A DNA stretch of 63,002 bases. Source: a virus. The number at the start of each line of letters is the position of its first letter. Positions within the stretch are counted from its first letter, which is position 1. Under the pieces are notes generated by a model that was not told the origin of the DNA, did no database searches, and saw nothing but the letters and a program-made list of their open reading frames with translations. Below, piece after piece: positions 1-63,002 of the stretch. The DNA is taken from IMG/VR virus record IMGVR_UViG_3300045988_138661; one strand, written 5' to 3'. The translations under genes were made by a program, and so were the position numbers.

Positions 1-167
1 GAAAAATGATGCCTTATTTTTGGCTTACTCTTGGCGTTCTCGCCAAAGTGACCGGACGAACTGCCGGTGGTAATTATCGCTATGAAACGGTTGTCTCTAA
101 GGAAATCGGACTTGTGACCGCAGACTGGGTCAATACTCATCTGCTGTAAAAGAAAGGGGAAACAAAA

Positions 168-425
168 ATGAAAGTAAATTTTGGCACTAAGGGTCAGGTT
201 CAGATTATTAACATTCTCAGCGGTGGCACATTCACCGACCCGCGCACCAATGGTAACGGTATGGGAATGTATCTCAAAATTGACAGCCATAACAACACGC
301 CGTTTGTCCGGTCGAGAGGTTCGCAGTTTTGCTATGCTGTGAATCTTGAAACGGGTCAGATTCGCGAGTTCCCGCGCGAAAAGATGGTAACGCCAGTCAA
401 GACCGAGGTCAATGTAATTGGCTAA
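168..425 (+). CDS. hypothetical early protein (85 aa)
   Basis: ORF with RBS-like aaagggga upstream, TAA stop, followed by hairpin terminator. Confidence 0.55.
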   Translation: MKVNFGTKGQVQIINILSGGTFTDPRTNGNGMGMYLKIDSHNNTPFVRSRGSQFCYAVNLETGQIREFPREKMVTPVKTEVNVIG

Positions 426-433
426 AAGAAAAT

Positions 434-460
434 CTCCCCAAAAATGGGGAGATTTTTTTG
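434..460 (+). terminator. rho-independent terminator (ctccccaaaaatggggag + T-run)
   Basis: perfect inverted repeat followed by tttttttg seen in sequence. Confidence 0.7.
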
Positions 461-545
461 TTTACTTTGACTATTGACAAAGTTCCTTGAATGTGATATA
501 ATGGGCCGGCCGTTTCCGCGCGCTACGGCCGGAATTCACCATTAT
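457..545 (+). promoter_or_regulatory. sigma70-like promoter (ttgaca..17..tataat) immediately followed by GC-rich hairpin ccggccg-N15-cggccgg (copy a of 4)
   Basis: -35/-10 spacing and the inverted repeat read directly; paralogous copies at 2772, 4878, 5394. Confidence 0.55.
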
Positions 546-786
546 ACACCCTGCCAGCATTTTTGTCAAGAGAAATTTCGCACAAATTTCAATTTTATTT
601 TTTCCCGTTATTTGGTCATTTTACCAATAGACAAATCAAGACCAATCTGTTATACTACATAATGTCAGGAGGAAAGAGTAAGACCTACGGAAAGGCAGTT
701 CCCTTGACCATTATACCAGAAGCCGACACAAGGAATGTTCCAAGCGTGGCATGCCGAACAAACTTTCAAAAAAAAGTTTGAAAAAC

Positions 787-840
787 CCCTTGACAAACCG
801 CTCGACTTATGGTATAATGAATACATCAAATGAGAGAGGT
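787..840 (+). promoter_or_regulatory. sigma70-like promoter (cttgacaaa...tggtataat)
   Basis: TTGACA and TG-extended TATAAT with ~17 bp spacer. Confidence 0.5.
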
Positions 841-977
841 AAAAACAAGATGACTTCTAATGCTCGCCCACCGCCTTAAAAACTGATTTGATTTCTTGAC
901 TTAAAGATTGTAGATAGAGGTATAAACAAGATGTATAGTAATAAAGCTCGCGACCGCCCCTAAAAAAATTCGCAAAA

Positions 978-1036
978 CCTATTGACAACCTGCTCCGCAT
1001 ATGATATAATAACTACATCAAAGACAAGGACAGTCT
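978..1036 (+). promoter_or_regulatory. sigma70-like promoter upstream of 1062 CDS
   Basis: ttgacaacc ...17... tgatataat. Confidence 0.5.
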
Positions 1037-1061
1037 CAAAAACCAGAAAGGAATTGATACT

Positions 1062-1436
1062 ATGGCTACTTCTACTACTAAGAAGCTCACTAAGCGTGAC
1101 CGTTTCGAGGCTCTGCTCAAAATGTCCGAGGTTCAGGCAAATCCTGATATGGTGGCGTTCATCGAGCATGAGATTGAACTGCTCGCCAAGAAGAACGCGG
1201 GCGACAAGAAGCCCACGGCTAAGCAGATGGAGAACGACGCCGTGAAGCAGGTCATTCTGGACGAGATGATCGCAAACCCTGACAAGCTCTACACTGTAAC
1301 CGAACTCATCAAAGGCGTTCCCGAACTTGCGGAGTATTCCAATCAGCGCGTTTCCGCTCTTCTGCGCCAGATGATTGACGCCAACGCGGTTGTCAAGACG
1401 GTTGACAAGCGCAAGTCCTACTTCTCCCTCGCGTGA
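1062..1436 (+). CDS. hypothetical protein, paralog family A (124 aa)
   Basis: ORF; RBS gaaaggaattgatactATG identical to that of 3411 CDS; ~75 percent identical to 3411..3790 product. Confidence 0.7.
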   Translation: MATSTTKKLTKRDRFEALLKMSEVQANPDMVAFIEHEIELLAKKNAGDKKPTAKQMENDAVKQVILDEMIANPDKLYTVTELIKGVPELAEYSNQRVSALLRQMIDANAVVKTVDKRKSYFSLA

Positions 1437-1480
1437 GGGCAAGGGCAGGGGATAAAAAAAATCCCCTGCCCTATAAAAAA

Positions 1481-1560
1481 ACTGTTGACAAACCAATAGC
1501 AAAGTGCTATACTATTATCAGAGGTTGAGAGAACGATGGTAAATCTCAATCTACTTTTCC
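1481..1560 (+). promoter_or_regulatory. promoter (ttgacaaacc..tgctatact) plus conserved 5-prime UTR stem-loop ggttgagagaacgatggtaaatctcaatc
   Basis: motif repeated at 4372-4400 ahead of another CDS; ttgaga/tctcaa inverted repeat. Confidence 0.45.
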
Positions 1561-1576
1561 AATAGGAGATGGTAAA

Positions 1577-2353
1577 ATGGGTATTGATAGGCGCAAAAAC
1601 TACGGCATTATGCTGGACACGGAAACCGCAAACACCATTCAAGACGGCGATAAGCTGGATATGTCAAATGTGCTTCCATACGACTTCGGCTGGGCGGTCA
1701 TTGATTCCAAGGGAAATGTTTATGAAACTCATTCTTTTGTGAATCGCGATATTTTCTGCTACGAGCGCGACCTCATGCAGTCTGCCTACTACGCCGACAA
1801 AATTCCCCGCTATGTCGAGGATATTAAGAACGGCACTCGCATTATGGCTGACCTTTACGAAATTCGTCTTGCATTCTGTGAATGTGTCGAGCGTTATAAC
1901 TGCTCTTTTGTCTGCGCTCATAATATGCGGTTCGACCTTAACGCCTGTAATAACGCGCAAAGATGGGATACGAAAAGCAAGTATCGCTATTTTTTCCCCT
2001 ACGGCCTTGAAGTTTGGGACACGCTGAAAATGGCGCGACAGGTTATTGGCAAAATGCCCACTTACCGCGACTATTGCGAAAAGAATGGCTACAAGACCAA
2101 AAACGGACAGCTCCGTTTTACAGCAGAAATTCTTTACCGCTTTATCAGCGGTGAAGATAGTTTTGATGAGTCCCACACGGGACTTGAAGATGTCCTCATT
2201 GAAGTTGAGATTTTGCGCTATTGCGTCCGACAGCACAAGAAAATGGAAAAGTCCCTTTTCAAAAATTCCACGGTGGAACGCCCTAAGCCTACCGAGTTTC
2301 AGCGCGCGCTCATGCGAAACATTAAGGAAAATCCTATGATAAACATGAGCTAA
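1577..2353 (+). CDS. DEDD-family 3-5 exonuclease (DnaQ/RNase T-like), 258 aa
   Basis: Exo I MLDTETAN, Exo II AHNMRFDLN, Exo III HTGLEDV motifs in order. Confidence 0.7.
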   Translation: MGIDRRKNYGIMLDTETANTIQDGDKLDMSNVLPYDFGWAVIDSKGNVYETHSFVNRDIFCYERDLMQSAYYADKIPRYVEDIKNGTRIMADLYEIRLAFCECVERYNCSFVCAHNMRFDLNACNNAQRWDTKSKYRYFFPYGLEVWDTLKMARQVIGKMPTYRDYCEKNGYKTKNGQLRFTAEILYRFISGEDSFDESHTGLEDVLIEVEILRYCVRQHKKMEKSLFKNSTVERPKPTEFQRALMRNIKENPMINMS

Positions 2354-2411
2354 AAAAATAGGGAATAGGGCTTGACAAGTCCTATTCCCTATGGTATAAT
2401 CAATACATCAA

Positions 2412-2708
2412 ATGAAAGAGGTGTTCCACATGACTGCTAAACAAGTCCTTTTTGTAGTCCCCGATGAAAATGACCCTCACATGGGCATTTTAATCAACCA
2501 TGACTATGTTATCTGCGCTGAATGCGGTGGCGTCTTTGAAGTCGATGAGGTTTTCATCATCAAGACCTATGACGTTTGGGTAAACTTTGAAGACGAAATT
2601 GCGGACGAGCTTGACCTGCTGACCGCAAAAGACATTGGCAAAGAGCTGAATAGCAAGGGAGAATCCGGTCGTTACGCATGGAAAGAAGCAATTAAGAGGG
2701 AGTTTTGA
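2412..2708 (+). CDS. hypothetical protein (98 aa)
   Basis: ORF after promoter cttgacaagtc..tggtataat and RBS gaaagaggtg. Confidence 0.6.
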   Translation: MKEVFHMTAKQVLFVVPDENDPHMGILINHDYVICAECGGVFEVDEVFIIKTYDVWVNFEDEIADELDLLTAKDIGKELNSKGESGRYAWKEAIKREF

Positions 2709-2746
2709 AAATGGATTTGGATTTCCACCTGCTGGAATAAATAAAA

Positions 2747-2777
2747 AACTGCCCAAAAATGGGCAGTTTTTTTTTGT
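2747..2777 (+). terminator. rho-independent terminator (ctgcccaaaaatgggcag + T9)
   Basis: inverted repeat plus T-run. Confidence 0.7.
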
Positions 2778-2860
2778 CTATTTTGCCTATTGACAAATGC
2801 GGATTTTTGTGATAAAATGGTCGGCCCGCTAACGCCCAAAGCGGGCCGAACTCACCATTA
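2772..2860 (+). promoter_or_regulatory. promoter plus GC hairpin, copy b (ggtcggcccgct...agcgggccgaac)
   Basis: same architecture and downstream conserved tcaccattatac...ttttgtcaagagaaa as copy a. Confidence 0.5.
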
Positions 2861-3410
2861 TACCACGCCCCGCCAATTTTGTCAAGAGAAAAGTTGCACA
2901 AAAATGAAAAAAATTTTTTCCCGTAATTTGGCTATTCTGTCAATTGTATTCTGTGGGCAATCTGCTATAATAGATAATGTCAGGAGGGAACAGTGAATTG
3001 CCGAACGGCTTCGCTGATGGGTGTGATAACTCGGTAACTGACCCGTTTTCAAAGAAATTTGAAATTCCCTCTTGACAAACCCCTGCGAGTGTGCTACAAT
3101 AGAAAATGTCAAGAGGGAGTAGCCCAAGAAATCCGAGGGCGCGCGACCTTGAGAAAGTACAGGAAGTAAACATAATACACCACGTTGTAAAGCCAAACGT
3201 TGAACGCGAAAGTGAGTGAGAGTGAGCCAGCTATACTTGAAGCGATTTTCGCTGACAGATAGACTGAGCCAACGGGCAATACCTTATCCGTCAGGTCGGG
3301 GTAGTAATTCGTGTAAAAAGTTTGCGAAACCTCTTGACAAACATTTCAAAGTGTGGTACACTTAATATATCAAAAGGGTAGCGACCTACCGCCAAAGAAA
3401 GGAATTGATA

Positions 3411-3790
3411 CTATGTCTACTTCTACTACTAAGAAGCTCACTAAGCGCGACCGTTTCGAGGCTCTGCTCAAGATGTCCGAGGTTCAGGCTGACCCCGCCA
3501 TGGTTGAGTTTATCAATCACGAGATTGACCTGCTGGCTCGCAAGAATGCCGGTGATAAGAAGCCGACCGCGAATCAGATTGCCAACGATGGTTACAAGGA
3601 CATTATCTTTGCCGAGCTGTCCGCCAATCCTGACAAGCTCTACACTGTGACCGAACTCATTAAGACTGTGGACGGTTTGGGTGACCTCTCCAATCAGCGC
3701 GTCTCCGCTCTTCTGCGTCAGATGATTGAAGCGAACGGTGTCGAGAAGATTGTCGACAAGCGCAAGTCCTATTTCCGTCTCGCCCACTGA
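3411..3790 (+). CDS. hypothetical protein, paralog family A (126 aa)
   Basis: start chosen at ATG after shared RBS gaaaggaattgatact, rather than the ORF-track start 3353. Confidence 0.7.
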
Positions 3791-3890
3791 TTCAGCGGGA
3801 GCGCCTAAAAAAAATTAGGCGCTCCCAAAAATTTCTCTTGACATTTGCTAACGGCGGTGTTATAATCATACTTGAAAGGGGGCAAAGAAA

Positions 3891-4298
3891 ATGCCTAAAA
3901 TGAGTGAAAAAGACTTTCAGGCAAAGATTGATAATCTGATGAAAAAGTTGGATTGTACTGCCGAGGAAGCAAAAGAAATTCTCATGGACGATGATGACAT
4001 TGACCATGGAATTGCCAAAGATTTTGACCTGTCCGCGGAAAAGCTCAAAGAAGCTAACAAGTACTCTAAGACTGGAACGCGCAAAGCGCCGACCGCTTAT
4101 AAGTTTGAGAAGCGACAGCGCAAGGAAAATCCCACAAAACGCTCGATTATCGCTGAACTTGCAACTTTTTTGCGTGAAAACAGCGAAAATGCGTGTGAAA
4201 ACGTGGAAATCACGAACATTGAACGCATGATTGCGTTCCATGTGGGCGAAAATGACTATGAATTGACCCTGATTCAGAAGCGAAAGCCCAAAAACTGA
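3891..4298 (+). CDS. hypothetical protein (135 aa)
   Basis: promoter tcttgacattt..tgttataat, RBS aagggggc, TGA stop, terminator follows. Confidence 0.6.
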   Translation: MPKMSEKDFQAKIDNLMKKLDCTAEEAKEILMDDDDIDHGIAKDFDLSAEKLKEANKYSKTGTRKAPTAYKFEKRQRKENPTKRSIIAELATFLRENSENACENVEITNIERMIAFHVGENDYELTLIQKRKPKN

Positions 4299-4311
4299 CA
4301 AAAAAGGGTGA

Positions 4312-4342
4312 AAAACCGCTGAAAAATGCGGTTTTTCACCCG
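4312..4342 (+). terminator. rho-independent terminator (aaaaaccgctgaaaaatgcggttttt)
   Basis: inverted repeat seen. Confidence 0.6.
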
Positions 4343-4415
4343 AAAACAAGTCAAAAAATGCAAAAAATAATGGTTGAGAGAACGATGGTAAACCTCAATC
4401 AATAGAGAGGATTTT

Positions 4416-4832
4416 GTGTCAATGGAAAAGATTACTATTAAACTACGCCGATTTAAGGACGGTAGACCGCCTGTTTCAATGGAGTTTATGCCCGATTGTG
4501 GCGAGAATCTGAAAGACGTTCAAGCGGTCTACTTTTTCAAGTTTTACAACAACAACAAACTTGAATTTAATAAAGTAGGCACTTCCGCAAAAGACGTTGT
4601 AGGGCGCTTGCGTGATGAAATCGGCGAGTATTCAAAAAAGTATCCTATCACGCGAGTTGAAATTCATCGAATCCGCTCTTGCGGAGACTACCCCGCCGAG
4701 GGCGCGGAAAGCGCGTTGCGTGCGGAACTGATTAGACGCTATCCCAAAGCGTTTAGAAAGAATGACCGCTTTTTTAATGTGGACATTAGCCCCACGGTGT
4801 TCGATGAAATCGTAAGCGCATTTCTTGCATAA
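4416..4832 (+). CDS. hypothetical protein (138 aa)
   Basis: preceded by the ggttgagagaacgatggtaaacctcaatc UTR motif; TAA stop; terminator follows. Confidence 0.6.
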   Translation: MSMEKITIKLRRFKDGRPPVSMEFMPDCGENLKDVQAVYFFKFYNNNKLEFNKVGTSAKDVVGRLRDEIGEYSKKYPITRVEIHRIRSCGDYPAEGAESALRAELIRRYPKAFRKNDRFFNVDISPTVFDEIVSAFLA

Positions 4833-4842
4833 ATATTCAATC

Positions 4843-4872
4843 AGCAGGTTGACTAAAACCTGCTGATTTTTT
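4843..4872 (+). terminator. rho-independent terminator (cagcaggtt...aacctgctg + T8)
   Basis: inverted repeat plus T-run. Confidence 0.7.
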
Positions 4873-4877
4873 TTGTG

Positions 4878-4960
4878 CATTTTGCCTATTGACAAGCGGG
4901 GAAAAGTGTGGTATAATTGGCCGGCCGTAAACTGACGCCACGGCCGGAATTTCGTATCAA
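4878..4960 (+). promoter_or_regulatory. promoter plus GC hairpin, copy c (ttggccggccgt...acggccggaa)
   Basis: ttgacaagc..tggtataat then inverted GC repeat. Confidence 0.5.
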
Positions 4961-5066
4961 TAGGCAAGTTCAACAATTTTTGAGCGAAATGTTTGTGCAT
5001 TTTGTCTATTGATTTTATCCCGAAAATGTAGTATCTTATAATTACAGAAAGGGAGAGTGATACAAA

Positions 5067-5192
5067 ATGCGGTGTGTTGAATGTCCGTACTACTACTGGA
5101 ATGACTACGTGGAGATGGAAATCTGCCATGCTGACCCCAACTGGCCCGCCCCTTGCGAATACGATGATGAACCAGAGGAGGAAGAAAAATGA
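5067..5192 (+). CDS. small Cys-rich acidic protein (41 aa)
   Basis: RBS aaagggagag; CxxC pairs; below ORF-track cutoff. Confidence 0.4.
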   Translation: MRCVECPYYYWNDYVEMEICHADPNWPAPCEYDDEPEEEEK

Positions 5193-5344
5193 AACATTAT
5201 CATTGCCCTGTAAATGGTTGGGATTGTCCTTACTACACAGACGACCCTCAGCCTTGTATGTGTACGCTGGAAGACCCATTCCACGATTGCGATGATTTCG
5301 CATCGATGTGGGATGAAGATGATGATTACACAGATTATGATTAA
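5189..5344 (+). CDS. small Cys-rich acidic protein (51 aa)
   Basis: ATG overlaps upstream TGA; RBS gaggagga; CP..C motifs. Confidence 0.4.
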   Translation: MKHYHCPVNGWDCPYYTDDPQPCMCTLEDPFHDCDDFASMWDEDDDYTDYD

Positions 5345-5349
5345 AATTT

Positions 5350-5390
5350 TCGGGCAGAAAAATCTGCCCGAATTTTTTTTTGTGTAAAAT
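5350..5390 (+). terminator. rho-independent terminator (cgggcagaaaaatctgcccg + T-run)
   Basis: inverted repeat plus T-run. Confidence 0.6.
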
Positions 5391-5393
5391 GCC

Positions 5394-5480
5394 TATTGAC
5401 AAAGCCTGCGGTTTGTGGTATAATAAAGGCGGGGCTGGCCGGGCCGGGGTGGGACGTCCCGGCCCGATTTCCCGATCGGT
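5394..5480 (+). promoter_or_regulatory. promoter plus GC hairpin, copy d (ggccgggccgg...ccggcccg)
   Basis: ttgacaaagc..tggtataat then GC inverted repeat. Confidence 0.45.
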
Positions 5481-5745
5481 ATACCCATATGCGAAATTTT
5501 TCATACTTCTAGCACCTCTCCATATGGCCCAAAAAAATCCCGAAAATTGACTTTTTATAAAAAATATGTTATAATGATAAAAAAAGACTTTTTTAAGCCC
5601 GCGTAGGATCATATGCCTTTATGATTAATTAAAAATTGCTTCGCCCTTACATTGTTTCACGCGTATGTTTTCATTCAAAAAAATCTTGACATTTTTAAAA
5701 AAAAAGTATATAATATATATAGAAAATAAGAAAAGAGGTATTCAT

Positions 5746-6123
5746 ATGGATATGAATGATATTGTTGCTCGTCTGAAAAATGGTGAGGACGCTCAGACTA
5801 TTGCGGACGAGATGGAAAATGCTCTGAATGATGCGATTAAGCAGGTGGAGAAGGAAACCAAGCAGGCCGATCGGAAGACCGCGCTCGCGCAAGAAATCGC
5901 CGATCGGATTAACGAGTATGCCGCTCTTAATGGCCACAAGGATTCCGCGTTGACCGCGTCCGATGTGGAGACTATCTTTGCTGAGGTTTACGGTCTTATG
6001 AACGGGGTCAACGATCTTATTGACGCGCTTTTCCCCAAGAGCACACAGGTAAAGGTTAAGAAGGTCAAGAAAACTGATGATGATGTAATTGCCGAGTTTT
6101 TGAACACTTTCATTAATAAGTGA
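5746..6123 (+). CDS. hypothetical protein (125 aa)
   Basis: first copy of AT-rich promoter-leader consensus upstream (5686-5745); start at ATG after RBS agaggt. Confidence 0.55.
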   Translation: MDMNDIVARLKNGEDAQTIADEMENALNDAIKQVEKETKQADRKTALAQEIADRINEYAALNGHKDSALTASDVETIFAEVYGLMNGVNDLIDALFPKSTQVKVKKVKKTDDDVIAEFLNTFINK

Positions 6124-6185
6124 ACAATGTGTCGGGTGAGATATTTTTCATCCTAAGAATTGACAATTTCACCAAGAATTGCCTA

Positions 6186-6226
6186 ATATGAAAGAAGAGA
6201 GACTAAAAAAAGTCTCTCTTTTTTTT
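6186..6226 (+). terminator. rho-independent terminator (agagagacttttttt agtctctctt + T-run)
   Basis: inverted repeat seen. Confidence 0.6.
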
Positions 6227-6467
6227 AGGTTCGGAGATCGGAGACGGGAAAAAGTGGTTGGTGGTTTAGTAAAACCGATCGGCACCACACTCTCGCAATT
6301 TTCGCTATTTTAGCAATTTCTACAATTATTCCACGTCGTCCGAATTATCCAAACCTTTAATTACTATCCAAAAGCGAATCAACCAATATAGGTCTATTAA
6401 CGGTCTCTTCCAGCGTTCCATAGGCAATATCCAACAGCCACACCAATTAAAAACCAAATAATACCAC

Positions 6468-6872
6468 TCATACAAGCAACTCCTCCAACTTTGTCTTAAA
6501 TACACTATCAAGAATGTCATCAGCAAGCGTTCTCTTACTGAGATCCACATCTTCTGATCCAGAAGCAACCCCATTAACGAGGGCGCTTGTGTCCGAAGTC
6601 GTCTGCGGCTGCTTCTCAAACGCGGGCTTCACATATCTATATTCATTCTCGATATATTCTATCTTACCTTGCTCAGTAATTCGACCAAGAACCTTACCAT
6701 TAAAAACCAACTTATTACAGTCATCCCAAATAAGATATGCGCCTTGCGTATTCTCCCTATTAAAAAACTCTTTCTTAGTAGTAGCAATTACATTCCAATT
6801 GCGGAAAACGCCTACCTTTTCTCCATTATTCTTTTTCAGTTCTTCAGTTGTAAATTTCATTTCAGTTTTCAA
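6468..6872 (-). CDS. hypothetical protein (134 aa), minus strand
   Basis: ORF with RBS aagga ~12 nt upstream on minus strand. Confidence 0.5.
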   Translation of the reverse strand: MKTEMKFTTEELKKNNGEKVGVFRNWNVIATTKKEFFNRENTQGAYLIWDDCNKLVFNGKVLGRITEQGKIEYIENEYRYVKPAFEKQPQTTSDTSALVNGVASGSEDVDLSKRTLADDILDSVFKTKLEELLV

Positions 6873-7016
6873 ATCCTTACTTTCATTTCATTTTTTGAAT
6901 AGTTCCCCGAGACAAATACCCCTGCTTTACGCAGAAATAACCTACCCCGGTATTCCATTTTAAAATTATATTTCTTTCTTTTATTATTTATATTATAATA
7001 TATTATTTATTATAAA

Positions 7017-7262
7017 TCAAATAAACTCCTAAAGAAATGGATTTTCTTCTATTGATTCAGGTCTATCCTCATATTTCATTTTAATTGGTTTTGTACTATC
7101 TGGAACAACAAAATAAATAGTATTATCTTTCATATATAAATCAGGTTTTATCATATTTGTTTTATCTATCATCTTATCAAACTATTCTTGCGTTCCTCTT
7201 ACAAATCTTACTATTGAAGGATTGCCTTTTCCGCCCCTTACTTCTTCATAATTATATTCCAT
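7017..7262 (-). CDS. hypothetical small protein, readable only if one in-frame TAG is sense
   Basis: strong RBS aaaggagt before ATG (complement 7262-7260); TAG in frame; ends TGA. Confidence 0.35.
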
Positions 7263-7349
7263 TACTTTTTACTCCTTTTGCTCTCATTACTGCCCCTGAA
7301 TTACCCAGCCGATATATATTAAATATTATCTATTATATATATATTAATA

Positions 7350-7600
7350 GGAACTTTTTGTTCCGAAAATATAGGCAATTCGGAACTAACGGTTCCAAAC
7401 ATAAGGGGCATTTTGGAACTAACGGTTCCGCAGTCCCTAATAATTCATCACGTTTTAAATGAATGGAACTAACGGTTCCGAATTTAATGTTAAAATTCAA
7501 ATTTGTCTTCTTTCGGAACTTTTTGTTCCACTTTACTATTATTAATTATCTATTTTTGAATAACAACCTATCCCTTCGGAACTTTTTGTTCCAGAAAATC
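7350..7600. repeat. cluster of about 7 GGAAC-N5/6-GTTCC palindromes (ggaactaacggttcc x3, ggaactttttgttcc x4)
   Basis: read directly in sequence; AT-rich non-coding context between divergent gene blocks. Confidence 0.7.
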
Positions 7601-7921
7601 ATTACAATTATCATAAAAATCATATTTTCCTTCCGCGGTTTCGACTAAATAGTTATTATTCTTTAAATCATTTATACCAGCATCAATAGCCTTGCGGACT
7701 GCCCTTGCTTCACTCGCCTTTGAATAATCTTTTCCTAACCAATTGGCATAAGCGGTCGGATTCATAGTCCAAACAAAATTATTAGTATTACCAGCTAAAT
7801 ATAAATATAATCTTAAACCATTCAATGTTAAACTCCCAGTAGCCTAACCCAACGTAGGAGTGTTTATTGAAGTAAAATTACCACTCTATAAAACTTCTTT
7901 ATGAATCTTAAATAGGCTCAT
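7568..7921 (-). CDS. hypothetical protein, about 117 aa with two in-frame TAG codons (ORF track shows only 7568..7825)
   Basis: ATG (complement 7921-7919) overlaps the TAA of the upstream minus-strand gene; in frame with the track ORF. Confidence 0.45.
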
Positions 7922-8097
7922 TATTTCTTGCCCATTAATTCATCCAGAGCCTAAACTAACTCCGGAGTCTTTTCATATATCCAACACATAAAGTTAGGCT
8001 TCCGCGGATTTGCGGTTGTTGTTATTGGATATATTCCTTTCTTTTCTAATTCTAAATATATTCTTAATGAATATATAATTTTATTGGCATTTGGCAT
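7921..8097 (-). CDS. hypothetical small protein (~58 aa) with one in-frame TAG
   Basis: RBS aaggagtcgctaatATG on minus strand. Confidence 0.35.
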
Positions 8098-8110
8098 ATT
8101 AGCGACTCCT

Positions 8111-8624
8111 TTAAGCAATTAAAATATTATTCTAAATATTTAAATGGAGCCAATCTTGATACTTTTTTATTATGTTCCGATTGAAAAATATAATCTAATG
8201 GAAGTTGAATTCCATCTTTAATCGGATAAGCATAAAATTCGAGACAATCTTTACGCTCTCTTAGGTATCCATGATGAACTAATAAGTCAAAATTAAATAC
8301 AATATCTTCTATATCTTTACAATACTAAATATCTGTATTTAAGATATCATTAAAATGAATATAATCTCCATCCTTTTTATTCATTACATAACACCATAAC
8401 TCAAAGTTAATATAATAAGCGAATGTGTATGTAAATAAATAAAGCGGAACTCCATTATATGCTTTATGTGAAGCCAAAGGCGGAATCTCTCTATTTATTT
8501 TAATAGGTTTAGTAAAATCTAATACTGCTCCTGTTTCATATAAATCATAATTATCAGGACTATTTTTTATAACTTGATAATGTTCCTTTTCAGCAATCTA
8601 TTCAATATCTTTAACCGCTCTCAT
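8111..8624 (-). CDS. hypothetical protein (~170 aa) with in-frame TAG codons
   Basis: manual translation of minus strand gives a continuous non-low-complexity protein once TAG is read through. Confidence 0.4.
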
Positions 8625-9081
8625 ACTACCTTTCTTATAATAGTATTTGTCGTGGAAAAAAGTTATCAATTCCTTTTTAGTCAATTTATAAGTCCTCCTC
8701 CTTTTCTTTTTAATTGTTCTATAATAAATAAAAATTTTTTTAATACTTTTAATTGCGTTTGCCCACAAATTTTTAAATATTTTTCTAAAAGTAATAATTT
8801 GTCTTACATTTTAATACAAAATGGTAAAAATTTTCTACAATTTTAACTAACGCGGTTTTCCCGTCTAATGTTCCTTCTATCCTAAGCATAGCGATCTCTA
8901 ATATCTACATAAGCGACTATGAAAAATTGCCTACAATTTTTACCTATTTTAATTACATTTAATATGTTTGCCCAAGCGCTTTTATTTTTTATTTAATTCA
9001 AAAAACATTTATTGATTTTTATTAAATTTTAATATATAATATAAATATAAAATAAAGAAAAACTATTAAAGGTGATAAAAA

Positions 9082-9279
9082 ATGCTAGCTAAACTTATTG
9101 ATAATCAAGGTCAAACTCATATCATCAATACGACCCATATTCATTCAATTTCCGTAAAGAATTCTGGGTCGGATAAACTTGTGATGGTTTTTTGGGACAA
9201 TGAAACAAAAACCGCGTATTATGTAAAACCCACTGAGTATAGCACTTTTATCAATTCTATTTTTAAGGAGGATAAGTAA
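9082..9279 (+). CDS. hypothetical protein (65 aa)
   Basis: RBS aaaggtga; first gene of a long plus-strand array. Confidence 0.55.
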   Translation: MLAKLIDNQGQTHIINTTHIHSISVKNSGSDKLVMVFWDNETKTAYYVKPTEYSTFINSIFKEDK

Positions 9280-9280
9280 T

Positions 9281-9619
9281 ATGTCTGTTGATTTTGGTTC
9301 TAAGCTCGTGTGTGGCTACAAAGTCTCTAAGAACCTTCTTGAGAACTATGATAATATGGCTGAGGCTATTGAACAGCTTACCGAAGAAGGTTATTGGCAT
9401 CGCGCAAGCTGCTATGATAACGACGAAAATCCTATCTTCGGCTATCTTCTCGGTAAGTCTTCCGCGGGCGAGGCCGTCCGCATCGACAACATCTTCATCG
9501 CTCCGCAGGAGTATTATCGCCTTAACGACACAATGAAGGAAGCTTACGCAAAGTTTCTCAAAATCCCCATCGAAAGCCTTGATGATCCCGAGATTTTTCT
9601 AATCTCTACAATTTCTTAA
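9281..9619 (+). CDS. hypothetical protein (112 aa); N-terminus SVDFG shared with 51192 CDS
   Basis: RBS aaggagga; coupled to upstream stop. Confidence 0.6.
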   Translation: MSVDFGSKLVCGYKVSKNLLENYDNMAEAIEQLTEEGYWHRASCYDNDENPIFGYLLGKSSAGEAVRIDNIFIAPQEYYRLNDTMKEAYAKFLKIPIESLDDPEIFLISTIS

Positions 9620-9635
9620 AGAAAGGAAAATAAAT

Positions 9636-9890
9636 ATGAAACAATGCCCTGTTTATTATGAAGCACGCTATTGGGACGATTCTGATAAAATGGATAGACT
9701 TACGTGCGGTTTTATCTTCGCGGAAACCCTCGCAGAAGCCGGCCGTTGGGCAGAAGAATATTTCGAAGATCTTATCACTATCGCATTTACCCCTCTTGAC
9801 GAGGGCCCTTTGCGCGTCAATCATGATCTTGCTAACAAGATTCTAAAATTTGACGGCGAAGATGCTCCATATTCTGCTAAAGTGCTATGA
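9636..9890 (+). CDS. hypothetical protein (84 aa)
   Basis: RBS aaaggaaaataaat; TGA stop overlapping next ATG. Confidence 0.55.
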   Translation: MKQCPVYYEARYWDDSDKMDRLTCGFIFAETLAEAGRWAEEYFEDLITIAFTPLDEGPLRVNHDLANKILKFDGEDAPYSAKVL

Positions 9891-10330
9891 TGACTTTCCT
9901 ATGTAAGAATTGCGCTTACCTTTTGTCTAATGGTGCTTGTCCAATAGCAGGATATTCACCCGACCCCAATCAACCCGTTTGTAATAGCTTTAGCGACACT
10001 AAGTATACTTGTAAAGTTTGTCATAACCCAATTTTCCATAAGCAAATGGTTATTGACGACAAAGGAAATACTTATTGCGATAAATGTTTCGCAAGACTTA
10101 GCACATGCGCTAATTGTGAACAAAATGTGAACTGCGCATTTAATGATTCTCCCGACACGCCGAAAATGGTCCAAAAGCGAGAAATCGTTGGAAATATGCA
10201 AGCCGTCACGAATGTCCGTAATCCCGACATTGTCGAAAAGACGTGTAAGAAAGGTTGTTCTTGTTTTAACGAAGAAAATGGCTGTATGAGAGATTTCAAT
10301 TGTTGCGATAAACTTAACCCTATTCTTTAA
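9887..10330 (+). CDS. Cys-rich protein (147 aa; many CxxC pairs)
   Basis: translation shows more than 20 Cys in zinc-ribbon-like spacing. Confidence 0.55.
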   Translation: MMTFLCKNCAYLLSNGACPIAGYSPDPNQPVCNSFSDTKYTCKVCHNPIFHKQMVIDDKGNTYCDKCFARLSTCANCEQNVNCAFNDSPDTPKMVQKREIVGNMQAVTNVRNPDIVEKTCKKGCSCFNEENGCMRDFNCCDKLNPIL

Positions 10331-10344
10331 AGGAGTTTTTAAAT

Positions 10345-10944
10345 ATGTTTATCTTCTTCTTGAAAACGCTGATGGGCGGATTTGTTCTACCGGCCTTAAT
10401 TATTTTTCTAATTTTCGCCATTCATTCTGCTTATCGTAGTTATAGGTATTATAGCACTCTTTCCGATCCTAAGGCCAAGCATTTCCGCAATTGGTCTCAT
10501 CGCGACCGCGTTGATATTCTCCGTCAAATTATTCCTGCCTTTTGGATCGGCGTTTGTCTTTACCTCGCGGTAGGCATGTTTGGCGGAGTTATGATGTCTT
10601 CGGCTGTTGATGACTATTCTAAGTATGATTATACGATTACGGAAGCCCAAGAGCTAACAAGTATAGATAACGATGGCAATATCTATACTTACCGTGCCTT
10701 TGAAGGTGAGACTGTTTATTACACTTATCTTACACTCAGCACTGATGGCATTATGAGCACTGAGACCCATCCCGTGAATGACACAGTAATTGTTTACTCT
10801 AATCAGGTTCCGCACATTGAAAAGCGTCTCCCACGTTATGGCGATTGGAGAGAGTGGTTCTTTGTCTGCTCTAAGTCAACGCGAGCTTACCTTTATATTC
10901 CAGAAGGAACAGATATAGCGAAAGATTATATTGTGGAGAAATAA
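10345..10944 (+). CDS. membrane protein (199 aa; two hydrophobic helices)
   Basis: N-terminal hydrophobic stretches FVLPALIIFLIFAI and AFWIGVCLYLAVGMFGGVMM. Confidence 0.55.
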   Translation: MFIFFLKTLMGGFVLPALIIFLIFAIHSAYRSYRYYSTLSDPKAKHFRNWSHRDRVDILRQIIPAFWIGVCLYLAVGMFGGVMMSSAVDDYSKYDYTITEAQELTSIDNDGNIYTYRAFEGETVYYTYLTLSTDGIMSTETHPVNDTVIVYSNQVPHIEKRLPRYGDWREWFFVCSKSTRAYLYIPEGTDIAKDYIVEK

Positions 10945-10945
10945 A

Positions 10946-11215
10946 ATGAACAAAGGTGATTTAATTTATTTAAAAATGTCTAACGGCGACAGTGTTTTCT
11001 TCAACGTAAATGAAATCGTTGCGGTTCTTGTTTCTCATATTGCCAAGGATAATTCAGATGATGACAGTATTTCTACTGAAACTTTTGAAACAAAACTTGA
11101 CTTTTATATGAATGATAAATCTCATTATGAATATGTCTTTGATGATAGGTATTCTAATGGTACCGCAATTCTAAAACAACTTAAAAATTTTGTTTCTGAG
11201 GAGGCATTCAAATGA
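10946..11215 (+). CDS. hypothetical protein (~89 aa)
   Basis: start moved to ATG after RBS ggag (track start 10931). Confidence 0.5.
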   Translation: MNKGDLIYLKMSNGDSVFFNVNEIVAVLVSHIAKDNSDDDSISTETFETKLDFYMNDKSHYEYVFDDRYSNGTAILKQLKNFVSEEAFK

Positions 11216-11457
11216 TTGTAATTTTACACAACTTCCGCGGTTCTAAGTATCTTATTAATACTAACAATATTAACGCCGTCGAAATTCGACCCGTGAATTC
11301 TGAAACTTATGCAAAAGAAATCGCGGAAGCAGGCGGTGGTCCGCTCTCGTTTATTTACATTGATTGGCAATTCAATGCTTCAACAAGCATTCTCGTATCT
11401 TCTGAAACTGCCGAAGAGTTTCTCAATCTTTTTGAAGGCGCGATTGAAATCTTTTAA
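11212..11457 (+). CDS. hypothetical protein (81 aa)
   Basis: ATGA overlap with upstream stop, RBS gaggaggc. Confidence 0.55.
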   Translation: MIVILHNFRGSKYLINTNNINAVEIRPVNSETYAKEIAEAGGGPLSFIYIDWQFNASTSILVSSETAEEFLNLFEGAIEIF

Positions 11458-11515
11458 TTTCTAAATATATTATAACAAAAATTTTGGGTAAAATCAATTA
11501 ATGGAGGAATAATAT

Positions 11516-11731
11516 ATGAAGCATATGCCTGTCTTATTCATTTATGACGCGTTCTGTGATGAGATTTACTGCGCCACAAATATAAGTGGATCTGACGCTC
11601 TCGAAATCGCTATGTCCGCGATCGAAGAGAATGTTGAGAAACGATTCCATTGTCGTAAATTTGATACAAGACTTTACAAAGATGCATTGGAAGATATGAT
11701 TATTTATTATAATTATGCTCCCGTTCTCTAA
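11516..11731 (+). CDS. hypothetical protein (71 aa)
   Basis: RBS aatggaggaa; hairpin terminator-like aaaggatttgcgcaaaccgcaaatcctttttt after it. Confidence 0.55.
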   Translation: MKHMPVLFIYDAFCDEIYCATNISGSDALEIAMSAIEENVEKRFHCRKFDTRLYKDALEDMIIYYNYAPVL

Positions 11732-11767
11732 TTTTTAAAAGGATTTGCGCAAACCGCAAATCCTTTT

Positions 11768-11829
11768 TTGATTTTTTATAAAAAATAATATATAATATAT
11801 ATATAAAGTAAAGAAAGGAAATAAAAATT
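11768..11829 (+). promoter_or_regulatory. AT-rich promoter/leader consensus (ttgatttttTATAAAAAATAATATATAATATATATATAAAGTAAAGAAAGGAA)
   Basis: one of ~18 near-identical copies. Confidence 0.55.
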
Positions 11830-12150
11830 ATGACTACTTCTAATTCTAAGATTAAAACTCATTCCATTGGCATTCTTTGTGATACGGCGGGAGACCATAA
11901 TTTCTATTTCTTGAATGCATCTGAGGCCGATATGCAGGAAATGTTTATGGAGTATTGTCGAGATATGGTCGATGATAGTCTTATGGAGCATCAGTTCGAG
12001 GTAATTCAGAAAGACTCTGATAATGATTGGTATCTTTATCACGGCGAGATGACTGGTGATTGGACGAAGAGATTCTCTTCTTATCTCGATATGATGAATA
12101 ACGTCGCCGATGATGTTTTTATTGATTTCGTTGATGCGATTGAAATGTAA
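11830..12150 (+). CDS. acidic hypothetical protein (106 aa)
   Basis: ATG placed ~10 nt after consensus aagga leader. Confidence 0.6.
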   Translation: MTTSNSKIKTHSIGILCDTAGDHNFYFLNASEADMQEMFMEYCRDMVDDSLMEHQFEVIQKDSDNDWYLYHGEMTGDWTKRFSSYLDMMNNVADDVFIDFVDAIEM

Positions 12151-12161
12151 GGAGAATAATT

Positions 12162-12443
12162 ATGAAAGAAATTACTTGTTATAAAATTGAAGATGGAGTG
12201 ATTGGTAAGTCTTGGACCTTCGCCAATATTTCTGAAGCAGAAATACAAGAGTTATATCTCGCTTTCATTGAAGGCGCAATCGAAGAAGATATTATGGAAA
12301 CTCAGCGAATCGAATACTTCGATCTCCCTCTTCCTAAGCCCGATTGGTGGCGAGTAGAAGAGGATTATCAGAAAGAAGTTGATAGACTTCGTCTTATGGA
12401 TAGCGAGTTCTATATGCATAAATTTAATGCTTATACGTTTTAA
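12162..12443 (+). CDS. hypothetical protein (93 aa)
   Basis: RBS aaggagaa. Confidence 0.55.
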   Translation: MKEITCYKIEDGVIGKSWTFANISEAEIQELYLAFIEGAIEEDIMETQRIEYFDLPLPKPDWWRVEEDYQKEVDRLRLMDSEFYMHKFNAYTF

Positions 12444-12454
12444 GGAGAATATAA

Positions 12455-13189
12455 ATGATTCCTGGACTTTATGAAATCTTTAATACGCGCTGGGGTGGTC
12501 AGACGGTCTGGGTATCCTCTGATTGGCATTTTGGCGATTCAGATTTGCGGATTGGCCACCCCAACCGCATTTCTGATGACGATCTTGTAAAACTTTTAAA
12601 TAGCAAAGCAGGTCGGAAAGACACACTCATTTGTCTCGGTGATGTAGGTGATATCTCTTATGTGCGGAAACTGCGCGCCGGTTATAAGGTTCTCATCAAG
12701 GGCAACCACGATGCTGGCTCTGAAAACTATAAGCGCAAAATTGTCAAGAAGAGATTCTCTATGAATCACTATCGAAAGGACGAAGCGCTTATGGAAATGA
12801 AGCGTCTTTATCCTGATTGTAAGTATTTTATTGATTCGGGATTTAATTTCTGCACTCCCTTTGAATATTGGGAGATTACCGCGGATAATGGTCTTTTCGA
12901 CGAAGTATATGATGGCGTGCTCCTTATTGGTGAGAAACTTATGCTTTCTCACGAACCAATTAAGCAGGACTGGGCTCTCGATCTTCACGGCCATGACCAC
13001 AATCATAAAGAGACGGACATCTATCACAAGAATGTTTGTATAGATGTGTTTGGCCCCGCCCCTTTAAACTTAAATCAGTTCATGAAAAATGGCCCGACTG
13101 CGAAGATCGAGAGCGTCCATAGAAAGACGATTGATACCGCGACCAAGAGAAAGCAGAAGCGAGGAGGTAAAAAGATATGGGAGAAATGA
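12455..13189 (+). CDS. calcineurin-like metallophosphoesterase / Ser-Thr phosphatase family (244 aa)
   Basis: motifs SDWHFG (GDxHG), GDVGD (GDxxDRG-like), GNHD (GNHE-like), HGH in canonical order. Confidence 0.65.
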   Translation: MIPGLYEIFNTRWGGQTVWVSSDWHFGDSDLRIGHPNRISDDDLVKLLNSKAGRKDTLICLGDVGDISYVRKLRAGYKVLIKGNHDAGSENYKRKIVKKRFSMNHYRKDEALMEMKRLYPDCKYFIDSGFNFCTPFEYWEITADNGLFDEVYDGVLLIGEKLMLSHEPIKQDWALDLHGHDHNHKETDIYHKNVCIDVFGPAPLNLNQFMKNGPTAKIESVHRKTIDTATKRKQKRGGKKIWEK

Positions 13190-13346
13190 TTATTATGCTA
13201 TTTATCATATTAGTATTTTTCGGCTTTATGTATATGGATCTACTGAATGATGATACTATGCCTCTCAATGAGAAGTATTATTATTGCGGTATGGGCATGT
13301 TGCTTTGCCTGTTTGCCGGTTTTATTCAGTCAGTCTTTTATGTTTA
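13176..13346 (+). CDS. small membrane protein (~56 aa)
   Basis: below ORF-track cutoff; two hydrophobic segments. Confidence 0.35.
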
Positions 13347-13423
13347 AAATAATAATTCTTTGTTTTTGCGCTCTTGGCATTTTATCCGTTTTGTTCGATG
13401 ACTTAGATTAAGGAGAAGGATAT

Positions 13424-13630
13424 ATGGTAGGATTTATTATAGAAATTATTCTTGGATTAATTGTAATAAGGCTTGCCCTATATATCTTCAACCTTACCGA
13501 CTGCGCTGACCCTTTTGAAGATATGTTTCTGATTGATACTTGTCTCATTACCGGAACCCTTCTACTTGTAATCTCTGCACTCCCAATCATTTTAGGATTG
13601 TATGGAGTAATTCAATATTTTATTCATTAA
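13424..13630 (+). CDS. small membrane protein (68 aa)
   Basis: RBS aaggagaagg; highly hydrophobic. Confidence 0.5.
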   Translation: MVGFIIEIILGLIVIRLALYIFNLTDCADPFEDMFLIDTCLITGTLLLVISALPIILGLYGVIQYFIH

Positions 13631-13643
13631 GGAGAAGATAGTT

Positions 13644-14048
13644 ATGCTTTATGTAGTTTTTATTCTTGCGTTCGTGGCCTTTATTGCTCTCGCAGCTTGG
13701 GGTTTTTATAGATATTCTGATCTTGGTTGTATTAGTTCGATTGTCGGCATCATTGGTACTGCTATCTTTGGAATCGTAATAGTATTTTCTACTATTGTGG
13801 TTGTCAATGAAAATGTATGCAGTGATGCTCTTTACGAGAAATATACAACTCGTAAGGCTACTCTTGAATGGCGACTTGAGCAGAACTATACTGATAATGA
13901 CAATAACCTTGGTGCAACTGAACTTTATAAAGAAATTCAGGAATATAATGAAGACCTTGCGAGCGCAAAGGCTAATCGCGCGAACCCTTGGTTGAAGGTT
14001 TTTGCGGGAGAGTATGTTGATCGACTTGAACCTATTGAGTTAAAGTAA
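13644..14048 (+). CDS. membrane-anchored protein (134 aa)
   Basis: RBS aaggagaaga; N-terminal double TM. Confidence 0.5.
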   Translation: MLYVVFILAFVAFIALAAWGFYRYSDLGCISSIVGIIGTAIFGIVIVFSTIVVVNENVCSDALYEKYTTRKATLEWRLEQNYTDNDNNLGATELYKEIQEYNEDLASAKANRANPWLKVFAGEYVDRLEPIELK

Positions 14049-14059
14049 GGAGAATAAAA

Positions 14060-14650
14060 ATGATTATTTGTAAACATTGCGGTCAGCCCATTTCTGATAA
14101 GTCAAAAGTTTGTCCGTTTTGTGGAGGCAATGTAAAGATTCCTTTCTATGATAAGACGTGGTTCCATATTCTCCTTGTGCTTATTATCTTTACGGGAATT
14201 GATTATGTCATTAGGAATCCCAATCCTGAACCCACGGTATATAGCCCTCCGATTGTAGAAAGCGCGGGAGCCTCGTCTCAGAGTTCGGTTGATCCCGTCG
14301 AAGAGACCGATGAGCAGGAAACCGCGGAATACTCATCCGAATCTCTTTCTAAGATGATTGATATGGTAGAAGATTATCCTATTAAGGCTGAGGAAGAGTA
14401 TACCGGTAAGTATATTCAGGTATCAGGATATCTTGACACCGTTGATAGCGATGGTAAATATTTTACTATTGTATCCGATCCTGATGATTTTACTCTCTTA
14501 GATAATATCCATTGGAGTATGGACAAGGACTCTGATGTTTATGATTTCATTAAGAATGCCAAGGAAGGCTCTTATATTACCGTTTGTGGCGAAATCACCG
14601 ATGTAGGCGAAACTATTTATTACATGGGCGACGCTCATTCAGTTCATTAA
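14060..14650 (+). CDS. zinc-ribbon plus TM protein (196 aa)
   Basis: CKHCGQ...CPFCGG then hydrophobic helix. Confidence 0.5.
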   Translation: MIICKHCGQPISDKSKVCPFCGGNVKIPFYDKTWFHILLVLIIFTGIDYVIRNPNPEPTVYSPPIVESAGASSQSSVDPVEETDEQETAEYSSESLSKMIDMVEDYPIKAEEEYTGKYIQVSGYLDTVDSDGKYFTIVSDPDDFTLLDNIHWSMDKDSDVYDFIKNAKEGSYITVCGEITDVGETIYYMGDAHSVH

Positions 14651-14658
14651 ATAAAATA

Positions 14659-14686
14659 AGGACTTATGTTAATTCATAAGTCCTTA
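14659..14686 (+). terminator. hairpin terminator (aaggacttatgttaattcataagtcctt)
   Basis: inverted repeat before next promoter copy. Confidence 0.5.
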
Positions 14687-14740
14687 TTTTATTTTTATAA
14701 AAAAATATAATATAATATATATATAAAGTTAAGAAAGGAA

Positions 14741-15025
14741 ATGAAAATTATGTATGTAGAGCTTTGGGATCTAATTGGTAGAAAGTATACTGATCCAGAA
14801 GATGATGAATACGCAATGCTCGTTTCTAAGGATGGCGTTCATATTGCCAACGCGGTTGAGATTCTTTTCTCTAAGGCTAAGGGCGAGGGTCGAATCCGCG
14901 AGTATAATATTGAAATCCCCTGCGTCTTCGACACAATCGGCATCGAAATGGTTTACGTGCTAATTGTCTCTTGGATTAACGCAGATGGCTCTCTTGGAAC
15001 TTATTATACGGAGGTATGTCATTAA
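14741..15025 (+). CDS. hypothetical protein (94 aa)
   Basis: consensus promoter-leader upstream. Confidence 0.55.
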   Translation: MKIMYVELWDLIGRKYTDPEDDEYAMLVSKDGVHIANAVEILFSKAKGEGRIREYNIEIPCVFDTIGIEMVYVLIVSWINADGSLGTYYTEVCH

Positions 15026-15273
15026 TGACTATTTATGCTCTTTGTTATCATTATGATAGTTTTGGCGGTGATGATACCGCGGTGCTTGGCCTTTATTCTA
15101 CTGAGGAAAAGGCTTTTGAAGCAGGACGAAAAAAAGAAAAGGAAGCGCAAGAACGTTGGAAAAAAAATAAGTCTATTTCATATTGTAAAAAGCCTTCATT
15201 TGATGGGTTTTTCGTTCACAGCTACGGCGACTACTATGTAAAGATTATGGAAGTTGATAAGGAGACTACCTAA
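15026..15273 (+). CDS. hypothetical protein (~82 aa)
   Basis: start set at ATG after RBS ggaggt (track start 15016). Confidence 0.5.
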
Positions 15274-15590
15274 TGGTTGTAATGATTTATGCTTATGAAA
15301 GCGTCTATTGCGGACTCCACGGTATAAATACTGGCGGTGTCTTCGAGGTTGATAGTGCCGCAGAAGCTGATGATATTGGCAAAGGAATGGCTTATGATGT
15401 AATTGATAGTTATAGTCATGCCTTTGAGGATTACGACCTGGAAGAAGTAGAGGAAGGCATTGAATGGGAAGTCTGGCCCGTCCGCGATAACACTGGACTT
15501 TCCGTCAGTGAGCTTGACTGCGAGTTTGCGAACCTCGGTAAAAGTCTCTTTATTGATGAGTATTGTTGTGTAGATATCCACAATACTTAA
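15273..15590 (+). CDS. acidic hypothetical protein (105 aa)
   Basis: taATGg coupling. Confidence 0.5.
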   Translation: MVVMIYAYESVYCGLHGINTGGVFEVDSAAEADDIGKGMAYDVIDSYSHAFEDYDLEEVEEGIEWEVWPVRDNTGLSVSELDCEFANLGKSLFIDEYCCVDIHNT

Positions 15591-15835
15591 TATAAAACTC
15601 TGGAAGGGCATTCTCTTCCCCAATAGGATAAAGTTTCAGTCCATACCGCCCAAGGGTGCTATTCAATAAGGTTAGATTATAAGTGGGTATGATAGTTCTA
15701 CTAACAAACTTGAATAGGCTATATTATATACGCTAAATCCTTGATTGTATGATACCTCCAAAAAAGAGTTTTATTGATTTTTTATAAAAAATAATATATA
15801 ATATATATAGAAAGTTAAGAAAGGGAATGATAATT

Positions 15836-16009
15836 ATGAAGTTGATAGAAAAGCCCTGTACTAAGGAAGACGCAGTTGAGGCTCTTGAAACAATTGACAC
15901 CTATGTTGATATGCTTTACTGGCAAGGTGTCATTGATAGCGATGAGCTTGATGAACTTACTTCGAATATTTCAATTCTCAAAAGCTTTATTCGAAATGTA
16001 AAAGAATAA
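15836..16009 (+). CDS. hypothetical small protein (~57 aa)
   Basis: start per consensus leader spacing (track start 15827). Confidence 0.45.
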   Translation: MKLIEKPCTKEDAVEALETIDTYVDMLYWQGVIDSDELDELTSNISILKSFIRNVKE

Positions 16010-16043
16010 TCAATAAATATTAGTGAGAGAGGAAATGATAATT

Positions 16044-16346
16044 ATGGAGAAGTTTATTAATGCAATCGTTTTTGATGATGGCTATCACGATAAGTTTGTC
16101 ATCTGCAAAGGTGATATTCATAAGTATAATTTCTGTCTTTTTGTTAATAAGATTGCAATTTGTCATGATGAAACTTATATTTTTAAGACCATTCATTATG
16201 AAGACCTCGAAGAAGAAAGCAATGTCGCAGAAGCTTTTGAAGTAATGGATTCTTCTACTGAGTTATTTCATACTGAAAATACTGTAAAGGCTTTCGAAAT
16301 TCTTTGGAATTGCGAAGATGCGGTTGAAGGCATTGATGTTTATTAA
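16044..16346 (+). CDS. hypothetical protein (~100 aa)
   Basis: RBS gagaggaaatg..att ATG (track start 16023). Confidence 0.45.
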   Translation: MEKFINAIVFDDGYHDKFVICKGDIHKYNFCLFVNKIAICHDETYIFKTIHYEDLEEESNVAEAFEVMDSSTELFHTENTVKAFEILWNCEDAVEGIDVY

Positions 16347-16367
16347 GATTATGGAGGAGTGATCAAT

Positions 16368-16967
16368 ATGTTTTATTATGTTAATTATAAAGATAACTGG
16401 GCTGATGAAATGTTTGTTGATGGCTTTTCCATTATGGACGAAAAGGAATACGAGCACTATACTGCGACTGTAAATGCGATCGTTGCAGATATTGAATGTG
16501 GTCTGCCATTTATTTATCAGATCGGCACCAATGAGGAAATTGAATATAATAATGTCAACGATTTCCTTAGTGCATTTGAAGTGTCTGAGTTCGAAGAGTA
16601 TCCCGAAGGCATTGAAATGGTCTTCGGTAAAAAGTTTCCTGAGTTTGGTTTCTTCCCTTATGAGCAGATGCTTGACACTCTTTGGGATCGAGCTAATGAC
16701 CTTGAAGAGGAAGAAGATAATGAAATGCGCGAAGAGTATTATCGCATTGATTATTACAATTCTGTCTCTAATGAACATGTTGGCGATCCGGTGTATATCA
16801 AGGTTAAGGGTTATTCTAATATTGAGATTGATGCTCAGATTGAAACCTTTGAGGAGCATTTTGCCACGGAATATAATAAGCAGTATGGCGTATATGTCTA
16901 CCCTGAGACTTGTCAGATTTATAAGGAACTTTATGACAAGGAGATGAATCTTAATGGCAACGAGTAA
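16368..16967 (+). CDS. acidic hypothetical protein (~199 aa)
   Basis: RBS ggagga 9 nt upstream of ATG 16368. Confidence 0.55.
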   Translation: MFYYVNYKDNWADEMFVDGFSIMDEKEYEHYTATVNAIVADIECGLPFIYQIGTNEEIEYNNVNDFLSAFEVSEFEEYPEGIEMVFGKKFPEFGFFPYEQMLDTLWDRANDLEEEEDNEMREEYYRIDYYNSVSNEHVGDPVYIKVKGYSNIEIDAQIETFEEHFATEYNKQYGVYVYPETCQIYKELYDKEMNLNGNE

Positions 16968-17232
16968 GTATAAGAAGAGCGCGAAAGACCTTGCTTTTGA
17001 GCGCGAGAAGGTTAAACTTCAAGCGCGTAATCTTCAACTTTGTAGAGAACTTGCGGAAGCCCAAAAGGAACTGGAAGCCGCGAAGAAAGAGCTTGAAGAG
17101 AGTCGTGCGCGCAATGCGGAACTCATTTCTTACATTGAGGAAACTACTGGTTGTTGCCCTGAGACTTTCAAGAAAGATATTAAGAACCGCGAAATGATTG
17201 CGGGTTTGCTCTGTTCTCTTCTCAGGCTATAA
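16954..17232 (+). CDS. coiled-coil protein (92 aa)
   Basis: heptad-like ELEAAKKELEESRARNAEL. Confidence 0.5.
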   Translation: MATSKYKKSAKDLAFEREKVKLQARNLQLCRELAEAQKELEAAKKELEESRARNAELISYIEETTGCCPETFKKDIKNREMIAGLLCSLLRL

Positions 17233-17533
17233 GAAAAAGATACAGAGGGCCCTCATGATGAAAAATAATATTTTAGGTAATATTTTAGGCGGACTTTGTT
17301 TCTGGGTTTTATGCATCAATATTATGGAAGGTATTGGCATGAAGATTGCGGTTCCCGCACTAATCACTTGGTTGGTTCTGGCGTTTCGCTGTTTCTGGAA
17401 CGCTTACAATGATAAATATAGCGATGATTAAAGACCTTATATAAACCATAAGGTCTTTCTTTATTTTTATAAAAAAATATATTATAATATTTATAGAAAG
17501 TTAAAGAGAAGATAAAAAAAAGGAGAGACGCTT

Positions 17534-17803
17534 ATGCTTGGCACTGTTAATATTCCTTATTCTAAAATTGAAGAAGATATTGAGAATATTTGCGTTGAGT
17601 ATGGCCATGGTGGTTATGATGTAATGACTTGCGACGAGATCGCAGTTGATAAAATTCTTGAGTATTTTAATCATCTTCGTATTCAGCAATGGAATCTTTC
17701 TTGCGCTGAATGGCCCAATAGAGAAGGTGGTGCTTGCTTTGTCTCTTGGATTGAGGAAGGTCATTTGTGTGGTTATGGATTTGATTATTTGATGGATAAT
17801 TAA
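17534..17803 (+). CDS. hypothetical protein (89 aa)
   Basis: promoter-leader copy at 17456-17515, RBS aaaaggagag. Confidence 0.55.
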   Translation: MLGTVNIPYSKIEEDIENICVEYGHGGYDVMTCDEIAVDKILEYFNHLRIQQWNLSCAEWPNREGGACFVSWIEEGHLCGYGFDYLMDN

Positions 17804-17818
17804 CAAGGAGTTTTAATT

Positions 17819-18133
17819 ATGAAAACGATTTACGCTATTAGGGACAATGAGACTGAGGAGATTGTTCTTCTTACAGAAACTATTGATGACGCTCAGGAGA
17901 CAGTTCTTTCTCTCCAAGAGGAAGCAATGTATGAGCGATTCCTTGATGATACTGTGCGATTCACCAGTTCTTACCTTACTATTGAACCGGAAAAGTGGTG
18001 GAGTGAGGTTGCCAGTTTGAAAAATTTGTATAGCAAGCTTAAGGCAATGAAGTCTCCTTATACTACGACTGAAGGTTTCGCAATTCAGTTTAAGAGCCAT
18101 GAATATTATATTGAGGAGCGGACAATCCTATGA
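17819..18133 (+). CDS. hypothetical protein (104 aa)
   Basis: RBS caaggagt. Confidence 0.55.
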   Translation: MKTIYAIRDNETEEIVLLTETIDDAQETVLSLQEEAMYERFLDDTVRFTSSYLTIEPEKWWSEVASLKNLYSKLKAMKSPYTTTEGFAIQFKSHEYYIEERTIL

Positions 18134-18417
18134 AAAGAGTTTATTTAGTATGTGATGAATTTAGCCCCATTTTAGCTTGCGGTGATCTTTCAGATGCATA
18201 TGAAATGCTTCTTTCTTTTTATGAAGAAAAAACTTATGGTGATTTTCTTTGGTCTTGTGTTTATCACGATTTATCCATTGAAGATTATTTTGATAGTATG
18301 AAAGACTCTTTTGAGCTATATAATAAGTGTAATAACTCTAAGAAATATGAAACACTTGAAGCTTATATCTTAGATCACGAAAAACATTTTAGCATAGTTA
18401 GTATGTGGGAGGCGTAA
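18130..18417 (+). CDS. hypothetical protein (95 aa)
   Basis: ATGA overlap. Confidence 0.5.
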   Translation: MKRVYLVCDEFSPILACGDLSDAYEMLLSFYEEKTYGDFLWSCVYHDLSIEDYFDSMKDSFELYNKCNNSKKYETLEAYILDHEKHFSIVSMWEA

Positions 18418-18420
18418 AGC

Positions 18421-19140
18421 ATGGTGGCTCCGAGTTTTCAGAAATTTGAATTTATTGGCGACGTGTATGTGTCTGCGGGAAAGAAATATATTCAGGTGAA
18501 GAACCCAAAAACCGGAACTATTCGCCAGGTGCGTTGGTATGAAGACGCGGAGTATACTAGGCTTTACCCAGAAAAATCCCAAGAGGTAGCAACTAAGATG
18601 GCTCCACATCGTCAAGTTCTTGGGTTTGGCGACGCAGGCTACATCACGATTTTCAAAGGTAATTGTGATGAAGAGAATGATTGGTTTAAGATGAGTTCCG
18701 CACGTTATACGCGGTTGTGGGGTTGGTATTTCCGCTCATGTGATGAGATTCCCGCGCTTCCCGCAGATGTTGAACCGATTCGTCTTGATTGGGATAAGGT
18801 CGGCGGAGCAGACGGCGAACTTTATCGTGAAGAAGTGGTAAAGCACGCGGTTGATGCCCTTATATATGATGAAAGTTTGGCTCAGTGGATCGGTAATATC
18901 GGCGACCGCATTGATATTACCGTAAAGATTGATGATAAGCACGCTCTTGAAAGCAAATATGGTCATACTATTGCTTACTCTATGAGTGATGCTGATGGTA
19001 ATCAGTTTATGTGGATTACTTCTTCCAAGAGTGATTGGACTATTGGAAATACTTATCATATCCGCGGAACTGTGAAATCACAAGATGTTCGTAAGAATGT
19101 AAAGATTAACACGTTAACGAGATGTAGTGAGGTAAAATAA
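18421..19140 (+). CDS. hypothetical protein (239 aa)
   Basis: long ORF, RBS gggaggcg. Confidence 0.55.
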   Translation: MVAPSFQKFEFIGDVYVSAGKKYIQVKNPKTGTIRQVRWYEDAEYTRLYPEKSQEVATKMAPHRQVLGFGDAGYITIFKGNCDEENDWFKMSSARYTRLWGWYFRSCDEIPALPADVEPIRLDWDKVGGADGELYREEVVKHAVDALIYDESLAQWIGNIGDRIDITVKIDDKHALESKYGHTIAYSMSDADGNQFMWITSSKSDWTIGNTYHIRGTVKSQDVRKNVKINTLTRCSEVK

Positions 19141-19316
19141 TGGAAATGGAACCTATTTATTGTGCGTATGACACTTTAAATCCTACCATCAATCCTGATG
19201 GAACTGAGAAGCATTGGTGCAGTAGTTATAATACTTATATTTGTCTCAAATGTCCTTCTCGATTTGATGGTGAACGTATCAAAAATTATATGGAAAATAA
19301 TCCAAAGGAGCATTAA
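19140..19316 (+). CDS. small Cys-rich protein (58 aa)
   Basis: taATGg coupling; below track cutoff. Confidence 0.4.
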   Translation: MEMEPIYCAYDTLNPTINPDGTEKHWCSSYNTYICLKCPSRFDGERIKNYMENNPKEH

Positions 19317-19319
19317 ATT

Positions 19320-19991
19320 ATGAAGAGATTTATTTGTGGTATTATTGCAATTATCCTTTGCCTTTCGTTGACTGCGTGCGATAGTCCAGAAACAACTACA
19401 ATTACTGCTGAGCCGGAGGATGGCGATGTTAAGCTTTCTTTCCTCGCTACTTTCTATGATAATCACGGCGCTCAGTGGTTTCAGTGTGAAGGCGAGACCT
19501 TCGACATTAAGCCTAATAAGGTAAAGGAATGGGCTTATAACACTGATGGTAGTTGGGTTAGTTCTTATTCTCTTTCGTCGGTTGTAAGCATTGACATTGA
19601 TGGCAAGAGTGTTGAGAGTTGCGGTTCTACTATTGTTTTTGCTGATAGCCGTCTCACTCAGTATGATGTAGATATTCCCGCGGAAGCCTCGACTAATAGT
19701 GGCAATGGAGCCAGCATTTCCGCGCCTACCGACCGCAGTTGGGATGAGTATTGGGATCTTTCTTGGTGGTATTGGAAGTCTAAGAATTTGAACAATGCAG
19801 ATGACGGCAGTAAGATTGTAGTAATTCAGTCTCAGATGGGCGACCCCATTTGTATGTTTGTAGGGGATAACGTCTCTTGGGGCATTCCAAAGAACCTTCC
19901 TAAGACTACTCAGTTGACAATTGATGGCAAGGCAGTATATATTCATCGTGCGAATTTCGCCATTATTGATACTGATTTATTCAATAATTAA
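19320..19991 (+). CDS. lipoprotein (signal peptide plus lipobox LSLTAC)
   Basis: MKRFICGIIAIILCLSLTAC N-terminus. Confidence 0.65.
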   Translation: MKRFICGIIAIILCLSLTACDSPETTTITAEPEDGDVKLSFLATFYDNHGAQWFQCEGETFDIKPNKVKEWAYNTDGSWVSSYSLSSVVSIDIDGKSVESCGSTIVFADSRLTQYDVDIPAEASTNSGNGASISAPTDRSWDEYWDLSWWYWKSKNLNNADDGSKIVVIQSQMGDPICMFVGDNVSWGIPKNLPKTTQLTIDGKAVYIHRANFAIIDTDLFNN

Positions 19992-20187
19992 ATAAATTAA
20001 AAGTCCTTTTTTGATTTTTTATAAATATTATTATATAATATTTATAGAAAGTTAAGAAAGGACTTTTTTTATATGGATTACTGACTATGTAAGCATGCTC
20101 GTGTGTCGTGGTTGGTAAGATCTTTTTGACATTTTTAAAAAAATAATATATAATATATATAGAAAATAAAAAAAGAGGTTATTTGTT

Positions 20188-20430
20188 ATGGAGTATCACT
20201 ACATAGCTCATGTTCATGCAGTAGACTCAGAAAAGGAAGATTTTCAGGGCGTAATAGTAGCCTCTAATTACTTGGAAGCAATTAAGCGTATTGTATATTT
20301 CTATAAATATGATATTGCTTTTGTGGAAATTATTATCGCTGATGATAAAACAGTTCCTTACCTCGGAGCAAAGATTACTTTTAGTCATCAGGCAATTTGT
20401 GATATATTAGGAGAAGATAACAATGGTTAA
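20188..20430 (+). CDS. hypothetical protein (80 aa)
   Basis: promoter-leader copy 20133-20187. Confidence 0.55.
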   Translation: MEYHYIAHVHAVDSEKEDFQGVIVASNYLEAIKRIVYFYKYDIAFVEIIIADDKTVPYLGAKITFSHQAICDILGEDNNG

Positions 20431-20698
20431 AAGAGTAATTGCGGTTCATAGTGAGCATCATGGCTTTGTGTTTTGTTCGCCTACTGAAACTTGGACCGTA
20501 GAGGAATTTATTACCCATTTGGCGAATCCGCATGAGGATTATTATAGTATTCGTGAAATTTGGGAAACTGATTATCCGGAAAATAGTGGCTACAATGATA
20601 TGCTAAATATCCTTATTGAGAAAGATAAGGATGGCACAGCTTATACTGAGTTTATTCTATTTTGGGACGATGAAAATGCCAAAGAATGGGTGGAGTAA
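20423..20698 (+). CDS. hypothetical protein (91 aa)
   Basis: overlapping start. Confidence 0.5.
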   Translation: MVKRVIAVHSEHHGFVFCSPTETWTVEEFITHLANPHEDYYSIREIWETDYPENSGYNDMLNILIEKDKDGTAYTEFILFWDDENAKEWVE

Positions 20699-20865
20699 TG
20701 GATAATTTGTTTATGTGTTATGCGAATCACACTGAGGAACTTGAAAGAATTATCAAGGAAATTAGTGCGGGCGCGACGATTTTCCAGACTGAGCTCACTT
20801 TGACGAATATCGATATGGAATATATCCGACGAGAAGTGGAGAGGAGACTAAATGGCCGAAACTAA
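20698..20865 (+). CDS. small hypothetical protein (55 aa)
   Basis: taATGg coupling, unlisted small ORF. Confidence 0.35.
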   Translation: MDNLFMCYANHTEELERIIKEISAGATIFQTELTLTNIDMEYIRREVERRLNGRN

Positions 20866-22219
20866 TGTAATTGGAATTTTTGAATTCCCACATAATATTT
20901 TTGATAAAATTTTAGATAGATTTAGTCAAGCAGTTCAAGATAATAAGTATCAGAAACTTGATTATGTCTTTTGGCGTAAACTAAAAACTTCTAAAAATAA
21001 TGTCAGAATTGTTGTCAAATCTGACCTCAATGATAAGATTTTCTTTGATATTTACCCTGATGTTTACACTATAAATTATTCTTTTTTTGTTGATGGCATT
21101 GATGGATCTTTTGGTAAATATCTGCTTGATAATATTTGTAATATTTTTACAGATAAGTATGTAATCAAGTGCTCTGAGAAGTTCTTTGAGTATAAGATGC
21201 GTAGAGCGAAGAAGGCTACTGAAAAGAATAATAATATAAGTAAGCCCGGGGATGGACTTGATTATACCAAAGTATTTGACAAGGGAGTATGGAACACAGA
21301 ATTTTCTTGCACGAATACTATTTCTGATGAAGAAGCCCAGAAGATTCTTGGAAAGCTACATACTACACCTATTGTGGCAGTTCCTGATAGCGATTGTAGT
21401 CTTCAAACTGGGAAGGTTGCTTCGATTAATTCTAATACAATTTTCGCTACTACTCTTACTGATCCTACCACAATTACACTCGGTAGTCAAATTGACGCAA
21501 TTAAAGATAAGTGTGCTATGATTGATACCGATTATATCAATGATCGAATCAATAAAGTTTTGAATGAACAAAATACATTTAACAATAATGTTGATGATAA
21601 GAAAGGAAATAATAAAATGAAGGCGTTTAATTTTGATTTTGGCCCCTGCACCAATGATAACATTCGTATGTCTATGTATGGTCTGGCTGTGAAGAATGCG
21701 GCTGGTACTTGGGTTTCTTATAACCCTGAGAGTAAGGAAATTATCGACGTCGATGTCTTCAACTTTGATGGCGGTAAGTTTCTTTACAAGATGCCGGTTG
21801 CCATCAAGGACGTTAAGGTCGGCGACATTGTTATCCACAACCGCAAGGCGATGTTTGTGATTGATGTGTCTGAAACGGGTATGACCGCGATTGATCCGCA
21901 GGCCGGTGAGGAGAAGAAGATTCTGCTTACCAAGTCCCCGTTTGGTTTCAATTTCGCAACGAAGGTCGTGTCTCTCTTTAATATGACTTCTGATGCGCCC
22001 ACTCCGGATGCACCGTTCGGCAATATGCTCCCCTTCCTCATGATGAGTGAGAATAGTGGCGAGTTTGACATGAACACCATGCTGATGCTCTCTATGATGG
22101 GCGGTCAGGGTGGTATGGATTTCTCTAAGAATCCTATGATGATGTATTTCCTTATGAAGGACTCCAAGAACGCGGATGATCTTCTTCCGCTCATGTTCAT
22201 GGGTAATCTTTGTAAGTAA
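20852..22219 (+). CDS. hypothetical protein (455 aa) with Met-rich C-terminal tail
   Basis: last ~70 residues contain ~20 Met (MLMLSMMGGQGGMDF..). Confidence 0.55.
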   Translation: MAETNVIGIFEFPHNIFDKILDRFSQAVQDNKYQKLDYVFWRKLKTSKNNVRIVVKSDLNDKIFFDIYPDVYTINYSFFVDGIDGSFGKYLLDNICNIFTDKYVIKCSEKFFEYKMRRAKKATEKNNNISKPGDGLDYTKVFDKGVWNTEFSCTNTISDEEAQKILGKLHTTPIVAVPDSDCSLQTGKVASINSNTIFATTLTDPTTITLGSQIDAIKDKCAMIDTDYINDRINKVLNEQNTFNNNVDDKKGNNKMKAFNFDFGPCTNDNIRMSMYGLAVKNAAGTWVSYNPESKEIIDVDVFNFDGGKFLYKMPVAIKDVKVGDIVIHNRKAMFVIDVSETGMTAIDPQAGEEKKILLTKSPFGFNFATKVVSLFNMTSDAPTPDAPFGNMLPFLMMSENSGEFDMNTMLMLSMMGGQGGMDFSKNPMMMYFLMKDSKNADDLLPLMFMGNLCK

Positions 22220-22243
22220 ATATAATAAAACCCCTTTCGCAAG

Positions 22244-22275
22244 AAAGCCCTTTGATTGACCGCAAAGGGCTTTCT
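22244..22275 (+). terminator. hairpin terminator (aaagccctttgattgaccgcaaagggcttt)
   Basis: inverted repeat. Confidence 0.55.
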
Positions 22276-22348
22276 TTATTTTTATAAAAAAATATAATAT
22301 AATATATATATAAAGTTAAGAAAGGTATTAAAAAGAGGTTGATAAGAT

Positions 22349-23953
22349 ATGGCTAATTTATTTGAACTCCTTTCCAAAGAAGATTGCGAAAAGATTGAAT
22401 GGTATATCCGTAATTTTGCGGGCCTCGGTGGAGATAGTTCCGATATGAAGGCGTCTCTCGACTACATTCTCCGCTTTTGGGCTTATAATAAGCAGAGTCT
22501 TTATAAAATGTTGGGAGATAATCTTATCATTTCTCGTAAGGTAAGTTATTCTCGCACTTATGAAGATATGAGTGATGATTTTTATGATTATTTCGGTAGA
22601 AATGGTGATGGATATGAATTCCGAAATACCTTTAATAATAAGGTAAGAGATCTTTATCTTAAAACAGACATCTCTGATACTCAGTATTTTAATCTGGTAA
22701 ATCTTTTGGATGTTGAGCCTTTAATGTCTAACATTTATGATGGGGAATCTTTTAAATTCACTTATAACAATAAAACTCTTATGATTAATAAGGGTATGAA
22801 GCTTAGTAAGATGCTTGGTAAGATGAGTGATATCTTGGAGATTGACCGCGATATCTATGAAAAGTTCCGTATCGCTCATTCTCAGTTCCTTAATCAGAAA
22901 AATATCTCTGGTGAACTCTGTCTTTCTATTCATCCTCTTGACTATATCACTATGAGTGATAATGATTGCGGTTGGGATTCTTGTATGAGATGGCAGAGTG
23001 GTGGTGGTGAATATCGTCAGGGAACCGTTGAGATGATGAATTCTCCCATTATCCTCGAAGCTTACCTTAAATCTGATAAGGATATGGAACTTTGGTATAA
23101 GAACGGTCAGCCTGTTATGTGGAATAGTAAGCGTTGGCGCGAGCTTTTCATTGTAGATAAAAGCCTTATTCTTGGCATTAAGGGTTATCCTTATTGTAAT
23201 GAAAATCTTGAAAGCATTTGTCTTGCTTGGATCAAAAAGCTCGCTGAACAGAATCTTGGTTTTGGCCCTTATACCAAGTATTTAAATCAGATTCATAATT
23301 ACAGTAATAACATTATTGGCGAGCTTGACAGAAATATTTATTTCAATCTTGATACCAATTTCATGTATAATGATATCTACTCAGAGCATAATGCTTACGT
23401 TTCCACTAAAATTCCTACGGATGAAAGCGTTAATCTTAACTACTCGGGTGAATCTGAGTGCATGTGTTGCGGAGAACTTCTTGATGATTCTCTTCTCGAT
23501 GATAGAGAGAATAACGCGGAAATGACCATTTGCCCAAGTTGTTCGGGCACAGTAAAGTGCGATAAGTGTGGCGATATTGTTTATGTCGATGACACTTATA
23601 ATGTCGATGGAAGAACTTACTGCGCTTATTGTTATGACGAAAACACAGAAGTTTGTCCTTGTTGCGGAGTCCGCAAAGACTATGATGACATGAAGCAAAT
23701 CCGCCTTCGATTCCAGAAGAAGCCAGTTGGGTTCTATACGGATATTTGTTGGGATTGCTGTGAGGATAAAAAAGTAAAAACCTTCTTCAGTGGTGAAATT
23801 GAAGAAGATAGAGATGGTTGGCGCTCCAATTATTATGTCGATGGAGAAACTCTCACTAAAAAGGGCAGAGACCTCTTTAATATTAGTGAAAAGGAATTTA
23901 TTTCTTGGGCTATTGGCACCAACCCAAATCAAAGACCTTCTTTGATTTTTTAA
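22349..23953 (+). CDS. large hypothetical protein with C-terminal multi-zinc-ribbon region (534 aa); paralog of 26482 CDS
   Basis: shared central block ..LC(L/F)S(I/V)HPLD(Y/F)..WNSK(R/K)WR; C-terminal CxxC clusters. Confidence 0.6.
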   Translation: MANLFELLSKEDCEKIEWYIRNFAGLGGDSSDMKASLDYILRFWAYNKQSLYKMLGDNLIISRKVSYSRTYEDMSDDFYDYFGRNGDGYEFRNTFNNKVRDLYLKTDISDTQYFNLVNLLDVEPLMSNIYDGESFKFTYNNKTLMINKGMKLSKMLGKMSDILEIDRDIYEKFRIAHSQFLNQKNISGELCLSIHPLDYITMSDNDCGWDSCMRWQSGGGEYRQGTVEMMNSPIILEAYLKSDKDMELWYKNGQPVMWNSKRWRELFIVDKSLILGIKGYPYCNENLESICLAWIKKLAEQNLGFGPYTKYLNQIHNYSNNIIGELDRNIYFNLDTNFMYNDIYSEHNAYVSTKIPTDESVNLNYSGESECMCCGELLDDSLLDDRENNAEMTICPSCSGTVKCDKCGDIVYVDDTYNVDGRTYCAYCYDENTEVCPCCGVRKDYDDMKQIRLRFQKKPVGFYTDICWDCCEDKKVKTFFSGEIEEDRDGWRSNYYVDGETLTKKGRDLFNISEKEFISWAIGTNPNQRPSLIF

Positions 23954-24043
23954 AAAAAATAATATATAATATTTATGTAAGGTAAAGGAAGAAATACTTC
24001 CTAAAAATAAAATTGTTATTTATGAAAGGTTAAGGTAAAAATT

Positions 24044-24481
24044 ATGACTAATGAAGTTAAGGTTTCTAAGCGTGAAATGTTTGAGGCAATTAAAGGTCTG
24101 GCTGAGAGTGGCGCTCTGCACATGGTAGACTTCAATGAGAACATCACTGACGAGGCTGTCGCTGAGTTCTGCGCGAACGAGATTGACCTGCTTGATAAGA
24201 AGGCTGCTAAGGCTAAGGAGCGTGCGGCTGCCAAGAAGGCAGAGGGCGATGAGCTGACTGAGCAGATTTATAATGTTCTTTCTAGCGATGAGTTTATGAC
24301 TATCCCCGAGATTGTCAAGGCTCTTGGCGATGAGGATGTCTCTGCGCAGAAGGCAAGCTATCGACTTCGCACTCTTGTGAGCGAGAATCGTGCGGAGAAG
24401 ACTGAGGTTTCCGTTCCGGGTACTGATGGCGGTAAGGCGTCCAAGAAAGTGGCTTATCGAAAGATTGTCGCTGAGGACTAA
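24044..24481 (+). CDS. hypothetical protein, distant member of paralog family A (145 aa)
   Basis: REMFEA..NEIDLLDKKAA resembles RDRFEAL..HEIELLAKKNA. Confidence 0.5.
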   Translation: MTNEVKVSKREMFEAIKGLAESGALHMVDFNENITDEAVAEFCANEIDLLDKKAAKAKERAAAKKAEGDELTEQIYNVLSSDEFMTIPEIVKALGDEDVSAQKASYRLRTLVSENRAEKTEVSVPGTDGGKASKKVAYRKIVAED

Positions 24482-24652
24482 GAGCTAAATGATTAAATGG
24501 ACTGAAAATTTTTCAGTCCATTTTTTCTTGTTATCTGCTTCGACCGGTGCTGGTCGCATATACCGAAAGTCCAAAAGTAAAAAGCCGTTTAGAATTTTCT
24601 TGACAAAATTGGAGTTTTTTGTTATAATTATATTATAAAGGAGTGATATAAT

Positions 24653-25453
24653 TTGAAATATTGTGTTTCTGTGCGTCAACCTGATGTTGTTCGCGAGAAA
24701 GCTGATGAACTTATGGTTAATTATAATGATATAAATATTATGTATGATATGATTTAGAAATTTCCAAATAAACGATATATTATCAGAATCCGCAAAAATG
24801 AAGAAGTGAATTGGGAAGAGATTGATTCATTTAAGGATAAAGTCGATCTTATTGTAGCATTTGAAGATATGCTTACCCGCAATGGATGTAATATTGATGT
24901 AAAGTATTATTTTGCTTATCCTGCTACTACGTGGGCAGAAGTCCGCGTTCTCCTTGATCTTGGAGTTAGCGAACTTTTCATCGGGGCACCGCTTACATTT
25001 GATTTAAGACAATTAAATTAGCAAGCAAAAGTTCCAATTCGTATGATTGCGAATAAGTGCTATGACGATAACCTTCCAAGAGAAAATGGAATATGCGGTT
25101 CTTACGTTCGACCGGAAGACGTAGATTATTATGGAACATATGTCTCAACTTTAGAATTCGATGAACCTGCGCTCTCTAAAGAAGCTGTGCTTTTGGATAT
25201 TTATCAAAGTGGTCATTGGCAAGGTAATCTAAACCTTTTATTAACTAATTTAAATTATAATGTGGATAATCGTGGAATTCCCGAAGATTTTGGCCCCAAC
25301 CGCATCAATTGCGGTCAGCGCTGTCAGCGACAAGGGACGTGTCATTATTGTGAAACCGCATTTATATTTTCTCGTGTTATAGATAAAGCCGTTCAAGCAA
25401 GTAAGCAGAATAATCCTATCCCCGAAGCGGAAGAAGACTCAATTGACAAATAA
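24653..25453 (+). CDS. hypothetical protein (~266 aa) readable only with two in-frame TAG codons (24755, 25019)
   Basis: TTG start after RBS aaaggagtg; contains the track ORFs 24806..25021 and 25043..25453 in one frame. Confidence 0.5.
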
Positions 25454-25504
25454 AAAAAATAATGTTATAATATAAATATAAGATAAAAGATAGGAGAATA
25501 AACT

Positions 25505-26611
25505 GTGAGAGGTTTTAAAACTAATGAACTTTGGTTATTTGAATATCTGGTTCGCTCGACACAAGATGAGTTAAGAGAATATGTTGCCGATGTATTGAAA
25601 GCTAAATATACTGAAGTAGTTATTACTAAAGAGTATGTTTGTGCGGTTGGCGATATTCCTATTGCTTTAGTAGCTCATCTTGATACTGTGTTTGAGAAAC
25701 CGGTCAAAGATTTATATTATGATACAAGAAAAAATGTGCTTTGGTCGCCCGATGGTCTTGGCGCAGATGATAGAGCAGGAGTATATGCGATTCTTCATAT
25801 TTTGAGAAATACATCTTTGCGTCCTTCTATTATTTTTACCACTGATGAAGAAATTGGTGGATTGGGCGCCGAAGCATTAGTATTACAATATTTTGAGTGT
25901 CCATTTCCCAATCTGAAATATATTATTCAGTTGGATAGACAAGGCACAAATGATTGTGTGTTTTATGACCTTTACAATCCTAAATTCATTGATTACATTG
26001 AATCTTTTGGATTTGTAGAGGATTTTGGCACGTTTAGTGATATTAGTGTTTTATGTCCTGAATGGAAAATTTGTGGCGTGAATCTTTCAGTAGGTTATAA
26101 AAATGAACATAACCGTATTGAAACATTAAATGCGGGTGCTCTTTTTGATACGATTAATAAGGTAATCCGCATGCTCAAAGAGAAAGATATTCCTAATTTT
26201 GAGTATTATCGTAATTATCATAGTATTTGGTTCGATAATATTTGTAAGAATTTTCCAACTGATGGCGATGGATTCTACGTTCATTGTAGAGGATGCGGTC
26301 AGTTATTTAGTGAATATGAAACATTTCCAGTAAAGGGATTAGATGGACATACATGTTTTTATTGCCCTGATTGTATTCCCAGTAATGTTGAATGGTGTGC
26401 GGAGTGTGAAGAGGCATTTGAGATTGACCCTGCGAACCCACACAGCGAGTATTGTAAAGATTGTATTGGAGGATTAGTCAAATGTCATATGACTTCGACA
26501 TCGAAAGCATTAAAGAACAGTTCAACAAAGTCATCAGTTACTCCCAAGGAATCAGTAATCCAAAAACAGAAGAACTATTCGAAAGATTCCTCGAAGCCAA
26601 AAAAGACTTAA
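25505..26611 (+). CDS. M20/M28/M42-type zinc peptidase-like protein with C-terminal zinc ribbons
   Basis: HLDTV, GADDRAG, TDEEIGG motifs; GTG start; 3-prime end overlaps next gene by ~130 nt. Confidence 0.5.
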   Translation: MRGFKTNELWLFEYLVRSTQDELREYVADVLKAKYTEVVITKEYVCAVGDIPIALVAHLDTVFEKPVKDLYYDTRKNVLWSPDGLGADDRAGVYAILHILRNTSLRPSIIFTTDEEIGGLGAEALVLQYFECPFPNLKYIIQLDRQGTNDCVFYDLYNPKFIDYIESFGFVEDFGTFSDISVLCPEWKICGVNLSVGYKNEHNRIETLNAGALFDTINKVIRMLKEKDIPNFEYYRNYHSIWFDNICKNFPTDGDGFYVHCRGCGQLFSEYETFPVKGLDGHTCFYCPDCIPSNVEWCAECEEAFEIDPANPHSEYCKDCIGGLVKCHMTSTSKALKNSSTKSSVTPKESVIQKQKNYSKDSSKPKKT

Positions 26612-27912
26612 TTAAATTTTTTCACGGTCATTTAATTTATGAATGGCCGGAAAAGGTATCTTTTTCCTTAGATGATAAAACTAAAGAGCATCGTCTTGAA
26701 GAGTTTCTTGAAACAATTAATTATACTTATAATAATGAAGACTTAAAGGATTTTATTTCAGTAAATAAAGAAGGATTCTTTAACAATACAGTTATAGATA
26801 CTTATTTCTATAAAGATAAAAAGATTCCAAGAGGAATGAAATTAGTTAAGGCTTTTAAGTATTTTGAAGAGAATCCACGCTCTTTGGAAGATATTCAGAA
26901 TTACGCAAGTCGTATTATCCAAGAGGACAAGATTGAGGGAACATTATGTTTCTCAGTTCATCCTTTGGATTTTTTAAGCGTAAGTGAAAATACTTATAAT
27001 TGGCGCTCTTGCCATGCACTTGACGGCGAATATAGAGCAGGAAATTTATCTTACATGGTAGATAAAAGCACTTTTATTTGTTATTTGCGCGGAGCAGAGA
27101 ATCAGAAACTTCCGCATTTCCCTGAAGATGTTCTTTGGAATTCTAAGAAATGGCGTATGCTTCTTTACATGGAAGATAAGCGACGTGGTTTAATGGCTGG
27201 TCGTCAATATCCTTTTATGACAACCAATGCTTTAATTAAAATTAAAGATATTATCAATACTTTTGATAAGACTTTTCAGTTGCGTGAATGGGTAGATGGA
27301 GGTATTAATACTGTTTCTAATAGGATGAGCACTACTTCTTTTGATGAAGAAACTATTGGATTATCCGAGACATGGATTCCTATTTTATCTCGTTTATATC
27401 CTATTAGTGATATTGTTGAAGATATTGGCGAGCATACTCTTCAATATAATGATTTGCTTTATTCTTCTTGCTATTTACCCATTTATAGTTTAAAATTGTA
27501 TTATTATCCATTAGAGACTGATCTTCCTCATTGGTCTATTGGTGGCGATGTCCCTTGTTTACAATGCGGTAAAACTATTATCGAAAGTGGAGAATATATG
27601 CGATGCGGAGACTGTGAATTCAATTATGGAGTAAACGAAGATGATAATTACGGTTATTGCGCTTGTTGCGGTTCTCGTATAATCCTTGATGAAGCAAATT
27701 CCGTAGGCGATGAGAATGAATTGGTTTGCGATAGTTGTGCAGATACTTATTGTAAACGATGCGAATGTTGTAATAATTTATATTATACAGAAGATATTCA
27801 CTATCATAAAGGAACTGATATGTATTTATGTCCTTGGTGTTTTAGAGATGCTGATGAAGAAAAAGTTAATAATTTTAGGTCTTTAAAAGACTTTATACAT
27901 AATTTTAGTTAA
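26482..27912 (+). CDS. large hypothetical protein with C-terminal zinc ribbons; paralog of 22349 CDS
   Basis: start moved to ATG after RBS ggagga (track start 26461). Confidence 0.55.
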   Translation: MSYDFDIESIKEQFNKVISYSQGISNPKTEELFERFLEAKKDLIKFFHGHLIYEWPEKVSFSLDDKTKEHRLEEFLETINYTYNNEDLKDFISVNKEGFFNNTVIDTYFYKDKKIPRGMKLVKAFKYFEENPRSLEDIQNYASRIIQEDKIEGTLCFSVHPLDFLSVSENTYNWRSCHALDGEYRAGNLSYMVDKSTFICYLRGAENQKLPHFPEDVLWNSKKWRMLLYMEDKRRGLMAGRQYPFMTTNALIKIKDIINTFDKTFQLREWVDGGINTVSNRMSTTSFDEETIGLSETWIPILSRLYPISDIVEDIGEHTLQYNDLLYSSCYLPIYSLKLYYYPLETDLPHWSIGGDVPCLQCGKTIIESGEYMRCGDCEFNYGVNEDDNYGYCACCGSRIILDEANSVGDENELVCDSCADTYCKRCECCNNLYYTEDIHYHKGTDMYLCPWCFRDADEEKVNNFRSLKDFIHNFS

Positions 27913-27924
27913 GGAGAATTAGAT

Positions 27925-28230
27925 ATGGCTAAAGGTACAGTAGCTAAGGAACAGATCGCCAAGAAAATGGCGGAAGTATTTGGCGCTGATTGGATCGGCG
28001 AGCGAGATAAAAAGTATTATCTTTGGGCTAACGAGAATGGTGAGCGAATTCAAATTGCTATTAGTATGACATGCCCAAAGACTCCGGTTGGTGAAGCAGG
28101 TGCAACCACGGATTCAAATGTTTTGAATTTTGAAGATGGGGCAACCGCAGGTGGAGAAACCCCGATTGAAATTACTACAGATGAAAAGAAAAATGTTGCT
28201 GATTTGATGGCAAGATTAGGATTGAATTGA
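27925..28230 (+). CDS. hypothetical protein (101 aa)
   Basis: RBS aaggagaa; terminator hairpin 28238-28272 follows. Confidence 0.55.
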   Translation: MAKGTVAKEQIAKKMAEVFGADWIGERDKKYYLWANENGERIQIAISMTCPKTPVGEAGATTDSNVLNFEDGATAGGETPIEITTDEKKNVADLMARLGLN

Positions 28231-28402
28231 TTTAAAGAGTAATGTCATTTGACATTACTCTTTTTTTTTGTTATTATTTATTTAGTAAAAATGATAAATG
28301 GTTAGGTTTAACCGAAATTAAAAAATAAAATAAAATAAATTTTTAATAAAAATAGGATATATAGTATCCTAATTATTTATTTTATTAGGAGGAATTTTAA
28401 TA

Positions 28403-28819
28403 ATGACTGAATTAAATAATACCTTTAAGGTAGTTGTTACTGACAATGAAGGCAAAGAGACTGAAAGTATTATAACTGGTCCTATTGTTTTTTCTACAAG
28501 TATTAATGGAGAAACTAGCGGAATTAAATATACTTTTAGACTTCGTGAATATTCAAAAGGCTATGATGTTGAAACTTTAAGTTTACCTAAAGTTTCTGCT
28601 CAGCTTATTGGAAATTTTGATCGTTCAAAGGTTGCTAAAATTGGTGTATATTATTTAGCTGTTTCTAATGATTATAGAAAAGTTTTTGAAAAAAATGTTG
28701 CCAATATTGCTGAAATGGTATTCGAATATAATAATGATATTGGAGATAAGTCATATGCTAATAGTTATAACACTATAGCAGAGCTTAATATAACTTATAC
28801 TCCCGAGGCTGTAAATTAA
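28403..28819 (+). CDS. hypothetical protein (138 aa)
   Basis: RBS aggaggaa. Confidence 0.5.
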   Translation: MTELNNTFKVVVTDNEGKETESIITGPIVFSTSINGETSGIKYTFRLREYSKGYDVETLSLPKVSAQLIGNFDRSKVAKIGVYYLAVSNDYRKVFEKNVANIAEMVFEYNNDIGDKSYANSYNTIAELNITYTPEAVN

Positions 28820-28832
28820 GGAGAGAATATAA

Positions 28833-29555
28833 ATGGCTGGTAGTCGTATTTCATGGAGCGATGTTCGCGCTCTATATGATACTTTAAATACTGCTTAGAC
28901 TCGTTTTTCTCAATCTCGCACGGCTGCTCCCTCAAATGAGGGGCGTCGTACGAGAGAAAGTGACATTACTACTTTAAAAAATGAAATTGAAAATTTAAGA
29001 AATGTTTCTTATGTAGGAACTTAGGCTACTTTTTCTAATTTTACCGCTCCAAGAGCTAATGAACTTATGAAACGAGTCCCTTTAGAGGAAATTAGAAGTA
29101 AACTTGATACTATAAATGGCATTTGCGCCTATGATGGAGCGAATTATACAAGCAATAATGGTTATCGTGGTGCTAACTATACAAGTAATAATAGTCAACG
29201 TTCTTCTTATTATTCAAGTAATGATGCTCAACGTTCTTCTTATTATTCAAGTAATAATGCTCAACGTGCTTCAGATTATTCAAGTAATAATGCTCAACGT
29301 TCTTCAGATTATTCAAGTAATAATGCTCAACGTTCTTCAAATTATTCAAGTAACTATACTTATTATACTGCTAATTATTCAAGTAATAATGGTCATAGAT
29401 CTGCTAACTATAGTAGTAATAATGGTAATAGATCTTCTAACTATAGTAGTAATAATTCTCAACGTTCTTCAAATTATTCAAGTAATTATACTTATAGAAG
29501 TGCTTATGCTTCTAGAAGTTCAAATCGTAGTGGCGCTGGTAGAGTACGCTCTTAA
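28833..29555 (+). CDS. repeat-rich Ser/Asn/Tyr peptide (candidate RiPP precursor, ~240 aa incl. two in-frame TAG); about eleven ~11-aa repeats (consensus NYSSNNAQRSS)
   Basis: ATG 28833 after RBS aaggagag is in frame with track ORF 29067..29555 through TAGs at 28896 and 29022. Confidence 0.5.
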
Positions 29556-29586
29556 TTTTTTGAGAAAAAGGAGTTTTATAATATAA

Positions 29587-31086
29587 ATGTTTAAAGAAAT
29601 GGATATTAGAGCAATATCTTTAGTTTCTTCATGTGGATGTAATTTACATTGTAAATATTGTCTTATTGAGAATACTTTAAATAATTGCTCTGCAAATTTA
29701 CAACATGAAACTATTAAAGCTTTAAATGATGGTACTTTTTTAAATAATGTAAAAGGTATTTTTAAACGTTTAAATCTTGATAGATATAAAATAGAATGTT
29801 TTACTTTATGGGGTCAAGAGCCTACATTGACATTACATCTTCTTACTGATCATTTGGAAGATTGGTTTAATTATTTCCCAAATATTAATCATATTGACTA
29901 TTCTACTAATGGGATGGATTTTCCTGAAAGAACTGTTAATTTTATTAAAAAGGTTGATGAATTAGCAAATAATGAACTTGCTTTAGAAGTTCAATTCTCT
30001 TATGATGGCACTTACTCAACCAATAATATTAGAAATGCTAATAATGAAAAAATCTTTGAGACTGCTTCAACTGTAATTAAAGAATTAAATAAAATTAAAT
30101 TTCATAATGTAAATGTATCTATTCAATTACATGGTGTTCTTTCTGGAGCTTTAATTCATGAACTTAATACAACTCAAAAAGTTCATGATTATTATAAAGA
30201 TTTAGATAATTTTGGATTTGAATTAGCTGATATTAATCTTAATTAGAGAGTTGAAGTAAATAGTAGTGTATCTATTTGCCCTGAGAATCCAAGAGATGGA
30301 TCAGTTGATGAACGTATTGAATATGAGTCTTTCTTACAACGCATTGTTAATATTGATGTAAGTGATTTTCATGACCCACATCTTCCAGTTAGTATTATTA
30401 TTGGTTATCGTCATCTTTATGAAGAAGTATTTTCTGATTTACATGGATTTACTGGAGAAGATCGTCCAATTACGCCCCAAGAATTAATGCGATTAGTTAT
30501 GGAAGGAAATCAAGAAGCAATTACTGTAGCTTCAAGAAATAATTTTTGTAGTGGTAATTTTAATGAATTAAAATTACTTTATGATGGTACTATGATGTCT
30601 TGTCAAAACTTTATGTTTGATCTTGATGGTAATAATGTTAAAGATGATGGTACTATTGGAGCACAATTGAGAAAAGACACTCGTCGCACTAAAACTGATT
30701 GCATTAATCTTTTAACTGATAGTGAAGAAGATATTAATAAAGTTATATATAAATATAATATGTATAAAACACATTCCTTCCCATTTATGTTTCAAGCAAC
30801 TGTAAATACTTTACAAATGCTTAATGAATGCAATCAATTAAATTCTATTTACAAGTATAATCCTGATAAATTATTAAGATTGGCATTAATTGCAACAAAA
30901 ATTGATGCTTGTACTTATAATAATTTTATTTCTTCTGGTAGCGCGTTGTTAAGAAGTGTAGGCACTTTAAGAACTCAATCAGCACTATTTATGTATGTAG
31001 ATAGAGAAAATAATTTACTTAAACCCGAAGAAGAATGGTTCCGAAATACTGAAAATATGAATGAATATAGAGGAGAAAGTAATTAA
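29587..31086 (+). CDS. radical SAM enzyme (~499 aa, one in-frame TAG at 30244)
   Basis: CGCNLHCKYC = CX3CX2C motif near N-terminus; continuous frame with track ORF 30487..31086. Confidence 0.6.
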
Positions 31087-32489
31087 TGAATATTAGTGAA
31101 GGTTGTCAATTAGATAATAATAAATATTTTGAAAAATTTATAGATAATTATATTTTTAATAGGGATCACCAAGAGGAAGGATACTGGATTAATGGAGAGT
31201 CTTTTGAGCTTATTATAAGACCCGAATGTAATCAACAATGTGAATATTGTTATGTTGCACGGTATGGAGATAAACTCTATCCGATGGAGAAACGCGCCGA
31301 TAAGGAAACTCTTGTTCATAATACAGATATTATTTTGAATTATATCTTTAAAGAAAGAAAAGTTTTATTTCATGAAATGGAACTTTTTGCTGGAGATTTA
31401 TTTTATGATGATATTGGATTTGAAATTCTCGAATTAATGTTTAAATATTATAAAGAATTATTTGATGAACATCCAAATATTTTTAATTTCCATCCTCGTA
31501 TTGTAATTCCTAATAATTTTAGTTTTGCTATTGATGATAAAAAAGCTAAAAAAATGGAAGAGCTTTTAGCTAAATTTAAAACTATCAATATGGAAATAAG
31601 CCTTTCTTGTTCTATAGATGGACCTTATAATAGTGTGCGCGAGCGCGATAAAGATGATAGTTATTATACTAAAATTCTTGAATTCCTTCAAAGAAATCCT
31701 TGTGGTATTCATCCTATGATTTCTCCAAGTAATATTGAGAGTGCTATTAAGAATTTTGATTGGTGGGACGAACAATATGAAAAGTATAATCTTGCTGGTG
31801 AAGACATTCATGATTTTCAACCTATGTATTTGGAAGTCCGCAATGATGAATGGACTGATGAGAAATTAGATCATTATCTTGAATTTTTAACTCATATGCT
31901 TGAAGTAAGATTTCATAAAAATGGTGAGTCTGTAGATAAATTGGCAAGACATATTTTCTTAGGAGATGGAAAAGAAGGTTCTTTACCTTGTCTTGGTAAT
32001 TATGACCCTATTGGATTAACTTCTACTTGGAATAGTGAAGAATATACTTGCGCGATTTCGCATTAGACTTGTCTTTATGTGGCGAGTTTTGAATTTGCGC
32101 CTTGCCATAGAACTTCTTATCCTCAGTTTCTTGGTGGACGTCTTGATGTAAAAGATGACAAAGTAGTTGGTATTACTGCAATTAATCCTACTGTGTATAG
32201 TGTAATTAAAACGAATAATACACATATGAATATTGGTTGTTTAACTTGTCCTTTTGATCCTTATTGTTTAAAAGGATGTTTAGGCGCTCAGTATGAAGCC
32301 ACAGGTGATTTATTTGTTCCCGGTGAAAGCGTTTGTAAATTACATAAAACACATTTAACTTTTTTAGTAAAGACTTATTGTGAGTTGGGATTAACTAAAA
32401 TTGCAGTTGAAAAAAATTATTTTAAGAGTGAAGCAGATAAAGAAAAATGGCTTACTTTATGTCGTAAATTGGGGTATTATAATGATTGA
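31086..32489 (+). CDS. radical SAM enzyme with SPASM-like C-terminal Cys cluster (~467 aa, TAG at 32064)
   Basis: CNQQCEYC (CX3CX2C); C-terminal CLTCPFDPYCLKGCLGAQ. Confidence 0.6.
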
Positions 32490-32784
32490 AGAAATGAAAA
32501 GACAAATTCAACACTTAGATGATACTTTTGATCCTTCTAATGTTGGAGATTATAAAGATTTATTATATGTAATCTATTTAAATTGGATTGAAAATAATGG
32601 AGAAAACGAAGAAGTCAATTCTCTTATTAACAATTTAATTAAAAGAATTATTGATTCTAGCATTAATGATAATAATAATTGTGATAATTGTAATGAAGAT
32701 GAAGATCCTAATATGAGTGAAGATTATTTAATTTATCGCCATTTCTTAGGATATAAAATTCCTGGCTATTGGCGTAATCATTAA
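32486..32784 (+). CDS. hypothetical acidic protein (~99 aa)
   Basis: ATGA overlap. Confidence 0.45.
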
Positions 32785-33372
32785 TGTTAATTAATTTATA
32801 TAATGCTCGTCAAACTTTATTAAGATCAGTAAAGTTTGACGAGCGTGAATGCGATGATATTGTTTTTGGATTAAATTTTCCAAAAGAAATTACTTTTTGC
32901 AAAATTGTAAATAATTCAAATGATATAGAATATTCTTCATTAAATTATCTATATAGTCAATTAAAAGATTTAGAATATAAAGATATAAAAATTATTGAAT
33001 TAGTTTTTAATCAAAAACAAAAATTTACGTTTGAATCTACAGTAAAATCTATTTTTTATAGAACAATGTTATATTCAAGTTAGGGACAATTGGAATTTAA
33101 ATTATATTTAACTTTACGATTTGAAGAAGAACATCCAATTATTTACGATAAAGAAGAATAGATTTTAAAGTGTGACAAAAATTGTAAACAGTTAAATAGA
33201 AAAATACATCGTTGTGAATTTTTTCATAGTGATTTAAATGATATAAATGAAATTTGTACGGAATGTTTTTTGTAGGAAAGAGATAACCAAATAAAAGAAT
33301 TGGTTAATTATAATAGAGATATTATAAATGTTTTGGAGAATAAATATGGAAATAGATAGAACTAAAAATTAT
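32784..33372 (+). CDS. hypothetical protein (~196 aa with four in-frame TAG); Cys pairs
   Basis: manual codon walk: only TAG interruptions until TAA. Confidence 0.4.
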
Positions 33373-35423
33373 CAAGGGATTCCTCCTTATACTAATCCAA
33401 TATGGAAATCGGTTTATGATGGTGTTAGTTTAGAAATGCATATTGTAGATCATTGTAATCTTAATTGCGCAGGATGTAATCATTTTTCCCCTTTAGCAGA
33501 ACCTTGGTATATTGATTTAGATGATTTCCGTGATCAGATTACTTTTGCTTATAAAAAAATTCCAAATATAAAACTTTTTATGATTTTAGGTGGAGAACCT
33601 ACTTTGCATCCAAAATTATTTGAAATATGTTAGATTGCTAGAGAAGTTTTCCCAAAAAATAAAGTAGAAATTAAAATATTAAGCAATGGGTGTCATTTAC
33701 AAGATGCTTTTAAACATGAGAAAGAATATCAAGATATGGGAGTAATATTTGATATTACTACTTATGGGAAATATACTGATCATAAAGCGGTAGAATATTT
33801 AGACAGTCATGGTTTAGGTTTTAATCATAATTCAAGATTATTTATGCGACAATAGCTTGTAAATGAAGCAGGAACTACTGATATAAATGAAGTATATTTT
33901 CATAAATGCCCGCATTAGTTACCTTGTTTTACTTTAAAAAATTATAAAATTTATATATGTCCTTTTTCTGCACATTTGGATATTTATAGAAAAAAATATA
34001 ATGTAAATATTCCAGAAGATGAAAGTGATTATTTGCGATTAGAGGATATAAATAATTTAGATGATTTACATAATTTTATTTTTAAGCCTAAAAATATTTG
34101 TAGATATTGCGATGGAACTATGTCTAAAGCCTCTTGGATTTGGCACAAATATTATGATACAAAATCGGAATTTATAGTTCCAATGGAAGATGCTTATTTT
34201 AGAGATTATGATTTTTATTTAAAATTAGTTAATGATAAAGAAAATTTTTTAGAAAATTATTAGTTATTTAAAGAAAACAGATGCCCAATTGAATTTAGAT
34301 ATAATACTTATTATTTAAAAAAATGTTTTACTCGTTTTATTGATGGAAAAATGGATATTATAATACCTTATTATAATATGAATGATTAGCAAATTATTAA
34401 TTTGTATAATAATTTATCTACCCAAACAATTATAAAAGATTGTTGTGTATATTTTATTAGCGACCATTCTTTCTATGATAAAAAACTTATTGAGATATTT
34501 GATGAAGCGAGTTTTCCTTGTTTCTTTTTTAAGAATTTAAAACGAAAAGGACCAGGTCTAACTCGTAATTTAGGATTAGAATATTCTTTTAATAAATATG
34601 TGTTATTTTGGGATTCTGATGATTTATTCCCAAATGATAATGTTTTAGAAATTTTATATAATTCAATAAAACATAATGAGAAAGATTTTGGAGTATTTAA
34701 AATAGCTAATACTGATAAATCAGTTGAAAAGATTAATTTAATTCTTAAAAGAGATTTTCTTAATAAAAATAATATAAAATATTCAAAATTTTTCTTTGGA
34801 GAAGACAGTATTTTCTTGGATAGATGTGATATTTATGGTGAATCTTATGAGTTAGAAGACTAGAATTTAGGTCTTTATATAACTTAGTTAGAAGACAATC
34901 CTAATTGTTTATCTCATTCTAATTCTAACATGGTAATTACAGCATATATTAATAAAATAATTGTATTTTTTGCTAATTTTATTGATGTTTTGAAATTAGA
35001 AAATATTGATGAAAATCGTAAACAAAGTACTTTAAGACGGAATCTTTATAGAATTATTAATGAAATAAAATCAATAAGTGATTTAGATTCTTCTTTTTAT
35101 GGATATGAAAATAATTATTTTTTAGAAAAAATTCTTCTTTTAATTTATTATATTTTATATACTATGTATAATTTATATAGTAACAAAGAAGATTTTAATA
35201 ATATTCCCAATTTGTGTAATTTAGATAAACAAATTATAGAAGATATCAAAAGTTAGAAAATTAAATTTAGTCTTCTAAGAGGAGAATGTATAACTAATTT
35301 TGATGATATTAAAAATGAAATTTATCCATTGTTAAATTATCTTAACAATGAATTATGCTATGTGCCTACTTATGAATGGTTTCTGAATTATTTAGATGGA
35401 AAAGGAGAGAGTATTTATGATTG
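33328..35423 (+). CDS. radical SAM domain fused to GT2-like glycosyltransferase-like region (~698 codons, eight in-frame TAG)
   Basis: CNLNCAGC CX3CX2C and GGEPTLHP near N-terminus; later GPGLTRNLG..YVLFWDSDDLF resembles GT2 DxD region; track ORFs 33328,33976,34402,34930 all in frame 1 separated only by TAG. Confidence 0.5.
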
Positions 35424-35599
35424 AAACTTATCAAGAATATAAAGAAAAAGTTTATTTTCTTCTAAATAATTTTTTAGATTTTACTAAAGGAGATAAACCT
35501 TATTTATTTAATATGCCTTCAAAATTAGGCAATCTTCCTAATCTAAATGAATATTTATATTTTTGTTTTAATAAATCTGATGCAGGAGAAAATAAATGA
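35418..35599 (+). CDS. hypothetical small protein (60 aa)
   Basis: overlapping start, TGA stop. Confidence 0.4.
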
Positions 35600-36132
35600 G
35601 GTTTACTGATTATCATTTTGGATAGGCAGAGTCTGACTTTTGGACTTTATTAAAAGAATTTCTATTAAGGTTTGATCCCAATAGTATTTATGATTTTTGG
35701 ATTTTATTTATTTATTTTTAGTTAGGTATTATTAGAAAAGATAGATTTATCATTTATTAGGTATAGTATATTTTAAAAGAAAAAATAGATTTTGAAGAAA
35801 TTAATGAAGTAAATTTTAATACAATTATTCCAATAGAAAAGATAAATTTATCTAGTTTAAAAGATTGTATTTGGATAAGCTATTGGATTTGTTAGTATAA
35901 TTATTAGAATGATGAAAATTTAATTTTAATTTATAGTGAGAAAATATTTAATAATCTTACTAATATTTTTGAGCCGGATATTGTTATAGATATTCCAATA
36001 GTGTAGTAGAGTAATAAAATATGTAAAATGTGCGGTTTAGAGTCTAAATCTAATGGATAGAATATACCATTTTTTAAAATAAATGATAATAAATATTTAT
36101 GTCCTAATTGTTATTATTTATTAAAATTAAAT
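35596..36132 (+). CDS. hypothetical protein (~178 aa, nine in-frame TAG), C-terminal CxxC pairs
   Basis: ATGA overlap with upstream TGA; manual codon walk ends at TAA. Confidence 0.4.
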
Positions 36133-36231
36133 GAATAATTATTAAAACCTACTTTTATAGTAGGTTTTAATTGATTTTTAATAAAAAATAATGTATTATA
36201 ATTATAAGATAAATGAAAAGGGTGTGTTTAT

Positions 36232-38016
36232 GTGAATAATTATAATCAACATTATAAAGAAATAAGTCCTATTGAGACTGTTAATAATATTAAAAATTTT
36301 TTAGAAGGACGCGGATTTACTTGTGTTGAGGAAGCTTTACGACAAGAACAATCAACTACTTGGAGTCTTGTATTAAATCTTGAATACAAAGGACATTTTG
36401 TGCTAAAAACTTATGGCAAAGGTGTTACAAAAGAATTCGCCAGAGCTTCTGGTTATGCGGAAATGTATGAGCGTTTTTGTAATGGAATGCACTATCTTTG
36501 TAATTCTTTTCTTTGTGCGGAAAAAATTGAATTAAATAGAAAAAATTATGGTTATTCTTTGTTTAAAAATGAAAAGCCTTTAAGTTATAAAGAGGCACTT
36601 GGAGGAGAAGATACTCTTTTATATAAACTTTTTGATCGTTTGAATAAGAAAGATAATGGTTTATTAGAGGATTATTTTAAAACTATTTATAATAATGAAT
36701 TTTTTGGAATACCATTTAAAGGAGTCAACATTAATAAAACTTTATATATGGATCCTCGTCTTCTTCAACGTTATCATGGTAGTTCGGGAATGGCAGCCGG
36801 CAATACTTTTAATGAAGCCTTAAATCAAGGTTTATCTGAAATTTTCGAGCATTATGTTTTAAGTAATTTTTATATTGATATTGATAATAAAGATTTTTAT
36901 TTTTATGATACAGATAGTATTAAAGATGAAAAATTAAAAAATATTATTAGTGCGATTAAATCTCATAATAATAACTTTTATATTATTGATATGTCAAGAA
37001 CTTATAATGTGCCTGTTATGGTAGCAATTTTGATTAATAAATATAGTGGTACTGTAGCTATTAATTTTGGTGCTTTCCCTGTATTTGAAATTGCAGTTGA
37101 GCGAGTTTGTACTGAAATGTATCAAAATTGTTTTTCTTTTGATACAAGAAAAACTTCAGTTGTATCTCCGTATTATTCTTTAGATAAAGAAGATATGGTT
37201 ATAGATGGCGGTTCTTGTATTACAAATCTTAATACTTTTCCTGAGAGTTTATTCTTGAATAAGAAATTTGTAAATACTATTAATAAAGATGTATTTTTAT
37301 CTTATACTGATAAAAATTACTCTAATGATGAAATCTTAGAGCATAATAAAAAGATTGCTACTAATATTGGAGCAGATATTTATTGTGCTGATGTATCTTT
37401 AATTGATACCGTATCTGCGATTAGTATTTATGTTGATAATCTTGACGGGCTATGGAAATCTTTCTTTGATAGATGCCAAGGAGTTAAAGAAACTGGAGAA
37501 GCAATTACTATAACTAAAAATAAACATTTGGCCATTAAAAACTATTTAAATAATAAAGATAAAGTATATGATGTAATTAAATATTGTCTTGATTATTATA
37601 ATATTACTTTTGACAAAATTGTAGATAGATTTTGTGGTTTACTTACTCATGGAGATCAATTAGTTGCTTATAATAATAAAAATATATTATTAACACCTAA
37701 TGAGATGTTTGTTAAAAACCTTTATATGGATGCAACAGGATATTTATTAGAAGATGAAGGATTTTCTTTAGATATTTCAGTTAGTTGTTTTTATACTTAT
37801 TATAAAAAATATTTAACTTTATTAGCATATGTTCACAGTAGAAAATATACTAAAGAAGATATGATTAAAATTTTCAAAGAATTTGATTATACTTTTACTG
37901 ATGAAGATTTTAAACATATTACGGATAGAAAATATTTAGTAGAAAAATGTATTTTAGAGCCTATGTATAATACATTTAGAAGCAATGATTTTAAAGAAAT
38001 GATTAAAAATTATTAA
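36232..38016 (+). CDS. YcaO-domain protein (594 aa)
   Basis: N-terminal YGKGVTKEFARASGYAEMYERF matches YcaO signature GKG.T...A..SA..E..ER. Confidence 0.6.
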   Translation: MNNYNQHYKEISPIETVNNIKNFLEGRGFTCVEEALRQEQSTTWSLVLNLEYKGHFVLKTYGKGVTKEFARASGYAEMYERFCNGMHYLCNSFLCAEKIELNRKNYGYSLFKNEKPLSYKEALGGEDTLLYKLFDRLNKKDNGLLEDYFKTIYNNEFFGIPFKGVNINKTLYMDPRLLQRYHGSSGMAAGNTFNEALNQGLSEIFEHYVLSNFYIDIDNKDFYFYDTDSIKDEKLKNIISAIKSHNNNFYIIDMSRTYNVPVMVAILINKYSGTVAINFGAFPVFEIAVERVCTEMYQNCFSFDTRKTSVVSPYYSLDKEDMVIDGGSCITNLNTFPESLFLNKKFVNTINKDVFLSYTDKNYSNDEILEHNKKIATNIGADIYCADVSLIDTVSAISIYVDNLDGLWKSFFDRCQGVKETGEAITITKNKHLAIKNYLNNKDKVYDVIKYCLDYYNITFDKIVDRFCGLLTHGDQLVAYNNKNILLTPNEMFVKNLYMDATGYLLEDEGFSLDISVSCFYTYYKKYLTLLAYVHSRKYTKEDMIKIFKEFDYTFTDEDFKHITDRKYLVEKCILEPMYNTFRSNDFKEMIKNY

Positions 38017-38027
38017 TAGGAGATTAT

Positions 38028-38906
38028 ATGAATATTAATTTTAATTGCCCTGAATTTTACTATGGGATTGAAGTATATGATAAACTTTTTGAATTACAAG
38101 AAATTGCTCCAGAAGCATTTTATCCAGAAGCCAAGGTAAAGTATATATATGGCTGTCTTCCTAATATGATTTGGAATGGTGGCGGATTTATGGATGGACG
38201 TCCAGAGCATAATATTGATTATCTTTGCGCAATGCGTGATTTTTATGAAAAAAATAATATTATTTTACGTTTTACATTGACAAATCCGCTTTTAGAAGAA
38301 ACTGACGTTTATGATAGATACTGTAATGAAATGTTAAAACTTTTTGATAATGGTATTAATGAAATTATTGTTAATTCTCCTATTCTTGAGCGCTATCTTC
38401 GAGACAAATTTCCTAATTATAAGTTGACTAAAAGTATTACGGCAGCAAAAGAAGATTATGATTTTGTAAAAGCTCTTGATAATTATGAAAGCATTGTCCT
38501 TCCTCGTCGTCACAATAGAAATTGGGAACTTCTTGATTCTATTCCAAAAGATAAAAGAGAGAAAATTGAAATTCTTGCTGATGAAAGTTGTCCTATTGAT
38601 TGTCCTCGTCTTTATACTCATTACAATGTTTTTGCAAATTTTAGTTTGTTTAAAAAAATTGATGACTCTCAGCGTAATTGTACTACTATGAAAAATAATG
38701 GCGCAGTTTTTCCTGAAATTGATAATAAAGATATGATTTATATGGATGAAATTTTAAATACTTATTTACCAAAAGGATATAATAATTTTAAGATTTCTGG
38801 GCGCAATTGCGCTGACCATTGTGCAAAATCTATTACTCCGTATTTTTTTAAACCAGAATATCAATTAGAAGGTTTTTGCGAGTTGCTCGATATTGGTTTG
38901 AGTTGA
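38028..38906 (+). CDS. hypothetical protein (292 aa), Cys motifs CPIDCP
   Basis: RBS taggagat. Confidence 0.5.
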   Translation: MNINFNCPEFYYGIEVYDKLFELQEIAPEAFYPEAKVKYIYGCLPNMIWNGGGFMDGRPEHNIDYLCAMRDFYEKNNIILRFTLTNPLLEETDVYDRYCNEMLKLFDNGINEIIVNSPILERYLRDKFPNYKLTKSITAAKEDYDFVKALDNYESIVLPRRHNRNWELLDSIPKDKREKIEILADESCPIDCPRLYTHYNVFANFSLFKKIDDSQRNCTTMKNNGAVFPEIDNKDMIYMDEILNTYLPKGYNNFKISGRNCADHCAKSITPYFFKPEYQLEGFCELLDIGLS

Positions 38907-39030
38907 TTTTAACTCCTTACTATTTTATTTAGTAAGGAGTTTTTTTTTTATTTAACCAGATTAAATTAATGACTTCTTATAAATTTTTAAATTTTATAGA
39001 AATAATAAAATTTATAAGGAGGTCATTTAA

Positions 39031-39585
39031 ATGGCAATTCCAAAAGCAATAGAACATATGCGTAGTGGAAGTGGCGGTTTAGAAATTATTCCAATTATTT
39101 CTACTGATGGATTAACTTACACAGGAACCGCAAAATCTATTAAAGAATATAAAGACGGAATGATTATTGGTCTTATTCCAAATATGAATAATATTGCGAC
39201 AAATCCAATTACTAATATAACGATAAATATAAATAATTTAGGAGCATTAAAATTAACTCAATATTATATTAAAAAAGAACATTCTAATAATGGATTAGGG
39301 TGTTGGCACAGCAATACTGCTGTAGAAGCCAATTTTTTATATAAAGATGAAGCTTTTATTGGATAGATACAATTAGGGTCATCTAGTGGTGATTATATTT
39401 TACCTATTAATCCAGGATTAGACTTAGCTTAGATTACTAATGGTTCTATTGGGTCTAATTTGTCTGTCACTGCTAATTCTTCTTATTTAAACAATAATAT
39501 TTTAAGAAATATTAAAGTATCTACTTCTGCTCCCACCGCTTCAGACGGAAATGTTGGAGATATTTGGATTTAGTATTTCACTTAA
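39031..39585 (+). CDS. phage structural protein candidate (~184 aa, three in-frame TAG)
   Basis: RBS aaggaggt; continues in frame past TAG 39364 to TAA 39583. Confidence 0.45.
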
Positions 39586-39601
39586 TAGAGGAGGAATTTA
39601 A

Positions 39602-41017
39602 ATGCCAAATACTTATAATCCTTCTGGAACTTCTATAACAGATTATTCTTCTATTAAATTTATTCCAGGAGATATTATTAATAGTAGCTATTCAGGAGCG
39701 GTAAATCCAGTAAAACTTCCAACGGGAAATTATCAATTAGAATGTTGGGGTGGCTATGGTGGAATTGGTTATTCTGGTTCTTTAACTTCATCAACAACAA
39801 CTTCATGGATATATATAGGAACTAATAATGCAACTAGTTATTTTAGCATTAATAATGATTCAAATTATTATTTCCGTCAAGATGGAAATGACTGGATAGC
39901 TACAAATGGCGGTATACATTCAAGTACTGCAACCACTACATTAACTTGTACTTCTGCGGGAACTTACAAGATTTATTATTATTATCAGACTGAAGTAAAT
40001 TGTGATAAAGTTACTTTAACTGTTGGAGGATCAACGGTTTTAAATGCCGTATCGGGGTCATAGTCTTTAACTGAAGCTGGTAGCTATTCTTTATCATCAG
40101 GGTCTACTATTGTAATGACTTATTCTAAAGATAGTTCAGTAAATGCCGACAATGAAGAAGTTTATTTTTAGATTTAGAAATAGGAGAGTAATACTACTTA
40201 TACTCCCACAAGTTCAAAAAATAGTTATTGGGGTGGAGCAGGAGGATATTCTACAGGAATTCTTTCTTTATCAGCCCCTACTGTTATCTATTTGTATACA
40301 GGAGGTTAGGGTAATTATTCAAGTAATAGTGAAAAAGGAAAAGTAGTTAGTGGCGGATTTAACGGAGGAGGTAGCTCTAGAATCAGATGGTATACTTCTG
40401 CTTATACATCAGGAGGTGGCGGAGGTGGCGCTTCCGATGTTCGTATAGGCCAAGACTCTCTTTACGCCCGTGTAATTGTTGCTGGCGGTGGTGGCGGTGG
40501 CGCAGGAGAAAGCAATTCTTCTATTAAATAGGGCGGTGGATTAACTGGTAATTCTGCTGTTGAAGAATATAAAGCTACGTAGACTAAAGCCGGAACAAAT
40601 GGATCTTTTGGCCAAGGGGCTGATGCTAGTGGATCTGCCAATTATAATTATGGTCCCGGTGGTGGTGGTGGAGGCTGGTACGGTGGTGGTGCTTCTACTA
40701 ATGTTAGTGACAGTTCCGCCGATTATAGAACTTATAATGGCGGAGGTTCTGGCTATGTATATACTTCATCAACTGCCTCTAATTATCCTTCTGGCTGTTT
40801 GTTAAATAGTAATTATTATTTAACAAATGCTTCTACTGCTATAGGATATAGTAAAACCAATCCAGGAGGGCAACATGGGTATATTCGTATTACAGTATTA
40901 TCTCCATTAAATGTAAAAATTAATCCTAACACCTATGCTCCTATTAAAGCAATATATACAAAAATAGATAACACAACTTGGAAAGGAGGAATGACTACAT
41001 GGCAACCTATGACTTAA
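39602..41017 (+). CDS. glycine-rich repeat protein (~471 aa, about seven in-frame TAG), paralog of next gene
   Basis: LECWGGYGG, GGGGGGASDVRIGQDSLYARVIVAGGGGGG, GGGSGYVYTSSTASNYPSGCLLNS blocks shared with 40999 CDS; frame continuity checked (726 nt = 242 codons between 40064 and 40790). Confidence 0.55.
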
Positions 41018-42336
41018 CTTCTTCGATTCCTTCTTCTTCTTCTTTAAGAACGGGGGATATATTAAATTGTCCTTATAGTGGATCTGCTAAATCAATTACT
41101 CTTCCAAAAGGCACTTATAAATTAGAATGTTGGGGAGCACAAGGTGGAAATGCAGGTTATTATAGTTATGTTCATTCAACCCCTAATGGAGGAAAAGGTG
41201 GATACTCTACTGGTGTAATCACTTTATCTTCAAGTGTTATAGTATATCTTTATACCGGAGGACAAGGAGGAAGTACTATCGGGAATAAGCTAGACTAGAA
41301 TTCAGTAGCTACAGCACCTGGTGGATTTAATGGAGGTGGCATCGCTAATCAAATGGGAGCCGCTGGTGGTGGTGGAGCTTCTGATATTCGCATAGGCCAA
41401 GATTCTCTCTATGCTCGTATAATCGTCGCTGGAGGCGGTGGTGGTGGAGGCAATGCGAGTAGTTCTACTTTATTATCTTGTGGCGGAAATGGTGGAGGAA
41501 CTACTGGTGGAACTCCACCTAATTAGCACAATAATAGAACCCCAGGAAAAGGAGGAACTCAAACTGGAATAACAGCTAGTCGTTCATCATCAATTTCTGC
41601 GGGATTTGGTAATGGAGCTGGTGGTACGGGAGAAAATCTTCGTGGAGCCGGTGGCGGTGGCTGGTATGGTGGAACTATGGGTGAAAATTCAACTGGCGGA
41701 GGTGGAGGTTCTGGTTATGTATATACTTCCTCAACTGCTTCTAATTATCCATCTGGTTGCTTATTGAATAGCACTCATTATCTTAGTTCTGCTTCTACAA
41801 TAGCTGGCGACACTTCATTCACTTCTCCAACAGGGTCATCTGAAACAGGTCATAGCGGAAACGGGTATATAAGAATTACTATTTAGTCTATTGTTAACTG
41901 GGCTTATTCTACTGTATCAATTCCTGCTCCTACTTATAGTAAATAGGATACTTCTTCTTGGACTTTATCTCCGAGTGCTTGCAGGTATTTTTCTTTTACC
42001 CCTACTATTTCAGGAGATTTTATTGTTTATTCCAATTCTTCAATAGATACTTTTGGCTATTTAACATCAAATATTGTTTCTCTTAATAGTAGTGGATAGC
42101 CTTCTTCTAATATTTTAGCTAGTGATGATGATTAGGCAAAAAAATATGGTGGATCTGGAAGTAATTTTGGTATTTGTTATAAAGTTACTGCTGGAACTAC
42201 TTATTATATATATGTTAAGCCTTATCGTGATAGTACAGCAAATAGTTCAGTATATTTAACTTATTATATGGCTCATCCTGACAGTAGAGTATATGTAAAA
42301 ACAGATAGTACAACATGGAAATTAATAACCAATTAA
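40999..42336 (+). CDS. glycine-rich repeat protein with C-terminal PPC-like beta domain (~445 aa, several in-frame TAG)
   Basis: RBS aaggagga; track ORFs 40978 and 41677 in same frame; ends TAA 42334. Confidence 0.55.
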
Positions 42337-42508
42337 AAAATTTTTTGACATTTTAAAAAAAATAATATATAATATATTTATAAAATAAAGAAAGACCTTT
42401 ACAGCAAAAATAACTTCCAGAATAAACTAATGATTAAGTCATAATCCTTTAAGATTAAAATAATGGTTCAACTCCATTTTCCGGACAAAGTTAAGGTCTT
42501 GTTTTTAT

Positions 42509-42583
42509 AGGCGTCTGGTGTAACGGTAGCATGCGGGTCTCCAAAACCTTGCGGTGTGGGTTCGAATCCTACGACGCCTGCCA
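42509..42583 (+). tRNA. tRNA-Trp (CCA)
   Basis: cloverleaf by hand: acceptor aggcgtc/gacgcct, anticodon loop ctCCAaa, T-loop ttcgaat, CCA encoded. Confidence 0.7.
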
Positions 42584-42667
42584 TTTTAGACAAAAAGAAC
42601 TTTTTTGATTTTATTAAAAATATATAATATAATATATATAGAAAGTTGAGAAAGGAGAAAATAAATA

Positions 42668-42850
42668 ATGAATATTGAAGTTGGTAATTCTTATTGTTTT
42701 GTCCCTTATCGTGGTCGTTGTTATCGTAGACAGTATCTTAAATGTACTGTTATTCGAGTATTAAATTATCAGATTGAAGTCCTTGATGAGCATGGTGAAA
42801 AATGGCTTCTTTCAGAAGATGATTTAATGCCAATTCAAAGACCTTATTGA
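42668..42850 (+). CDS. hypothetical small protein (60 aa)
   Basis: consensus promoter-leader directly upstream. Confidence 0.5.
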   Translation: MNIEVGNSYCFVPYRGRCYRRQYLKCTVIRVLNYQIEVLDEHGEKWLLSEDDLMPIQRPY

Positions 42851-43002
42851 CATTTTATAAAAAATATTATATAATATTTATATAAGATGAGGAAAGAAAA
42901 AAGAAAATAAAAAACTTTGGGTAAAAGAGAAAAGTTGATTTTTTAAAAAAAATATAATATAATAAATATATAAAGTAAGGATTTTAAAAGTCCTTCTTTT
43001 AT

Positions 43003-43550
43003 GGGAGTGTAGCTCAGTTGGTTAGAGCACGCGGCTGTTTACTTGACCTTATCATTTTCTTATAAAAAAATGAAATGAATAGTAAACAAAAAGGTAATAT
43101 TACCGAGCTTGAAACAATGTTAGCATTTATGAAACTTGGTTATAATGTTCTTACTCCTTACGGAGATTGTGAGCGTTATGATTTTGTGGTTGATGTAAAT
43201 GGTAAATTTATTAGAATTCAAGCTAAAACATCGCGAACCGAAGATGAAGGAGCTTCTTTTATTTTTTCTGGTAGAAGTTGCCATAGAAAAGATGGAAGAA
43301 TAGTTCATCATCAATATACTAACGAAGAAATTGATTACTTCGTAACTACTTTTAATGGAAAATGTTATTTGATTCCAGTGGAAGAGTGCGGAGCAGATAA
43401 AAGACTTCGTATTCTTCCACCTAAAAACAATCAAGTAAGAGGTATTACTTGGGCGAAAGATTATGAGTTGGAGGAAGTAGTAAGAAAATGGTAAGCTGAT
43501 GTGTAAGCAACCGCGGTTTGTCGTGAGTTCGAGTCTCTCCTCTCCCGCCA
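43003..43550 (+). tRNA. tRNA gene (Asp-GUC if spliced) split in the anticodon loop by a ~469-nt insertion
   Basis: 5-prime half gggagtgtagctcagttggttagagcacgcgg + 3-prime half ccgcg..gagttcgagtctc..ctctccc g cca; anticodon stems cgcgg/ccgcg complementary. Confidence 0.5.
43075..43494 (+). CDS. ORF inside the tRNA insertion; possible PD-(D/E)xK-type nuclease (139 aa)
   Basis: YDFVVDVNGKFIRIQAK resembles D..(D/E)xK core; location inside a tRNA gene. Confidence 0.35.
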   Translation: MNSKQKGNITELETMLAFMKLGYNVLTPYGDCERYDFVVDVNGKFIRIQAKTSRTEDEGASFIFSGRSCHRKDGRIVHHQYTNEEIDYFVTTFNGKCYLIPVEECGADKRLRILPPKNNQVRGITWAKDYELEEVVRKW

Positions 43551-43790
43551 TTGGGGCGTTAACACGGATTTTGTAAGTTTAAACTACCACCGATCGAAAG
43601 AGTATGTGGCTTGCGGAAAACGCCCGACTAAATATAAGGAAGCGAAGTAAAACTTATTGTGAAATAGTAGCTATACTCACATTAATCAAGGCTATGGGTT
43701 CTGGGAATCCAAAAGAGTAAAAGTTGGTTCGAGTCCTAACGATTGACGAAGTTCGAATCTTCGCGATGTGGGTTATAAAACTCTTTATTT

Positions 43791-43867
43791 GCTGGTGTAG
43801 CCGAATTGGCATAGGCGAATGATTTAGGATCATTAATCTGAAGGTTCGAGTCCTTTCTCCAGCACCA
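43791..43867 (+). tRNA. tRNA with anticodon UAG (Leu by anticodon) but short variable loop; A73
   Basis: acceptor gctggtg/ctccagc, anticodon arm aatga-tttagga-tcatt, T-loop ttcgagt. Confidence 0.55.
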
Positions 43868-43954
43868 GTCCCTCCCTGGGAATGCGTTGAAGGCTTGCGA
43901 ACTTTGAACGCAGGTGGTTGGCAACTCCATCTATACATAAATAAGTTGCGTTTT

Positions 43955-44033
43955 GGGCTTCGGGACTGCATGGCGTGGTCGTCTGTCTTGCACACAGAAA
44001 ATCAGGTGAGTTCGATTCTCACGAGGTCCACCA
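43955..44033 (+). tRNA. tRNA-Ala (UGC)
   Basis: G3-U70 pair present, anticodon loop cttgcac, T-loop ttcgatt, A73 CCA. Confidence 0.55.
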
Positions 44034-44433
44034 TTATATGGTTATATGGTGTAAAGAGTAAGCACGGCGGTTAAATAAACCGCAAATTTAGGAGCATTGC
44101 CTAATATAACCGATTATATGATTGGTGATAAAAGCAGCCAGAAATATTATCTTATTAATTAAAACTTAATACAATATACTAAACGATATAATAGATAAGG
44201 TATATTAATAAAATTTATATACAATAAGATAATATATACAAAATGCTAATAGTGATTTTGGTTCCAGCGCTAGGAAAGTTTTTCCCACTACGAAGAGAAA
44301 ATTTGAAGAGTTAGCGTAGTCTTGATAATTATGTCTTAAATAATTATCCCTTTTTGGCTCATAACCTTTTTTTGGATAAAAAATTATATTATATTTACCG
44401 TGATGCCGCGGAGGGACGGCCGCCCTAAAGTGC

Positions 44434-44600
44434 GATTAAGATTAGAAAGAAGTTGGAAGATCTTCTTAAAACTTCCATTAGATTAGAAAGAAGTTGGAAG
44501 ATCTTCTTAAAACTTCCATTAGATTAGAAAGAAGTTGGAAGATCTTCTTAAAACTTCCGTTAGATTAGAAAGAAGTTTTGAGGATTCTTCTTAAAAATCC
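44434..44600 (+). repeat. tandem array of four ~39-nt hairpin-forming repeats (gattagaaagaagttggaagatcttcttaaaacttccatta x3 plus diverged 4th)
   Basis: direct repeats read in sequence; each contains palindrome gaagatcttc within gaagtt..aacttc. Confidence 0.7.
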
Positions 44601-44610
44601 TCTTAGTTAT

Positions 44611-44698
44611 GCTTTGATGGCGGAATTGGCAGACGCGATCGGCTCAAACCCGATTATCCGAATGGATGGTGAGAGTTCAAGTCTCTCTCGAAGCACCA
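44611..44698 (+). tRNA. tRNA-Leu (CAA), class II
   Basis: acceptor gctttga/tcgaagc, anticodon loop ctCAAac, long variable arm atccgaatggat, T-loop ttcaagt, A73 CCA. Confidence 0.7.
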
Positions 44699-44878
44699 GT
44701 CACCTCCTTTAATTAGTAGGTTAATGTGAAAATGATAAGCATTTGTGAGTATTGACGGCGGTGGAGTGGCGACCATCGTTAACAAATATCGCTTCTTGGT
44801 TGGTCTTTTAATCTTTTGACATTTTATAAAAAATAAGTTATAATATTTATAGAAAGTTAAGAAAGGAAGATTTAAATT

Positions 44879-44986
44879 ATGTATAATGATTACTATGAAA
44901 GCTATGCTTGTGAGATTCAGAGTGATGAATATGCTGCTTATCAGGATCTTTCCCTTTATGAAGATGAGGATGAATACCGTGAATAA
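44879..44986 (+). CDS. small acidic peptide (35 aa)
   Basis: ATG at consensus distance from promoter-leader aagga; alternative overlapping frame 44886..45134 exists in ORF track. Confidence 0.35.
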   Translation: MYNDYYESYACEIQSDEYAAYQDLSLYEDEDEYRE

Positions 44987-45138
44987 AAGTTATATGAAAA
45001 AGAACAAGGAAGAGCTTAATGAGTATCTTCAATTGTTTCGGCGCAGAGGATTTAAAGTTCCTGCGAAGAAAGGCAAAGGCTCATTTAAGCGAAAACAAAA
45101 GCACAAAAATCAAGATTATGATAGATGTGCTTAAATAT

Positions 45139-45212
45139 GGCCTCATCTACTAATTGGCTTAGGTGGCAACCCTCTCAAGGTTGAGATGTCAGTTCGAATC
45201 TGGCTGAGGTCA
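45139..45212 (+). tRNA. tRNA-Glu (CUC) candidate
   Basis: acceptor ggcctca/tgaggtc, anticodon arm caacc-ctctcaa-ggttg, T-loop ttcgaat; D-stem needs G-U pairs. Confidence 0.45.
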
Positions 45213-45282
45213 GGGATATAAATTCTACAACCTTCACGTGGTATATCCTGTTTTTACTAATGTAGAATAAAATAAATAATAT

Positions 45283-45360
45283 GCTCCTGTCGACAAGTGG
45301 GCTTAAGTCACTAGCCTTTCACGCTAGAGTCGTTGGGTTCGAATCCCACCAGGAGTACCA
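45283..45360 (+). tRNA. tRNA-Glu (UUC)
   Basis: anticodon arm ctagc-ctttcac-gctag, T-loop ttcgaat, CCA. Confidence 0.6.
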
Positions 45361-45364
45361 TATG

Positions 45365-45439
45365 GCCCTGGGGGCAGTCAGCAGAGCCGCCAGCCTGTCA
45401 CGCTGGAGATAGCGGGGTCGGCACCCGTCGGGGTCGCCA
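45365..45439 (+). tRNA. GC-rich tRNA-like element, possibly tRNA-Asp (GUC) with atypical T-loop gtcggca
   Basis: acceptor ggccctg/cggggtc, anticodon arm ccagc-ctgtcac-gctgg, G73 CCA; ~70 percent GC vs ~35 percent surroundings. Confidence 0.4.
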
Positions 45440-45599
45440 TACGTTGGCATCATTCTTATGTCTATGTTAGTGCGCAGGCGGTCGCACAAAAGCCTCTACA
45501 AAAGTTGGCCATTTGATGAGGTCTATTAAGAATTTTGGGACGATGGGTTAGAAAGTCCAATAGATATAATGGTCGCGAATATTATATCTATCCCATTTT

Positions 45600-45675
45600 C
45601 GGTCAATAGCTTAATTGGTAGAGCATTGTTCTCATAAGACAAGGAATATTAGTTCGATTCTAATTTGACCGACCA
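45600..45675 (+). tRNA. tRNA-Met (CAU), elongator-type
   Basis: acceptor cggtcaa/ttgaccg all Watson-Crick, loop ctCATaa, T-loop ttcgatt, CCA. Confidence 0.7.
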
Positions 45676-45676
45676 T

Positions 45677-45755
45677 TGCGGAAGAGTGAAACGGATTTAT
45701 CATGCCAGGCTCATAACCTGCGCGATATTGGGTTCGACTCCCATTTCCGCAACCA
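45677..45755 (+). tRNA. second CAU-anticodon tRNA (Met or Ile2-lysidine type)
   Basis: acceptor tgcggaa/ttccgca, loop ctCATaa, T-loop ttcgact, CCA. Confidence 0.6.
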
Positions 45756-45787
45756 TAAGACACACACAGCAATCATTTTCTATTGAA

Positions 45788-45860
45788 AATATTTTAGCTC
45801 ATTTGGTAGAGCATTTGTCTGTTAAACAAACTGTAGTTGGTTCAAGTCCAACAAATATTT
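45788..45860 (+). tRNA. tRNA-Asn (GUU), all-AU acceptor stem, no encoded CCA
   Basis: aatattt/aaatatt acceptor, D-arm gctcatttggtagagc, loop ctGTTaa, T-loop ttcaagt. Confidence 0.6.
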
Positions 45861-45905
45861 CATTTGTGTCTTGTAAATTAAAATAATCCAAAAGGAGATA
45901 TCTAA

Positions 45906-46109
45906 ATGAAGTTTAAGTTTAAGCCCGGCGACAAGGTTTATTCTAAGAAGTACGGTAAGGGCTTTTGCCATCAGGTTGATGAACAGGATAAGGATTTTAC
46001 TTATGATTTCCATTTTAAGGATAGCACAATCATTTGGATGTCCCGATATGATGGTGAGCGTTATGTAAAGTTCCGCAGACCGAAGAACGTGGAACCCGCA
46101 AACGCATAA
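45906..46109 (+). CDS. hypothetical basic protein (67 aa)
   Basis: RBS aaaaggagat. Confidence 0.5.
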   Translation: MKFKFKPGDKVYSKKYGKGFCHQVDEQDKDFTYDFHFKDSTIIWMSRYDGERYVKFRRPKNVEPANA

Positions 46110-46323
46110 TTTATCTTTCCTTTCTTTTTGAATAATTAAGGCGCTAACAGCAAACTTTAAAACATCAATGTACGAAATACATATGCTTAGGATTGTTTAT
46201 AGCGTCTTGTTCTATTTATATTGTTGATGTAGTACGATAAATAAAATATCACATTCTTTTAGTCAATTTTAAAGGAAGAATGACTACGTGGAGAATCGGG
46301 AATCGTAGCAATATAAATATTAT

Positions 46324-46399
46324 GGGTGGATAGCTCAGCTGGTAGAGCGTAGGATTGAAGATCCTAGCGTCGGCAGTTCGATTCTGTCTCCGCCCACCA
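46324..46399 (+). tRNA. tRNA-Phe (GAA)
   Basis: gggtggatagctcagctggtagagc D-arm, loop ttGAAga, T-loop ttcgatt, A73 CCA. Confidence 0.75.
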
Positions 46400-46808
46400 A
46401 AAGACCAACAAATGAGGAACCTCTTTGCTGCTCGAGGCTGTTGGAATGCCTGTTAGAAAGGCTACTCTTCTATATATTTAGATATATAGAAACAAAAGAC
46501 TATACAATAGAGAGAGTCTTTTACATCTAGTTCATTTTCTTACTTATCTTTCTGTTTGATTTCCCCTTTCGTTTGATATATAGATTGTTGTTTTCTCTCA
46601 CTTCCATAGAAATGAATTGTTTTTCTACTCTCTATTTTGTTTCATAAAATTAAATAAAAAAGGAGGATTATCTGATATGTTTAAAGATGTTGATGATTTG
46701 ATTTTCGGCGATGAGCGTGAATTTTGTCCTAGCGAACGATAAGCGCGGTCGCCTACCTAATGCTACCATAGGCTGGTTCCAAGTCCAGAAAAGCAGAGGA
46801 GGTAGAAT

Positions 46809-47045
46809 ATGAAAAATATTTTAAGTTATAAAAATCCTTGTTTTAGCGGTCAAGAAATTCTTGATTGGGCTAATTATCAAGTAAATAATAAAACTTCTCA
46901 TTATAAACAGGGATTGAGAGTTTTAAATTTATTTGGTAATATTAAACCTGATAGAAAGTATTATATTTTTAGTAATTATCGCACTTGGCATAGTTATTGT
47001 GGATATAGTATTAAGCATAAACTAATCATATATAGGTATAAATAA
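46809..47045 (+). CDS. hypothetical protein (78 aa)
   Basis: RBS agaggaggt. Confidence 0.45.
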   Translation: MKNILSYKNPCFSGQEILDWANYQVNNKTSHYKQGLRVLNLFGNIKPDRKYYIFSNYRTWHSYCGYSIKHKLIIYRYK

Positions 47046-47046
47046 T

Positions 47047-47134
47047 GGAGCTATGGTGTAATGGTATCACAAAAGCCTGCTAAGCTTTCCTACCTTTATA
47101 GGTAGTCCGCGTTCGACTCGCGGTGGCTCCGCCA
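47047..47134 (+). tRNA. tRNA-Ser (GCU), class II
   Basis: loop ctGCTaa, long variable arm ctacctttataggtag, T-loop ttcgact, G73 CCA. Confidence 0.7.
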
Positions 47135-47161
47135 TTAAATTTTAAATTAAGAGGATTAAGT

Positions 47162-48301
47162 ATGAATATTGTAAATGCTGGTTCTCGCTATCAGATTTAT
47201 GGCGAGGACGTTAAGACTTATAAGCGACTTCCGCTTATGTCTTTTGAAATCTGTTTTAATAAAATGGCAGGTTTTTATCTTTCTTCTCGTCCAGACCTTG
47301 CGGTCAATGAGGAAAAGATTTATGGTAATCACGAAGTTAAAGTCAATAAAGTGCTTAATTCTTTTAAGCATTCAGACCGTAATCTTGGTGTTATTTTAAG
47401 TGGGCAGAAGGGTATTGGTAAGTCATTGTTTGCTCGTATTCTTTCTCATCATGCTATTGAAGATGGTTATCCTGTTCTCTTGGCTAATACTTATATGCCT
47501 GGTATTGCGGATTTTATTTCCAGTATTGAACAGGAAGTTGTAATCATTTTTGATGAGTTTGAAAAGAATTTCTCTAATAGCCCTGACGATCATGCGGGCC
47601 CCTCTCCGCAGGAGGAAATGCTTTCTCTTTTTGATGGTCTTGATAATGGTAAGAAGCTTTTCGTTATTACTTGTAATGAAGTTGATCGACTTAGCACTTA
47701 TCTATTGAATCGGCCTGGTCGTTTTCATTATCATTTTAAGATCACTTATCCAACAGAGGAAGAGATTGTAGAATATCTTACTGATAAGGTTAAGCCTAAA
47801 TATGCGAGTGGTATTAAGGATATTGTGAATTTTTCTCGTACTACCAATATGACTTATGATTATCTTCGCGCGATTGCTTTTGAACTTAATCAGGGTTATG
47901 GTGTGGCAGAAACTCTTGAAGACCTTAATATTTCTCAAACTTCCAATGTTCGTTTCAATATCACTATTACTACGGTAAATGGTGATGTGTATAATACCTA
48001 TGGTGTTTCAGTTAATTTGTTTAGCAATCCTAATGCCAATCATCAAAGATGGTATGATGGTTATACCTCGGATAGTAAGACTATTCGTTATGCCTTGACT
48101 CCTGAATCAATTAAGATTGAAAAGGGTATGATTACGGCCGATCCGAAAAAGGTTGAAATTTACATTGATCCTGACGACTTTTGGACGATCAGCAATGAGG
48201 AAAAGCGTAAGGAAGCTATCGAAAAGGCTAAAAATGAGCGCGTGATTAAGTCTGTTGTTTTAACTAAGGTCGCAAATACTATTGAACAGTATCTTTATTA
48301 A
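47162..48301 (+). CDS. AAA-family ATPase (~380 aa)
   Basis: Walker A GQKGIGKS, Walker B VIIFDEFE, second-region-of-homology NRPGRFHYHF; start moved from 47123 (overlaps tRNA) to ATG after RBS aagaggat. Confidence 0.65.
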   Translation: MNIVNAGSRYQIYGEDVKTYKRLPLMSFEICFNKMAGFYLSSRPDLAVNEEKIYGNHEVKVNKVLNSFKHSDRNLGVILSGQKGIGKSLFARILSHHAIEDGYPVLLANTYMPGIADFISSIEQEVVIIFDEFEKNFSNSPDDHAGPSPQEEMLSLFDGLDNGKKLFVITCNEVDRLSTYLLNRPGRFHYHFKITYPTEEEIVEYLTDKVKPKYASGIKDIVNFSRTTNMTYDYLRAIAFELNQGYGVAETLEDLNISQTSNVRFNITITTVNGDVYNTYGVSVNLFSNPNANHQRWYDGYTSDSKTIRYALTPESIKIEKGMITADPKKVEIYIDPDDFWTISNEEKRKEAIEKAKNERVIKSVVLTKVANTIEQYLY

Positions 48302-48304
48302 CGC

Positions 48305-48345
48305 GACGGCCGATGTAAAGTGAATATACTTTACATCGGCCCCTT
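48305..48345 (+). terminator. rho-independent terminator (ggccgatgtaaagtgaatatactttacatcggcc + T-run)
   Basis: long perfect inverted repeat. Confidence 0.75.
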
Positions 48346-48441
48346 TTGACTTTATAAAAAAAATATTATATAATAAATATATAAAAAATAAGAAAATGCT
48401 TTTGTGATGGAATTGGTATACATACTAGACTAGGTGAAATT

Positions 48442-48597
48442 ATGAATTATACCATAGATTAGTTAATCGCTGAATGGAAAGATTAGATTGCTTCTATGAA
48501 GTATTATAATTATAGTCCAGAGATTATTGATAAAAATGAGTAGATTCTTACTTATTTCCAAGAGTTAAAGGAGTATAAAAATGGAAATCGAACGTAA
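48442..48597 (+). CDS. small protein (~51 aa) with three in-frame TAG
   Basis: MNYTID*LIAEWKD*IASMKYYNYSPEIIDKNE*ILTYFQELKEYK reads as plausible protein if TAG=Q. Confidence 0.35.
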
Positions 48598-49099
48598 GTT
48601 TGATATTAAAAATATTCCTTCTTGGATGAAGGAAAAAAGTGTTCGTCATAAGAAAATTGAGCAAATCTATCTTATGATTGACTTTGATAATGATGGTAAA
48701 GTGCTTGAAGAAATTCGAGCGCGGAAAGCTATTAATCTTAAAACCAATCAAGTTGATTATAAGATGACTTATAAATATGGTGATGGTCTTTCTCGTGAAG
48801 AAATTGAAACGCCAATTTCCTCAGATTTCTATGAAATGATTAAGAAAACTCGACATGAAGGTTATAATCCTATTATTAAGGATTATTACATGGTTGAAGA
48901 TATTTACAATCCTAATCGTTTGATTGAAATTAGTGAAGTTGATGGGAAATTTTGCTATGCAGAAGTTGAATTTCCTGATGAAAAGACTGCTAATGAATAT
49001 ATCTGGCCTTATCCTGAAATCTTAGGGCCAAAAGGTGAAATGACAAATCAGCCTAATGAACGAATGTCAGTTTATTGGTTGAAATCGCGGGTTTCTTGA
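48581..49099 (+). CDS. CYTH / triphosphate-tunnel metalloenzyme family protein (172 aa)
   Basis: N-terminal MEIERKF (ExExK signature of CYTH domain). Confidence 0.55.
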   Translation: MEIERKFDIKNIPSWMKEKSVRHKKIEQIYLMIDFDNDGKVLEEIRARKAINLKTNQVDYKMTYKYGDGLSREEIETPISSDFYEMIKKTRHEGYNPIIKDYYMVEDIYNPNRLIEISEVDGKFCYAEVEFPDEKTANEYIWPYPEILGPKGEMTNQPNERMSVYWLKSRVS

Positions 49100-49110
49100 C
49101 TCGCCGATCT

Positions 49111-49259
49111 GGGGTGGTAAGTCAAAGGCTAGACTAGGCGACTTATCTGTGAGTAGTTTAAATGGTAAAATAACGGTAGTACTACGAAGATTTAGGTTCA
49201 AGGCCTAATTCACAGGCCAAATCGCTCAATGGTGAGTTCGAGTCTCCCTCGCCCTACCA
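49111..49259 (+). tRNA. tRNA gene split in anticodon loop by ~70-nt insertion (Trp-CCA if exon junction follows group-I-like U/G rule)
   Basis: 5-prime half ggggtgg ta agtc aaaggcta gact a ggcga ct; 3-prime half tcgct caatg gtgag ttcgagt ctccc tcgccct a cca; stems ggcga/tcgct pair. Confidence 0.45.
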
Positions 49260-49371
49260 GTGTCATGGTATTTCCTTTCTTAACTAAATAAAGACTCATA
49301 CAGCAACTTTTTTGCTTACAATAAGCGCTTAATGTGGGATTAAGAAGAATGAAGAGTCTTGTAGCGAATTT

Positions 49372-49448
49372 GTCCCCGTAGTTCAGTTGGATAGAACAAA
49401 GGATTTCTAATCCTTGTGTCGGGCGTTCGAATCGCTCCGGGGATGCCA
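49372..49448 (+). tRNA. tRNA-Arg (UCU)
   Basis: D-arm gttcagttggatagaac, loop ttTCTaa, T-loop ttcgaat, G73 CCA. Confidence 0.7.
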
Positions 49449-49508
49449 AGGGTATATTTCATTAATAAAAGTCATTGAAACCTTAAAAATATTAAGGAAG
49501 GTGATTTG

Positions 49509-50366
49509 ATGAAGATATATTCTCCAAGTAATTATTCATATATAAAAATTATTGAAATTCCAAAAGAAGAAATTAGCAAGTTGGATATGGCGTTATGCGC
49601 TCAACCGCGTTAGACTTTAAAGCAATACTATGATAGTTGCGCGGTTAAACCTACTATTTTAACTAATGGTGGTTTTTTTAGCATGGATAATGGTGGCACT
49701 TGTTTTAATTATATGGACGATGGCGTAATCATTAATTCCACTTCTTCTTATAAAGAAGGTTTTGGTATTATTAATGGTGAATTGAAATACGGTATAATTG
49801 GAACAGAAAAGTTTGAAGATTTTGTTAGCGGTTATCCAGTATTGATTAAAGCTGGTAAAAAAGCTCAAATTACTTATGCTAAAGAGTTAAATTATAAAGC
49901 TCGTAGAACAGTATTAGCATATAATAAATTTAATATTTATTTAATTGCTATTGAAAAGCCAGGTATGGCATTTACAGAAATGTAGAATTTACTTTTAGCA
50001 TTAAAAGTTGATTATGCAATTAACCTTGATGGCGGTGGTAGCACAAAAGTTCTTCATAATGGAACTTGTATCACTAAGGATTGGGGCGATCGCGCAGTCG
50101 ATAATGTAATGGCTATTTATCTTAAACCGCAAATTATTTATCGCGTTCAACTTGGTGCTTTTGGATCTAAATCCAACGCTGACGCTTTCTTATTGAAAAT
50201 TAAAGCATTACCTGATACTATTGGAGCAGGTTATAAAAATGCTTATATTCGTAAAATTGGTAAGTATTATAAAGTTCAAGTTGGTGCTTTTTCTGTCAAA
50301 GCAAATGCTATAAAAGTAATTAATGATTTAAAATCAAAAGGTTATAATGCGTTTTTAACTACTTAA
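49509..50366 (+). CDS. cell-wall-associated protein: phosphodiester-glycosidase-like core (NLDGGGS) plus two C-terminal SPOR repeats (~286 aa, two in-frame TAG)
   Basis: ATG 49509 after RBS aaggaaggtg; track ORFs 49683 and 50109 are in the same frame separated by TAG; YRVQLGAFGSKSNA and YKVQVGAFSVKANA SPOR-like repeats. Confidence 0.5.
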
Positions 50367-50561
50367 TAAAACTTTTTGACATTTTAAAAAAAATATTATA
50401 TAATAAATATATAAGTTAAAGACATTAACAGCAATTTTGATTGCATGCCAAGCCGGAAGTGTAGGTTCGATTCCTTTCATCCCCTGCCATTATATAGGGG
50501 ATTAGTTCAATGGTAGAACGCCGTAAATCAATGGTGTCTTGTTCTAATAAGGAGAAATATT

Positions 50562-50768
50562 ATGCTTTGTTATCGTGTTGCGGTTCAAAATAGCCCTTTA
50601 TATTTTCCCGTAGATTTCAAATTCAAAGAAAATGCTGAAATTCTTTGTAATTATTTATCCAAAAGAGATGGAAGAACTGATTATTATATTGCAGAAATTT
50701 TCTATGAAATTGGTCTTCCGGATTATCAAGATGAAAGAGTTCTTTTACTTCTTTCTCAAAATAAATAA
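50562..50768 (+). CDS. hypothetical protein (68 aa)
   Basis: RBS aaggagaa. Confidence 0.5.
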   Translation: MLCYRVAVQNSPLYFPVDFKFKENAEILCNYLSKRDGRTDYYIAEIFYEIGLPDYQDERVLLLLSQNK

Positions 50769-50845
50769 TGTTTGGTAGCTCAGTTGGTTAGAGCACCGTG
50801 CTGATAACGCGGGGGTCGAGGGTTCGAGTCCCTCCCAGACAACCA
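50769..50845 (+). tRNA. tRNA-Ile (GAU)
   Basis: D-arm gctcagttggttagagc, loop ctGATaa, T-loop ttcgagt, A73 CCA. Confidence 0.7.
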
Positions 50846-50922
50846 TAAGACCAGAAGTAACTGCAATTAAAACATCTGACTTAAAATCCGACTCCTTTAA
50901 CAAGGTCTGGTCTTGTTTATAT

Positions 50923-50998
50923 CCGGGTGTAGTTCAGTTGGAAGAACGCTTGATTTGGGTTCAAGAGGCCGGACGTTCAAGTCGTCTCACTCGGACCA
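50923..50998 (+). tRNA. tRNA-Pro (UGG)
   Basis: D-arm gttcagttggaagaac, loop ttTGGgt, T-loop ttcaagt, A73 CCA. Confidence 0.7.
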
Positions 50999-51191
50999 TA
51001 AGACACATACAGCAATTCTTTCATTAGAAAGGTATACAGGTTCAAATCCTGTAAACTCCAATTGGGGTTTTGGCGAAATTGGTTAACGCACATAACTTAA
51101 AATTATGTTTCTAATGTGTCTAGTTTGAAATAACTTTTTTGATTTTTTATAAAAAATATAATATAATATATATAGAAAGTTAAGAAAGGAA

Positions 51192-51395
51192 TTGAAAAAA
51201 ATGAAAAAGATTTCTGTTGATTTTGGTTGTTATTATAATTCCATTGATAATAAGGAGCTTGTAAAAGCAATTACTCGTGCTTCCAATCCCAATGCGGAAG
51301 ATATTATTCTGTATTGTAAGATTGATGATGGCGGTTTTGCTTCTGCTCCCATGTATATGCTCGAAAAGGATTTTGTAGCAACTTTCATTAATTGA
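51192..51395 (+). CDS. hypothetical protein (67 aa), SVDFG N-terminal motif
   Basis: consensus promoter-leader upstream. Confidence 0.5.
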   Translation: MKKMKKISVDFGCYYNSIDNKELVKAITRASNPNAEDIILYCKIDDGGFASAPMYMLEKDFVATFIN

Positions 51396-51404
51396 GTTGC
51401 TTAT

Positions 51405-51480
51405 ACGGGATTAGCGCAGCTGGTAGCGCATCTGACTTACATTCAGGAGGTCGTGGGTTCGAGTCCCTCATCCCGTACCA
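51405..51480 (+). tRNA. tRNA-Val (UAC)
   Basis: acceptor acgggat/atcccgt, D-arm gcgcagctggtagcgc, loop ctTACat, T-loop ttcgagt, A73 CCA. Confidence 0.7.
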
Positions 51481-51730
51481 CCGAACGCAGGATTGGTTCG
51501 ATTCCAATAATCAGCTGTAATTAGTGTAATGGTTGAGCACAGCGTTCGCGTCTTAAATATATCAAAGACACCACAAACTGCGAATTTTCTATAACAGAAG
51601 ATACAGAGATATTGTTTTACCAATAATTTTTGATTGCCTATTGAAGGTGTAGTCTGTTTGGGGTAAGAGAGAATTAATCGACAAATAGATGAAATGAATT
51701 GATTGAAATTCTTTGGTGTCTTGTTTTATA

Positions 51731-51928
51731 CGGCCGTCGCCAAAATGGTAAGGCACAGGACTTTCTCAAAATCAGTTAAATGAGTTATATAATATGACGG
51801 GGTTAAGTAGTATTATATAAGTTCTGTTAGTAGGCTTCCGGTTCTATAAAACCGAGAATGTTGGTGCAAGTCCAACTTTTGAGCCCTGACTCCTGCATCT
51901 GCTGGTTCGAGTCCAGCCGGCCGTGCCA
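51731..51928 (+). tRNA. tRNA gene split in anticodon loop by ~120-145-nt insertion (Gln CUG/UUG or Glu UUC depending on junction)
   Basis: 5-prime half acggccg tc gcc aaaatggtaa ggc a cagga ct..; 3-prime half ..tcctg catct gctgg ttcgagt ccagc cggccgt g cca; all stems complementary. Confidence 0.45.
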
Positions 51929-52061
51929 CCAGAGTTCTGCTAAGTTATATATTTAATTAAGAATTTGCTACTCTGAAAGAATATATAATGAATAAAAAAT
52001 TGGGTCTAAATAACGCAGATAATCCGCTCTGGACCATAAATTCAATTTAAGGAGAAAAATT

Positions 52062-52181
52062 ATGATTTGTCGCACTAAAGAGCATTATGAAAATCGCATT
52101 GCGAAGTTGTATTCCCATAGTGAAGTTATGAATCAGCGCCTCATTAATAAGATGAAGCGAAAACTCCGTAAGTTGAATTAA
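52062..52181 (+). CDS. small basic protein (39 aa)
   Basis: RBS taaggagaaaaatt; unlisted small ORF directly upstream of suppressor tRNA. Confidence 0.3.
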   Translation: MICRTKEHYENRIAKLYSHSEVMNQRLINKMKRKLRKLN

Positions 52182-52190
52182 GGAGTTTAT

Positions 52191-52262
52191 TGAGGGGTAG
52201 CATAGCGGCAAATGCGCTGGTCTCTAAAACCAGATAAGTGGGATCGACACCCACCCCCTCCG
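52191..52262 (+). tRNA. suppressor tRNA, anticodon CUA (reads UAG); Gln-like features
   Basis: acceptor tgagggg/cccctcc (1-72 mismatch), U8 A9, D-arm gcat-agcggcaa-atgc, anticodon arm ctggt-ctCTAaa-accag, 4-nt variable loop, T-arm gtggg-atcgaca-cccac, G73; no encoded CCA. Confidence 0.65.
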
Positions 52263-52496
52263 CGGTGCTAAAAACAAAACCTCCTCGTGGTAGCACTGGG
52301 TAATGCTAATTTGTTTATAAAGGTAATAAAGGCAATATGTATAAAAGTCATTGATAAGTCCTTTTATACGATAGGAAGTAGGATTAGAAGCGTCCATCTT
52401 TTAAAGAGCGAAATGCGGCGATCGGGTATTTCCTTGGTCCAGTAGACACACTATCGGAGGTTGTGGGTTAACCTAATTAAAACCCTCAAAATAAAA

Positions 52497-52859
52497 ATGT
52501 TTGATATTTATTTAAATTATTGCGAAGAAATTTTTGGTGGTTCTCATAAGTTTACCAAAAATGGCCTTGGTTATGATGTTTTAAATATTCATAATAATCG
52601 AGATAATTTTAAAATTATACTTGCGGATAAAGTGCGGTTTGGAGAATATACTTTATTTCATCGTGCTTATGGAGCTAGACTTGATGGTTCTTATGAGTGG
52701 CATGTCCAATTAAAATCTAAATATTTAGATTTTCTAATTTATTGTGCTTTCGCGCATGATTTTAATAAATATAATAACATTCCTTATAATCGAGAAGATT
52801 ATTGGCGTTTTATTAAAGATTATAAGAAATATATTTCGGAGATTAACGTGATAAGGTAG
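52497..52859 (+). CDS. hypothetical protein (~120 aa); 3-prime end overlaps tRNA-Tyr
   Basis: ORF track 52461..52859; ATG 52497 preferred; terminating codon is TAG, so true end uncertain under recoding. Confidence 0.3.
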   Translation: MFDIYLNYCEEIFGGSHKFTKNGLGYDVLNIHNNRDNFKIILADKVRFGEYTLFHRAYGARLDGSYEWHVQLKSKYLDFLIYCAFAHDFNKYNNIPYNREDYWRFIKDYKKYISEINVIR

Positions 52860-52926
52860 ACACCCCGGTCTGTAAAACCGGTGCGCTTAGTCGCTCGAGT
52901 GGGTTCGATTCCCTCATCTCCGACCA
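52837..52926 (+). tRNA. tRNA-Tyr (GUA), class II
   Basis: acceptor cggagat/atctccg perfect, loop ctGTAaa, long variable arm gcgcttagtcgc, T-loop ttcgatt, A73 CCA; two extra nt between acceptor and D-stem. Confidence 0.6.
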
Positions 52927-53445
52927 AAGTATTTGGCAGTATACTTTATAGTAATCGCAAAAACTGCTTATCGTACCTGAGTAAGTGGCAAGGTCGTAGA
53001 TGGCGACGGCGTTGTTTATTTAAAACGATAGGTTTCTTTTCCTAACAGGCTGAAGAAAAGACGTTAACCACAACGAAAGAGTGATTAAGAATAGGTAAGG
53101 AATATTTATATTAAAGGTGATTTGGCACTATTGTTAATTTTAATGTTGATCGGTGCGGAATAAGTAAGATTTCCTATTTAAATCTAACCAAATTGAATAC
53201 TGAAAACAAACCGAGGAAATGCTCTTAAATGGAGTTTGATTGTTCTTTGATGGTGGAAGGAAGCGTAAGGCAACCTGCGGGTTAGCGTTTGCGGAGTAAA
53301 AGAACATGATGACAAAATTTAAGAGCATTTTTGTTTGCTTAAATAAGAGCAGTTAATGTGGCTTGACCGGCATCAAGCGCAAGGACCGAAAACCGCAATT
53401 TAAAATGCTTTTAGAAATTTTTAAGATAAAAAAGGAGGAAATTAA

Positions 53446-54969
53446 ATGTCATATTTTAATGCTAGTTTGGACTGTGAAAATGGTACAATATATTGCTCTG
53501 GATCAGTAGATCCTCCTGTCATTACATCAATAGAACTTTATATTCGTATTAAAATAAATGGTATAGACTCTGGTTATATTTATGTTGGAAGCGGTTCAAA
53601 CAGAATACGTTTTAATGAAGAGATTCCAAATTATGATCATGTTAACTTTGATAGTTATAATGATTATGAATTAATAGTATTAGATGGTGATTTATATGAA
53701 TTAGGTGCTTATACTCCTTGCACTGGTTCTTTTTATGCTTCATCATCGGGAGGAGGAGGAGGAGGCGGTGGATCGGGCGGAACTGATCCAATGTACGCTT
53801 GTTATGATGTTACAACTGGAAATTATATAAACGGTTGGACGCAAGGTAGTTTTGGTATGACCGCTCCCTCTTATGGTAGTAGTTATACTTATTTAGGATA
53901 TTGCCCTGGTAATTCAGAATAGGAATGTTTAAATTATTATACTAATAATGGCACTACATGGAGTCAAGATTCTACTTATATAGTAGGAGATTGTAGTTAT
54001 GTTATATTTTTTTATAGACAAAATTTATCTTATGCTTATATAACTTATTATTATAATGGAGGATCTGGTAGTTATAATAATGGAGCTCAAAATGCTTTTT
54101 CAAGTACAACTCAACCTTGGAACATATATTTAGATACTCCTTCGCGCTCTGGATATAATTTTTTAGGATGGACAACAGACAATTCATCAGCTTATGTGAG
54201 TAGTCCTATACAAGCATATAATGGTTCAACTTATACATTATATGCTATGTGGTAGCGAATTTATTATTATACCTATATAACCTATCACTATAATGGAGGA
54301 TCTGGTAGTTATAGTGATGGATAGCAAGTAAGTTATTCAAGTGTCAATTCTAGTCGAACTATTACTTTAGATACTCCAACAAGAGCAAATTATACTTTTT
54401 TAGGTTGGGGAACCAGTTCTTCTTCTGCTGATATTGGCACACAACTATAGGTGTCATCTACAAGCACTGTATATAAAACTTTATACGCAATTTGGCGTAG
54501 AAATACAATTATTGTAACTTATAATGCAAATGGAGGTTCTGGTGGACCCGGATCATAGACTGTTAATACCAATTCTTCTTTTAATATAAATGGATCTAAT
54601 TTTCCAACAAAGTCTAATTATATTTTTAAAGGATGGTCTACATCGTCTTCAGCAAAAACTGCAACTTATAAAAAAGGAGCAACACCTTCAATTTCTACTG
54701 GTACATCTAATATAACTTATTATGCAGTTTGGTGGCCTGTATTTACTTGGAAAGATTATTCCAGAAGTGAAGCAAATACTTTCGCAGGATATATAAATAC
54801 TTATCTAAGTAAATCAATCTCTTCTATTGATGACACAAATCCTCTGCGGTTAGTTATTTGGTTTAATGCAATAGCTACGGCATTAAACAATAATACTAGA
54901 CTTGCATCAGGAGACGCAAGTTTTAAAGCACAATTAGATACTCTATTAACTGCATATAATAATTATTAA
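53446..54969 (+). CDS. surface-binding / receptor-binding candidate with three Listeria-Bacteroides (Flg_new-type) repeats (~507 codons, about six in-frame TAG)
   Basis: RBS aaaggaggaa; repeats GYNFLGWTT..YTLYAMW, NYTFLGWGT..TLYAIW, NYIFKGWST..YYAVW; ends TAA 54967; terminator hairpin 54977-55010. Confidence 0.55.
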
Positions 54970-55073
54970 AATTAATTGGCCTACTGAGAATTTCAGTAGG
55001 CCAATTTTTTATATTCATAAAGAATATTTTTTTATATTATTTAGAATGATGTAATAAAAGAGGAGGCAATAAG

Positions 55074-55346
55074 ATGTATACTTTAACACATCAAAATGGT
55101 AAAGTTAATTATGGATTAAAAAAATTCATAGTTGATTCTGTTGAAGATATTGAAAAAATTCCAACAATTTCATTGCTCCCTGGCAGTACTGCTTTTATTC
55201 CTAAATCATCAAAATTATATATTTATCAAGATAATAATACTTGGGTTGAACAAAAATCCAATAGTAATAATGGTAGTAGTGGCGGAAGCTCCGAACCTTC
55301 TAATCCTGATAATACATATGTTTGGGATGGCGGTAGTATTGATTAA
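55074..55346 (+). CDS. hypothetical protein (90 aa)
   Basis: RBS agaggaggc. Confidence 0.5.
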   Translation: MYTLTHQNGKVNYGLKKFIVDSVEDIEKIPTISLLPGSTAFIPKSSKLYIYQDNNTWVEQKSNSNNGSSGGSSEPSNPDNTYVWDGGSID

Positions 55347-55360
55347 GGAGGTGCGTTTAG

Positions 55361-56614
55361 TTGGCTGATGTTTATATGAAATCAAAATTTTATTTTAAAC
55401 GCGGAAAGGCAGCTTCTTGGGCTGAAAAAAATGTACTCTTAGGCCCTGGTGAGCCTGGGTTTGAAATAGATACTGGTAGATTGAAAGTTGGCGATGGTAT
55501 TCGCACTTGGAATGATCTTCCTTACCTTACAGAAAATGAAATAAAAAACGGAATAAATGATGTTGCTTATTTTATTGGATAGAAAGAATCTTTACCAGAA
55601 GATCCAAATACTAAAGAAGGTACAATGTGTTTAGTCGGTGAAGATTTTTATATTTATGATGGAAAAGAATGGAGAGAATTAAAAAGCAAATCTTCTCAAG
55701 GAACTATTGAAGTTATAAAAATAAAAGGTGAAGATCAAGAATCTTCTTCTGCTGATGAAGTAGAAATTAATGGAACAAAATATTCCACTATTGAAGAAGC
55801 TATTCAAAATACCACTAATAATGATACAATAATTTTGTAGAAAACAGTCAAAAATATTAACATTCCAGAAGGAAAAAATATTAATATTGATTTAAATAAT
55901 ATCAACATCTTAAATAACGAAGACAATCCAGTTAAAATTAATAATAACGCTTCTCTAATTATTTCGGGAGAAGGATGCGTTGAATGTAATAAACATGGTA
56001 AAGCATCTATTGAAAATAATGGAAATACAACTATTATAAATGGTGAATATAAGCGTTCTATTGATGAAAAAGGTAATGGATATTACGTAATAGTAAACCA
56101 TGGCGAAATGTCTATTTATGATGGAATATTTTCTTCTCCTGGTGGATTATCTAGTATGATTGAAAATGGATATTATGATTATCTTTCTCAATACCATTTA
56201 GGCGAGTCTGCGGAATATCCTAAATTAATTATTAATGGTGGTACTTTTATTAATACTTATACTACTATTAAAAATGATGATGCTGGTATTTGTGAAATTA
56301 ATGGTGGTAATTTTTATGGTATGCTTTATAACGTTGGTAAAAGTTTAACTATAAATGATGGTTATTTCTATACTAATGATGGCTATGAAATTATTCAATG
56401 TAAAAAAAATAATGATGATATTAATGCTGGTATTTTAACTATTAATGGAGGAATTTTTGAAACTACTTGCGATAAAATTCTTTCTAGTATAAATAATGCC
56501 GAAATTATTATTAAAGGTGGAAAATTTAATAAACCTCTACCCGAAGAATTTATTGCTTCTGGATATAAACAAAAATTAGTAGATGGTTATTATAATATAA
56601 TAAAGGAGGGATAA
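55361..56614 (+). CDS. tail fibre / beta-helix-like structural protein (~417 codons, two in-frame TAG)
   Basis: track ORFs 55361, 55625, 56108 share frame 2; N-terminal GDGIRTWNDLPYL motif shared with 56991 and 61419 products. Confidence 0.5.
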
Positions 56615-56615
56615 T

Positions 56616-56960
56616 ATGGCGTTTAATGTTATCTATGCAGATAAAAATAAAATTAAATCCAGCATTAAACAAGGTATTATTCCAAAAGAAAGCCTAATTT
56701 TAACAACTGATGAAAATCAATCAGAGGCTTATTATTATGATGATGTTGGTAAATTAAAATATATTACTAAAAAAACATCATTTAGTTCTTTACTGGAAGC
56801 TCGCATTTGGGTTGCTAAATACGACTATGAAGGTGAGATTATTTCAGTTTATGAAAATAATAAGTGGGTTCCCTATATTGTTGGTAAAAATCAAGTTATT
56901 ACCGCTATTCAATACGGTCAAGATGATGATTATACTCTCATTAATGGTGGAAACGCTTAA
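56616..56960 (+). CDS. hypothetical structural-module protein (114 aa)
   Basis: RBS aaggaggg. Confidence 0.5.
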   Translation: MAFNVIYADKNKIKSSIKQGIIPKESLILTTDENQSEAYYYDDVGKLKYITKKTSFSSLLEARIWVAKYDYEGEIISVYENNKWVPYIVGKNQVITAIQYGQDDDYTLINGGNA

Positions 56961-56990
56961 TATAAAAAAAAATAGGAGGATAATATATTT

Positions 56991-58229
56991 ATGGCTAGTA
57001 AGACCTTAAATACTCGCATCCAAATTCGCAATGACCTCGCGGCGACCTGGACTGAAAAAAATCCTGTGCTCCTTAAAGGTGAAATGGGTGTCGAGACTGA
57101 TACTCGTAAAATTAAAATTGGCGATGGCTTAAGTAAGTGGTCTGCTCTTGGTTATTCTGGGGCAGATGTTGCTGATATTGAAAAAGTTATTGCCGACAAT
57201 CGTGATACTACCTATTCTTTAGAACCAGTTGCTGATCAAACTGATGCTCAAGCTCTTGGTACAATTGAGTCTCCTAAAGATGGTGACACTGCCATTATTA
57301 AGCGTGTTATTTCTGGCGACAAAGCTTCTTATACCGCTTATGTTTATGATGGCACTTGGAAAGCAATGGATGGCAACTATAATGCTAATAATGTTTACTT
57401 TGATAAAGATTTGACTTATACGGCTAATATTGGCGTTAAGACTGTTCCCGATTCTGGCTCCGGCACTATTGCAGCTGCTGGTAAGAATGTTCAACAAGTT
57501 TTTGCTGATATTCTTGCTAAAGAAGAGAATCCTGTCACTACTCAACCTAGTGCTTCTATGAGCTCTTCTAATATTGGAGCTTATGAGGCAGGTACTGATG
57601 TAACTATTCAATACAGTATTTCTACCAATCCTGGTTCTTATACTTATGGACCTAATCCAACAGGTGTTACTTTCTCTGGTCATAAGGCTACTTTTAATGG
57701 TGAAACAGTTACTGGTGCTTCTGGAACCTTTACATCTGTTAAAGTTACTGATTCTACTAATTTAAGTATTAGTGGTTCTGTTGATTATTCTAACGGTGAA
57801 ATTCCTGTGACCAATTTAGGTAATAACTATACTTCTGGTCAGATTAAGACCGGTACCAAGACTCTTTCTAAGGGTACTTTGACTGGTTATCGTAACTGGT
57901 TCTATGGTTATAAAGCTGGCGGCGCTACTATTGATGTTTCTGCACTTGATTCTGCTAAGATTCGTGCTTTAAAGGCACAAAATGGTAGTTTCCCTGCTAC
58001 TCTTAGTACAAACAAAATGCAACAGATGTTCTTTGCCATTCCAAAAGGCAGAAAAACTGAAGTGTCTGTTGCTAATAATGTTAATGGTGCTCCTTGTACT
58101 GTTACTAAAGTAACTGATGTTATGGTTGAAGGTGCTAATGGCTTTACTGCTGTTGCCTATGATGTCTGGTATGTTAATAATGCAGCTGCTGACGGTGGCG
58201 CAAATACATATAAGATTACTGTTAAGTAA
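56991..58229 (+). CDS. tail fibre-like protein (412 aa)
   Basis: RBS taggagga; N-terminal KIGDGLSKWSALGY motif; Ser/Thr/Gly-rich beta-rich sequence. Confidence 0.55.
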   Translation: MASKTLNTRIQIRNDLAATWTEKNPVLLKGEMGVETDTRKIKIGDGLSKWSALGYSGADVADIEKVIADNRDTTYSLEPVADQTDAQALGTIESPKDGDTAIIKRVISGDKASYTAYVYDGTWKAMDGNYNANNVYFDKDLTYTANIGVKTVPDSGSGTIAAAGKNVQQVFADILAKEENPVTTQPSASMSSSNIGAYEAGTDVTIQYSISTNPGSYTYGPNPTGVTFSGHKATFNGETVTGASGTFTSVKVTDSTNLSISGSVDYSNGEIPVTNLGNNYTSGQIKTGTKTLSKGTLTGYRNWFYGYKAGGATIDVSALDSAKIRALKAQNGSFPATLSTNKMQQMFFAIPKGRKTEVSVANNVNGAPCTVTKVTDVMVEGANGFTAVAYDVWYVNNAAADGGANTYKITVK

Positions 58230-58245
58230 GGAGGATATATAATAT

Positions 58246-61200
58246 ATGACTCGCGAAGAATTTTTTGCCGCTAAAAATAAAGGCGCTTTATGGGATGTTG
58301 GCGTAAGTATTAACCGCACTAACCCACTGCCCCTTGATAAGAATGCGGTTTTTGATACTTATGAAAATGCCCTTACTTATGCTAAAGGTGTTTTAGCTTA
58401 TCCTGGTCAGTTTATCGCTGTCGTTGGCGAAGACGCGGTTACCGGTTATTTAATCACTGTTGCAGGTGGTGAAGGAGCTACTCTTGTTAAGCTCGCTCAA
58501 ACTTCTGGTTCTGGTGATGTTAACGAGCAATTAAATGCTTTATCTACTAAAGTTAATAATATCGTTAATGAAATTGGTAAAGCCTCTACAGATGGCTCCG
58601 ATGCTACTGGTCTTTATAAACTTATTGAAGCTAATAAAAATGCTATTACTGTTTTAAATGGTACTGTTCAGACAGAGGGTTCAGTCAAGAAAACTGTTTC
58701 TGATGAAATTGCTAAAGTTATTGGCAAAGCGCCTGAGACTTTTGATACTTTACAAGAAATTGCTACTTGGATTGAAACTCATGGTACACAAGCTACTGGA
58801 ATGCAGACTGCTATTAGCAAACTTGAAACTATTCTTGAAGGTATTGGTGGCGAAGGAGAAAAGGCTACTGTAGTTGCTTATGTTACCGATGCTATTAATG
58901 CATTAAAGAATGGTGATATTAAAACTGCTTAGGATAATTTAGCAGCTCTTACCACACGTGTAGATGGACATGATACTAAGCTCGGTGAACTTGAAACTGC
59001 GATTGCTGGGGTAAAGGCTACTGCGGATGCAGCTGTTGTTGCTAACGCTAGTATCACTGGTGGAACAGCTACTAAAGTTACTTTTGATAGTAAGGGCTTA
59101 ATTACTGGTAGTAGTTCTTTAGTTGCGGAAGATATTCCAAATATTGCTATCAGTTAGGTTGATAACCTTTCTAGTGAGTTAAGCAAGAAACAAAATAATC
59201 TTGCTATTAGCGATAAATATAGTGAAACTACTTCTAAGATTGCTTCTATGAAGGATATTACTGATGCTTCTAATGCAATTCTTGGTGATTCTGCCACTGA
59301 TACTGAAGCTTCTAATACTCTGGCTGGTCTTAAGAAGTATGCTGATAAAAAAGCTTCTGACGCTGAGTCTAATGCTAAAGCCGATACAAAGAGTAAAACC
59401 GATGCTCTTGATGCTCGTTTAAAGAGCGTTGAAGATGCTGTTGGTTCTACTGGTAGTGTTTCTGAAGCTATTAAAGCTGCTAAGGAAGAAGCTATTAATG
59501 CCGCTGCTACTGACGCTACAACTAAAGTTAATGCTGCTAAAACTGATATCCTTGGTGCAGAAGGTTATACTCATACTGTAAAGGATGCTTATGAATTAGC
59601 TGATGGTAAGACTACTATGGCTGAGGTTGAAGCCAAGGATTATGCTACCAAGAGTTATGTTGATACTCAAGATGGCGTACTCAAAGGCACTGTTGCTGAC
59701 CAAGATACCGAAGTTACCATTTATGGTGCTCGTAAGTTAGCTCAGAAAGGCATTGATGACGCAGCTGCTGCTAAAACTGCCGCTGATAATTACAATACTG
59801 CTTTAACTAATACTATCAGTACTGTTAAGAGCGATTTACTTGGCTCTACTGAAGATGATAGCACTAAAGAAACCATTCGTGGCGCACGTAAGTATTCTGA
59901 AGCTAAAGCTAATGCTGTCCTTGGTACTGCTCAAGATACTGCTTCTGAAAAGACAGTTTATGGTGCATTCGCCGCAGCTAAAGCCGCACAGGACAAGGCT
60001 AATGCCAATGAAACGGCTATTGGTTCTGATACTACTACTGGTTCAGTAAAGGGTCGTATCAAAACTTTAGAAACCACTTCTGCTAGCTATGGCGCTCGTA
60101 TTACTAAGAACGAATCCGATATTGCCTCTCTCGTTGGTAATATGTCTGGCGTCTTCCATTTCAAGGGCGCAGCAACTAAAACTGGTACTGAACTTTATGT
60201 AAGTGGCGCTCAAGTAGTTGAAAAAGCAGTTGGTGACGTTTATACCGTTGGCGAGGAAGAATACGCTTGGTCTGGATCTGCCTGGATTATGCTTGGTATT
60301 ACTACCGATCTTTCTAACTATTATGATAAGAGCGCAATTGATAAAAAGATTGCAGGCTTCTCTGGGGCTTTCCACTTCAAGGGTGTTGCTAATCAATTCG
60401 ATAATGTTGGTGCTCCTATTGTTTCTAATCCTGCTGAAGGTGACGTTTGGCTTGATAATGATAATGCACAATGGGCTTGGAATGGCGAGAAATGGATTAA
60501 ACTTGGTTTCTTAACTGATCTTACTGGTTATGCTACCACTGCTGAAGTTGATGCTAAAATTGAAGGTGCTCTTCAAGGACTTTATACTTTTAAGGGTGAA
60601 ATTGAATCTCTTGATAATGTTGTTAGTCCAACCCGTGGCGACGTTTATGTCGTTCCTCAAAAAGATGGCTCTAAAAAGCAATATGCCTATTCTGGTGATG
60701 GCAACTGGGTAGAAATCTCTACTAATGTCGATTTAAGTGCTTATGCTTTAACTACTGCGGTTGATGAAAAGATCCGTGTTGCCAAGAATCAAGCAAATAA
60801 TCTTGCTACTGAGCTTTCCGCCACTGCTGAAACTAATGCTAAAGCTTATACTGACACTCAGCTTGATACTCTTAAGGGTGGTTCTACTAAGACCATTAAA
60901 GAAATTCAAACTGTTGCTGAAAGTGCTCAAACTCAGGCTGGTACTAATGCTAACGCAATTACTGCAATTAATACTTCTCTCACTGAGACTGGAACTGTTG
61001 GTAGAAAGATAAAAGCTAATGCGGATGCTATTAGAGCTATCCAAGAGGCAGATTATGCAAGAATTACTTCTGAGAAAATCGCCCAGTGGGATGCTGCTCA
61101 ACCTAATGTAATTGAAAAGATTCAAGTTAATGGCACTGAAATCGCAATTAGTGAAAAGACTGTTAATATTCCTCTTGCTACCGCAGCTCGCGCAGGTTTA

Positions 61201-61332
61201 ATTATTAGCTCTGATGCTGAAAATGCTATTAGCGTTTCTGATACTGGTGTAGCTACTGTTAATAATATAAATGTTAATAAATTAGTTCAAACCGCTGGTG
61301 ATGAACTTATTCTTAACGGTGGAAATGCTTAA
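58246..61332 (+). CDS. large tail fibre protein (~1028 codons, two in-frame TAG) with Ala-rich coiled-coil segment and three ~70-aa repeats (FHFKG..GDVY..W.G..W..LG)
   Basis: track ORFs 58246 and 59248 are in frame 1, separated only by TAG at 58930 and 59155. Confidence 0.55.
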
Positions 61333-61351
61333 TTAAATAAATAATAAATAA

Positions 61352-61380
61352 AGAGGGGATTTATTTCCCCTCTTTATTTC
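61352..61380 (+). terminator. rho-independent terminator (aagaggggatttatttcccctctt + T)
   Basis: inverted repeat. Confidence 0.65.
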
Positions 61381-61418
61381 ATATATATAGATATTTTTAA
61401 ATATGGAGGTTCTTAAAA

Positions 61419-62762
61419 ATGGCTAATACAGCATTTAATACTCGTATTAAATTAAAGTATGATACTCTGGCCAATTGGACTACTAATGAAGCAAAAGTTT
61501 TATTAGCTGGTGAAGTTGGTCTTTGTTATGTGCCTTCTGTAACTTCTGGAACTACTACAACTGCCCCTACTATCTTATTTAAAGTCGGTGATGGCGAAAC
61601 AGCTTGGGGAAGATTACCTTGGGGTTCCGGTCTTGCTGCGGACGTTTATGATTGGGCTAAAACTCCCACAAAACCATCTTATGATTATAGTGAGATTAAA
61701 AATACTCCCACTATGACTGTAGATACTAATACTACTTATAAATTAGTTCAAGATGGTACTAATAATCATAAATTTACTTTACAAAGTAAAGAAAAGAATA
61801 GTGAAAATTGGATTCCAGTATCTACTATTACTATTCCAGATAATAACAATAACCAAACTATTACCGTTGGGTCTACTTCCTTTGGGGCAGATGATGCTGT
61901 AAAGTTAGTGGCTGGTGATGGAATTACTATTACTCCTGATTCAACTGGGAAGACAATTACAATTACTGCTAGTAAAGTTGCTAATGCAACTCATGCCGAT
62001 AATGCGACTAATGCTACAAGCGCTGGTAAAGTAGCTAACGCTTTAACTCTTCAGGTTGGTGGTACTACTAAAGCTACATTTGATGGTTCTTCTGCGAAAA
62101 CCTTTAATATTACTGCAGGAGATCTTGGTCTTAGCTCTGCGATGCATTTTGTTGGTGCTGCTACTGTTGCTATTACCGAAGATTCTAAAGTTGATCCGGA
62201 AATCACTGGTTATACTTTTGCTAATGCTCAAAAAGGTGACGTAGTTCTTTATAACCATTTAGAATTTGTATGGGACGGCACTAAGTGGGAAAAACTTGGT
62301 GATGATAGCTCTTATGCTTTAAAGACTATCACTGCTACTGCTACTGATGATGACGTAGTAGTTTTAACCGGTACTTCTGGTTCTAATGGCGTCACTTTTG
62401 ATGCCAAACATGCTAAGAAAGGTCCAACAGGTGGCGCAACTAAGGGCGCAACCGCAAATGTAAGTGTTTCTGGTTATGGCGCTTCTGGATCCATTAAAGT
62501 TCCAAAAGTCGTAGTTGATGAATATGGTCATACTACTGGTTTAACTGAACAAACATTAACTATTACGATGCCAAATCAGCAAACTCTTCCTGTCGCTGGA
62601 AGTGTTGCTCCTAAAAATCTTGGAACAGCTACAGTTGGTACTTCTGCTAAATATGCTCGTGAAGACCACGTTCATAAGATGCCCACCTTAGATGAAATTA
62701 GTGTTAATACTAATGCTAATTATGTCATTTTTGACTGCGGAAGTTCTACGGTAAATATTTAA
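61419..62762 (+). CDS. tail fibre-like protein (447 aa) sharing N-terminal motif and the FHF/MHFVG repeat with neighbours
   Basis: RBS atggaggt; FKVGDGETAWGRLPW; MHFVGAAT..GDVVLY..WDGTKWEKLG. Confidence 0.55.
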   Translation: MANTAFNTRIKLKYDTLANWTTNEAKVLLAGEVGLCYVPSVTSGTTTTAPTILFKVGDGETAWGRLPWGSGLAADVYDWAKTPTKPSYDYSEIKNTPTMTVDTNTTYKLVQDGTNNHKFTLQSKEKNSENWIPVSTITIPDNNNNQTITVGSTSFGADDAVKLVAGDGITITPDSTGKTITITASKVANATHADNATNATSAGKVANALTLQVGGTTKATFDGSSAKTFNITAGDLGLSSAMHFVGAATVAITEDSKVDPEITGYTFANAQKGDVVLYNHLEFVWDGTKWEKLGDDSSYALKTITATATDDDVVVLTGTSGSNGVTFDAKHAKKGPTGGATKGATANVSVSGYGASGSIKVPKVVVDEYGHTTGLTEQTLTITMPNQQTLPVAGSVAPKNLGTATVGTSAKYAREDHVHKMPTLDEISVNTNANYVIFDCGSSTVNI

Positions 62763-62764
62763 TT

Positions 62765-62793
62765 AAAGGCTCTCTTAATTGAGAGCCTTTTTC
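62765..62793 (+). terminator. rho-independent terminator (aaaggctctcttaattgagagccttttt)
   Basis: inverted repeat plus T-run. Confidence 0.65.
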
Positions 62794-63002
62794 TTTTTGG
62801 ACTAAAATATGCAATTATATTATTTAAAATTTTAATATATTTTAGAAAATAATAAGTTTGAAATTGATAACTTATTTTGAATATATATATTTTACTCTTT
62901 TGGAAATAGATGATTGAGAAAGATATAAAATTATGGGGATAAATATCTTTATATCTATTTTTAAAGATATTTATCCCCATAATTTTATTTAAGGAGAAAA
63001 TA

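What the first reader, a model, noticed from the sequence alone, without database searches (positions are those of the whole stretch)
457..5480. Early module: GC-richer DNA with four promoter plus +1 GC-hairpin repeats
The first ~6 kb is visibly more GC-rich than the rest. Every gene has a textbook TTGACA-17-TATAAT promoter and an intrinsic terminator. Four promoters (457, 2772, 4878, 5394) are followed at the transcript start by a GC-rich inverted repeat (for example ccggccg-N15-cggccgg), and two of them by a further conserved ~60-nt sequence (tcaccattatac...ttttgtcaagagaaa). These look like operators or RNA elements (anti-termination or regulatory) duplicated as cassettes.
Basis: seen in the sequence. 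Interest (0 to 1): 0.55.

Follow-up and report, generated by a model that had tools for sequence, protein, structure and literature searches.

The report
Early-promoter GC hairpin boundary cassettes
Four early-gene boundaries of this large uncultured phage carry a consensus host-type promoter followed at once by a conserved 27-base GC hairpin, twice with a second promoter firing head-on; the hairpin is a selected nucleic-acid structure, not a repressor site, and the cassettes resemble the portable promoter/stem-loop units of T4-like phages.

Summary
Bases 1-6000 have 42-46% GC against 20-40% elsewhere. The region carries 14 near-perfect TTGACA-17-TATAAT promoters. Exactly four copies of one element lie in the 63 kb: hairpins at 506-532, 2822-2848, 4921-4947 and 5440-5466.

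Each hairpin has an 8-bp GC stem and an 11-nt loop, normally 2-4 nt after the -10 hexamer. The "conserved 60 nt" is a perfect promoter on the minus strand (541-569, 2857-2885). It faces the plus promoter and has the hairpin at its own start site.

The element recurs across more than 100 related phage contigs of 20-400 kb, mostly 80-200 kb. About 16 stem sequences all stay complementary, and every covariance-model match lies on the gene strand. That excludes an operator.

Hairpins also persist where one or both promoters are lost. Reverse-promoter units mostly precede a winged-helix gene, which has two paralogs here. A cassette gain or loss has its junction inside the units.

Best reading: boundary cassettes like the promoter/stem-loop units (PeSLs) of T4-like phages. 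The hairpin caps the 5' ends of transcripts from either promoter and marks unit borders. The function is inferred, not shown. Rfam has no such family.

The parts
426..459 (.). Bidirectional intrinsic terminator of gene 168-425. Its T-run runs into the upstream region of promoter P+1. On the minus strand it would end the antisense RNA.
   Evidence: One search lists it on both strands; fold.
474..502 (+). P+1: consensus promoter TTGACA-17-TATAAT with TG. The -10 hexamer ends 3 nt before the hairpin.
506..532 (+). Hairpin 1: CCGGCCGT-TTCCGCGCGCT-ACGGCCGG, an 8-bp stem with an 11-nt loop.
   Evidence: covariance-model hit 498-544, 51.8 bits, E = 8e-13.
541..569 (-). P-1: 12/12 consensus promoter on the minus strand, facing P+1. 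Its -10 lies 8 nt from the hairpin.
428..536 (-). Predicted ~110-nt antisense RNA from P-1: 5' hairpin, spacer, then terminator. The ends are inferred, not mapped.
   Evidence: Fold -40.5 kcal/mol, z = -6.0.
1062..1436 (+). 124-aa winged-helix protein, paralog 1. It is preceded by a promoter array at 628-656, 790-818 and 982-1010.
   Evidence: association with reverse-promoter units.
2743..2772 (.). Bidirectional terminator before unit 2.
   Evidence: 13 pairs on both strands.
2790..2818 (+). P+2: TTGACA-17-TAAAAT with TG.
2822..2848 (+). Hairpin 2: CGGCCCGC-TAACGCCCAAA-GCGGGCCG.
   Evidence: covariance-model hit 2814-2860, E = 7e-12.
2857..2885 (-). P-2: 12/12 consensus promoter on the minus strand, facing P+2.
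2738..2852 (-). Predicted ~115-nt antisense RNA from P-2.
   Evidence: Fold -44 kcal/mol, z = -6.2.
3413..3790 (+). 125-aa winged-helix protein, paralog 2 (77% identical to paralog 1). Promoter array at 3072-3100 and 3334-3362.
4839..4868 (+). Terminator before unit 3.
4889..4917 (+). P+3: 12/12 consensus promoter.
4921..4947 (+). Hairpin 3: CCGGCCGT-AAACTGACGCC-ACGGCCGG.
   Evidence: covariance-model hit, E = 8e-12.
4957..4976 (-). Remnant of a reverse promoter (upstream element plus -35 TTGATA, no -10), 9 nt after hairpin 3.
   Evidence: Inverted repeats I13/I14/I16; sequence.
4925..5435 (+). Insertion/deletion cassette: two Cys-rich mini-ORFs (5067-5192, 5189-5344), a terminator (5349-5372) and promoter P+4. 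It is present here and absent from L002, L007, L009, L012 and L013. The junction lies inside the promoter-hairpin unit.
5396..5424 (+). P+4: 12/12 consensus promoter.
5440..5466 (+). Hairpin 4: CGGGCCGG-GGTGGGACGTC-CCGGCCCG. Here it lies 15 nt after the -10; in orthologs it lies 3 nt after.
   Evidence: covariance-model hit, E = 6e-9.

Best explanation
The four sites are copies of a composite boundary cassette of the phage's early, host-RNA-polymerase-dependent module.

Anatomy, which the sequence shows:
1. The terminator of the preceding gene.
2. A T-rich 'TTTGTGCA' upstream element.
3. A consensus extended -10 promoter.
4. A 27-nt GC hairpin (8-bp stem, 11-nt loop, 3' flank A-R-T-T-T) that begins 2-4 nt after the -10.

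In units 1 and 2 a second consensus promoter on the opposite strand has its -10 hexamer 7-8 nt from the same hairpin. The two promoters therefore fire head-on, with start sites about 27 nt apart.

Mechanism, which is inferred: the hairpin acts as a base-paired single strand, most likely RNA. The plus transcript would start inside the 5' arm and carry a blunt 5-6-bp terminal helix. The minus transcript would start 2-4 nt before the full hairpin and run about 110 nt to the upstream bidirectional terminator.

A 5'-terminal stem-loop with 4 or fewer unpaired bases is the classical protection against 5'-end-dependent decay. The relevant enzymes are RppH and RNase E in E. coli, and RNase J1 and RNase Y in Firmicutes. 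The same stable helix would mark a transcript boundary for read-through RNA.

The two open complexes cannot coexist, because their footprints overlap. Units 1 and 2 should therefore show promoter competition upstream of the winged-helix genes.

At the genome level, the repeated cassettes act as portable linkers at which gene cassettes are gained and lost, as PeSLs do in T4-like phages.
For: Structure under selection:
- There are 64 unique copies with 16 stem sequences. 98.6% of cells are paired, and 104 cells have changes on both sides against 33 +/- 4 in shuffles. Pairing drops to 28-46% when the 3' partners are slid; one search gives the same result.
- An unbiased test used an IUPAC pattern that does not enforce pairing at positions 2/26, 4/24, 5/23 and 8/20. 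It returned 112 unique matches in viral contigs. Watson-Crick pairing was 109, 109, 110 and 87 (plus 18 G-U) of 112, against 25-50% expected.

Specificity: four copies in 63 kb, all in the early module. All 91 covariance-model matches in relatives lie on the gene strand.

Fixed geometry: the distance from the plus -10 to the hairpin is 3 nt (50 cases), 2 nt (20) or 4 nt (11). From the minus -10 it is 7 nt (28) or 8 nt (27).

Folding: 6-bp terminal hairpins form on plus RNAs started at the predicted site. The minus RNAs fold as 5' hairpin plus terminator, z = -6.

The reverse promoter is real. Its hexamers and TG are invariant while its spacer varies among about 15 genomes and 3 paralogous units.

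Linker behaviour: window 4925-5435 is absent from five relatives, and the junction lies inside the promoter-hairpin unit. L003 shows an intermediate state.

Precedent: PeSLs are strong sigma70-like promoters joined to stem-loops. One subclass has the stem-loop just downstream of the -10, and PeSLs mediate modular shuffling (PMC2839356).
Against: - About half of the copies in the wider family have no recognisable consensus promoter on either side, yet keep perfect, covarying stems. The hairpin's function therefore cannot depend on sitting at a transcript's 5' end.
- Single mismatches in stem positions 1-7 show no excess of G-U on the plus strand: 4 G-U, 3 A-C and 3 other. For an RNA-only constraint an excess would be expected.
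- The loop is a constant 11 nt, GC-rich, with a semi-conserved nnnCGnnYGnn pattern. A simple stability hairpin does not need this.
- Hairpin promoters are never directly upstream of an ORF.
- No transcript ends were mapped. All start sites are inferred from promoter geometry.
Confidence: 0.4

Rival explanations
1. Attenuator/terminator, the function shown for PeSL stem-loops. The hairpin plus its A-R-U-U-U(U) tail stops RNA that reads through the upstream terminator. The unit's own promoter starts inside the 5' arm, so its transcripts lack the full hairpin and escape.
For: - The 3' flank A-R-T-T-T is the most conserved flank: A is invariant and TT is at least 90%.
- Units without a reverse promoter have longer T-runs. 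AGTTT occurs 86 times, and the mean T-run is 4.0-4.1 against 3.1 in units with both promoters.
- Every unit sits just after a gene end.
- The tight 2-4-nt spacing from -10 to hairpin fits an 'own transcripts escape' design.
- PeSL stem-loops terminated as well as rrnB T1 (PMC2839356).
Against: - In this window the tails are poor: AATTCACC, AACTCACC, AATTTCGT and ATTTCCCG.
- The terminator scan did not call any of the four.
- A canonical strong terminator already lies 30-50 nt upstream of each unit.
- Plus RNAs still keep a 5-6-bp GC helix.
Confidence: 0.2
2. DNA-level structure. The palindrome is used as a cruciform or single-strand DNA hairpin by a recombination, nicking or replication enzyme. 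It is the active site of the cassette shuffling rather than a transcript element.
For: - The mismatch spectrum is neutral, with no G-U preference. Pairing seems to matter equally on both strands.
- Hairpins persist without promoters.
- Geometry is constant at 27 nt, with invariant C1, G3, C6 and G7.
- Cassette junctions lie at the units.
- The PeSL authors speculated that their stem-loop is a recombination-protein target.
Against: - An 11-nt loop makes cruciform extrusion costly.
- All copies are co-oriented with transcription and carry an asymmetric flank.
- No HUH, tyrosine or resolvase-type gene emerged among the conserved neighbours.
- Ordinary homologous recombination between 60-130-bp repeats explains the indel equally well.
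Confidence: 0.13
3. Convergent-promoter switch with an antisense small RNA (units 1 and 2). P- makes a stable ~110-nt RNA whose 5' hairpin is the exact complement of the 5' hairpin of the P+ transcript. Promoter occlusion, plus pairing of the two hairpins, sets expression of the downstream winged-helix regulator, which may feed back through the TTGTGCAA sites.
For: - The face-to-face 12/12 promoters have only 38 bp between their -10 hexamers (502 to 541), so the polymerase footprints overlap.
- 39 of 56 units with a reverse promoter are followed by the winged-helix gene, against 11 of about 150 without one.
- The pairing of a reverse promoter, a GC hairpin and a winged-helix gene also occurs in distant relatives such as L018, though with longer hairpins.
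- The predicted fold matches MarR, ArsR and Fur-type repressors: pLDDT 85, and all top Foldseek hits are winged-helix proteins.
Against: - It does not explain units 3 and 4, or the many hairpins without a reverse promoter.
- In many relatives the minus RNA has no U-tract terminator.
- The overlap covers no ribosome-binding site.
- Binding of the protein to any site is untested, and the Foldseek E-values are weak (5e-3).
Confidence: 0.12
4. A nut/boxB-like or put-like RNA. The nascent hairpin loads a phage factor, or acts directly on RNA polymerase, so that transcripts from hairpin promoters read through the terminators that follow each early gene.
For: - The hairpin is promoter-proximal, co-oriented and a covarying stem.
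- There is a terminator after most genes.
- Promoterless copies would still work whenever they are transcribed.
Against: - Loops differ widely within one genome: TTCCGCGCGCT, TAACGCCCAAA, AAACTGACGCC and GGTGGGACGTC.
- The geometry is unlike boxB (5-bp stem, pentaloop) or put (two stems, about 70 nt).
- No arginine-rich N-like protein was found.
- Nothing in Rfam matches.
- The plus start site lies inside the stem, so part of the element is not transcribed.
Confidence: 0.08
5. Operator: the inverted repeat is the binding site of a dimeric repressor.
For: It is a palindrome overlapping +1 of strong promoters, and a winged-helix gene lies nearby.
Against: - Four different half-site sequences occur in one genome and 16 across the family.
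- The non-conserved positions covary perfectly between the arms. A protein site has no reason to do this.
- The centre-to-centre spacing of the half-sites is 19-20 bp, with an unconserved 11-13-bp middle.
Confidence: 0.03

Closest known systems
PeSLs (promoter-early stem-loops) of T4-type phages RB49 and phi1 (Arbiol et al. 2010, PMC2839356; Comeau et al. 2014, PMC4122927)
   Same: Both are strong sigma70-like early promoters with an AT-rich upstream region, joined to a GC stem-loop. Both are intergenic, lie in a plastic early region full of ORFans, and are repeated many times. Cassette gain or loss has junctions in the units. One PeSL subclass has the stem-loop just after the -10.
   Different: The phage lineage is unrelated and the hosts are probably Clostridia. 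The hairpin has one fixed geometry (8 bp plus 11 nt) and a fixed offset, rather than GGGG...CCCC stems at five different positions. A separate canonical terminator precedes each unit. A convergent second promoter shares the hairpin. The reverse-promoter units are linked to a winged-helix gene. Terminator activity is not evident from the sequence.
5'-terminal stem-loop mRNA stabilisers (E. coli ompA 5' hairpin; B. subtilis aprE and ermC leaders; phage SP82 5' stabiliser) - from established knowledge
   Same: A stable helix lies within 0-4 nt of the predicted 5' end of transcripts from both promoters.
   Different: Those elements are single cases on defined mRNAs. Here there is a multi-copy, covarying family, and it also persists away from any promoter. 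No half-life data exist.
Face-to-face promoter switches and countertranscripts (coliphage 186 pR/pL; P22 Pant/Psar and sar RNA; ColE1 RNA I/RNA II) - from established knowledge
   Same: Convergent strong promoters make a short antisense RNA that overlaps the 5' end of the sense transcript. The overlap is a stem-loop. The arrangement lies next to a regulator gene.
   Different: The overlap is only about 27 nt and covers no ribosome-binding site or primer. The start sites are much closer together. The unit is present in several copies per genome. There is no lysogeny module.
SPO1 host-takeover module (Herelleviridae terminal redundancy) - from established knowledge
   Same: A dense run of small early genes, each with a near-consensus sigmaA promoter and a terminator. 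The exonuclease-like gene has its only cultured homologs in ~140-kb Enterococcus phages.
   Different: No +1 hairpin family is described there. The covariance model finds none in 24.7 kb of Enterococcus phage EF1 around the homologous gene.

Membership tests
PeSL (promoter-early stem-loop cassette) | Strong sigma70-like early promoter with an AT-rich upstream region | tested here: met
   11-12 of 12 hexamer matches, 17-bp spacer, TG, and a T-run upstream at all four sites.
PeSL (promoter-early stem-loop cassette) | Adjacent stable stem-loop within the same ~100-bp intergenic motif | tested here: met
   An 8-bp GC stem lies 2-4 nt after the -10 (15 nt at site 4).
PeSL (promoter-early stem-loop cassette) | Concentrated in a plastic region, upstream of ORFans | tested here: met
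   All four copies lie in 1-5500 and none in the other 57 kb. The neighbouring ORFs have no Pfam family.
PeSL (promoter-early stem-loop cassette) | Units are the junctions of cassette insertion, deletion or replacement between close relatives | tested here: met
   Window 4925-5435 is absent from five relatives, and both flanking units align to their single unit.
PeSL (promoter-early stem-loop cassette) | The stem-loop is an effective transcription terminator | not testable with these tools
   By sequence criteria it does not look like one in this window. Only an assay can tell.
PeSL (promoter-early stem-loop cassette) | Member of the T4-type phage lineage (homology of the units) | tested here: not met
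   There is no DNA match to any deposited phage. The only protein links are to Enterococcus phages. The resemblance is analogy, not homology.
Canonical intrinsic terminator | GC stem, loop of 3-8 nt, then at least 5 U in 8 nt | tested here: not met
   None of the four was called. The loop is 11 nt and the tails have 1-4 T.
Lambda-type nut site (boxA + boxB) | Short stem with a conserved pentaloop bound by an arginine-rich N protein, with boxA nearby | tested here: not met
   The loops are 11 nt and unconserved within the genome. Rfam has no match. An N-like gene was not found but was not searched for exhaustively.
Dimeric-repressor operator | Conserved half-site sequence shared by all sites of one genome | tested here: not met
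   There are four different arms in the window, and the variable positions covary.
N4-type hairpin promoter (virion RNA polymerase) | 5-7-bp stem with a 3-nt loop and conserved sequence, recognised in single-stranded DNA | tested here: not met
   The loop is 11 nt, and the element is embedded in sigma70-type promoters.
5'-terminal stem-loop stabiliser | Helix within about 4 nt of the true 5' end, which prolongs half-life | tested here: inconclusive
   The geometry fits for both promoters, but start sites and half-lives are unmeasured. Promoterless copies do not fit.
Any Rfam family | Score at or above the family's gathering threshold | tested here: not met
   Only tRNAs pass in the window. In 1-6300 every match is below threshold and driven by terminators.

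The most novel reading that the evidence does not exclude
The hairpin is the recognition element of an undescribed phage system. One form: a 5'-hairpin small RNA transcribed divergently from, and working with, the multi-copy winged-helix regulator, making a convergent-promoter toggle that times early gene expression. Another form: a structure-specific site at which early-gene cassettes are actively mobilised. Either would be a new class of phage regulatory or mobile element, shared by more than 100 large uncultured gut phages.
Probability: 0.15. Interest if true: 0.75.

Novelty: new variant of a known kind. Interest (0 to 1): 0.5.

Why it matters
Early "host-takeover" regions of large uncultured gut phages are almost entirely uncharacterised. 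This work defines a compact, strongly covarying structured element that no RNA family library holds. It has fixed geometry relative to consensus host promoters and sometimes sits between head-on promoters.

If it controls transcript stability or unit insulation, it explains how dozens of tiny early genes are expressed independently. It could also supply portable promoter and 5'-cap parts for Firmicutes engineering.

If the cassettes are recombination linkers, PeSL-type modular shuffling extends from T4-like coliphages to an unrelated phage lineage. That would argue for a general solution to plastic early regions.

Tried and rejected
- **Rfam.** The gathering-threshold scan of the whole window and the E-value scan of 1-6300 found only tRNAs and sub-threshold hits driven by terminators.
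- **Megablast of 1-6200 against deposited phages.** No match.
- **tblastn of the 694-aa ORF (59248-61332).** No match.
- **Operator hypothesis.** Rejected because of covariation.
- **Strand test by G-U versus A-C mismatches.** At first it looked biased: 18 G-U against 2 A-C at the closing pair. However, 15 of those G-U cases are one sequence lineage. Counted over distinct 27-mers, positions 1-7 give 4 G-U, 3 A-C and 3 other, which is inconclusive.
- **Palindromes in the loops.** They are enriched: 24% of loops have a palindrome of at least 6 nt, against 9% in shuffles. The nnnCGnnYGnn loop pattern explains this, so it was not taken as evidence for kissing dimers.
- **Enterococcus phage EF1, the nearest cultured source of the exonuclease homolog.** No hairpin units in 24.7 kb.
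- **Scan of 185,579 bacterial and archaeal genomes.** Fully paired low-GC hits occur only on phage-like contigs binned with Clostridia-type metagenome-assembled genomes (MAGs). The remaining hits lie in high-GC genomes; those that are not paired look like chance, and the paired ones were not examined further. So the scan gave no sign of a host REP-like family, and only a weak host hint.
- **Literature searches for an identical arrangement.** None found. PeSLs are the nearest.
- **Pfam and PHROG scans of the early proteins.** Almost nothing.

Full report
**Context**

The window is part of a large phage-like genome. All genes in 1-6150 are on the plus strand. Eighteen tRNA genes lie at 42-53 kb, including a CUA-anticodon suppressor.

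The first 6 kb have 42-46% GC, against 20-40% for the rest. They hold small ORFs, almost all without a known family.

Close relatives (91-97% amino-acid identity) are IMG/VR contigs of 85-197 kb. More distant ones (44-63%) were also retrieved. The only cultured phages with a homolog of the exonuclease-like gene 1577-2353 are ~140-kb Enterococcus phages. Together with the TTGACA/TGnTATAAT promoters, this points to a Firmicutes host. Some related contigs are binned with Oscillospiraceae, Eubacterium and Lachnospiraceae MAGs. That is only weak evidence for the host.

Yes. The promoter scan finds 36 sites in 7 kb against 13 +/- 3 expected. Ten are perfect 12/12 matches with a 17-bp spacer, which chance cannot give.

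Four promoters are followed by a GC inverted repeat:

| Promoter | Hairpin |
|---|---|
| 474-502 | 506-532 |
| 2790-2818 | 2822-2848 |
| 4889-4917 | 4921-4947 |
| 5396-5424 | 5440-5466 |

All four share one frame: an 8-bp stem of the form C-S-G-N-S-C-G-N, an 11-nt loop, G(G) on the 5' side and A-R-T-T-T on the 3' side. A covariance model built from relatives recovers exactly these four in 63 kb (E from 6e-9 to 8e-13) and nothing else.

**What the 'conserved 60 nt' is**

Read on the minus strand, the sequences at 569-541 and 2885-2857 are TTGACA-17-TATAAT, a 12/12 match. These promoters face the plus-strand promoters.

The gap between the two -10 hexamers is 38 bp, and the hairpin fills its middle. 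With starts about 7 nt after each -10 (an inference), the plus RNA begins inside the 5' arm. It keeps a blunt 5-6-bp helix. The minus RNA begins 2-4 nt before the complete hairpin.

The minus RNA would run about 110 nt to the upstream gene's terminator, which is bidirectional at both sites. Both predicted RNAs fold as 5' hairpin plus terminator with z = -6. Open-complex footprints of the two polymerases would overlap, so the promoters should compete. This follows from established knowledge of polymerase footprints.

**Conservation and covariation**

Sixty-four unique copies from the window and 23 loci carry 16 different stem sequences.
- 98.6% of cells are paired.
- 104 cells are changed on both sides, against 33 in shuffles.
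- Pairing collapses when the partners are slid.

That set was selected for pairing, so I ran a second test that did not enforce it. An IUPAC pattern fixed only the invariant bases and left four pair positions free. In the viral collection it returned 103 stretches from many contigs of 20-400 kb, mostly 80-200 kb, in more than 20 metagenomes. At the free positions, 109, 109, 110 and 105 (counting G-U) of 112 unique matches pair, against 25-50% expected. So pairing itself is under selection, which excludes a protein operator.

All 91 model matches in relatives lie on the gene strand. Offsets are tight. From the plus -10 to the hairpin they are 3 nt (50 cases), 2 nt (20) or 4 nt (11). From the minus -10 they are 7 nt (28) or 8 nt (27).

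**What does not fit a simple '+1 RNA element'**

- In the wider family only about half of the copies have a consensus promoter on either side. Of 112 contexts, 28 have the plus promoter only, 18 have both, 15 have the minus only and 51 have neither. Stems are still perfect and varied.
- Several 'promoterless' flanks look like promoters that lost the spacer and -10 by a 10-25-bp deletion, leaving the -35 and the upstream motif next to the hairpin. Window 4957-4976 is one such remnant.
- Single mismatches show no G-U excess.
- The loop is GC-rich in an AT-rich genome, with a semi-conserved nnnCGnnYGnn pattern.

Together these mean the hairpin has a role that outlives its promoters. The data cannot say whether RNA or DNA is the active form.

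**Neighbours**

Clustering all ORFs beside the units shows that the commonest neighbour is the 124-aa family, with two paralogs in the window (1062-1436 and 3413-3790). Units that carry the reverse promoter are followed by this gene in 39 of 56 cases. Units without it are followed by the gene in 11 of about 150 cases.

The protein is predicted with pLDDT 85. Its C-terminal half has the helix-strand-helix-helix-hairpin order of a winged helix, and all top structural matches are MarR, ArsR, Fur or centromere-binding winged-helix proteins. The E-values are weak, about 5e-3.

A palindromic motif, TTGTGCAA-N-TTGCACAA, lies beside many units and about 12 nt upstream of the -35 of hairpin promoters. 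It is a better operator candidate than the hairpin, but this is untested.

**Cassette turnover**

Compared with seven relatives, collinearity breaks at the units. The clearest case is window 4925-5435. It holds the rest of unit 3, two Cys-rich mini-ORFs, a terminator and the promoter of unit 4. It is missing from L002, L007, L009, L012 and L013. Their single unit has the left half of unit 3 and the hairpin and right flank of unit 4. L001 and L003 show a third state, with a promoterless second hairpin.

This is the signature described for PeSLs in RB49 and phi1. PeSLs are strong sigma70-like early promoters joined to stem-loops in hyperplastic regions. One subclass has the stem-loop just after the -10. 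Recombination between PeSLs excises or inserts ORFans (PMC2839356).

**Mechanism**

I commit to the following, at 0.4 confidence. The element is a PeSL-like boundary cassette. Its hairpin works as a base-paired single strand that forms the 5'-terminal helix of transcripts from either flanking promoter, and it marks the unit border for read-through RNA.

- Shown: the anatomy, the selection for pairing, the fixed offsets, the orientation, the restriction to the early module, and the cassette turnover.
- Inferred: the start sites, the existence of the RNAs, the stabilising effect, and the promoter competition.

The main rivals are:
- an attenuator role (0.2)
- a DNA-level recombination or nicking site (0.13)
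- a convergent-promoter and antisense switch tied to the winged-helix gene (0.12)
- nut-like antitermination (0.08)
- an operator (0.03)

**Novelty**

No Rfam family, deposited phage or paper in the searched library shows this element. It is analogous to PeSLs but not homologous to them.

It differs from PeSLs in four ways: one fixed hairpin geometry, a separate upstream terminator, the shared hairpin between head-on promoters, and the link to a winged-helix gene. I rate it a new variant of a known kind, of moderate interest.

Noticed in passing
window 1523-1551 and 4372-4400: A second conserved 5'-UTR element, GGTTGAGAGAACGATGGTAAAYCTCAATC (8-bp stem, 13-nt loop GAACGAUGGUAAA). It lies just upstream of the exonuclease-like gene and of gene 4416-4832. 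The exact 19-nt core is present in 49 of 140 fetched loci, including distant contigs. It may be a shared translational or stability element.
   Followed up: partly
window 1062-1436 and 3413-3790: Paralogous 124/125-aa proteins (77% identical) with a predicted C-terminal winged helix. More than 1500 homologs exist in metagenomes and none is named. Each is preceded by an array of 3-4 strong promoters spaced about 100-200 nt apart, with no ORFs between them.
   Followed up: partly
window 578-586(-), 2894-2902(-), 4872-4879(+), 4992-4999(+), 5379-5386(+); e.g. L038, L112 and L115 in relatives: The motif TTTGTGCA(A) lies about 12 nt upstream of the -35 of hairpin-type promoters in both orientations. 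In relatives it forms a perfect palindrome, TTTGTGCAAGTTGCACAAA, next to promoterless hairpins. It is a possible operator for a dimeric regulator.
   Followed up: partly
window 850-879 and 931-963: Two tiny ORFs with good Shine-Dalgarno sequences, MTSNARPPP* and MYSNKARDRP*, lie in a 30-nt direct repeat (D16) inside the promoter array. Pro-rich ends before the stop codon resemble ribosome-stalling leader peptides.
   Followed up: no
window 663-781, 2977-3075, 3106-3219: Three transcripts predicted to start directly at AATGTCAGGAGG or AATGTCAAGAGGG (repeat D8). They are either leaderless 32-39-aa ORFs beginning MSGG/MSRG, or 5' polypurine SD-like stabiliser sequences.
   Followed up: no
window 1443-1471 and 3797-3826: After each winged-helix paralog there is a GC hairpin with an A-rich loop and no T-tract (GGGCAGGGGAT-A8-TCCCCTGCCC and GGGAGCGCCTA-A8-TTAGGCGCTCCC). 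The scan does not call them terminators. They are conserved in relatives.
   Followed up: no
window 2358-2392: A 17-bp-arm hairpin (94% complementary) that contains the -35 of promoter 2372-2400. This is a terminator/promoter overlap of the kind seen in other PeSL subclasses (I12).
   Followed up: no
window 42416-52926: Eighteen tRNA genes, including a CUA-anticodon tRNA at 52191-52263 that would read TAG. This suggests stop-codon recoding in part of the genome.
   Followed up: no
window 36232-38016 and 56991-58229: A YcaO cyclodehydratase domain protein (E = 5e-28), and a protein with the N-terminal domain of the major tropism determinant Mtd (E = 2e-12). The YcaO protein lies in a 20-28% GC stretch (33-38 kb).
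   Followed up: no
L003 2072-2524 (upstream of the window's start in relatives); also L015 ~2808: An AbrB/SpoVT-like protein (MKATGIIRRIDDLGRVVIPKEIRRTL...) is encoded just before another hairpin unit. It is present in 57 of 134 loci. It is another candidate early regulator, but it lies outside this window.
   Followed up: no
L018 and L019 (55% relatives), e.g. L018 1893(-) and 5268(-): Reverse promoters there are followed by longer GC hairpins (10-14-bp stems, 13-21-nt loops). They then run antisense into tRNA genes. A strong GGAAAGGAGG sequence follows on the minus strand.
   Followed up: partly

What the first reader, a model, noticed from the sequence alone, without database searches (positions are those of the whole stretch)
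6900..8700. Hidden minus-strand recoded genes in an apparently non-coding AT-rich block
The ORF track shows almost nothing here. Translating the minus strand with TAG as sense gives a run of RBS-preceded, translationally coupled genes (8624..8111, 8097..7921, 7921..7568, 7262..7017). They have non-repetitive protein-like sequences, and one upstream TAA overlaps the next ATG. This suggests TAG recoding is not confined to the late structural module.
Basis: seen in the sequence. Interest (0 to 1): 0.6.

Follow-up and report, generated by a model that had tools for sequence, protein, structure and literature searches.

The report
TAG-recoded phage replication-origin gene island
The apparently empty AT-rich block holds four real minus-strand phage genes in which the stop codon TAG is read as glutamine, and they look like the phage's replication-origin module, so this is a clear but unsurprising case of known phage stop-codon recoding.

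Summary
Four minus-strand ORFs (A 8684..8127, B 8097..7921, C 7921..7490, D 7262..7017) are interrupted only by TAG (9 in 467 codons). All have homologs. Selection is purifying across the TAGs (A vs a 93%-identical relative: 26 synonymous, 1 non-synonymous change). TAG alternates with CAA/CAG in relatives, and the window encodes a tRNA(CUA).

- A starts at TTG 8684, not ATG 8624.
- A ends at 8127, not 8111.
- C ends at TAA 7490.

A and C are paralogous winged-helix proteins with remote similarity to replication initiators (HTH_36, DnaD_N, Rep3_N, lambda O). Six exact GGAAC-N5-GTTCC palindromes occur nowhere else in the 63 kb. They run from C's tail to a 38-nt AT tract. A 201-kb relative carries a non-homologous initiator-like gene with its own iterons at the same locus.

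Best reading: a code-15 replication-origin or regulatory island. It is the most TAG-dense locus in the window, between TAG-free blocks, and this holds in four relatives.

Recoding outside late genes is already published, so this is a new member of a known kind. Whether TAG gates the island's expression is untested.

The parts
8127..8684 (-). Gene A, 185 codons, TTG start behind AAAGGAGGAGG, TAA stop. In-frame TAG at codons 29 and 120. Predicted two winged-helix domains.
7921..8097 (-). Gene B, 58 codons, AAGGAG ribosome-binding site, TAG at codon 49. Its TAA overlaps the ATG of C by one base.
   Evidence: Homologs in L004 and L005 continue past the TAG position with a conserved ALDE[IL][ML]G; TAG aligns with AAG (Lys) and ATG (Met). 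Sub-threshold DUF5659 match (E 0.015-0.05, 13.9 bits against a cut-off of 23.6).
7490..7921 (-). Gene C, 143 codons, TAG at codons 12, 26, 118 and 124, TAA stop. A winged-helix core (residues ~30-105) and a disordered tail that carries two of the palindromes, read as EQKVP.
   Evidence: AlphaFold2 of P0001 (97% identical): residues 50-100 at pLDDT 82-90, tail at 28. The exhaustive profile search found 249 relatives; 29 of 76 scanned match Pfam HTH_36, 7 DnaD_N, 3 Rep3_N and 2 Phage_rep_O. C is homologous to A's C-terminal domain by hhalign (probability 91.6%, E 8e-7).
7350..7592 (.). Six exact 15-bp palindromes GGAAC-N5-GTTCC at 7350, 7382, 7415, 7465, 7515 and 7578. Read on the minus (gene) strand, three have spacer AAAAA and three CGTTA. 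The two at 7515 and 7578 lie inside gene C.
   Evidence: There are six in the window, all here, against 0.02 expected. They are present at the same place in every relative fetched (1-8 copies per locus; short or truncated contigs hold fewer), with an extra copy just upstream of gene A in L004, L005 and L016. The last site plus the AT tract is invariant between the window, L004 and L005, although the proteins are only ~50% identical.
7312..7349 (.). 38-nt tract with a single G/C (TATTAATATATATATAATAGATAATATTTAATATATAT) next to the last palindrome. Candidate DNA-unwinding element, or the -10 region of a promoter for D.
7017..7262 (-). Gene D, 81 codons, AAGGAG ribosome-binding site, TAG at codons 27 and 78, TGA stop. 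Function unknown.
   Evidence: 447 homolog clusters, with Gln in nearly all 25 aligned members at both TAG positions. Codon 27 is TAG in the window and L006 but CAG in L009, L011 and L012. Codon 78 is TAG in the window, L009, L011 and L012 but CAA in L006.
6468..6860 (-). Gene E, 130 codons, no TAG. Downstream neighbour with its own TTGATT-N17-TATAAT promoter-like site (7020-6992) and a hairpin (6939-6917) in its leader. Probably a separate unit from A-D.
   Evidence: dN/dS 0.18 versus L006.
8685..9081 (.). AT-rich divergent intergenic region between A (minus strand) and the first plus-strand gene (9082). Holds one copy (8915-8936, minus strand) of the 22-23-nt repeat that serves as the iteron of the alternative module in relative L014.
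52191..52263 (+). tRNA with anticodon CUA (ARAGORN labels it 'Pyl' from the anticodon only). The presumed amber suppressor needed to translate A-D.
   Evidence: It lies about 1 kb downstream of a copy of the plus-strand promoter cassette (51162).

Best explanation
The block is a minus-strand island of four genuine protein-coding genes (A, B, C, D) belonging to a ~180-200-kb phage that reads TAG as glutamine. It does so with its own tRNA(CUA).

A and C are paralogous winged-helix DNA-binding proteins. Next to and partly inside gene C lies an array of six identical-arm palindromes (GGAAC-N5-GTTCC), followed by a 38-nt AT tract.

The most likely mechanism is that C, and perhaps A, binds the palindromes as dimers. 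This would assemble an initiation complex and open the AT tract. In that case the island is the phage's replication initiator plus origin, built like lambda O and ori-lambda. In some relatives an extra site sits in front of gene A, which would allow autoregulation.

A, C and D each have a TAG within their first 30 codons. Full-length products can therefore be made only when the suppressor tRNA is active, so the island's output depends on the phage's code switch.

Shown: the genes are real, TAG is sense and corresponds to Gln, and the repeats are specific and conserved.

Inferred: DNA binding, origin function, and any timing role of the TAGs.

Sub-confidences: real TAG(Gln)-recoded genes 0.95; winged-helix protein plus cognate sites 0.8; replication origin rather than purely transcriptional control 0.55.
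For: Coding and recoding:
- Open frames and codon usage.
- Homologs.
- Conserved A-B-C order in L004 and L005, with no TAG in L004.
- TAG alternating with CAA/CAG.
- dN/dS of 0.01-0.4.
- tRNA(CUA).

DNA-binding proteins:
- C's extended family matches HTH_36, DnaD_N, Rep3_N and Phage_rep_O.
- A and C are homologous.

Sites:
- Six palindromes occur only here in 63 kb.
- They are conserved in all relatives, and the last site plus AT tract is invariant at ~50% protein identity.

Module behaviour:
- In the 201-kb relative L014 the same locus holds a non-homologous 216-aa gene with weak winged-helix (HTH_36/LexA) matches.
- That gene has its own seven 23-nt iterons. Protein and sites were therefore exchanged together, as in lambdoid and plasmid replication modules.

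Dependence on suppression:
- TAG makes up 9 of 16 Gln-type codons in A-D, against 0 of 79 in the adjacent 28 plus-strand genes.
- The same contrast holds in L006, L009, L014 and L016.

Lambda analogy: ori-lambda lies within gene O (abstract of PMC6022878, listed).
Against: - C's model is only moderately confident (pLDDT 61).
- HTH_36-like and MarR/TrmB-like winged helices are also common in plain transcription factors.
- No helicase, helicase loader or primase was identified in the island.
- The GC-skew minimum at 9-10 kb can be explained by gene orientation alone.
- The AT tract resembles the -10 region of the phage's own promoter family, so the array could be an operator set.
- Expression timing was not measured.
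- TAG density also tracks low GC and mobile insertions.
Confidence: 0.6

Rival explanations
1. Same recoded genes, but C (with or without A) is a transcription factor and the six palindromes are operators. Binding would control a promoter in the AT tract that drives D. In relatives with a site in front of A, it would also control the A-B-C promoter. The island would be a regulatory switch, not an origin.
For: - Perfect palindromes with a 10-bp half-site spacing are typical of dimeric HTH operators.
- An extra site lies 15-40 nt upstream of A's start in L004, L005 and L016.
- The AT tract contains TATAAT and resembles the -10/discriminator part of the ten-copy plus-strand promoter cassette.
- C's remote relatives also match MarR_2, TrmB and IclR-type winged helices.
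Against: - Six to eight sites over ~250 bp is more than promoters usually need.
- Two sites lie inside the coding tail of C.
- Protein and cognate repeats are swapped together in L014, with five repeats upstream and two downstream of the gene.

The two readings are not exclusive, because iteron initiators commonly autoregulate.
Confidence: 0.28
2. The genes are real and recoded, but the high TAG density has no regulatory meaning. It would be a by-product of AT-biased mutation (CAG to TAG by C-to-T change) in an AT-rich, horizontally exchanged cassette, inside a genome where TAG is already harmless.
For: - The island is 26-31% GC, against 38-44% in its flanks.
- CAG is the preferred Gln codon in TAG-free blocks (55 CAG, 24 CAA) and is nearly absent where TAG is used.
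- The few TAG-bearing genes in the flanks of relatives are insertions, such as an HNH endonuclease.
- The replacement module in L014 is 22-23% GC and has even more TAGs.
Against: - Some very AT-rich genes have no TAG, for example YcaO at 36232-38016 (25% GC, 594 codons).
- Some 37-39% GC genes have 6-7 TAGs, so GC alone does not predict TAG use.
- The sharp contrast between island and flanks recurs in four lineages, including one with a non-homologous module.
Confidence: 0.45
3. TAG is a true stop here. Under this reading the block holds only short standard-code ORFs or decaying pseudogenes, and the long frames are an AT-bias artefact.
For: - Code 11 gives ORFs of 47-85 aa in the same frames.
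- Three TAGs lie near C-termini (B codon 49 of 58, D codon 78 of 81, C codons 118 and 124 of 143). These could act as leaky stops without destroying the proteins.
- The shuffle test alone is only moderately significant.
Against: - Purifying selection holds on both sides of every TAG.
- Full-length TAG-free homologs exist.
- TAG and Gln-codon exchanges occur at otherwise conserved Gln columns.
- A cognate tRNA(CUA) is present.
- TAGs at codons 12, 26, 27 and 29 would remove almost the whole of C, D and A.
Confidence: 0.03

Closest known systems
Genetic code 15 (TAG read as Gln) phages: crAss-like, Lak, Garnet, Topaz and Agate clades (Borges et al., bioRxiv 10.1101/2021.08.26.457843; Peters et al., PMC9523058) and phAss-1 (PMC10607447)
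   Same: - In-frame TAG in conserved genes.
- A phage-encoded tRNA(CUA).
- TAG aligned with Gln in homologs.
- A mosaic of TAG-free and TAG-containing blocks.
- TAG present in lysis and tail genes as well (endolysin 49509-50366 and tail-fibre genes).
   Different: Here the densest TAG use in the window is in a small inverted island of DNA-binding, origin-like genes, not in structural or lysis genes. The published model stresses late and lytic genes and notes that replication genes are only 'variably' recoded. No nucleotide match was found in the INPHARED phage collection.
Bacteriophage lambda O protein and ori-lambda
   Same: - An initiator with an N-terminal winged-helix domain.
- Several palindromic binding sites lying partly inside the initiator's own coding sequence.
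- An AT-rich region next to the sites.
- Initiator and sites exchanged as a unit between related phages.
   Different: - C has no direct Pfam Phage_rep_O hit; only 2 of 76 remote relatives do.
- C is 143 aa with a disordered tail and has no recognisable C-terminal helicase-loader-recruiting domain.
- No P-like or DnaC-like gene was seen.
- The sites are 15 bp and number six, not 19 bp and four (the lambda figures are from general knowledge).
DnaD / Bacillus-type DnaB / RepA_N and Rep_3 iteron-plasmid initiators (winged-helix replication initiators)
   Same: - A has two winged-helix domains, like the WH1/WH2 of Rep_3 initiators.
- A repeat array lies next to the gene.
   Different: - A's family has no Pfam match.
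- The sites are palindromes, not directly repeated iterons.
- Two separate paralogous proteins, A and C, are present where one would be expected.
Pfam DUF5659 (small proteins of Firmicutes phages)
   Same: B matches profile positions 10-49 across the TAG position in 3 of 4 family members.
   Different: The score is 13.9 bits against a cut-off of 23.6, so this is only a lead. The function of DUF5659 is unknown in any case.

Membership tests
Code-15 (TAG to Gln) recoded phage genes | In-frame TAG inside ORFs that are under purifying selection on both sides of the codon | tested here: met
   A versus L006: 3/0, 16/1 and 7/0 synonymous/non-synonymous codon changes in the three TAG-separated segments. 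C and D behave similarly.
Code-15 (TAG to Gln) recoded phage genes | TAG aligns with Gln codons in homologs | tested here: met
   - A column 167: TAG in L008 versus CAA/CAG.
- C column 26 of the alignment (column 44): CAA in L004.
- D column 28: CAG in L009, L011 and L012.
- D column 87: CAA in L006.
- Gln is nearly invariant (at least 90% of the 25 aligned sequences) at both D positions.
- Other TAG columns are variable (Glu, Met, Lys, Asp/Asn, Ser).
Code-15 (TAG to Gln) recoded phage genes | Suppressor tRNA with anticodon CUA encoded by the phage | tested here: met
   tRNA at 52191-52263. Its Gln identity (U1-C72 mismatch, G73) was read by eye and general knowledge. It was not tested with a classifier.
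Code-15 (TAG to Gln) recoded phage genes | TAG not used as a terminator | tested here: inconclusive
   All called genes end in TAA or TGA, but the caller forbade TAG stops. Near-C-terminal TAGs in B, C and D could act as partial stops.
Code-15 (TAG to Gln) recoded phage genes | Peptides with Gln at TAG positions | not testable with these tools
   Needs metaproteomics, as in PMC9523058.
Iteron-type replication initiator plus origin (lambda O / Rep_3 / DnaD-like) | Initiator has a winged-helix domain assignable to an initiator family | tested here: inconclusive
   - No direct Pfam, PHROG or PDB sequence hit.
- Remote relatives of C match HTH_36 (29 of 76), DnaD_N (7), Rep3_N (3) and Phage_rep_O (2).
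Iteron-type replication initiator plus origin (lambda O / Rep_3 / DnaD-like) | Cluster of at least four repeated binding sites beside or inside the initiator gene | tested here: met
   Six exact GGAAC-N5-GTTCC sites at 7350-7592, unique in the window and conserved in relatives.
Iteron-type replication initiator plus origin (lambda O / Rep_3 / DnaD-like) | AT-rich unwinding region next to the sites | tested here: met
   7312-7349 has 37 of 38 A/T. It is invariant in L004 and L005. Unwinding itself was not tested.
Iteron-type replication initiator plus origin (lambda O / Rep_3 / DnaD-like) | Initiator and cognate repeats co-vary between relatives | tested here: met
   L014 has a different 216-aa gene and seven copies of a different 23-nt repeat at the same locus.
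Iteron-type replication initiator plus origin (lambda O / Rep_3 / DnaD-like) | Helicase or helicase-loader recruitment, and origin activity | not testable with these tools
   No helicase or loader gene was recognised in the island. Origin activity needs experiments or read-depth mapping.
Pfam HTH_36 (PF13730) | Score above the gathering threshold (25 bits) | tested here: not met
   The window's C, P0001 and the other close family members give no hit at E up to 0.1. Only more distant relatives pass.
Pfam DUF5659 (PF18903), for gene B | Score above the gathering threshold (23.6 bits) | tested here: not met
   13.9 bits, E 0.015-0.05 in 3 of 4 members.

The most novel reading that the evidence does not exclude
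The phage may use its genetic-code switch to license replication-origin firing, or a regulatory switch built on the same island, and not only lysis and virion genes.

The origin/initiator island is the most TAG-dense locus in the window. It sits between TAG-free blocks that carry host-type promoters. It stays TAG-dense in four lineages, even where a non-homologous initiator-and-iteron cassette has replaced it.

Full-length initiator would therefore appear only after the phage tRNA(CUA) accumulates.
Probability: 0.22. Interest if true: 0.65.

Novelty: new member of a known kind. Interest (0 to 1): 0.42.

Why it matters
- **Annotation.** Standard-code pipelines leave this 1.7-kb block empty and so miss what is probably the replication or regulatory core of a widespread ~180-200-kb phage group. 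Gene D alone has 447 sequence clusters in public metagenomes.
- **New families and testable sites.** It adds two unannotated winged-helix families (A and C) and a well-defined set of binding sites that can be tested directly.
- **Recoding model.** The prevailing view is that stop-codon recoding mainly delays late and lytic functions. Here the densest recoding is in a DNA-binding, origin-like island. If the pattern is selected and not mutational, the code switch would also time replication or an early-to-middle transition.

Tried and rejected
- Pfam and PHROGs on the four products: nothing significant. Scanning each member of the A and close C families against Pfam also found nothing.
- IMG/VR scan with A: no relatives.
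- blastn of 6000-9500 against INPHARED phages: no match.
- PDB sequence-profile searches for C, A, D and B: only chance-level hits. The 'designed pentatricopeptide' hits for B have no single passing stretch and are repeat artefacts.
- Foldseek of A's model against viral structures (BFVD): nothing with E <= 0.001. The AFDB50 library was unavailable.
- Rfam on 6000-9500: only a chance miRNA hit, so the conserved non-coding stretch is not a known RNA.
- Sigma-70 promoter scan of 6300-9400: 20 sites against 17.8 expected, so uninformative. Some terminator-like hits are the palindromes themselves.
- GC skew as origin evidence: the minimum at 9-10 kb coincides with the strand switch and cannot be separated from transcription-linked skew.
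- Lysogeny-module reading (repressor or integrase): no integrase was found. The 326-aa minus-strand ORF at 4632-5612 has no Pfam hit, and relatives call the genes of that region on the other strand. Window 1-6000 is collinear phage DNA, not host.
- GC content alone as predictor of TAG use: rejected because of counter-examples.
Full report
**1. What the window is**

The window is phage DNA throughout. A 24.7-kb metagenomic contig (locus L006) is collinear with window 15847 down to 152 at 82-96% identity. Relatives sit on contigs of 164-201 kb.

The window carries 18 tRNA genes, including one with anticodon CUA at 52191-52263. Long ORFs cover 59% of the sequence under code 11 and 80% when TAG is sense. 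Tail-fibre genes lie at 55-63 kb, and an endolysin with two in-frame TAGs lies at 49509-50366.

**2. Checking the observation**

On the minus strand each claimed frame is free of TAA and TGA over the whole gene and is interrupted only by TAG. The TAA+TGA rate in the off-frames is 0.06-0.11 per codon. On that basis the chance of such open frames is 5e-9 (A), 2e-7 (C), 6e-5 (D) and 0.025 (B). A dinucleotide-preserving shuffle of 7000-8700 gives a weaker but consistent answer: the longest frame is 190 codons, against a maximum of 182 in 500 shuffles.

Codon-usage log-odds, trained on 23 long genes of the same window with stop codons excluded, are best in the claimed frame out of six for A, C and D. 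B's claimed frame is the least negative of its six but essentially neutral. Position-specific GC and purine content match the training genes. Ribosome-binding sites and the one-base TAA/ATG overlap between B and C are present.

Three boundaries needed correction:
- A stops at 8127, not 8111.
- A starts at TTG 8684 behind AAAGGAGGAGG. The extra 20 residues match the conserved MT[RK]xE N-terminus of 14 of the 18 homologs aligned; the other four start at the internal Met.
- C ends at TAA 7490.

**3. Are they genes, and is TAG sense?**

Homology:
- C has 11 close homolog clusters and 249 relatives in an exhaustive profile search.
- A has 19 clusters.
- D has 447 clusters.
- B has homologs in the syntenic loci.

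Two ~50%-identical relatives keep the order A-B-C on short contigs. L004 has no TAG in any of the three genes. L005 has TAGs at different positions in C. Their proteins align straight across every TAG of the window, including the conserved ALDE[IL][ML]G after B's TAG and the first 26 residues of C.

Among close relatives TAG alternates with Gln codons:
- A column 167: TAG in L008, CAA/CAG elsewhere.
- D codon 27: TAG in the window and L006, CAG in L009, L011 and L012.
- D codon 78: TAG in the window and three relatives, CAA in L006.
- C codon 26 aligns with CAA in L004.

Both D positions are nearly invariant Gln columns in a sample of 25 family members.

Selection is strongly purifying. For A against L006 there are 27 differences, 25 of them at third positions, 26 synonymous and 1 non-synonymous. 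They are spread over all three TAG-delimited segments. dN/dS is 0.01 for A, 0.11 for C and 0.40 for D. Public gene calls on the relatives already read these ORFs through TAG.

The artefact and pseudogene readings are therefore rejected.

**4. What the genes are**

No product matches Pfam, PHROGs or PDB sequences directly.

- **A and C together.** Profile-profile comparison shows that A's second domain and C are homologous (probability 91.6%, E 8e-7).
- **B.** It gives a sub-threshold DUF5659 match.
- **D.** Function remains unknown.

**5. The repeat array**

Six exact GGAAC-N5-GTTCC palindromes lie at 7350, 7382, 7415, 7465, 7515 and 7578, and nowhere else in the 63 kb (0.02 expected). The two at 7515 and 7578 lie inside C's tail, where they are read as EQKVP. 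The array ends at a 38-nt tract with a single G/C.

Every relative fetched has at least one such site at the same place; short or truncated contigs hold fewer (1-8 per locus). L004, L005 and L016 have one more just upstream of gene A. The last palindrome plus the AT tract is invariant between the window, L004 and L005. It is 79-91% identical at the DNA level where the flanking proteins are only ~50% identical.

In the 201-kb relative L014 the flanks and gene D are conserved, but A-B-C is replaced. In its place are a non-homologous 216-aa gene (weak HTH_36 and LexA winged-helix matches) and a 189-aa gene with a GIY-YIG-like motif (seen by eye; no Pfam hit). Seven copies of a different 23-nt repeat surround the 216-aa gene. 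One copy of that repeat survives in the window at 8915-8936.

A DNA-binding protein that is exchanged together with its cognate repeats is the classic behaviour of replication-origin modules. The layout recalls ori-lambda, which lies within gene O (PMC6022878 abstract). I therefore favour an initiator-plus-origin reading at about 0.55. An operator/promoter reading is the main rival, and the two are not exclusive.

**6. Recoding pattern**

| Block | Genes | TAG | Gln-type codons that are TAG |
|---|---|---|---|
| A-D island | 4 | 9 in 467 codons (19.3 per 1000) | 56% (9 of 16) |
| Plus-strand 9281-24481 | 28 | 0 | 0 of 79 (Fisher p 1e-8 versus A-D) |
| Plus-strand ORFs in 1-6123 | 4 | 0 | 0 |
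| Gene E | 1 | 0 | 0 |
| 24.6-42.3 kb | 17 | 43 | 31% |
| 42.4-63 kb | 17 | 15 | 13% |

The same contrast between island and flanks holds in four relatives. Counts are TAG/Gln codons for the island versus the flanks:
- L006: 8/10 versus 6/80.
- L009: 8/11 versus 4/48.
- L014: 16/6 versus 0/34.
- L016: 4/5 versus 1/44.

A ten-copy promoter and leader cassette (TTGATT-N17-TATAAT...AGAAAGTTAAGAAAGG) occurs only on the plus strand. It is found in the TAG-free block and in the tRNA array, about 1 kb upstream of tRNA(CUA). None precedes A-D. This fits, but does not prove, a scheme with three steps. Standard-code genes and the suppressor tRNA are expressed first. Full-length A, C and D then appear only once suppression is active. 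The dependence arises because each has a TAG within its first 30 codons.

A mutational explanation remains strong:
- The island is 26-31% GC.
- CAG is preferred in TAG-free blocks and nearly absent where TAG is used.
- The few flank genes with TAGs in relatives are insertions, such as an HNH endonuclease.

GC alone does not predict TAG use, however. YcaO has 25% GC and no TAG in 594 codons, while two genes of 37-39% GC have 6-7 TAGs each.

**7. Comparison with what is known, and novelty**

TAG-to-Gln recoding with phage suppressor tRNAs is established. The Borges et al. preprint already notes that 26-71% of genes carry in-frame stops, depending on clade.

What is new is local:
- Corrected gene models.
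- Two unannotated winged-helix families.
- A defined palindrome array with an AT tract.
- Evidence of cassette exchange at the locus.
- The observation that this island, and not the virion genes, is the TAG-densest part of the window, in several lineages.

I class it as a new member of a known kind, with moderate interest (0.42). The code-switch-gates-replication reading is the most novel possibility left open (probability about 0.22).

Noticed in passing
window 11791, 14711, 15797, 20034, 20149, 22298, 42368, 42628, 44839, 51162 (all + strand): A ten-copy conserved promoter-plus-leader cassette (TTGATT-N17-TATAAT, then ATATATAGAAAGTTAAGAAAGG and an ATG). It occurs only on the plus strand, in the TAG-free gene block and in the tRNA array, and none is expected by chance. 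It probably marks one temporal class of transcription units, which includes the suppressor tRNA.
   Followed up: partly
window 25505-38906: A very AT-rich cluster (20-33% GC) resembling a peptide-modification pathway. It has three radical-SAM proteins (one fused to a GT2 glycosyltransferase), a YcaO cyclodehydratase (E 5e-28), and weak M28-peptidase and U32-peptidase matches. Some of its genes hold 4-9 TAGs, while YcaO (594 aa) and its neighbour hold none.
   Followed up: no
window 42416-52926: An array of 18 tRNA genes, including tRNA(CUA) at 52191-52263 and an odd call at 42416-42486 with a two-base 'anticodon'.
   Followed up: no
window 8915-8936 (-): A single copy (2 mismatches) of the 22-23-nt repeat that occurs seven times around the alternative initiator-like gene of relative L014. 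It may be a relic of, or a cross-talk site for, the other module type.
   Followed up: partly
L014 3566-4982: In a 201-kb relative the A-B-C genes are replaced by a 216-aa winged-helix-like gene with 10 TAGs and a 189-aa gene with a GIY-YIG-like motif (seen by eye; no Pfam hit) and 5 TAGs, at 22-23% GC. Gene D and both flanks are kept.
   Followed up: partly
window genes overall: Gln codon choice flips between blocks. CAG dominates in TAG-free blocks (55 CAG, 24 CAA) and is rare where TAG is used (0 of 7 in A-D; 15 of 96 and 22 of 104 in the two later blocks). It looks as if TAG has taken the place of CAG.
   Followed up: partly
L006 11187-11801, 5021-5746; L009 2126-2854: Relatives carry insertions that the window lacks: an HNH/NUMOD4 homing endonuclease and a ~241-aa gene. 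These are the only TAG-bearing genes in the otherwise TAG-free flanks.
   Followed up: no
L008 1691-2110: One relative has a deletion that fuses the start of B to C (protein P0004), and its gene A has four TAGs. This is either an assembly artefact or a natural variant.
   Followed up: no
window 39602-42336: Two adjacent paralogous glycine-rich proteins (471 and 445 aa). The 445-aa one matches phrog_1589 (unknown function), and they carry 7 and 6 TAGs at 37-39% GC, so heavy recoding is not limited to AT-rich genes.
   Followed up: no
window 1045-1432, 3397-3775, 2727-3009 and 422-675: Segments of the left 4 kb match more than one place in L006 at 72-78% identity. This indicates paralogous gene families in the 42-46% GC left arm.
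   Followed up: no

What the first reader, a model, noticed from the sequence alone, without database searches (positions are those of the whole stretch)
7350..7600. Cluster of seven GGAAC-N5/6-GTTCC palindromes in the AT-rich switch region
Three copies of ggaactaacggttcc and four of ggaactttttgttcc lie within 250 bp between the early plus-strand module and the minus-strand genes, flanked by very AT-rich DNA. This is the expected look of an iteron/operator cluster for a dimeric DNA-binding protein (replication origin, partition site or master repressor operator). One copy overlaps the 3-prime end of the 7568 CDS.
Basis: seen in the sequence. Interest (0 to 1): 0.6.

Follow-up and report, generated by a model that had tools for sequence, protein, structure and literature searches.

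The report
Phage replication-origin-like iteron array
Six copies of a 15-bp palindrome form a conserved array of protein-binding sites that starts inside the gene of a lambda-O-like DNA-binding protein and ends at a very AT-rich tract, so this is most likely the replication origin (and self-regulation site) of a large, uncultivated gut phage that reads the TAG stop codon as glutamine.

Summary
The repeats are real, but there are six, not seven: 3x GGAACTTTTTGTTCC and 3x GGAACTAACGGTTCC at 7350-7592. Chance expects 0.05, and there are no others in the 63 kb.

They do not lie in the divergent switch region, which is about 8800-9080. They lie inside a minus-strand operon of a TAG-recoded phage of about 190 kb. 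With TAG read as Gln, two sites fall within the last 34 codons of a 143-aa winged-helix protein (gp143, 7921->7490).

The same layout is kept in seven diverged lineages:
- 1-4 sites in the gene's 3' end, always in the frame xxG GAA CAA AAA GTT CCx;
- 3-5 more sites downstream;
- a last site that always abuts TATTAATATATATA.

gp143's fold is closest to replication-initiator winged helices. Its remote homologues hit Pfam HTH_36 and the PHROGs 'replication initiation O-like'. Those homologues carry their own arm-AAAAN-arm palindrome arrays plus an AT tract inside their genes, starting at codons 103-112, as lambda O does with ori-lambda (codon 117).

Best reading (about 0.6): a lambda-type origin that also serves as an autoregulatory operator. 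Main rival (about 0.27): a purely transcriptional array at a promoter that lacks a -35 element. This is a new member of a known kind, of moderate interest.

The parts
7350..7364 (-). Site 1, the last site in the direction of the operon (minus strand reads GGAACAAAAAGTTCC). It directly abuts the AT-rich tract.
   Evidence: In every relative this terminal site is followed by TATTAATA(TA)n.
7382..7396 (-). Site 2 (GGAACCGTTAGTTCC on the minus strand).
   Evidence: The 32-33 bp spacing to site 1 is conserved in the window, L001, L004 and L005 lineages. The same CGTTA-spacer site is kept in L004.
7415..7429 (-). Site 3 (CGTTA spacer).
   Evidence: It forms a 33-bp tandem unit with site 2.
7465..7479 (-). 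Site 4 (CGTTA spacer), the first site after the gp143 stop codon.
7515..7529 (-). Site 5, inside gp143 (codons 131-136, V-EQKVP).
7578..7592 (-). Site 6, inside gp143 (codons 110-115, L-EQKVP). It starts 7 codons after the winged-helix domain ends. It carries one mismatch in the commonest close variant (L006/L007).
7311..7349 (.). AT-rich tract (minus strand: TATTAATATATATATAATAGATAATATTTAATATATAT). It is a candidate DNA-unwinding element. It also holds a -10-like TATAAT at 7337->7332 with no -35; site 1 is centred where the -35 would be.
   Evidence: It is the least stable 40-mer in 5.5-10 kb and in the 99.94th percentile of the window. The motif after the last site is conserved in all lineages. 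AT tracts also follow the arrays in L010, L020 and lambda.
7490..7921 (-). gp143: a winged-helix protein (residues 1-103) plus a low-confidence tail encoded by the array. It has four in-frame TAG codons (12, 26, 118, 123). Its start overlaps the stop of the upstream gene (TAATG). It is the candidate site-binding protein or initiator.
7921..8097 (-). gp58/65: a small conserved operon protein with a weak DUF5659 resemblance.
   Evidence: E 0.071; conserved in five lineages. A clear DUF5659 gene sits in the equivalent cassette of L020 (E 5e-6).
8127..8684 (-). gp185: the first operon gene (true start TTG at 8684). Its C-terminal part is a paralogous winged helix.
   Evidence: hhalign against the gp143 family profile gives probability 91.7%, E 7.8e-7. 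The family is found only in this phage group, on contigs up to 186-196 kb.
7017..7262 (-). Small downstream ORF (81 aa, two TAG). It is dispensable: it is deleted in relative L001, which keeps the array and the AT tract.
52191..52263 (+). Amber-suppressor tRNA (anticodon CUA), needed to read the operon's in-frame TAG codons. Included as context.

Best explanation
The six palindromes are iterons. Each is a binding site for a dimer of the winged-helix protein gp143, whose gene they overlap, possibly helped by its paralogue gp185. Together with the adjoining 39-bp AT tract they form a lambda-type replication origin of this TAG-recoded phage of about 190 kb.

Proposed mechanism (inferred):
- gp143 dimers load onto the 15-bp sites, whose two GGAAC arms lie one helical turn apart around an A-tract spacer.
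- The multi-site nucleoprotein complex stresses and opens the abutting (TA)n tract.
- The phage replisome is then recruited, perhaps helped or primed by transcription from the -35-less promoter-like element in the same tract.
- The same protein also binds a single site between the promoter and the ribosome-binding site of its own operon in most relatives, which would give autoregulation.

Shown here: the sites exist, are non-random, are conserved at the DNA level and are tied to the gene. The protein is a winged helix of the HTH_36 / lambda-O-like initiator superfamily. This layout is a trait of the whole family and matches ori-lambda.

Inferred: binding itself, DNA opening and origin firing.
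For: 1. Non-random and unique. There are 6 exact sites against 0.05 expected. No others occur in the 63 kb or in five 16.5-20.5 kb relative loci outside the operon.

2. DNA-level selection. All 13 in-gene sites of 7 lineages read xxG GAA CAA AAA GTT CCx. The preceding residue varies (L, V, W, M, S) but its third base is always G, although G in third position has a frequency of 0.14. Peptide selection alone would keep the arms with probability about 0.05 per site. The same motif also occurs in intergenic DNA and in inverted orientation.

3. Conserved architecture in seven lineages whose proteins are only 35-60% identical. The array starts just after the winged-helix coding part, continues downstream, and its last site abuts TATTAATATATATA.

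5. Family. Of 149 remote homologues, 64 hit Pfam HTH_36, 13 DnaD_N, 4 Rep3_N and 2 Phage_rep_O. P0051 and P0052 (E about 1e-11 to the gp143 profile) and further family members found with the wider profile hit mainly PHROGs annotated 'replication initiation protein', 'replication initiation O-like' or 'DnaD-like helicase loader', and none annotated as a transcription regulator.

6. A family-wide in-gene origin layout.
- P0208 (L010) carries 6x CTCCCC-AAAAY-GGGGAG from codon 103, then an ATAGATA-rich tract.
- P0052 (L020) carries 5x TGTGTAC-AAAAA-GTACACA from about codon 104, then TATAATACA x3.
- Lambda O carries 4x TCCCTC-AAAAC-GAGGGA from codon 117, then a 38-bp AT tract (PMC3349717).
- gp143's first site is at codon 110.

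7. Literature. HTH_36 marks the N-terminal domain of lambda O (PMC5509034) and small-plasmid Rep proteins (PMC6209633). The origins of SPP1, TP901-1 and Tuc2009 lie within the initiator gene (PMC6316719, PMC8965321).

8. The AT tract is the least stable duplex locally.

9. The array and tract are retained in L001 although the downstream gene is deleted.
Against: - gp143 itself has no direct Pfam or PHROG hit. The link to O-like initiators is transitive, and a direct hhalign to lambda O is not significant (E 0.09).
- gp143 lacks any C-terminal helicase-recruiting domain.
- No helicase, loader, primase or polymerase gene was found next to the operon or among the window ORFs scanned.
- The AT tract looks like a promoter. 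A TATAAT or TATAAG lies at a fixed 12 nt after the last site in five of seven lineages, followed in relatives by a hairpin with covarying stems, a ribosome-binding site and small genes. In L008 the unit of two sites plus tract lies upstream of the operon, apart from the 3'-end sites.
- Other promoter tracts nearby are almost as unstable.
- Site spacing (21-63 bp) is wider and less regular than in lambda, and helical phasing is only weakly supported.
- L020 has two HTH_36 paralogues, each with its own array. That fits a regulatory cascade at least as well as two origins.
- There are no DnaA boxes.
- GC skew gives no independent signal.
- No experimental data exist.
Confidence: 0.6

Rival explanations
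1. The array is purely transcriptional. In this reading gp143 (or gp185) is a phage regulator. The promoter-proximal site replaces the missing -35 of a promoter with a good -10 (TATAAT at 7337->7332, minus strand), and the protein either activates it (PhoB, MotA or Mor style) or represses it. The five upstream sites give cooperativity or looping. The single site at the operon's own 5' end gives autorepression. No replication role is involved.
For: - The last site is centred 20 bp upstream of a TATAAT, exactly where a -35 hexamer would sit, and no -35 is present. The same geometry, 22-25 bp, is seen in L020 and L010.
- In relatives the tract is followed 30-45 nt later by a hairpin with covarying stems and a constant loop, then a ribosome-binding site and small genes. 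This looks like a 5' UTR.
- In L008 the unit of site plus tract sits upstream of the operon.
- Five of seven lineages have one site between the promoter-like motifs and the ribosome-binding site of the first operon gene.
- Remote homologues also hit MarR and TrmB models.
- L020 has two paralogues, each with its own array.
Against: - No precedent was found for a regulator whose operator array begins inside its own gene right after the DNA-binding domain, in three deeply diverged lineages with different site sequences. That is the lambda O / SPP1 / TP901-1 origin pattern (PMC6316719, PMC8965321).
- The PHROG hits of the longer relatives are mainly replication-initiator families, and none is annotated as a transcription regulator.
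- There is only one target locus in 63 kb, and the gene it would control is dispensable (deleted in L001 with the array retained).
- In L015/L018 the -10 is poor (TAGATA).
- In L020 TATAATACA is repeated three times, which looks more like repeated unwinding-element motifs than one promoter.
Confidence: 0.27
2. The array is another kind of single-copy cis element bound by a winged-helix adaptor. It could be a centromere-like partition or positioning site (ParR/parC or TubR/tubC style), or a terminase recognition (pac/cos) site near a terminal-repeat boundary.
For: - There are multiple phased-looking sites at one locus per genome, next to an autoregulated small DNA-binding protein.
- Foldseek's best winged-helix hit in the PDB is TubR, though weak (probability 0.25).
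- Relative contig L001 (180 kb) ends 350 bp beyond the array.
- The neighbouring region 1-5600 looks like an early or terminal-repeat-type module.
- ORF 5665-6123 has a weak PHROG hit to a small terminase subunit (E 7.6e-5).
Against: - There is no ParA, ParM or TubZ-like NTPase and no terminase gene in or next to the operon in any lineage.
- Other long contigs run straight through the locus (L008, L015, L018).
- The phage looks lytic and needs no partition system.
- The family annotation points to replication initiators.
Confidence: 0.08
3. The array is not a DNA element at all. It is a by-product of a peptide repeat (EQKVPK) in the protein tail, a set of small RNA hairpins or terminators, or a chance repeat.
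For: Two sites encode EQKVP, and the peptide is kept in homologues. The terminator scan flags three of the palindromes as weak hairpins.
Against: - Four of the six sites are non-coding.
- The base before the GAA codon is always G, whatever the residue.
- Sites also occur inverted and upstream of the operon.
- The stems are only 5 bp.
- The tail has low AF2 confidence and is absent in the L008, L015 and L018 proteins, which stop right after the first site.
- Chance expectation is 0.05.
Confidence: 0.02

Closest known systems
Bacteriophage lambda O protein and ori-lambda (four iterons plus an AT-rich tract inside gene O)
   Same: Both have an N-terminal winged helix of the HTH_36/Phage_rep_O type. 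The iterons are themselves palindromes of the form arm / A-rich 5-nt spacer / arm: lambda TCCCTC-AAAAC-GAGGGA, here GGAAC-AAAAA-GTTCC. The array starts right after the DNA-binding domain (codon 117 in O, codon 110 here). It is followed by an AT-rich tract of about 38-39 bp. The iteron DNA is translated into a flexible part of the initiator (PMC3349717, PMC5509034).
   Different: gp143 ends inside the array and has no C-terminal (P-binding) domain. There are six sites with wide, irregular spacing (32-63 bp) against four at 20-24 bp. There are two spacer classes. No P-like loader gene follows. The operon holds a second winged-helix paralogue and a DUF5659-like protein. Direct sequence similarity to O is not significant. 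The gene carries four in-frame TAG codons.
Replisome organisers of Firmicutes phages with an in-gene origin (SPP1 G38P/oriL; TP901-1 ORF13; Tuc2009 Rep2009)
   Same: The origin-binding protein binds repeats located within its own gene, next to an AT-rich unwinding element (PMC6316719 section 3.5; PMC8965321 introduction). The host promoters suggest a Firmicutes-type host. Relatives hit the PHROG 'DnaD-like helicase loader' and replication-initiation families.
   Different: In those phages the repeats are direct repeats, and the proteins have a C-terminal domain with a helicase loader and helicase encoded next door. None of these is seen here.
T4 ori(uvsY)/ori(34)-type origins and activator-dependent -35-less phage promoters (MotA box at -30). 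Recalled from general knowledge, not tested here.
   Same: An activator site replaces the -35 of a promoter with a good -10, and an easily unwound tract lies immediately downstream. A large lytic phage is involved in both.
   Different: MotA binds a non-palindromic box as a monomer together with AsiA, and there are many MotA promoters per genome. Here there is one locus with 5-9 palindromic sites.
Iteron plasmids (P1 RepA incC/incA, F RepE, R6K Pi, pPS10 RepA)
   Different: Those Rep proteins have two winged-helix domains and bind direct repeats of 19-22 bp as monomers, using inverted half-repeats only as operators. gp143 has one winged helix, and all its sites are palindromes.

Membership tests
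lambda O / ori-lambda-type in-gene origin (PHROG 'replication initiation O-like', Pfam HTH_36 / Phage_rep_O) | The initiator has an N-terminal winged-helix DNA-binding domain of this superfamily. | tested here: met
lambda O / ori-lambda-type in-gene origin | Direct, significant sequence similarity to lambda O itself. | tested here: inconclusive
   hhalign of the family profile against lambda O aligns the right region (O residues 27-104) but gives only E 0.09.
lambda O / ori-lambda-type in-gene origin | Four or more dyad-symmetric iterons that begin in the gene just after the DNA-binding domain. | tested here: met
   There are six sites, the first at codon 110, against codon 117 in lambda O. 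The same holds in 7 lineages and in L010 and L020 with different arms.
lambda O / ori-lambda-type in-gene origin | An AT-rich, easily melted tract adjoins the last iteron. | tested here: met
   The 40-mer 7311-7350 is the least stable in 5.5-10 kb and in the 99.94th percentile of the window. The tract is conserved.
lambda O / ori-lambda-type in-gene origin | The initiator has a C-terminal domain that recruits the helicase loader, and a loader or helicase gene is adjacent. | tested here: not met
   gp143 stops within the array and its tail is of low confidence. gp185 and gp65 have no loader or helicase hits. The window ORFs scanned show no replication genes apart from a weak DNA-polymerase-exonuclease hit for 1577-2353.
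lambda O / ori-lambda-type in-gene origin | Replication actually starts there and depends on the protein. | not testable with these tools
   This needs marker-frequency analysis, 2D gels, or a plasmid replication or titration assay.
Iteron-plasmid Rep (Rep_3: RepA, RepE, Pi) | Two tandem winged-helix domains, with monomers binding direct repeats of 19-22 bp. | tested here: not met
   The model has a single winged helix. All sites are 15-bp palindromes. Only 4 of 149 relatives touch Rep3_N.
Activator-dependent -35-less phage promoter (MotA, PhoB, Mor type) | The binding site is centred on the -35 position of a promoter with a good -10 and no -35. | tested here: met
   The centre of site 1 is 20 bp upstream of TATAAT (7337->7332, minus strand), and the -35 position reads CAAAAA. 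The geometry is kept in most lineages, but the -10 is poor in L015/L018.
Activator-dependent -35-less phage promoter | A regulon of several such promoters in the genome, and a mapped transcription start. | tested here: not met
   There is no other site in the 63 kb or in five 16.5-20.5 kb relative loci. The transcription start cannot be tested here.
Partition centromere (ParR/parC, TubR/tubC) | A partner NTPase (ParA, ParM or TubZ) is encoded in the same cassette. | tested here: not met
   No operon protein in any lineage has a relevant Pfam hit. The TubR fold hit is weak.
Terminase recognition site (pac/cos) | The site is adjacent to terminase genes or lies at a physical genome end. | tested here: inconclusive
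   No terminase gene adjoins the operon. There is only a weak small-terminase-subunit PHROG hit for 5665-6123, and one contig ends 350 bp away. The genome ends cannot be mapped here.

The most novel reading that the evidence does not exclude
Origin firing, or the local regulatory switch, may be gated by the phage's change of genetic code. In this lineage the initiator-like gene carries four in-frame TAG codons in 143 (two of them before the DNA-binding domain is complete). Full-length gp143 could then be made only once the phage's own amber-suppressor tRNA (52191-52263) is active. Before that, only a 12-residue peptide, or perhaps an N-terminally truncated 85-aa form (TTG at 7825 to TAG at 7568), could be produced. 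At the same time the array is dual-coded: the iterons are overprinted as the protein's C-terminal tail.
Probability: 0.12. Interest if true: 0.7.

Novelty: new member of a known kind. Interest (0 to 1): 0.42.

Why it matters
It gives a concrete, testable candidate origin and origin-binding protein for a widespread group of uncultivated TAG-recoded gut phages of about 190 kb. GC skew does not reveal an origin in these genomes; here it simply follows transcription. It also shows that the lambda-O design recurs in very distant phage lineages, each with its own arm sequence. That design is a winged helix, then palindromic iterons with A-tract spacers embedded in the gene, then an AT tract. The recurrence offers a simple sequence rule for finding origins in metagenomic phage genomes. 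The in-frame amber codons in the initiator-like gene bear on the open question of what stop-codon recoding regulates. If the rival reading is right instead, the locus is a compact example of a highly cooperative promoter switch controlled by a single protein.

Tried and rejected
- DNA and protein scans of IMG/VR, and of the GenBank phage collection, for the array or for gp143 found nothing. Relatives came only from ENA and Logan assemblies.
- Rfam found nothing beyond tRNAs, both at gathering threshold and at E<=0.1 on 1-9200.
- The single palindromes as RNA hairpins or terminators (flagged): rejected. The stems are only 5 bp, the sites occur in both orientations, and they are conserved inside coding DNA.
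- GGAAC as an ECF-sigma -35, and CGTTAG (in the TAACG-type sites) as an SPO1 late -35: no matching -10 at the right distance on reading. Dropped.
- The peptide-repeat explanation: rejected by codon analysis.
- GC skew as an origin marker: the cumulative minimum at about 9-10 kb simply marks the switch in gene orientation.
- DnaA boxes: none near the array.
- Helical phasing of the sites: only weak support (Rayleigh p 0.002-0.016 on non-independent lineages). Not used.
- The first AF2 run with 8 sequences was poor (pLDDT 61). It was redone with 149 sequences.
- Foldseek against the PDB was uninformative.
- The afdb50 library was unavailable.
- Sequence search of the PDB with the family profile found nothing significant.
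- gp185's N-terminus gave only a marginal HU-like hit (E 0.31), which was not pursued.
- Integrative-element homologues (L013, L021) showed no clear array.

Full report
**Observation**

The region holds exactly six perfect GGAAC-N5-GTTCC palindromes. They start at 7350, 7382, 7415, 7465, 7515 and 7578. Three have the spacer TTTTT and three have TAACG on the plus strand. Shuffles expect 0.05 matches. No further copy appears with up to two mismatches or with other spacer lengths in 7200-7750. With one mismatch, only three scattered hits occur elsewhere in the 63 kb.

**Genome context**

Long ORFs appear in the right half of the window only if TAG is read through. A tRNA with anticodon CUA lies at 52191-52263 within a cluster of 18 tRNAs. 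At one in-frame TAG of the gene studied here, homologues without TAG have CAA, encoding Gln. The window therefore comes from a TAG-to-Gln recoded phage. Relatives sit on contigs of 164-196 kb. One AAA ATPase is about 42% identical to Herelleviridae proteins.

Positions 1-5600 carry many near-consensus sigma-70 promoters on the plus strand. Genes from 9082 onward are also on the plus strand. Between them lies a small island on the minus strand:
- gp185 (8684->8127);
- a protein of about 58 aa (8097->7921);
- gp143 (7921->7490, start coupled to the preceding stop as TAATG, four in-frame TAG);
- the array;
- an 81-aa ORF (7262->7017);
- a further gene with its own promoter.

The real divergent 'switch' region is about 8800-9080. 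The palindromes lie within the operon, and two of them lie inside gp143 (codons 110-115 and 131-136).

**Conservation**

gp143 has homologues at 48-97% identity. I fetched their DNA for seven lineages: the window with L006/7, L001-3, L004, L005, L008/9, L015-17 and L018/19. Every lineage has the same plan:
- 1-4 sites in the last codons of the winged-helix gene;
- 3-5 more sites downstream;
- a last site directly followed by TATTAATA(TA)n. In L008 this terminal unit (two sites plus the tract) lies upstream of the operon, and three sites remain at the 3' end of the gene.

Five of the seven lineages also have a single site between promoter-like motifs and the ribosome-binding site of the first operon gene. 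The window lineage has only a degenerate remnant there. No site occurs anywhere else in the 16.5-20.5 kb loci. The arms are invariant, while the spacers (AAAAA, CGTTA, AAATT, CAAAA, AGAAA, or inverted TTTTT) and the inter-site DNA vary.

All 13 in-gene sites are in the frame xxG GAA CAA AAA GTT CCx. The residue before E varies (L, V, W, M, S), yet its third base is always G, although G in third position has a frequency of only 0.14 in this genome. The constraint is therefore on the DNA. The EQKVP peptide is a by-product, which fits the low AF2 confidence of the tail and its absence from the L008, L015 and L018 proteins, which stop right after the first site.

**The protein**

gp143 has no direct Pfam or PHROG hit. 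A profile search found 249 relatives. With 149 of them as the alignment, AF2 gives a confident winged helix (pLDDT 89.8; residues 1-103) followed by a floppy tail.

- Foldseek against the PDB was uninformative, with TubR as a weak hit.
- BFVD returns phage HTH proteins and a 'RepA-like replication initiator'.
- Of the 149 relatives, 64 hit Pfam HTH_36, 23 TrmB, 18 MarR_2, 13 DnaD_N, 4 Rep3_N and 2 Phage_rep_O.
- The longer relatives hit mainly PHROGs annotated 'replication initiation protein', 'replication initiation O-like' or 'DnaD-like helicase loader', and none annotated as a transcription regulator. These are P0051 and P0052 (E about 1e-11 to the gp143 profile), P0208, P0214, P0250 and P0177 (found with the wider profile), and the second L020 paralogue (a neighbouring gene with its own HTH_36 hit).
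- The literature uses HTH_36 for the N-terminal domain of lambda O (PMC5509034), for Rep proteins of small plasmids (PMC6209633) and for proteins of Stx-phage replication regions (PMC8951638).
- gp185's C-terminal half is a paralogous winged helix (hhalign probability 91.7%, E 7.8e-7).
- The small middle protein resembles DUF5659 weakly. A clear DUF5659 gene sits in the same cassette, with two HTH_36 paralogues, in the 25-kb phage L020.

**The decisive comparison**

The remote relatives in small phages carry their own arrays inside their own genes, at the same place.
- P0208 (L010) has six CTCCCC-AAAAY-GGGGAG sites, 22-23 bp apart, from codon 103. They are followed by an ATAGATA-rich tract and then a C-terminal domain.
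- P0052 (L020) has five TGTGTAC-AAAAA-GTACACA sites from about codon 104, followed by TATAATACA x3.
- The second L020 paralogue has its own 15-bp repeats plus an AT-rich palindrome.
- Lambda O, read from NC_001416, has four iterons TCCCTC-AAAAC-GAGGGA from codon 117, followed by a 38-bp AT-rich tract (PMC3349717).

The site design (arm, A-rich 5-nt spacer, inverted arm), its position right after the winged-helix coding part, and the AT tract are all shared. Only the arm sequence changes with the protein, as expected for an initiator and its iterons evolving together. SPP1 G38P/oriL, TP901-1 ORF13 and Tuc2009 Rep2009 are further experimentally supported cases of an origin inside the initiator gene (PMC6316719, PMC8965321). 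In the window, the 40-mer abutting the last site (7311-7350) is the least stable duplex in 5.5-10 kb and sits in the 99.94th percentile of the window.

**Best explanation (confidence about 0.6)**

This is a lambda-type origin. gp143 dimers, perhaps with gp185, assemble on the six iterons and open the adjoining (TA)n tract. The same protein autoregulates the operon through the upstream site in most lineages.

- Shown: the sites, their DNA-level conservation, their tie to the gene, the fold and superfamily of the protein, and the family-wide layout.
- Inferred: binding, unwinding and origin firing.

**Weaknesses and the main rival**

- gp143 has no C-terminal recruiting domain.
- No helicase, loader or primase gene is nearby.
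- The link to O is transitive; direct hhalign gives E 0.09.
- The AT tract also looks like a promoter. A TATAAT or TATAAG lies 12 nt after the last site in five of seven lineages, so the site is centred on the missing -35. In relatives it is followed by a hairpin with covarying stems and a constant loop, a ribosome-binding site and small genes.
- In L008 this unit is separated from the 3'-end sites.

A purely transcriptional reading (about 0.27) therefore remains open. The two readings are not exclusive, because promoters that double as origins are known (T4 and T7, from general knowledge).

Against the purely transcriptional reading:
- I know of no precedent for operator arrays placed inside the regulator's own gene at this position.
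- There is a single target locus.
- The array is retained where the downstream gene is deleted (L001).
- The family annotations point to replication.

A partition or packaging site (about 0.08) lacks partner genes. Peptide-repeat, hairpin or chance explanations (about 0.02) are refuted.

**Novelty and interest**

The kind of element is classical: an initiator gene with embedded iterons and an AT tract. This is a new, uncharacterised member in an uncultivated recoded phage group. Its particular features are an initiator truncated to the winged helix, a tail overprinted on the iterons, two spacer classes, a winged-helix paralogue and a DUF5659-like partner, and four amber codons in the gene.

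The amber codons raise a more novel possibility: that full-length protein, and hence origin firing or switching, depends on the phage's suppressor tRNA. However, TAG use in this operon is lineage-specific; the L005, L008 and L018 genes have none. I rate that possibility at about 0.12. Overall interest is moderate (0.42).

Noticed in passing
window 1-5600: GC content is 42-46% here against about 30% elsewhere. There are two diverged repeat units of about 2.3 kb (1045-1432 and 3396-3783, 80-83% identical). At least eight near-consensus sigma-70 promoters (TTGACA-17-TGnTATAAT) lie on the plus strand, with few convincing ORFs; 4632-5612 looks non-coding. This could be an early host-takeover or terminal-repeat-like module, possibly encoding small RNAs. 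Rfam finds nothing.
   Followed up: partly
window 42416-52926: A cluster of 18 tRNA genes includes the amber suppressor (anticodon CUA, 52191-52263, which ARAGORN labels Pyl). One odd tRNA call at 42416-42486 has a two-base anticodon.
   Followed up: partly
window 9082-24500 versus 7017-8684 and beyond 24600: In-frame TAG codons are absent from the plus-strand ORFs of at least 150 aa between 9.1 and 24.5 kb. They are present in every gene of the small minus-strand operon (2, 1, 4 and 2 TAG) and in many genes after 24.6 kb, up to 9 per gene. Within one genome, code usage is therefore modular.
   Followed up: partly
window 8740-8975 (minus strand); also L004, L005, L015, L018: The motif TGGGCAAAC-N10-GTA(A)TTAAAA occurs twice upstream of the operon (starting at 8973 and 8764) and nowhere else in the window. 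A related form is conserved upstream of the operon in relatives. An inverted repeat at 8812-8844 / 8923-8955 lies between the two copies. It could be a non-sigma-70 promoter or a second operator system.
   Followed up: partly
L008 8820-8868; L015 11203-11245; L018 11213-11255: A hairpin about 30-45 nt after the AT tract has completely different (covarying) stems of 15-18 bp in L008 compared with L015/L018, but the loop tcgcttcgctc is identical. L004 and L005 have other strong hairpins at the same place. The window lineage has none.
   Followed up: partly
L001 10740-10901: The 180-kb relative contig ends 350 bp beyond the array inside a tandem repeat of about 62 nt (aataataccccgtaggcagggaggatcgtagatccgagtcgcctgcctgcgtggcgaacgca). 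It may be an assembly break at a repeat or a terminal-repeat boundary.
   Followed up: no
window 29142-29486 and 44439-44596: A 33-nt tandem repeat with 10.5 copies lies inside ORF 28833-29555 and encodes S/N/Y-rich peptide repeats. A 41-nt repeat with 3.8 copies (95% matches) lies between tRNA genes.
   Followed up: no
window 29587-38906: This block has very low GC (20-28%). Its large ORFs carry CxxxCxxC motifs of the radical-SAM type (29587-31086, 31086-32489, 33328-35424) and many TAG codons. It may be a modification or biosynthesis cluster.
   Followed up: no
window 39602-42336: Two adjacent Gly-rich paralogous ORFs (471 and 452 aa, with GGGGGG runs) carry 7 and 6 in-frame TAG codons respectively. 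They are probably structural or fibre proteins.
   Followed up: no
window 7568-7825 (minus strand): Under the standard code, an 85-aa ORF with a plausible ribosome-binding site (GGGAG, then 7 nt, then TTG) would yield an N-terminally truncated winged helix that ends at the TAG just after the first in-gene site. This short form could be made before amber suppression sets in.
   Followed up: no
L010-L012: The phages of 24-39 kb (L010-L012) that carry the remote homologue P0208 with an in-gene array also encode a 925-aa protein hitting Pfam RdRP (PF05183), as two-barrel YonO-like RNA polymerases do (from general knowledge), and a YomX_C-like protein.
   Followed up: no

Follow-up and report, generated by a model that had tools for sequence, protein, structure and literature searches.

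Translation of TAG as glutamine (genetic code 15) together with an early/late partition of the genes that use it has already been described in crAss-like, Lak, "gemstone" and phAss-1 phages. The code-15 gut phages include the crAss-like, Lak, Garnet, Amethyst, Topaz and Agate phages, and gating of late-gene translation by recoding has its precedent in the same work (Borges et al., bioRxiv 10.1101/2021.08.26.457843). For crAss-like phages, metaproteomic validation of code 15 is reported in PMC9523058. The human-gut Caudoviricetes phage phAss-1 (proposed Phassvirus) reads TAG as glutamine in 28% of its ORFs and carries tRNA-Sup-CTA but no dedicated aminoacyl-tRNA synthetase, and the wider phAss-1 group includes Enterococcus phage EF1 (PMC10607447). 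Stop-codon reassignment is also the strategy of code-4 and code-25 phages, in which TGA encodes tryptophan or glycine. The amber suppressor supE of E. coli, a tRNA-Gln with anticodon CUA, inserts glutamine at UAG in competition with release factor 1 (RF1), and recognition by GlnRS is favored by a weak 1:72 pair and G73.

The DNA analyzed here (63,002 nucleotides, hereafter the window) is a portion of a ~190-kb human-gut tailed phage genome and is a real instance of this well-documented recoding, with code 15 and an early/late partition. By ATPase and exonuclease, the closest cultured relatives are Herelleviridae-type Bacillus and Enterococcus phages (~40% identity); the lineage is Herelleviridae-like, and a Bacillota bacterium with Shine-Dalgarno sites is its probable host. 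A search of a phage genome collection gave no nucleotide match to the window and none to a 534-aa protein query, and TerL is absent from the window.

As in the code-15 gut phages, in-frame TAG falls mainly in structural and lysis genes and TAG is not a stop, a CUA suppressor tRNA is phage-encoded, the remaining genes can be read in the standard code, GC content is low, the source is the gut, and the proposed role is the gating of late-gene translation. The window phage differs in belonging to another lineage, the Herelleviridae type, in showing no RF2 in the part of it examined, and in carrying TAG also in a short leftward module next to the early region, as well as in an accessory radical-SAM/YcaO island. 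With phAss-1 it has in common the human-gut origin, TAG as glutamine and a suppressor tRNA; EF1 of the phAss-1 group is the best named match of its exonuclease, and the "tRNA-TERM" of phAss-1 is the nearest phage-database match of its suppressor (76.7%). However, the phAss-1 genome is 136 kb and has three suppressor tRNAs rather than one, the exonucleases share only 28% protein identity, and there is no DNA-level similarity. The likeness to supE lies in a CUA tRNA inserting glutamine against RF1, with a weak 1:72 pair and G73. By contrast with the partial suppression of supE, the codon in the window phage is fixed at 67 positions, up to nine per gene, and some of the genes concerned are probably essential; near-complete read-through would therefore be needed.

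TAG-bearing genes of the window

Genes were taken from calls on public contigs that match the window at 100% identity. These calls already read through TAG under an alternative code, and the identical sequence has been assembled independently from several samples. The 82 genes contain 67 in-frame TAG codons, which fall in 20 genes that have no in-frame TAA or TGA, so that about one-quarter of the phage's genes carry TAG as sense. Stops are TAA (63) or TGA (19) and never TAG, as the preliminary description had claimed, and none of the 32 genes in the flanks of 9–10 kb on each side of the same contig ends in TAG. Between 24653 and 62762 there are 34 genes (9750 codons); 58 TAG codons occur in 16 of them, 18 are TAG-free, and all 34 lack in-frame TAA and TGA. 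The in-frame TAG codons that the preliminary description had located here are present and exceed chance, and its count of at least 17 genes agrees with the 17–18 obtained when two small ORFs called in the present analysis (25635–25805 and 44243–44428) are considered beyond the 16 public calls. Its assignment of TAG to "later" genes holds for these 16 but missed a minus-strand module at 7.0–8.6 kb, where four more genes with nine TAG codons (7017–8624) give the highest TAG density in the window.

Plus-strand coding density over 24652–62762 rose from 0.599 under code 11 to 0.810 with TAG as sense, in accord with the earlier view that code-11 calling fragments these genes, while TGA-sense and TAA-sense controls reached 0.619 and 0.651. 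Only under TAG-sense did median ORF length increase, from 112 to 194 aa, and only then did ORFs lengthen into homologue- and Pfam-supported products, the check that had been suggested. Codes 4 and 25 were rejected, as TGA ends 19 of the 82 genes and TGA-sense calling brought no such density gain.

The minus-strand module consists of genes at 7017–7262 (81 aa, two TAG), 7490–7921 (143 aa, four), 7921–8097 (58 aa, one) and 8127–8624 (165 aa, two). The last belongs to a conserved family whose 19 homologues, most of 162–182 aa, cover 97–100% of the query and span both TAG positions. All other TAG-bearing genes lie on the plus strand. The first, 24713–25453 (246 aa, two TAG, one of which is CAG in the relative L020), precedes genes for a repeat-rich Ser/Asn protein (28833–29555; 240 aa, two TAG), a radical SAM protein (29587–31086; 499 aa, one TAG, opposite CAA in the relative L001), a 467-aa product (31086–32489; one TAG, which is CAG in 98%-identical strains and CAA in L001) and a 193-aa product (32784–33365; four TAG). 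A radical SAM–glycosyltransferase-2 fusion (33346–35424; 692 aa) has eight TAG codons, and its Pfam domains cross TAG positions; it has 97 homologues, most of 630–710 aa, and relatives have nine TAG each at mostly different positions. The gene at 35596–36138 (180 aa) carries nine TAG, 5% of its codons, and its longest code-11 fragment is 42 aa. Further downstream are a gene at 39031–39585 (184 aa, three TAG, all kept in L020) and two glycine-rich ALK_LTK_GRD paralogues at 39602–41017 (471 aa, seven) and 40999–42336 (445 aa, six). A small ORF at 48442–48597 (51 aa), whose three TAG are likewise all kept in L020, sits just 3' of a consensus-type promoter and overlaps the start of the next gene, which is TAG-free. 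The remaining genes encode an endolysin-like protein with NAGPA and SPOR domains (49509–50366; 285 aa, two TAG), a 182-aa product (52497–53045; one), a protein with three Flg_new repeats (53446–54969; 507 aa, five), a tail-fibre-like Mtd_N protein (55376–56614; 412 aa, two) and a large protein of 1028 aa (58246–61332; two), which lies in the tail-fibre block and has no tail annotation itself.

TAG-free blocks, promoters and a proposed translational gate

Two promoter-dense blocks with 43 genes and 5743 codons contain TAG neither as sense nor as stop. The block at 1062–6123 on the plus strand holds eight small, early-type genes (44% GC, no TAG in 1046 codons). Near-consensus promoters number 14 in 474–5714, and the pattern extends 9.4 kb upstream of the window through 23 genes without a TAG; the 10 kb of upstream flank that were searched contain 13 perfect promoters. 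The second block (9082–24481, plus strand) holds 35 genes with no TAG in 4697 codons and stops that are all TAA or TGA; its L020 orthologues are TAG-free too. Because they contain no TAG, the blocks read alike in the standard code and code 15, and TAG-sense calling gave no coding gain over 9.0–24.65 kb. Genes outside the blocks have 67 TAG in 10327 codons versus 0 in 5743 inside (Fisher p = 1.9e-13); out-of-frame TAG runs at 10–20 per 1000 codons in early and late genes alike. The partition is not a simple early/late split because the TAG-densest module adjoins the early blocks, and gene content is what suggests that TAG-bearing genes are late.

Consensus promoters with at most one mismatch number 23 in the window versus 1.3 expected. 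An array of ~18 tRNAs amid small genes, including the suppressor, occupies 42416–52926 on the plus strand. A perfect promoter, TTGACA-N17-TATAAT, lies on that strand at 42345–42373, 43 nt upstream of the first tRNA, and the motif search located others of this class at 42847, 44816, 48346 and 50376. The last (50376–50404), also a perfect consensus, is the nearest upstream of the tRNA-Ile/Pro/Val/suppressor stretch, and the suppressor is probably co-transcribed from it.

The best explanation, to which we assign a probability of about 0.88, is that this ~190-kb Herelleviridae-like gut phage uses code 15, with TAG as glutamine and TAA and TGA as the only stops, and that recoding serves as a translational gate. 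The tRNA array, suppressor included, would be transcribed from host-type consensus promoters; the suppressor would then receive glutamine from host enzymes and, as it accumulates, compete with host RF1 at TAG. Because it must build up against RF1, TAG-bearing genes would be completed only after the switch, and recoding would thus gate or time translation, a role already proposed for other phages with code 15. The gated set would comprise tail-fibre-like and other putative virion genes, the endolysin-like gene and the glycine-rich proteins, as well as the accessory radical-SAM/YcaO island and the short leftward module. Since single genes have 7–9 TAG, reassignment should be nearly complete, which would probably need RF1 to be neutralized or overwhelmed; no such factor was identified in the window, and RF2, GlnRS and other code-change genes were not seen in the window and ~20 kb of flanks of the ~190-kb genome.

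Recoding might instead be constitutive, with no switch, if the host tolerates or reads TAG (for example, by lacking RF1) or if suppressor levels are high from the outset, the TAG-free blocks then reflecting recent acquisition or composition. The promoters of the tRNA array are of the host-type class also found in the early blocks, the TAG-bearing gene at 24713 stands directly behind such a consensus promoter (24600–24628), the leftward module with its many TAG codons is next to the early region, and there are strong differences in GC content and codon usage between early and late genes, all of which would fit constitutive recoding. We nevertheless consider it unlikely: the absence of TAG, as sense or stop, from 43 genes of the window and 23 of the upstream flank can hardly be accounted for unless selection favored compatibility with both codes, the TAG-free/TAG-bearing partition is kept in a relative, native reading of TAG as glutamine is not known to us from any bacterium, and code-15 phages have predicted hosts with the standard code (10.1101/2021.08.26.457843).

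Glutamine at TAG and the suppressor tRNA

The amino acid, left open in the preliminary description, was assigned from codon-level alignments with four diverged relatives, using two independent gene sets and a BLOSUM-based likelihood. Glutamine occupied 15 of 77 and 7 of 30 TAG-aligned sense codons, 10.1-fold and 12.7-fold over background, mostly as CAA, which is two mutations from TAG. Its likelihood exceeded that of the runner-up amino acid by 18.2 and 8.4 ln units, and the same procedure recovered 12 of 12 control codons correctly. Among 98%-identical strains, two of the four changes at TAG were TAG-CAG exchanges. These alignments indicate that TAG is translated as glutamine.

The candidate decoder is a tRNA with the matching anticodon CUA at 52191–52263 on the plus strand (ARAGORN; Rfam tRNA, 52.3 bits; cloverleaf fold). 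It is a type I tRNA with a 5-nt variable loop, a U1.C72 mismatch, G73, G2-C71 and G10; the mismatch and G73 recur in the suppressor of a diverged relative. Taken as a whole, its sequence does not group with tRNA-Gln, and its glutamine identity therefore presumably rests on few determinants, those known from E. coli. The window, which has no canonical tRNA-Gln, has the order Val, CTA suppressor, Tyr; in the relative L021, Val is followed by Gln(TTG), Gln(CTG), the CTA suppressor 1 nt downstream, and Tyr.

That TAG encodes lysine, arginine, glutamate, tryptophan, tyrosine or pyrrolysine instead is very improbable. The tRNA resembles Val, Trp and Gln tRNAs equally (~60% identity), lysine, threonine and asparagine are also common opposite TAG, and ARAGORN labels the tRNA "Pyl". 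However, that label derives from the anticodon alone, the normal D-loop and 5-nt variable loop are unlike tRNA-Pyl, and pyl genes were not seen among the proteins scanned. The same type I features exclude the bacterial leucine, serine and tyrosine tRNAs, tryptophan lies opposite TAG at 1 of 107 sites, and the likelihoods given above, with all controls recovered, prefer glutamine.

Continuity across TAG

Genuine stops, whether in pseudogenes, from assembly or sequencing errors or in chance ORF fusions, are effectively refuted, as frames are broken by TAG alone and never by TAA or TGA, the TGA-sense and TAA-sense controls gave no gain, the sequence recurs in independent sample assemblies, Pfam domains (radical SAM, GT2, ALK_LTK_GRD and NAGPA) cross TAG positions, conservation with L001 persists 3' of TAG (52–70% protein identity; 48% for the gene at 35596), and relatives retain the frames yet have TAG at different codons; only three TAG codons, 1–3 codons before a TAA or TGA, might terminate. 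These three lie in the genes at 32784, 39031 and 7017, and each is individually indistinguishable from a stop. In-frame TAG codons show no nucleotide-context bias on their 3' side. The public products listed for the relatives fail to translate under table 11.

TAG as a sense codon

The gene calls used here are those attached to identical public contigs and are independent of our own ORF picking. By these calls, the 82 genes of the window end in 63 TAA and 19 TGA codons and none in TAG, and TAG is likewise absent from the 32 stops of the flanks, in agreement with the preliminary description, which had found no gene that terminated in TAG. In-frame TAG codons number 67 and are spread over 20 genes that contain no in-frame TAA or TGA, codons whose presence there had been named as counting against recoding. 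The range 24653-62762, to which the TAG-bearing genes had been assigned, holds 34 genes, 16 of which carry 58 TAG codons in total; our own calling adds two small ORFs, for a count of 17-18. This part of the earlier account stands with the qualification that the other 18 of the 34 genes are TAG-free. Its confinement of TAG to later genes does not, as a minus-strand module at 7017-8624, outside that range, has the highest TAG density of the window (nine TAG in four of five genes, 577 codons). The 165-aa protein of this module is one of a conserved family, and its homologs extend across both TAG positions. Out-of-frame TAG is common everywhere, indicating that base composition does not account for the in-frame pattern.

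Re-calling of genes gave a plus-strand coding density over 24653-62762 of 0.599 under code 11 and 0.810 with TAG as sense, compared to 0.619 with TGA and 0.651 with TAA as sense, and there was no gain in the 9.0-24.65 kb block. These controls, together with the stop counts, rule out recoding of TGA or TAA. As had been anticipated, code 11 fragments the genes, the longest surviving piece being 42-158 aa in some of them. Translation table 15 is needed because code 11 destroys 20 window genes, including endolysin-like, tail-fibre-like and biosynthetic genes. Three TAG codons sit 1-3 codons ahead of the stop; the orthologue of one such gene in a diverged relative (L001) likewise has its stop at the downstream TAA, which favors read-through there.

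Full-length products are also supported by homology, as Pfam domains and homologs cross the TAG positions. The domains concerned are radical SAM and GT2 in 33346-35424, ALK_LTK_GRD in 39602-41017 and 40999-42336, and NAGPA in 49509-50366. The radical SAM-GT2 fusion has 97 homologs, mostly of 630-710 aa, and those of the glycine-rich protein run to thousands; the latter protein had no match in a PDB sequence search. Four diverged relatives, L001 (72% nucleotide identity), L002 (a 213,871-bp contig), L020 and L021, keep the frames but carry TAG mostly elsewhere, and protein identity with L001 persists downstream of TAG at 52-70% (48% for the gene at 35596). The public products on the relatives' contigs are untranslatable under table 11, indicating that public pipelines already apply an alternative code to this clade. 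Public automated gene calls already handle the window sequence.

The amino acid at TAG and the suppressor tRNA

Database Gln residues may themselves be translated TAG, and so the window genes were aligned at the codon level to the DNA of relatives and only real codons were counted. The residues at TAG positions in database homologs of the radical SAM-GT2 fusion were discarded as circular, their source contigs having already been translated with TAG as Gln. In the first set, which comprised the biosynthetic genes of L001 and L002, Gln was found at 15 of 77 TAG-aligned sites, 10.1-fold over background, and its codons were mostly CAA, a codon that differs from TAG by two mutations. A BLOSUM62-based likelihood, which returned the correct residue for 12 of 12 control codons, placed Gln 18.2 ln units above Arg. 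The second, independent set (glycine-rich and other genes of L020 and L021) had Gln at 7 of 30 sites, a 12.7-fold enrichment, and Gln led by 8.4 ln units. Among strains 98% identical to the window, exchanges between TAG and CAG made up two of the four distinct changes at TAG. Together, the alignment enrichment, the likelihoods and the strain changes indicate that TAG is a glutamine codon, as in genetic code 15.

Other signals were set aside. Depletion of CAG as compensation for TAG says nothing about the amino acid; G-ending Lys, Glu and Leu codons fall in parallel with CAG and the shift thus reflects GC content. The nucleotide at +4 after in-frame TAG showed no bias (p = 0.54), and the internal Flg_new repeats align one TAG to Gln, too few to count.

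The cognate tRNA, with anticodon CUA, lies at 52191-52263 (ARAGORN; Rfam 52.3 bits) and folds as a cloverleaf. Its 5-nt variable loop and normal D-loop exclude the bacterial Leu, Ser and Tyr tRNAs and are unlike tRNA-Pyl; pyrrolysine was rejected on this architecture, and no pyl genes were seen. The tRNA has U1 opposite C72, a weak 1:72 pair, along with G73, G2-C71, G10 and U35, features that fit a Gln acceptor by the E. coli GlnRS identity rules. The suppressor of a diverged relative has the U1·C72 mismatch and G73 in common with that of the window. In L021 a CUA suppressor, a copy other than the one that shares these determinants, is located 1 nt 3' of tRNA-Gln(CTG), and the tRNA order there is Val, Gln, Gln, Sup, Tyr, compared to Val, Sup, Tyr in the window. 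Among 83 tRNAs of the phage group the suppressor is no more similar to Gln than to Trp or Val, and it had no match among E. coli tRNAs; overall similarity thus points to no single isotype, and glutamine is the putative amino acid with which the tRNA is charged. Its nearest deposited match is the "tRNA-TERM" of phage phAss-1, the authors of which likewise concluded that TAG encodes Gln (PMC10607447). Elsewhere in the array, a further tRNA with a CAT anticodon, at 45677-45752 (+), was recognized by Rfam and not by ARAGORN, and the tRNA-Ala(TGC) and tRNA-Ile(AAT) called by ARAGORN at 43955-44033 and 44039-44113 (+) fall below the Rfam threshold.

Partition of TAG among gene blocks

Two blocks are free of TAG as either sense or stop codon, one at 1062-6123 (8 genes, 44% GC) and one at 9082-24481 (35 genes). 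Their 43 genes contain no TAG in 5743 codons, compared to 67 in the other 10,327 codons (Fisher p = 1.9e-13), and the first block runs 9.4 kb further upstream of the window with 23 genes and again no TAG. The pattern extends to L020, in which orthologues of the TAG-free genes are TAG-free too and several TAG positions are conserved. The second block also differs from 24713-62762 in the AAG share of Lys codons (0.67 vs 0.24), the CAG share of Gln codons (0.73 vs 0.19) and GC content (39% vs 32%). Among the phage tRNAs are readers of A-ending codons.

Promoters of the form TTGACA-N17-TATAAT with at most one mismatch occur 23 times in the window, against 1.3 expected, and 14 of these are within 474-5714; 13 perfect copies are present in the 10 kb searched upstream (positions 1-10000 of L022, the 5' continuation of the contig). 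These early-block promoters are of the sigma-70/sigma-A type, number about one per small gene and in many cases have an extended -10 TG. The promoter-dense block (474-5714 and upstream) has a GC content of 42-44%, compared to 35% for the whole window, and resembles the host-takeover regions of SPO1-type phages, which are likewise rich in promoters. Promoters of a second class, whose AT-rich spacer is conserved (TTGACATTTTwAAAAAAAATAwTATATAAT), are found ahead of tRNA clusters at 42345, 42847, 44816, 48346 and 50376 (+) and at two sites of the TAG-free blocks, 5686 and 20126 (+). The gene at 24713-25453, which contains two TAG codons, lies directly downstream of a consensus promoter at 24600, and the pattern is thus modular rather than a simple early/late split. 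A 51-codon ORF at 48442-48597 (+), just after a consensus-type promoter, has three TAG codons, all conserved in L020, and shares 17 nt with the beginning of the TAG-free gene that follows it (48581-49099). This ORF may act as a leader that depends on the suppressor, or it may serve translational coupling.

The sequence establishes that TAG encodes Gln and does not terminate genes, that the phage has a cognate tRNA and that certain blocks are code-neutral. By analogy with the scheme of Borges et al. (bioRxiv 10.1101/2021.08.26.457843), genes without TAG would be translated under the standard code of the host, the phage tRNA(CUA) would build up and receive its Gln from host enzymes, and TAG-bearing genes would be completed only thereafter, which would constitute a translational gate. 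From genes with 7-9 TAG codons (e.g., the gene at 35596-36138, with 9 in 180), suppression at ordinary levels would produce hardly any complete protein, and RF1 would therefore have to be largely neutralized or outcompeted; such genes sharpen a question common to such phages, namely, how host RF1 is overcome. No gene for RF2, GlnRS or the like was found among the scanned window proteins or the Pfam labels of ~20 kb of flanks, and such accessory code-change genes are carried by only some of the described code-15 phages.

Stop recoding is well documented in phages (10.1101/2021.08.26.457843 and earlier work cited there; PMC10607447), and metaproteomic support for code 15 concerns crAss-like phages only (PMC9523058). 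The window phage displays every testable defining feature of a code-15 phage and leaves existing knowledge of phage recoding unchanged. With it, the known code-15 phages gain a large Herelleviridae-like member whose host is probably one of the Bacillota. Its partition is unusually clean, with wholly TAG-free promoter-dense blocks next to modules in which TAG makes up as much as 5% of codons. The recoding itself is less unusual than the promoter-dense early block, the biosynthetic island and a tRNA-like gene.

Lineage, biosynthetic island and tRNA-like gene

The window (63,002 bases, 34.7% GC) is 100% identical over long stretches to human-gut metagenome contigs from several samples and independent assemblies, including contigs of 190,948 bp (ERZ28595197 scaffold_23) and 168,350 bp. 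It matches both ends of the 190,948-bp contig, which is thus circularly permuted relative to the window. Members of the clade occur widely in public gut metagenomes (>100 variants of one protein, contigs up to ~194 kb) and could therefore serve as a comparative system. Genes of phage type encode Mtd_N tail-fibre-like proteins and an endolysin-like NAGPA+SPOR protein, and there is an array of ~18 tRNAs. Searches of deposited phages by megablast with the window DNA and with a 534-aa protein gave no match, an IMG/VR search with the 165-aa minus-strand protein returned one marginal locus, and an exact look-up of one TAG-free product returned no record. Among cultured phages, the closest relatives are Herelleviridae-type phages of Bacillus and Enterococcus, to which the AAA ATPase is ~42% identical; the exonuclease is ~39% identical to those of Enterococcus phages and 28% to that of phAss-1. 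TerL, by which the phage would be placed among named recoded clades such as crAss-like, Lak, Agate, Garnet and Phassvirus, is absent from the window. Shine-Dalgarno-like motifs precede 66 of 82 genes, compared to a 10% background, a frequency indicating that the host uses such sites and is probably one of the Bacillota. The phage is probably a large Herelleviridae-like phage of a Bacillota host.

The biosynthetic island (28833-38906, +) has a very low GC content of 21-30% and resembles a peptide-modification (RiPP-like) gene cluster. It encodes a 240-aa protein with ~11-aa Ser/Asn-rich repeats of the SSNNAQRSSDY type, a radical SAM protein (29587), a 467-aa protein that lacks annotation but has a CxxxCxxC motif (31086), the radical SAM and GT2 fusion, a YcaO protein (36463-38016) and, by a weak match, a U32-peptidase-like protein. 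It is syntenic in L001, partly so in L002 and wholly absent from L020, the flanking proteins of which are otherwise 81-99% identical; the island is thus accessory and is probably mobile. As there are TAG codons in its genes, it circulates among code-15 phages.

The tRNA-like gene at 42416-42486 (+), also found in L020 (12769-12839) and in seven further related genomes (L024-L030), scores 37.5 bits against the Rfam tRNA model but has a six-nucleotide anticodon loop and was assigned no anticodon by ARAGORN. In the eight related genomes its body is invariant and the loop is CUUCAA in two and AUUUAA in six; the window copy has the loop CUUUAA and differs further at several positions of the D-arm, variable region and T-loop. 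At its centre the loop reads UUA or UCA, the complements of the two stop codons TAA and TGA, and the gene may be either a relic in decay or a second decoder aimed at stop codons. That the conserved gene functions beside the amber suppressor, such that the clade modulates termination at more than one stop codon, we consider very improbable. Were it so, wobble would let a UUA anticodon read UAG as well, which could help to complete genes with up to nine TAG codons against host RF1.

Tail-fibre-like paralogues with related N-terminal Mtd_N-type domains stand in tandem, at least three in number (55376-56614, 56991-58229 and 16015-17283 of contig L013), and only one of them contains TAG codons; a fourth, at 61419-62762, has only a weak N-terminal PHROG match. 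Presence and absence also vary among near-identical strains: one strain contig (L010) lacks ~7.5 kb of the TAG-free block, 14747-22275, and another (L006) lacks the gene at 39031 and both glycine-rich protein genes, 38934-42305.
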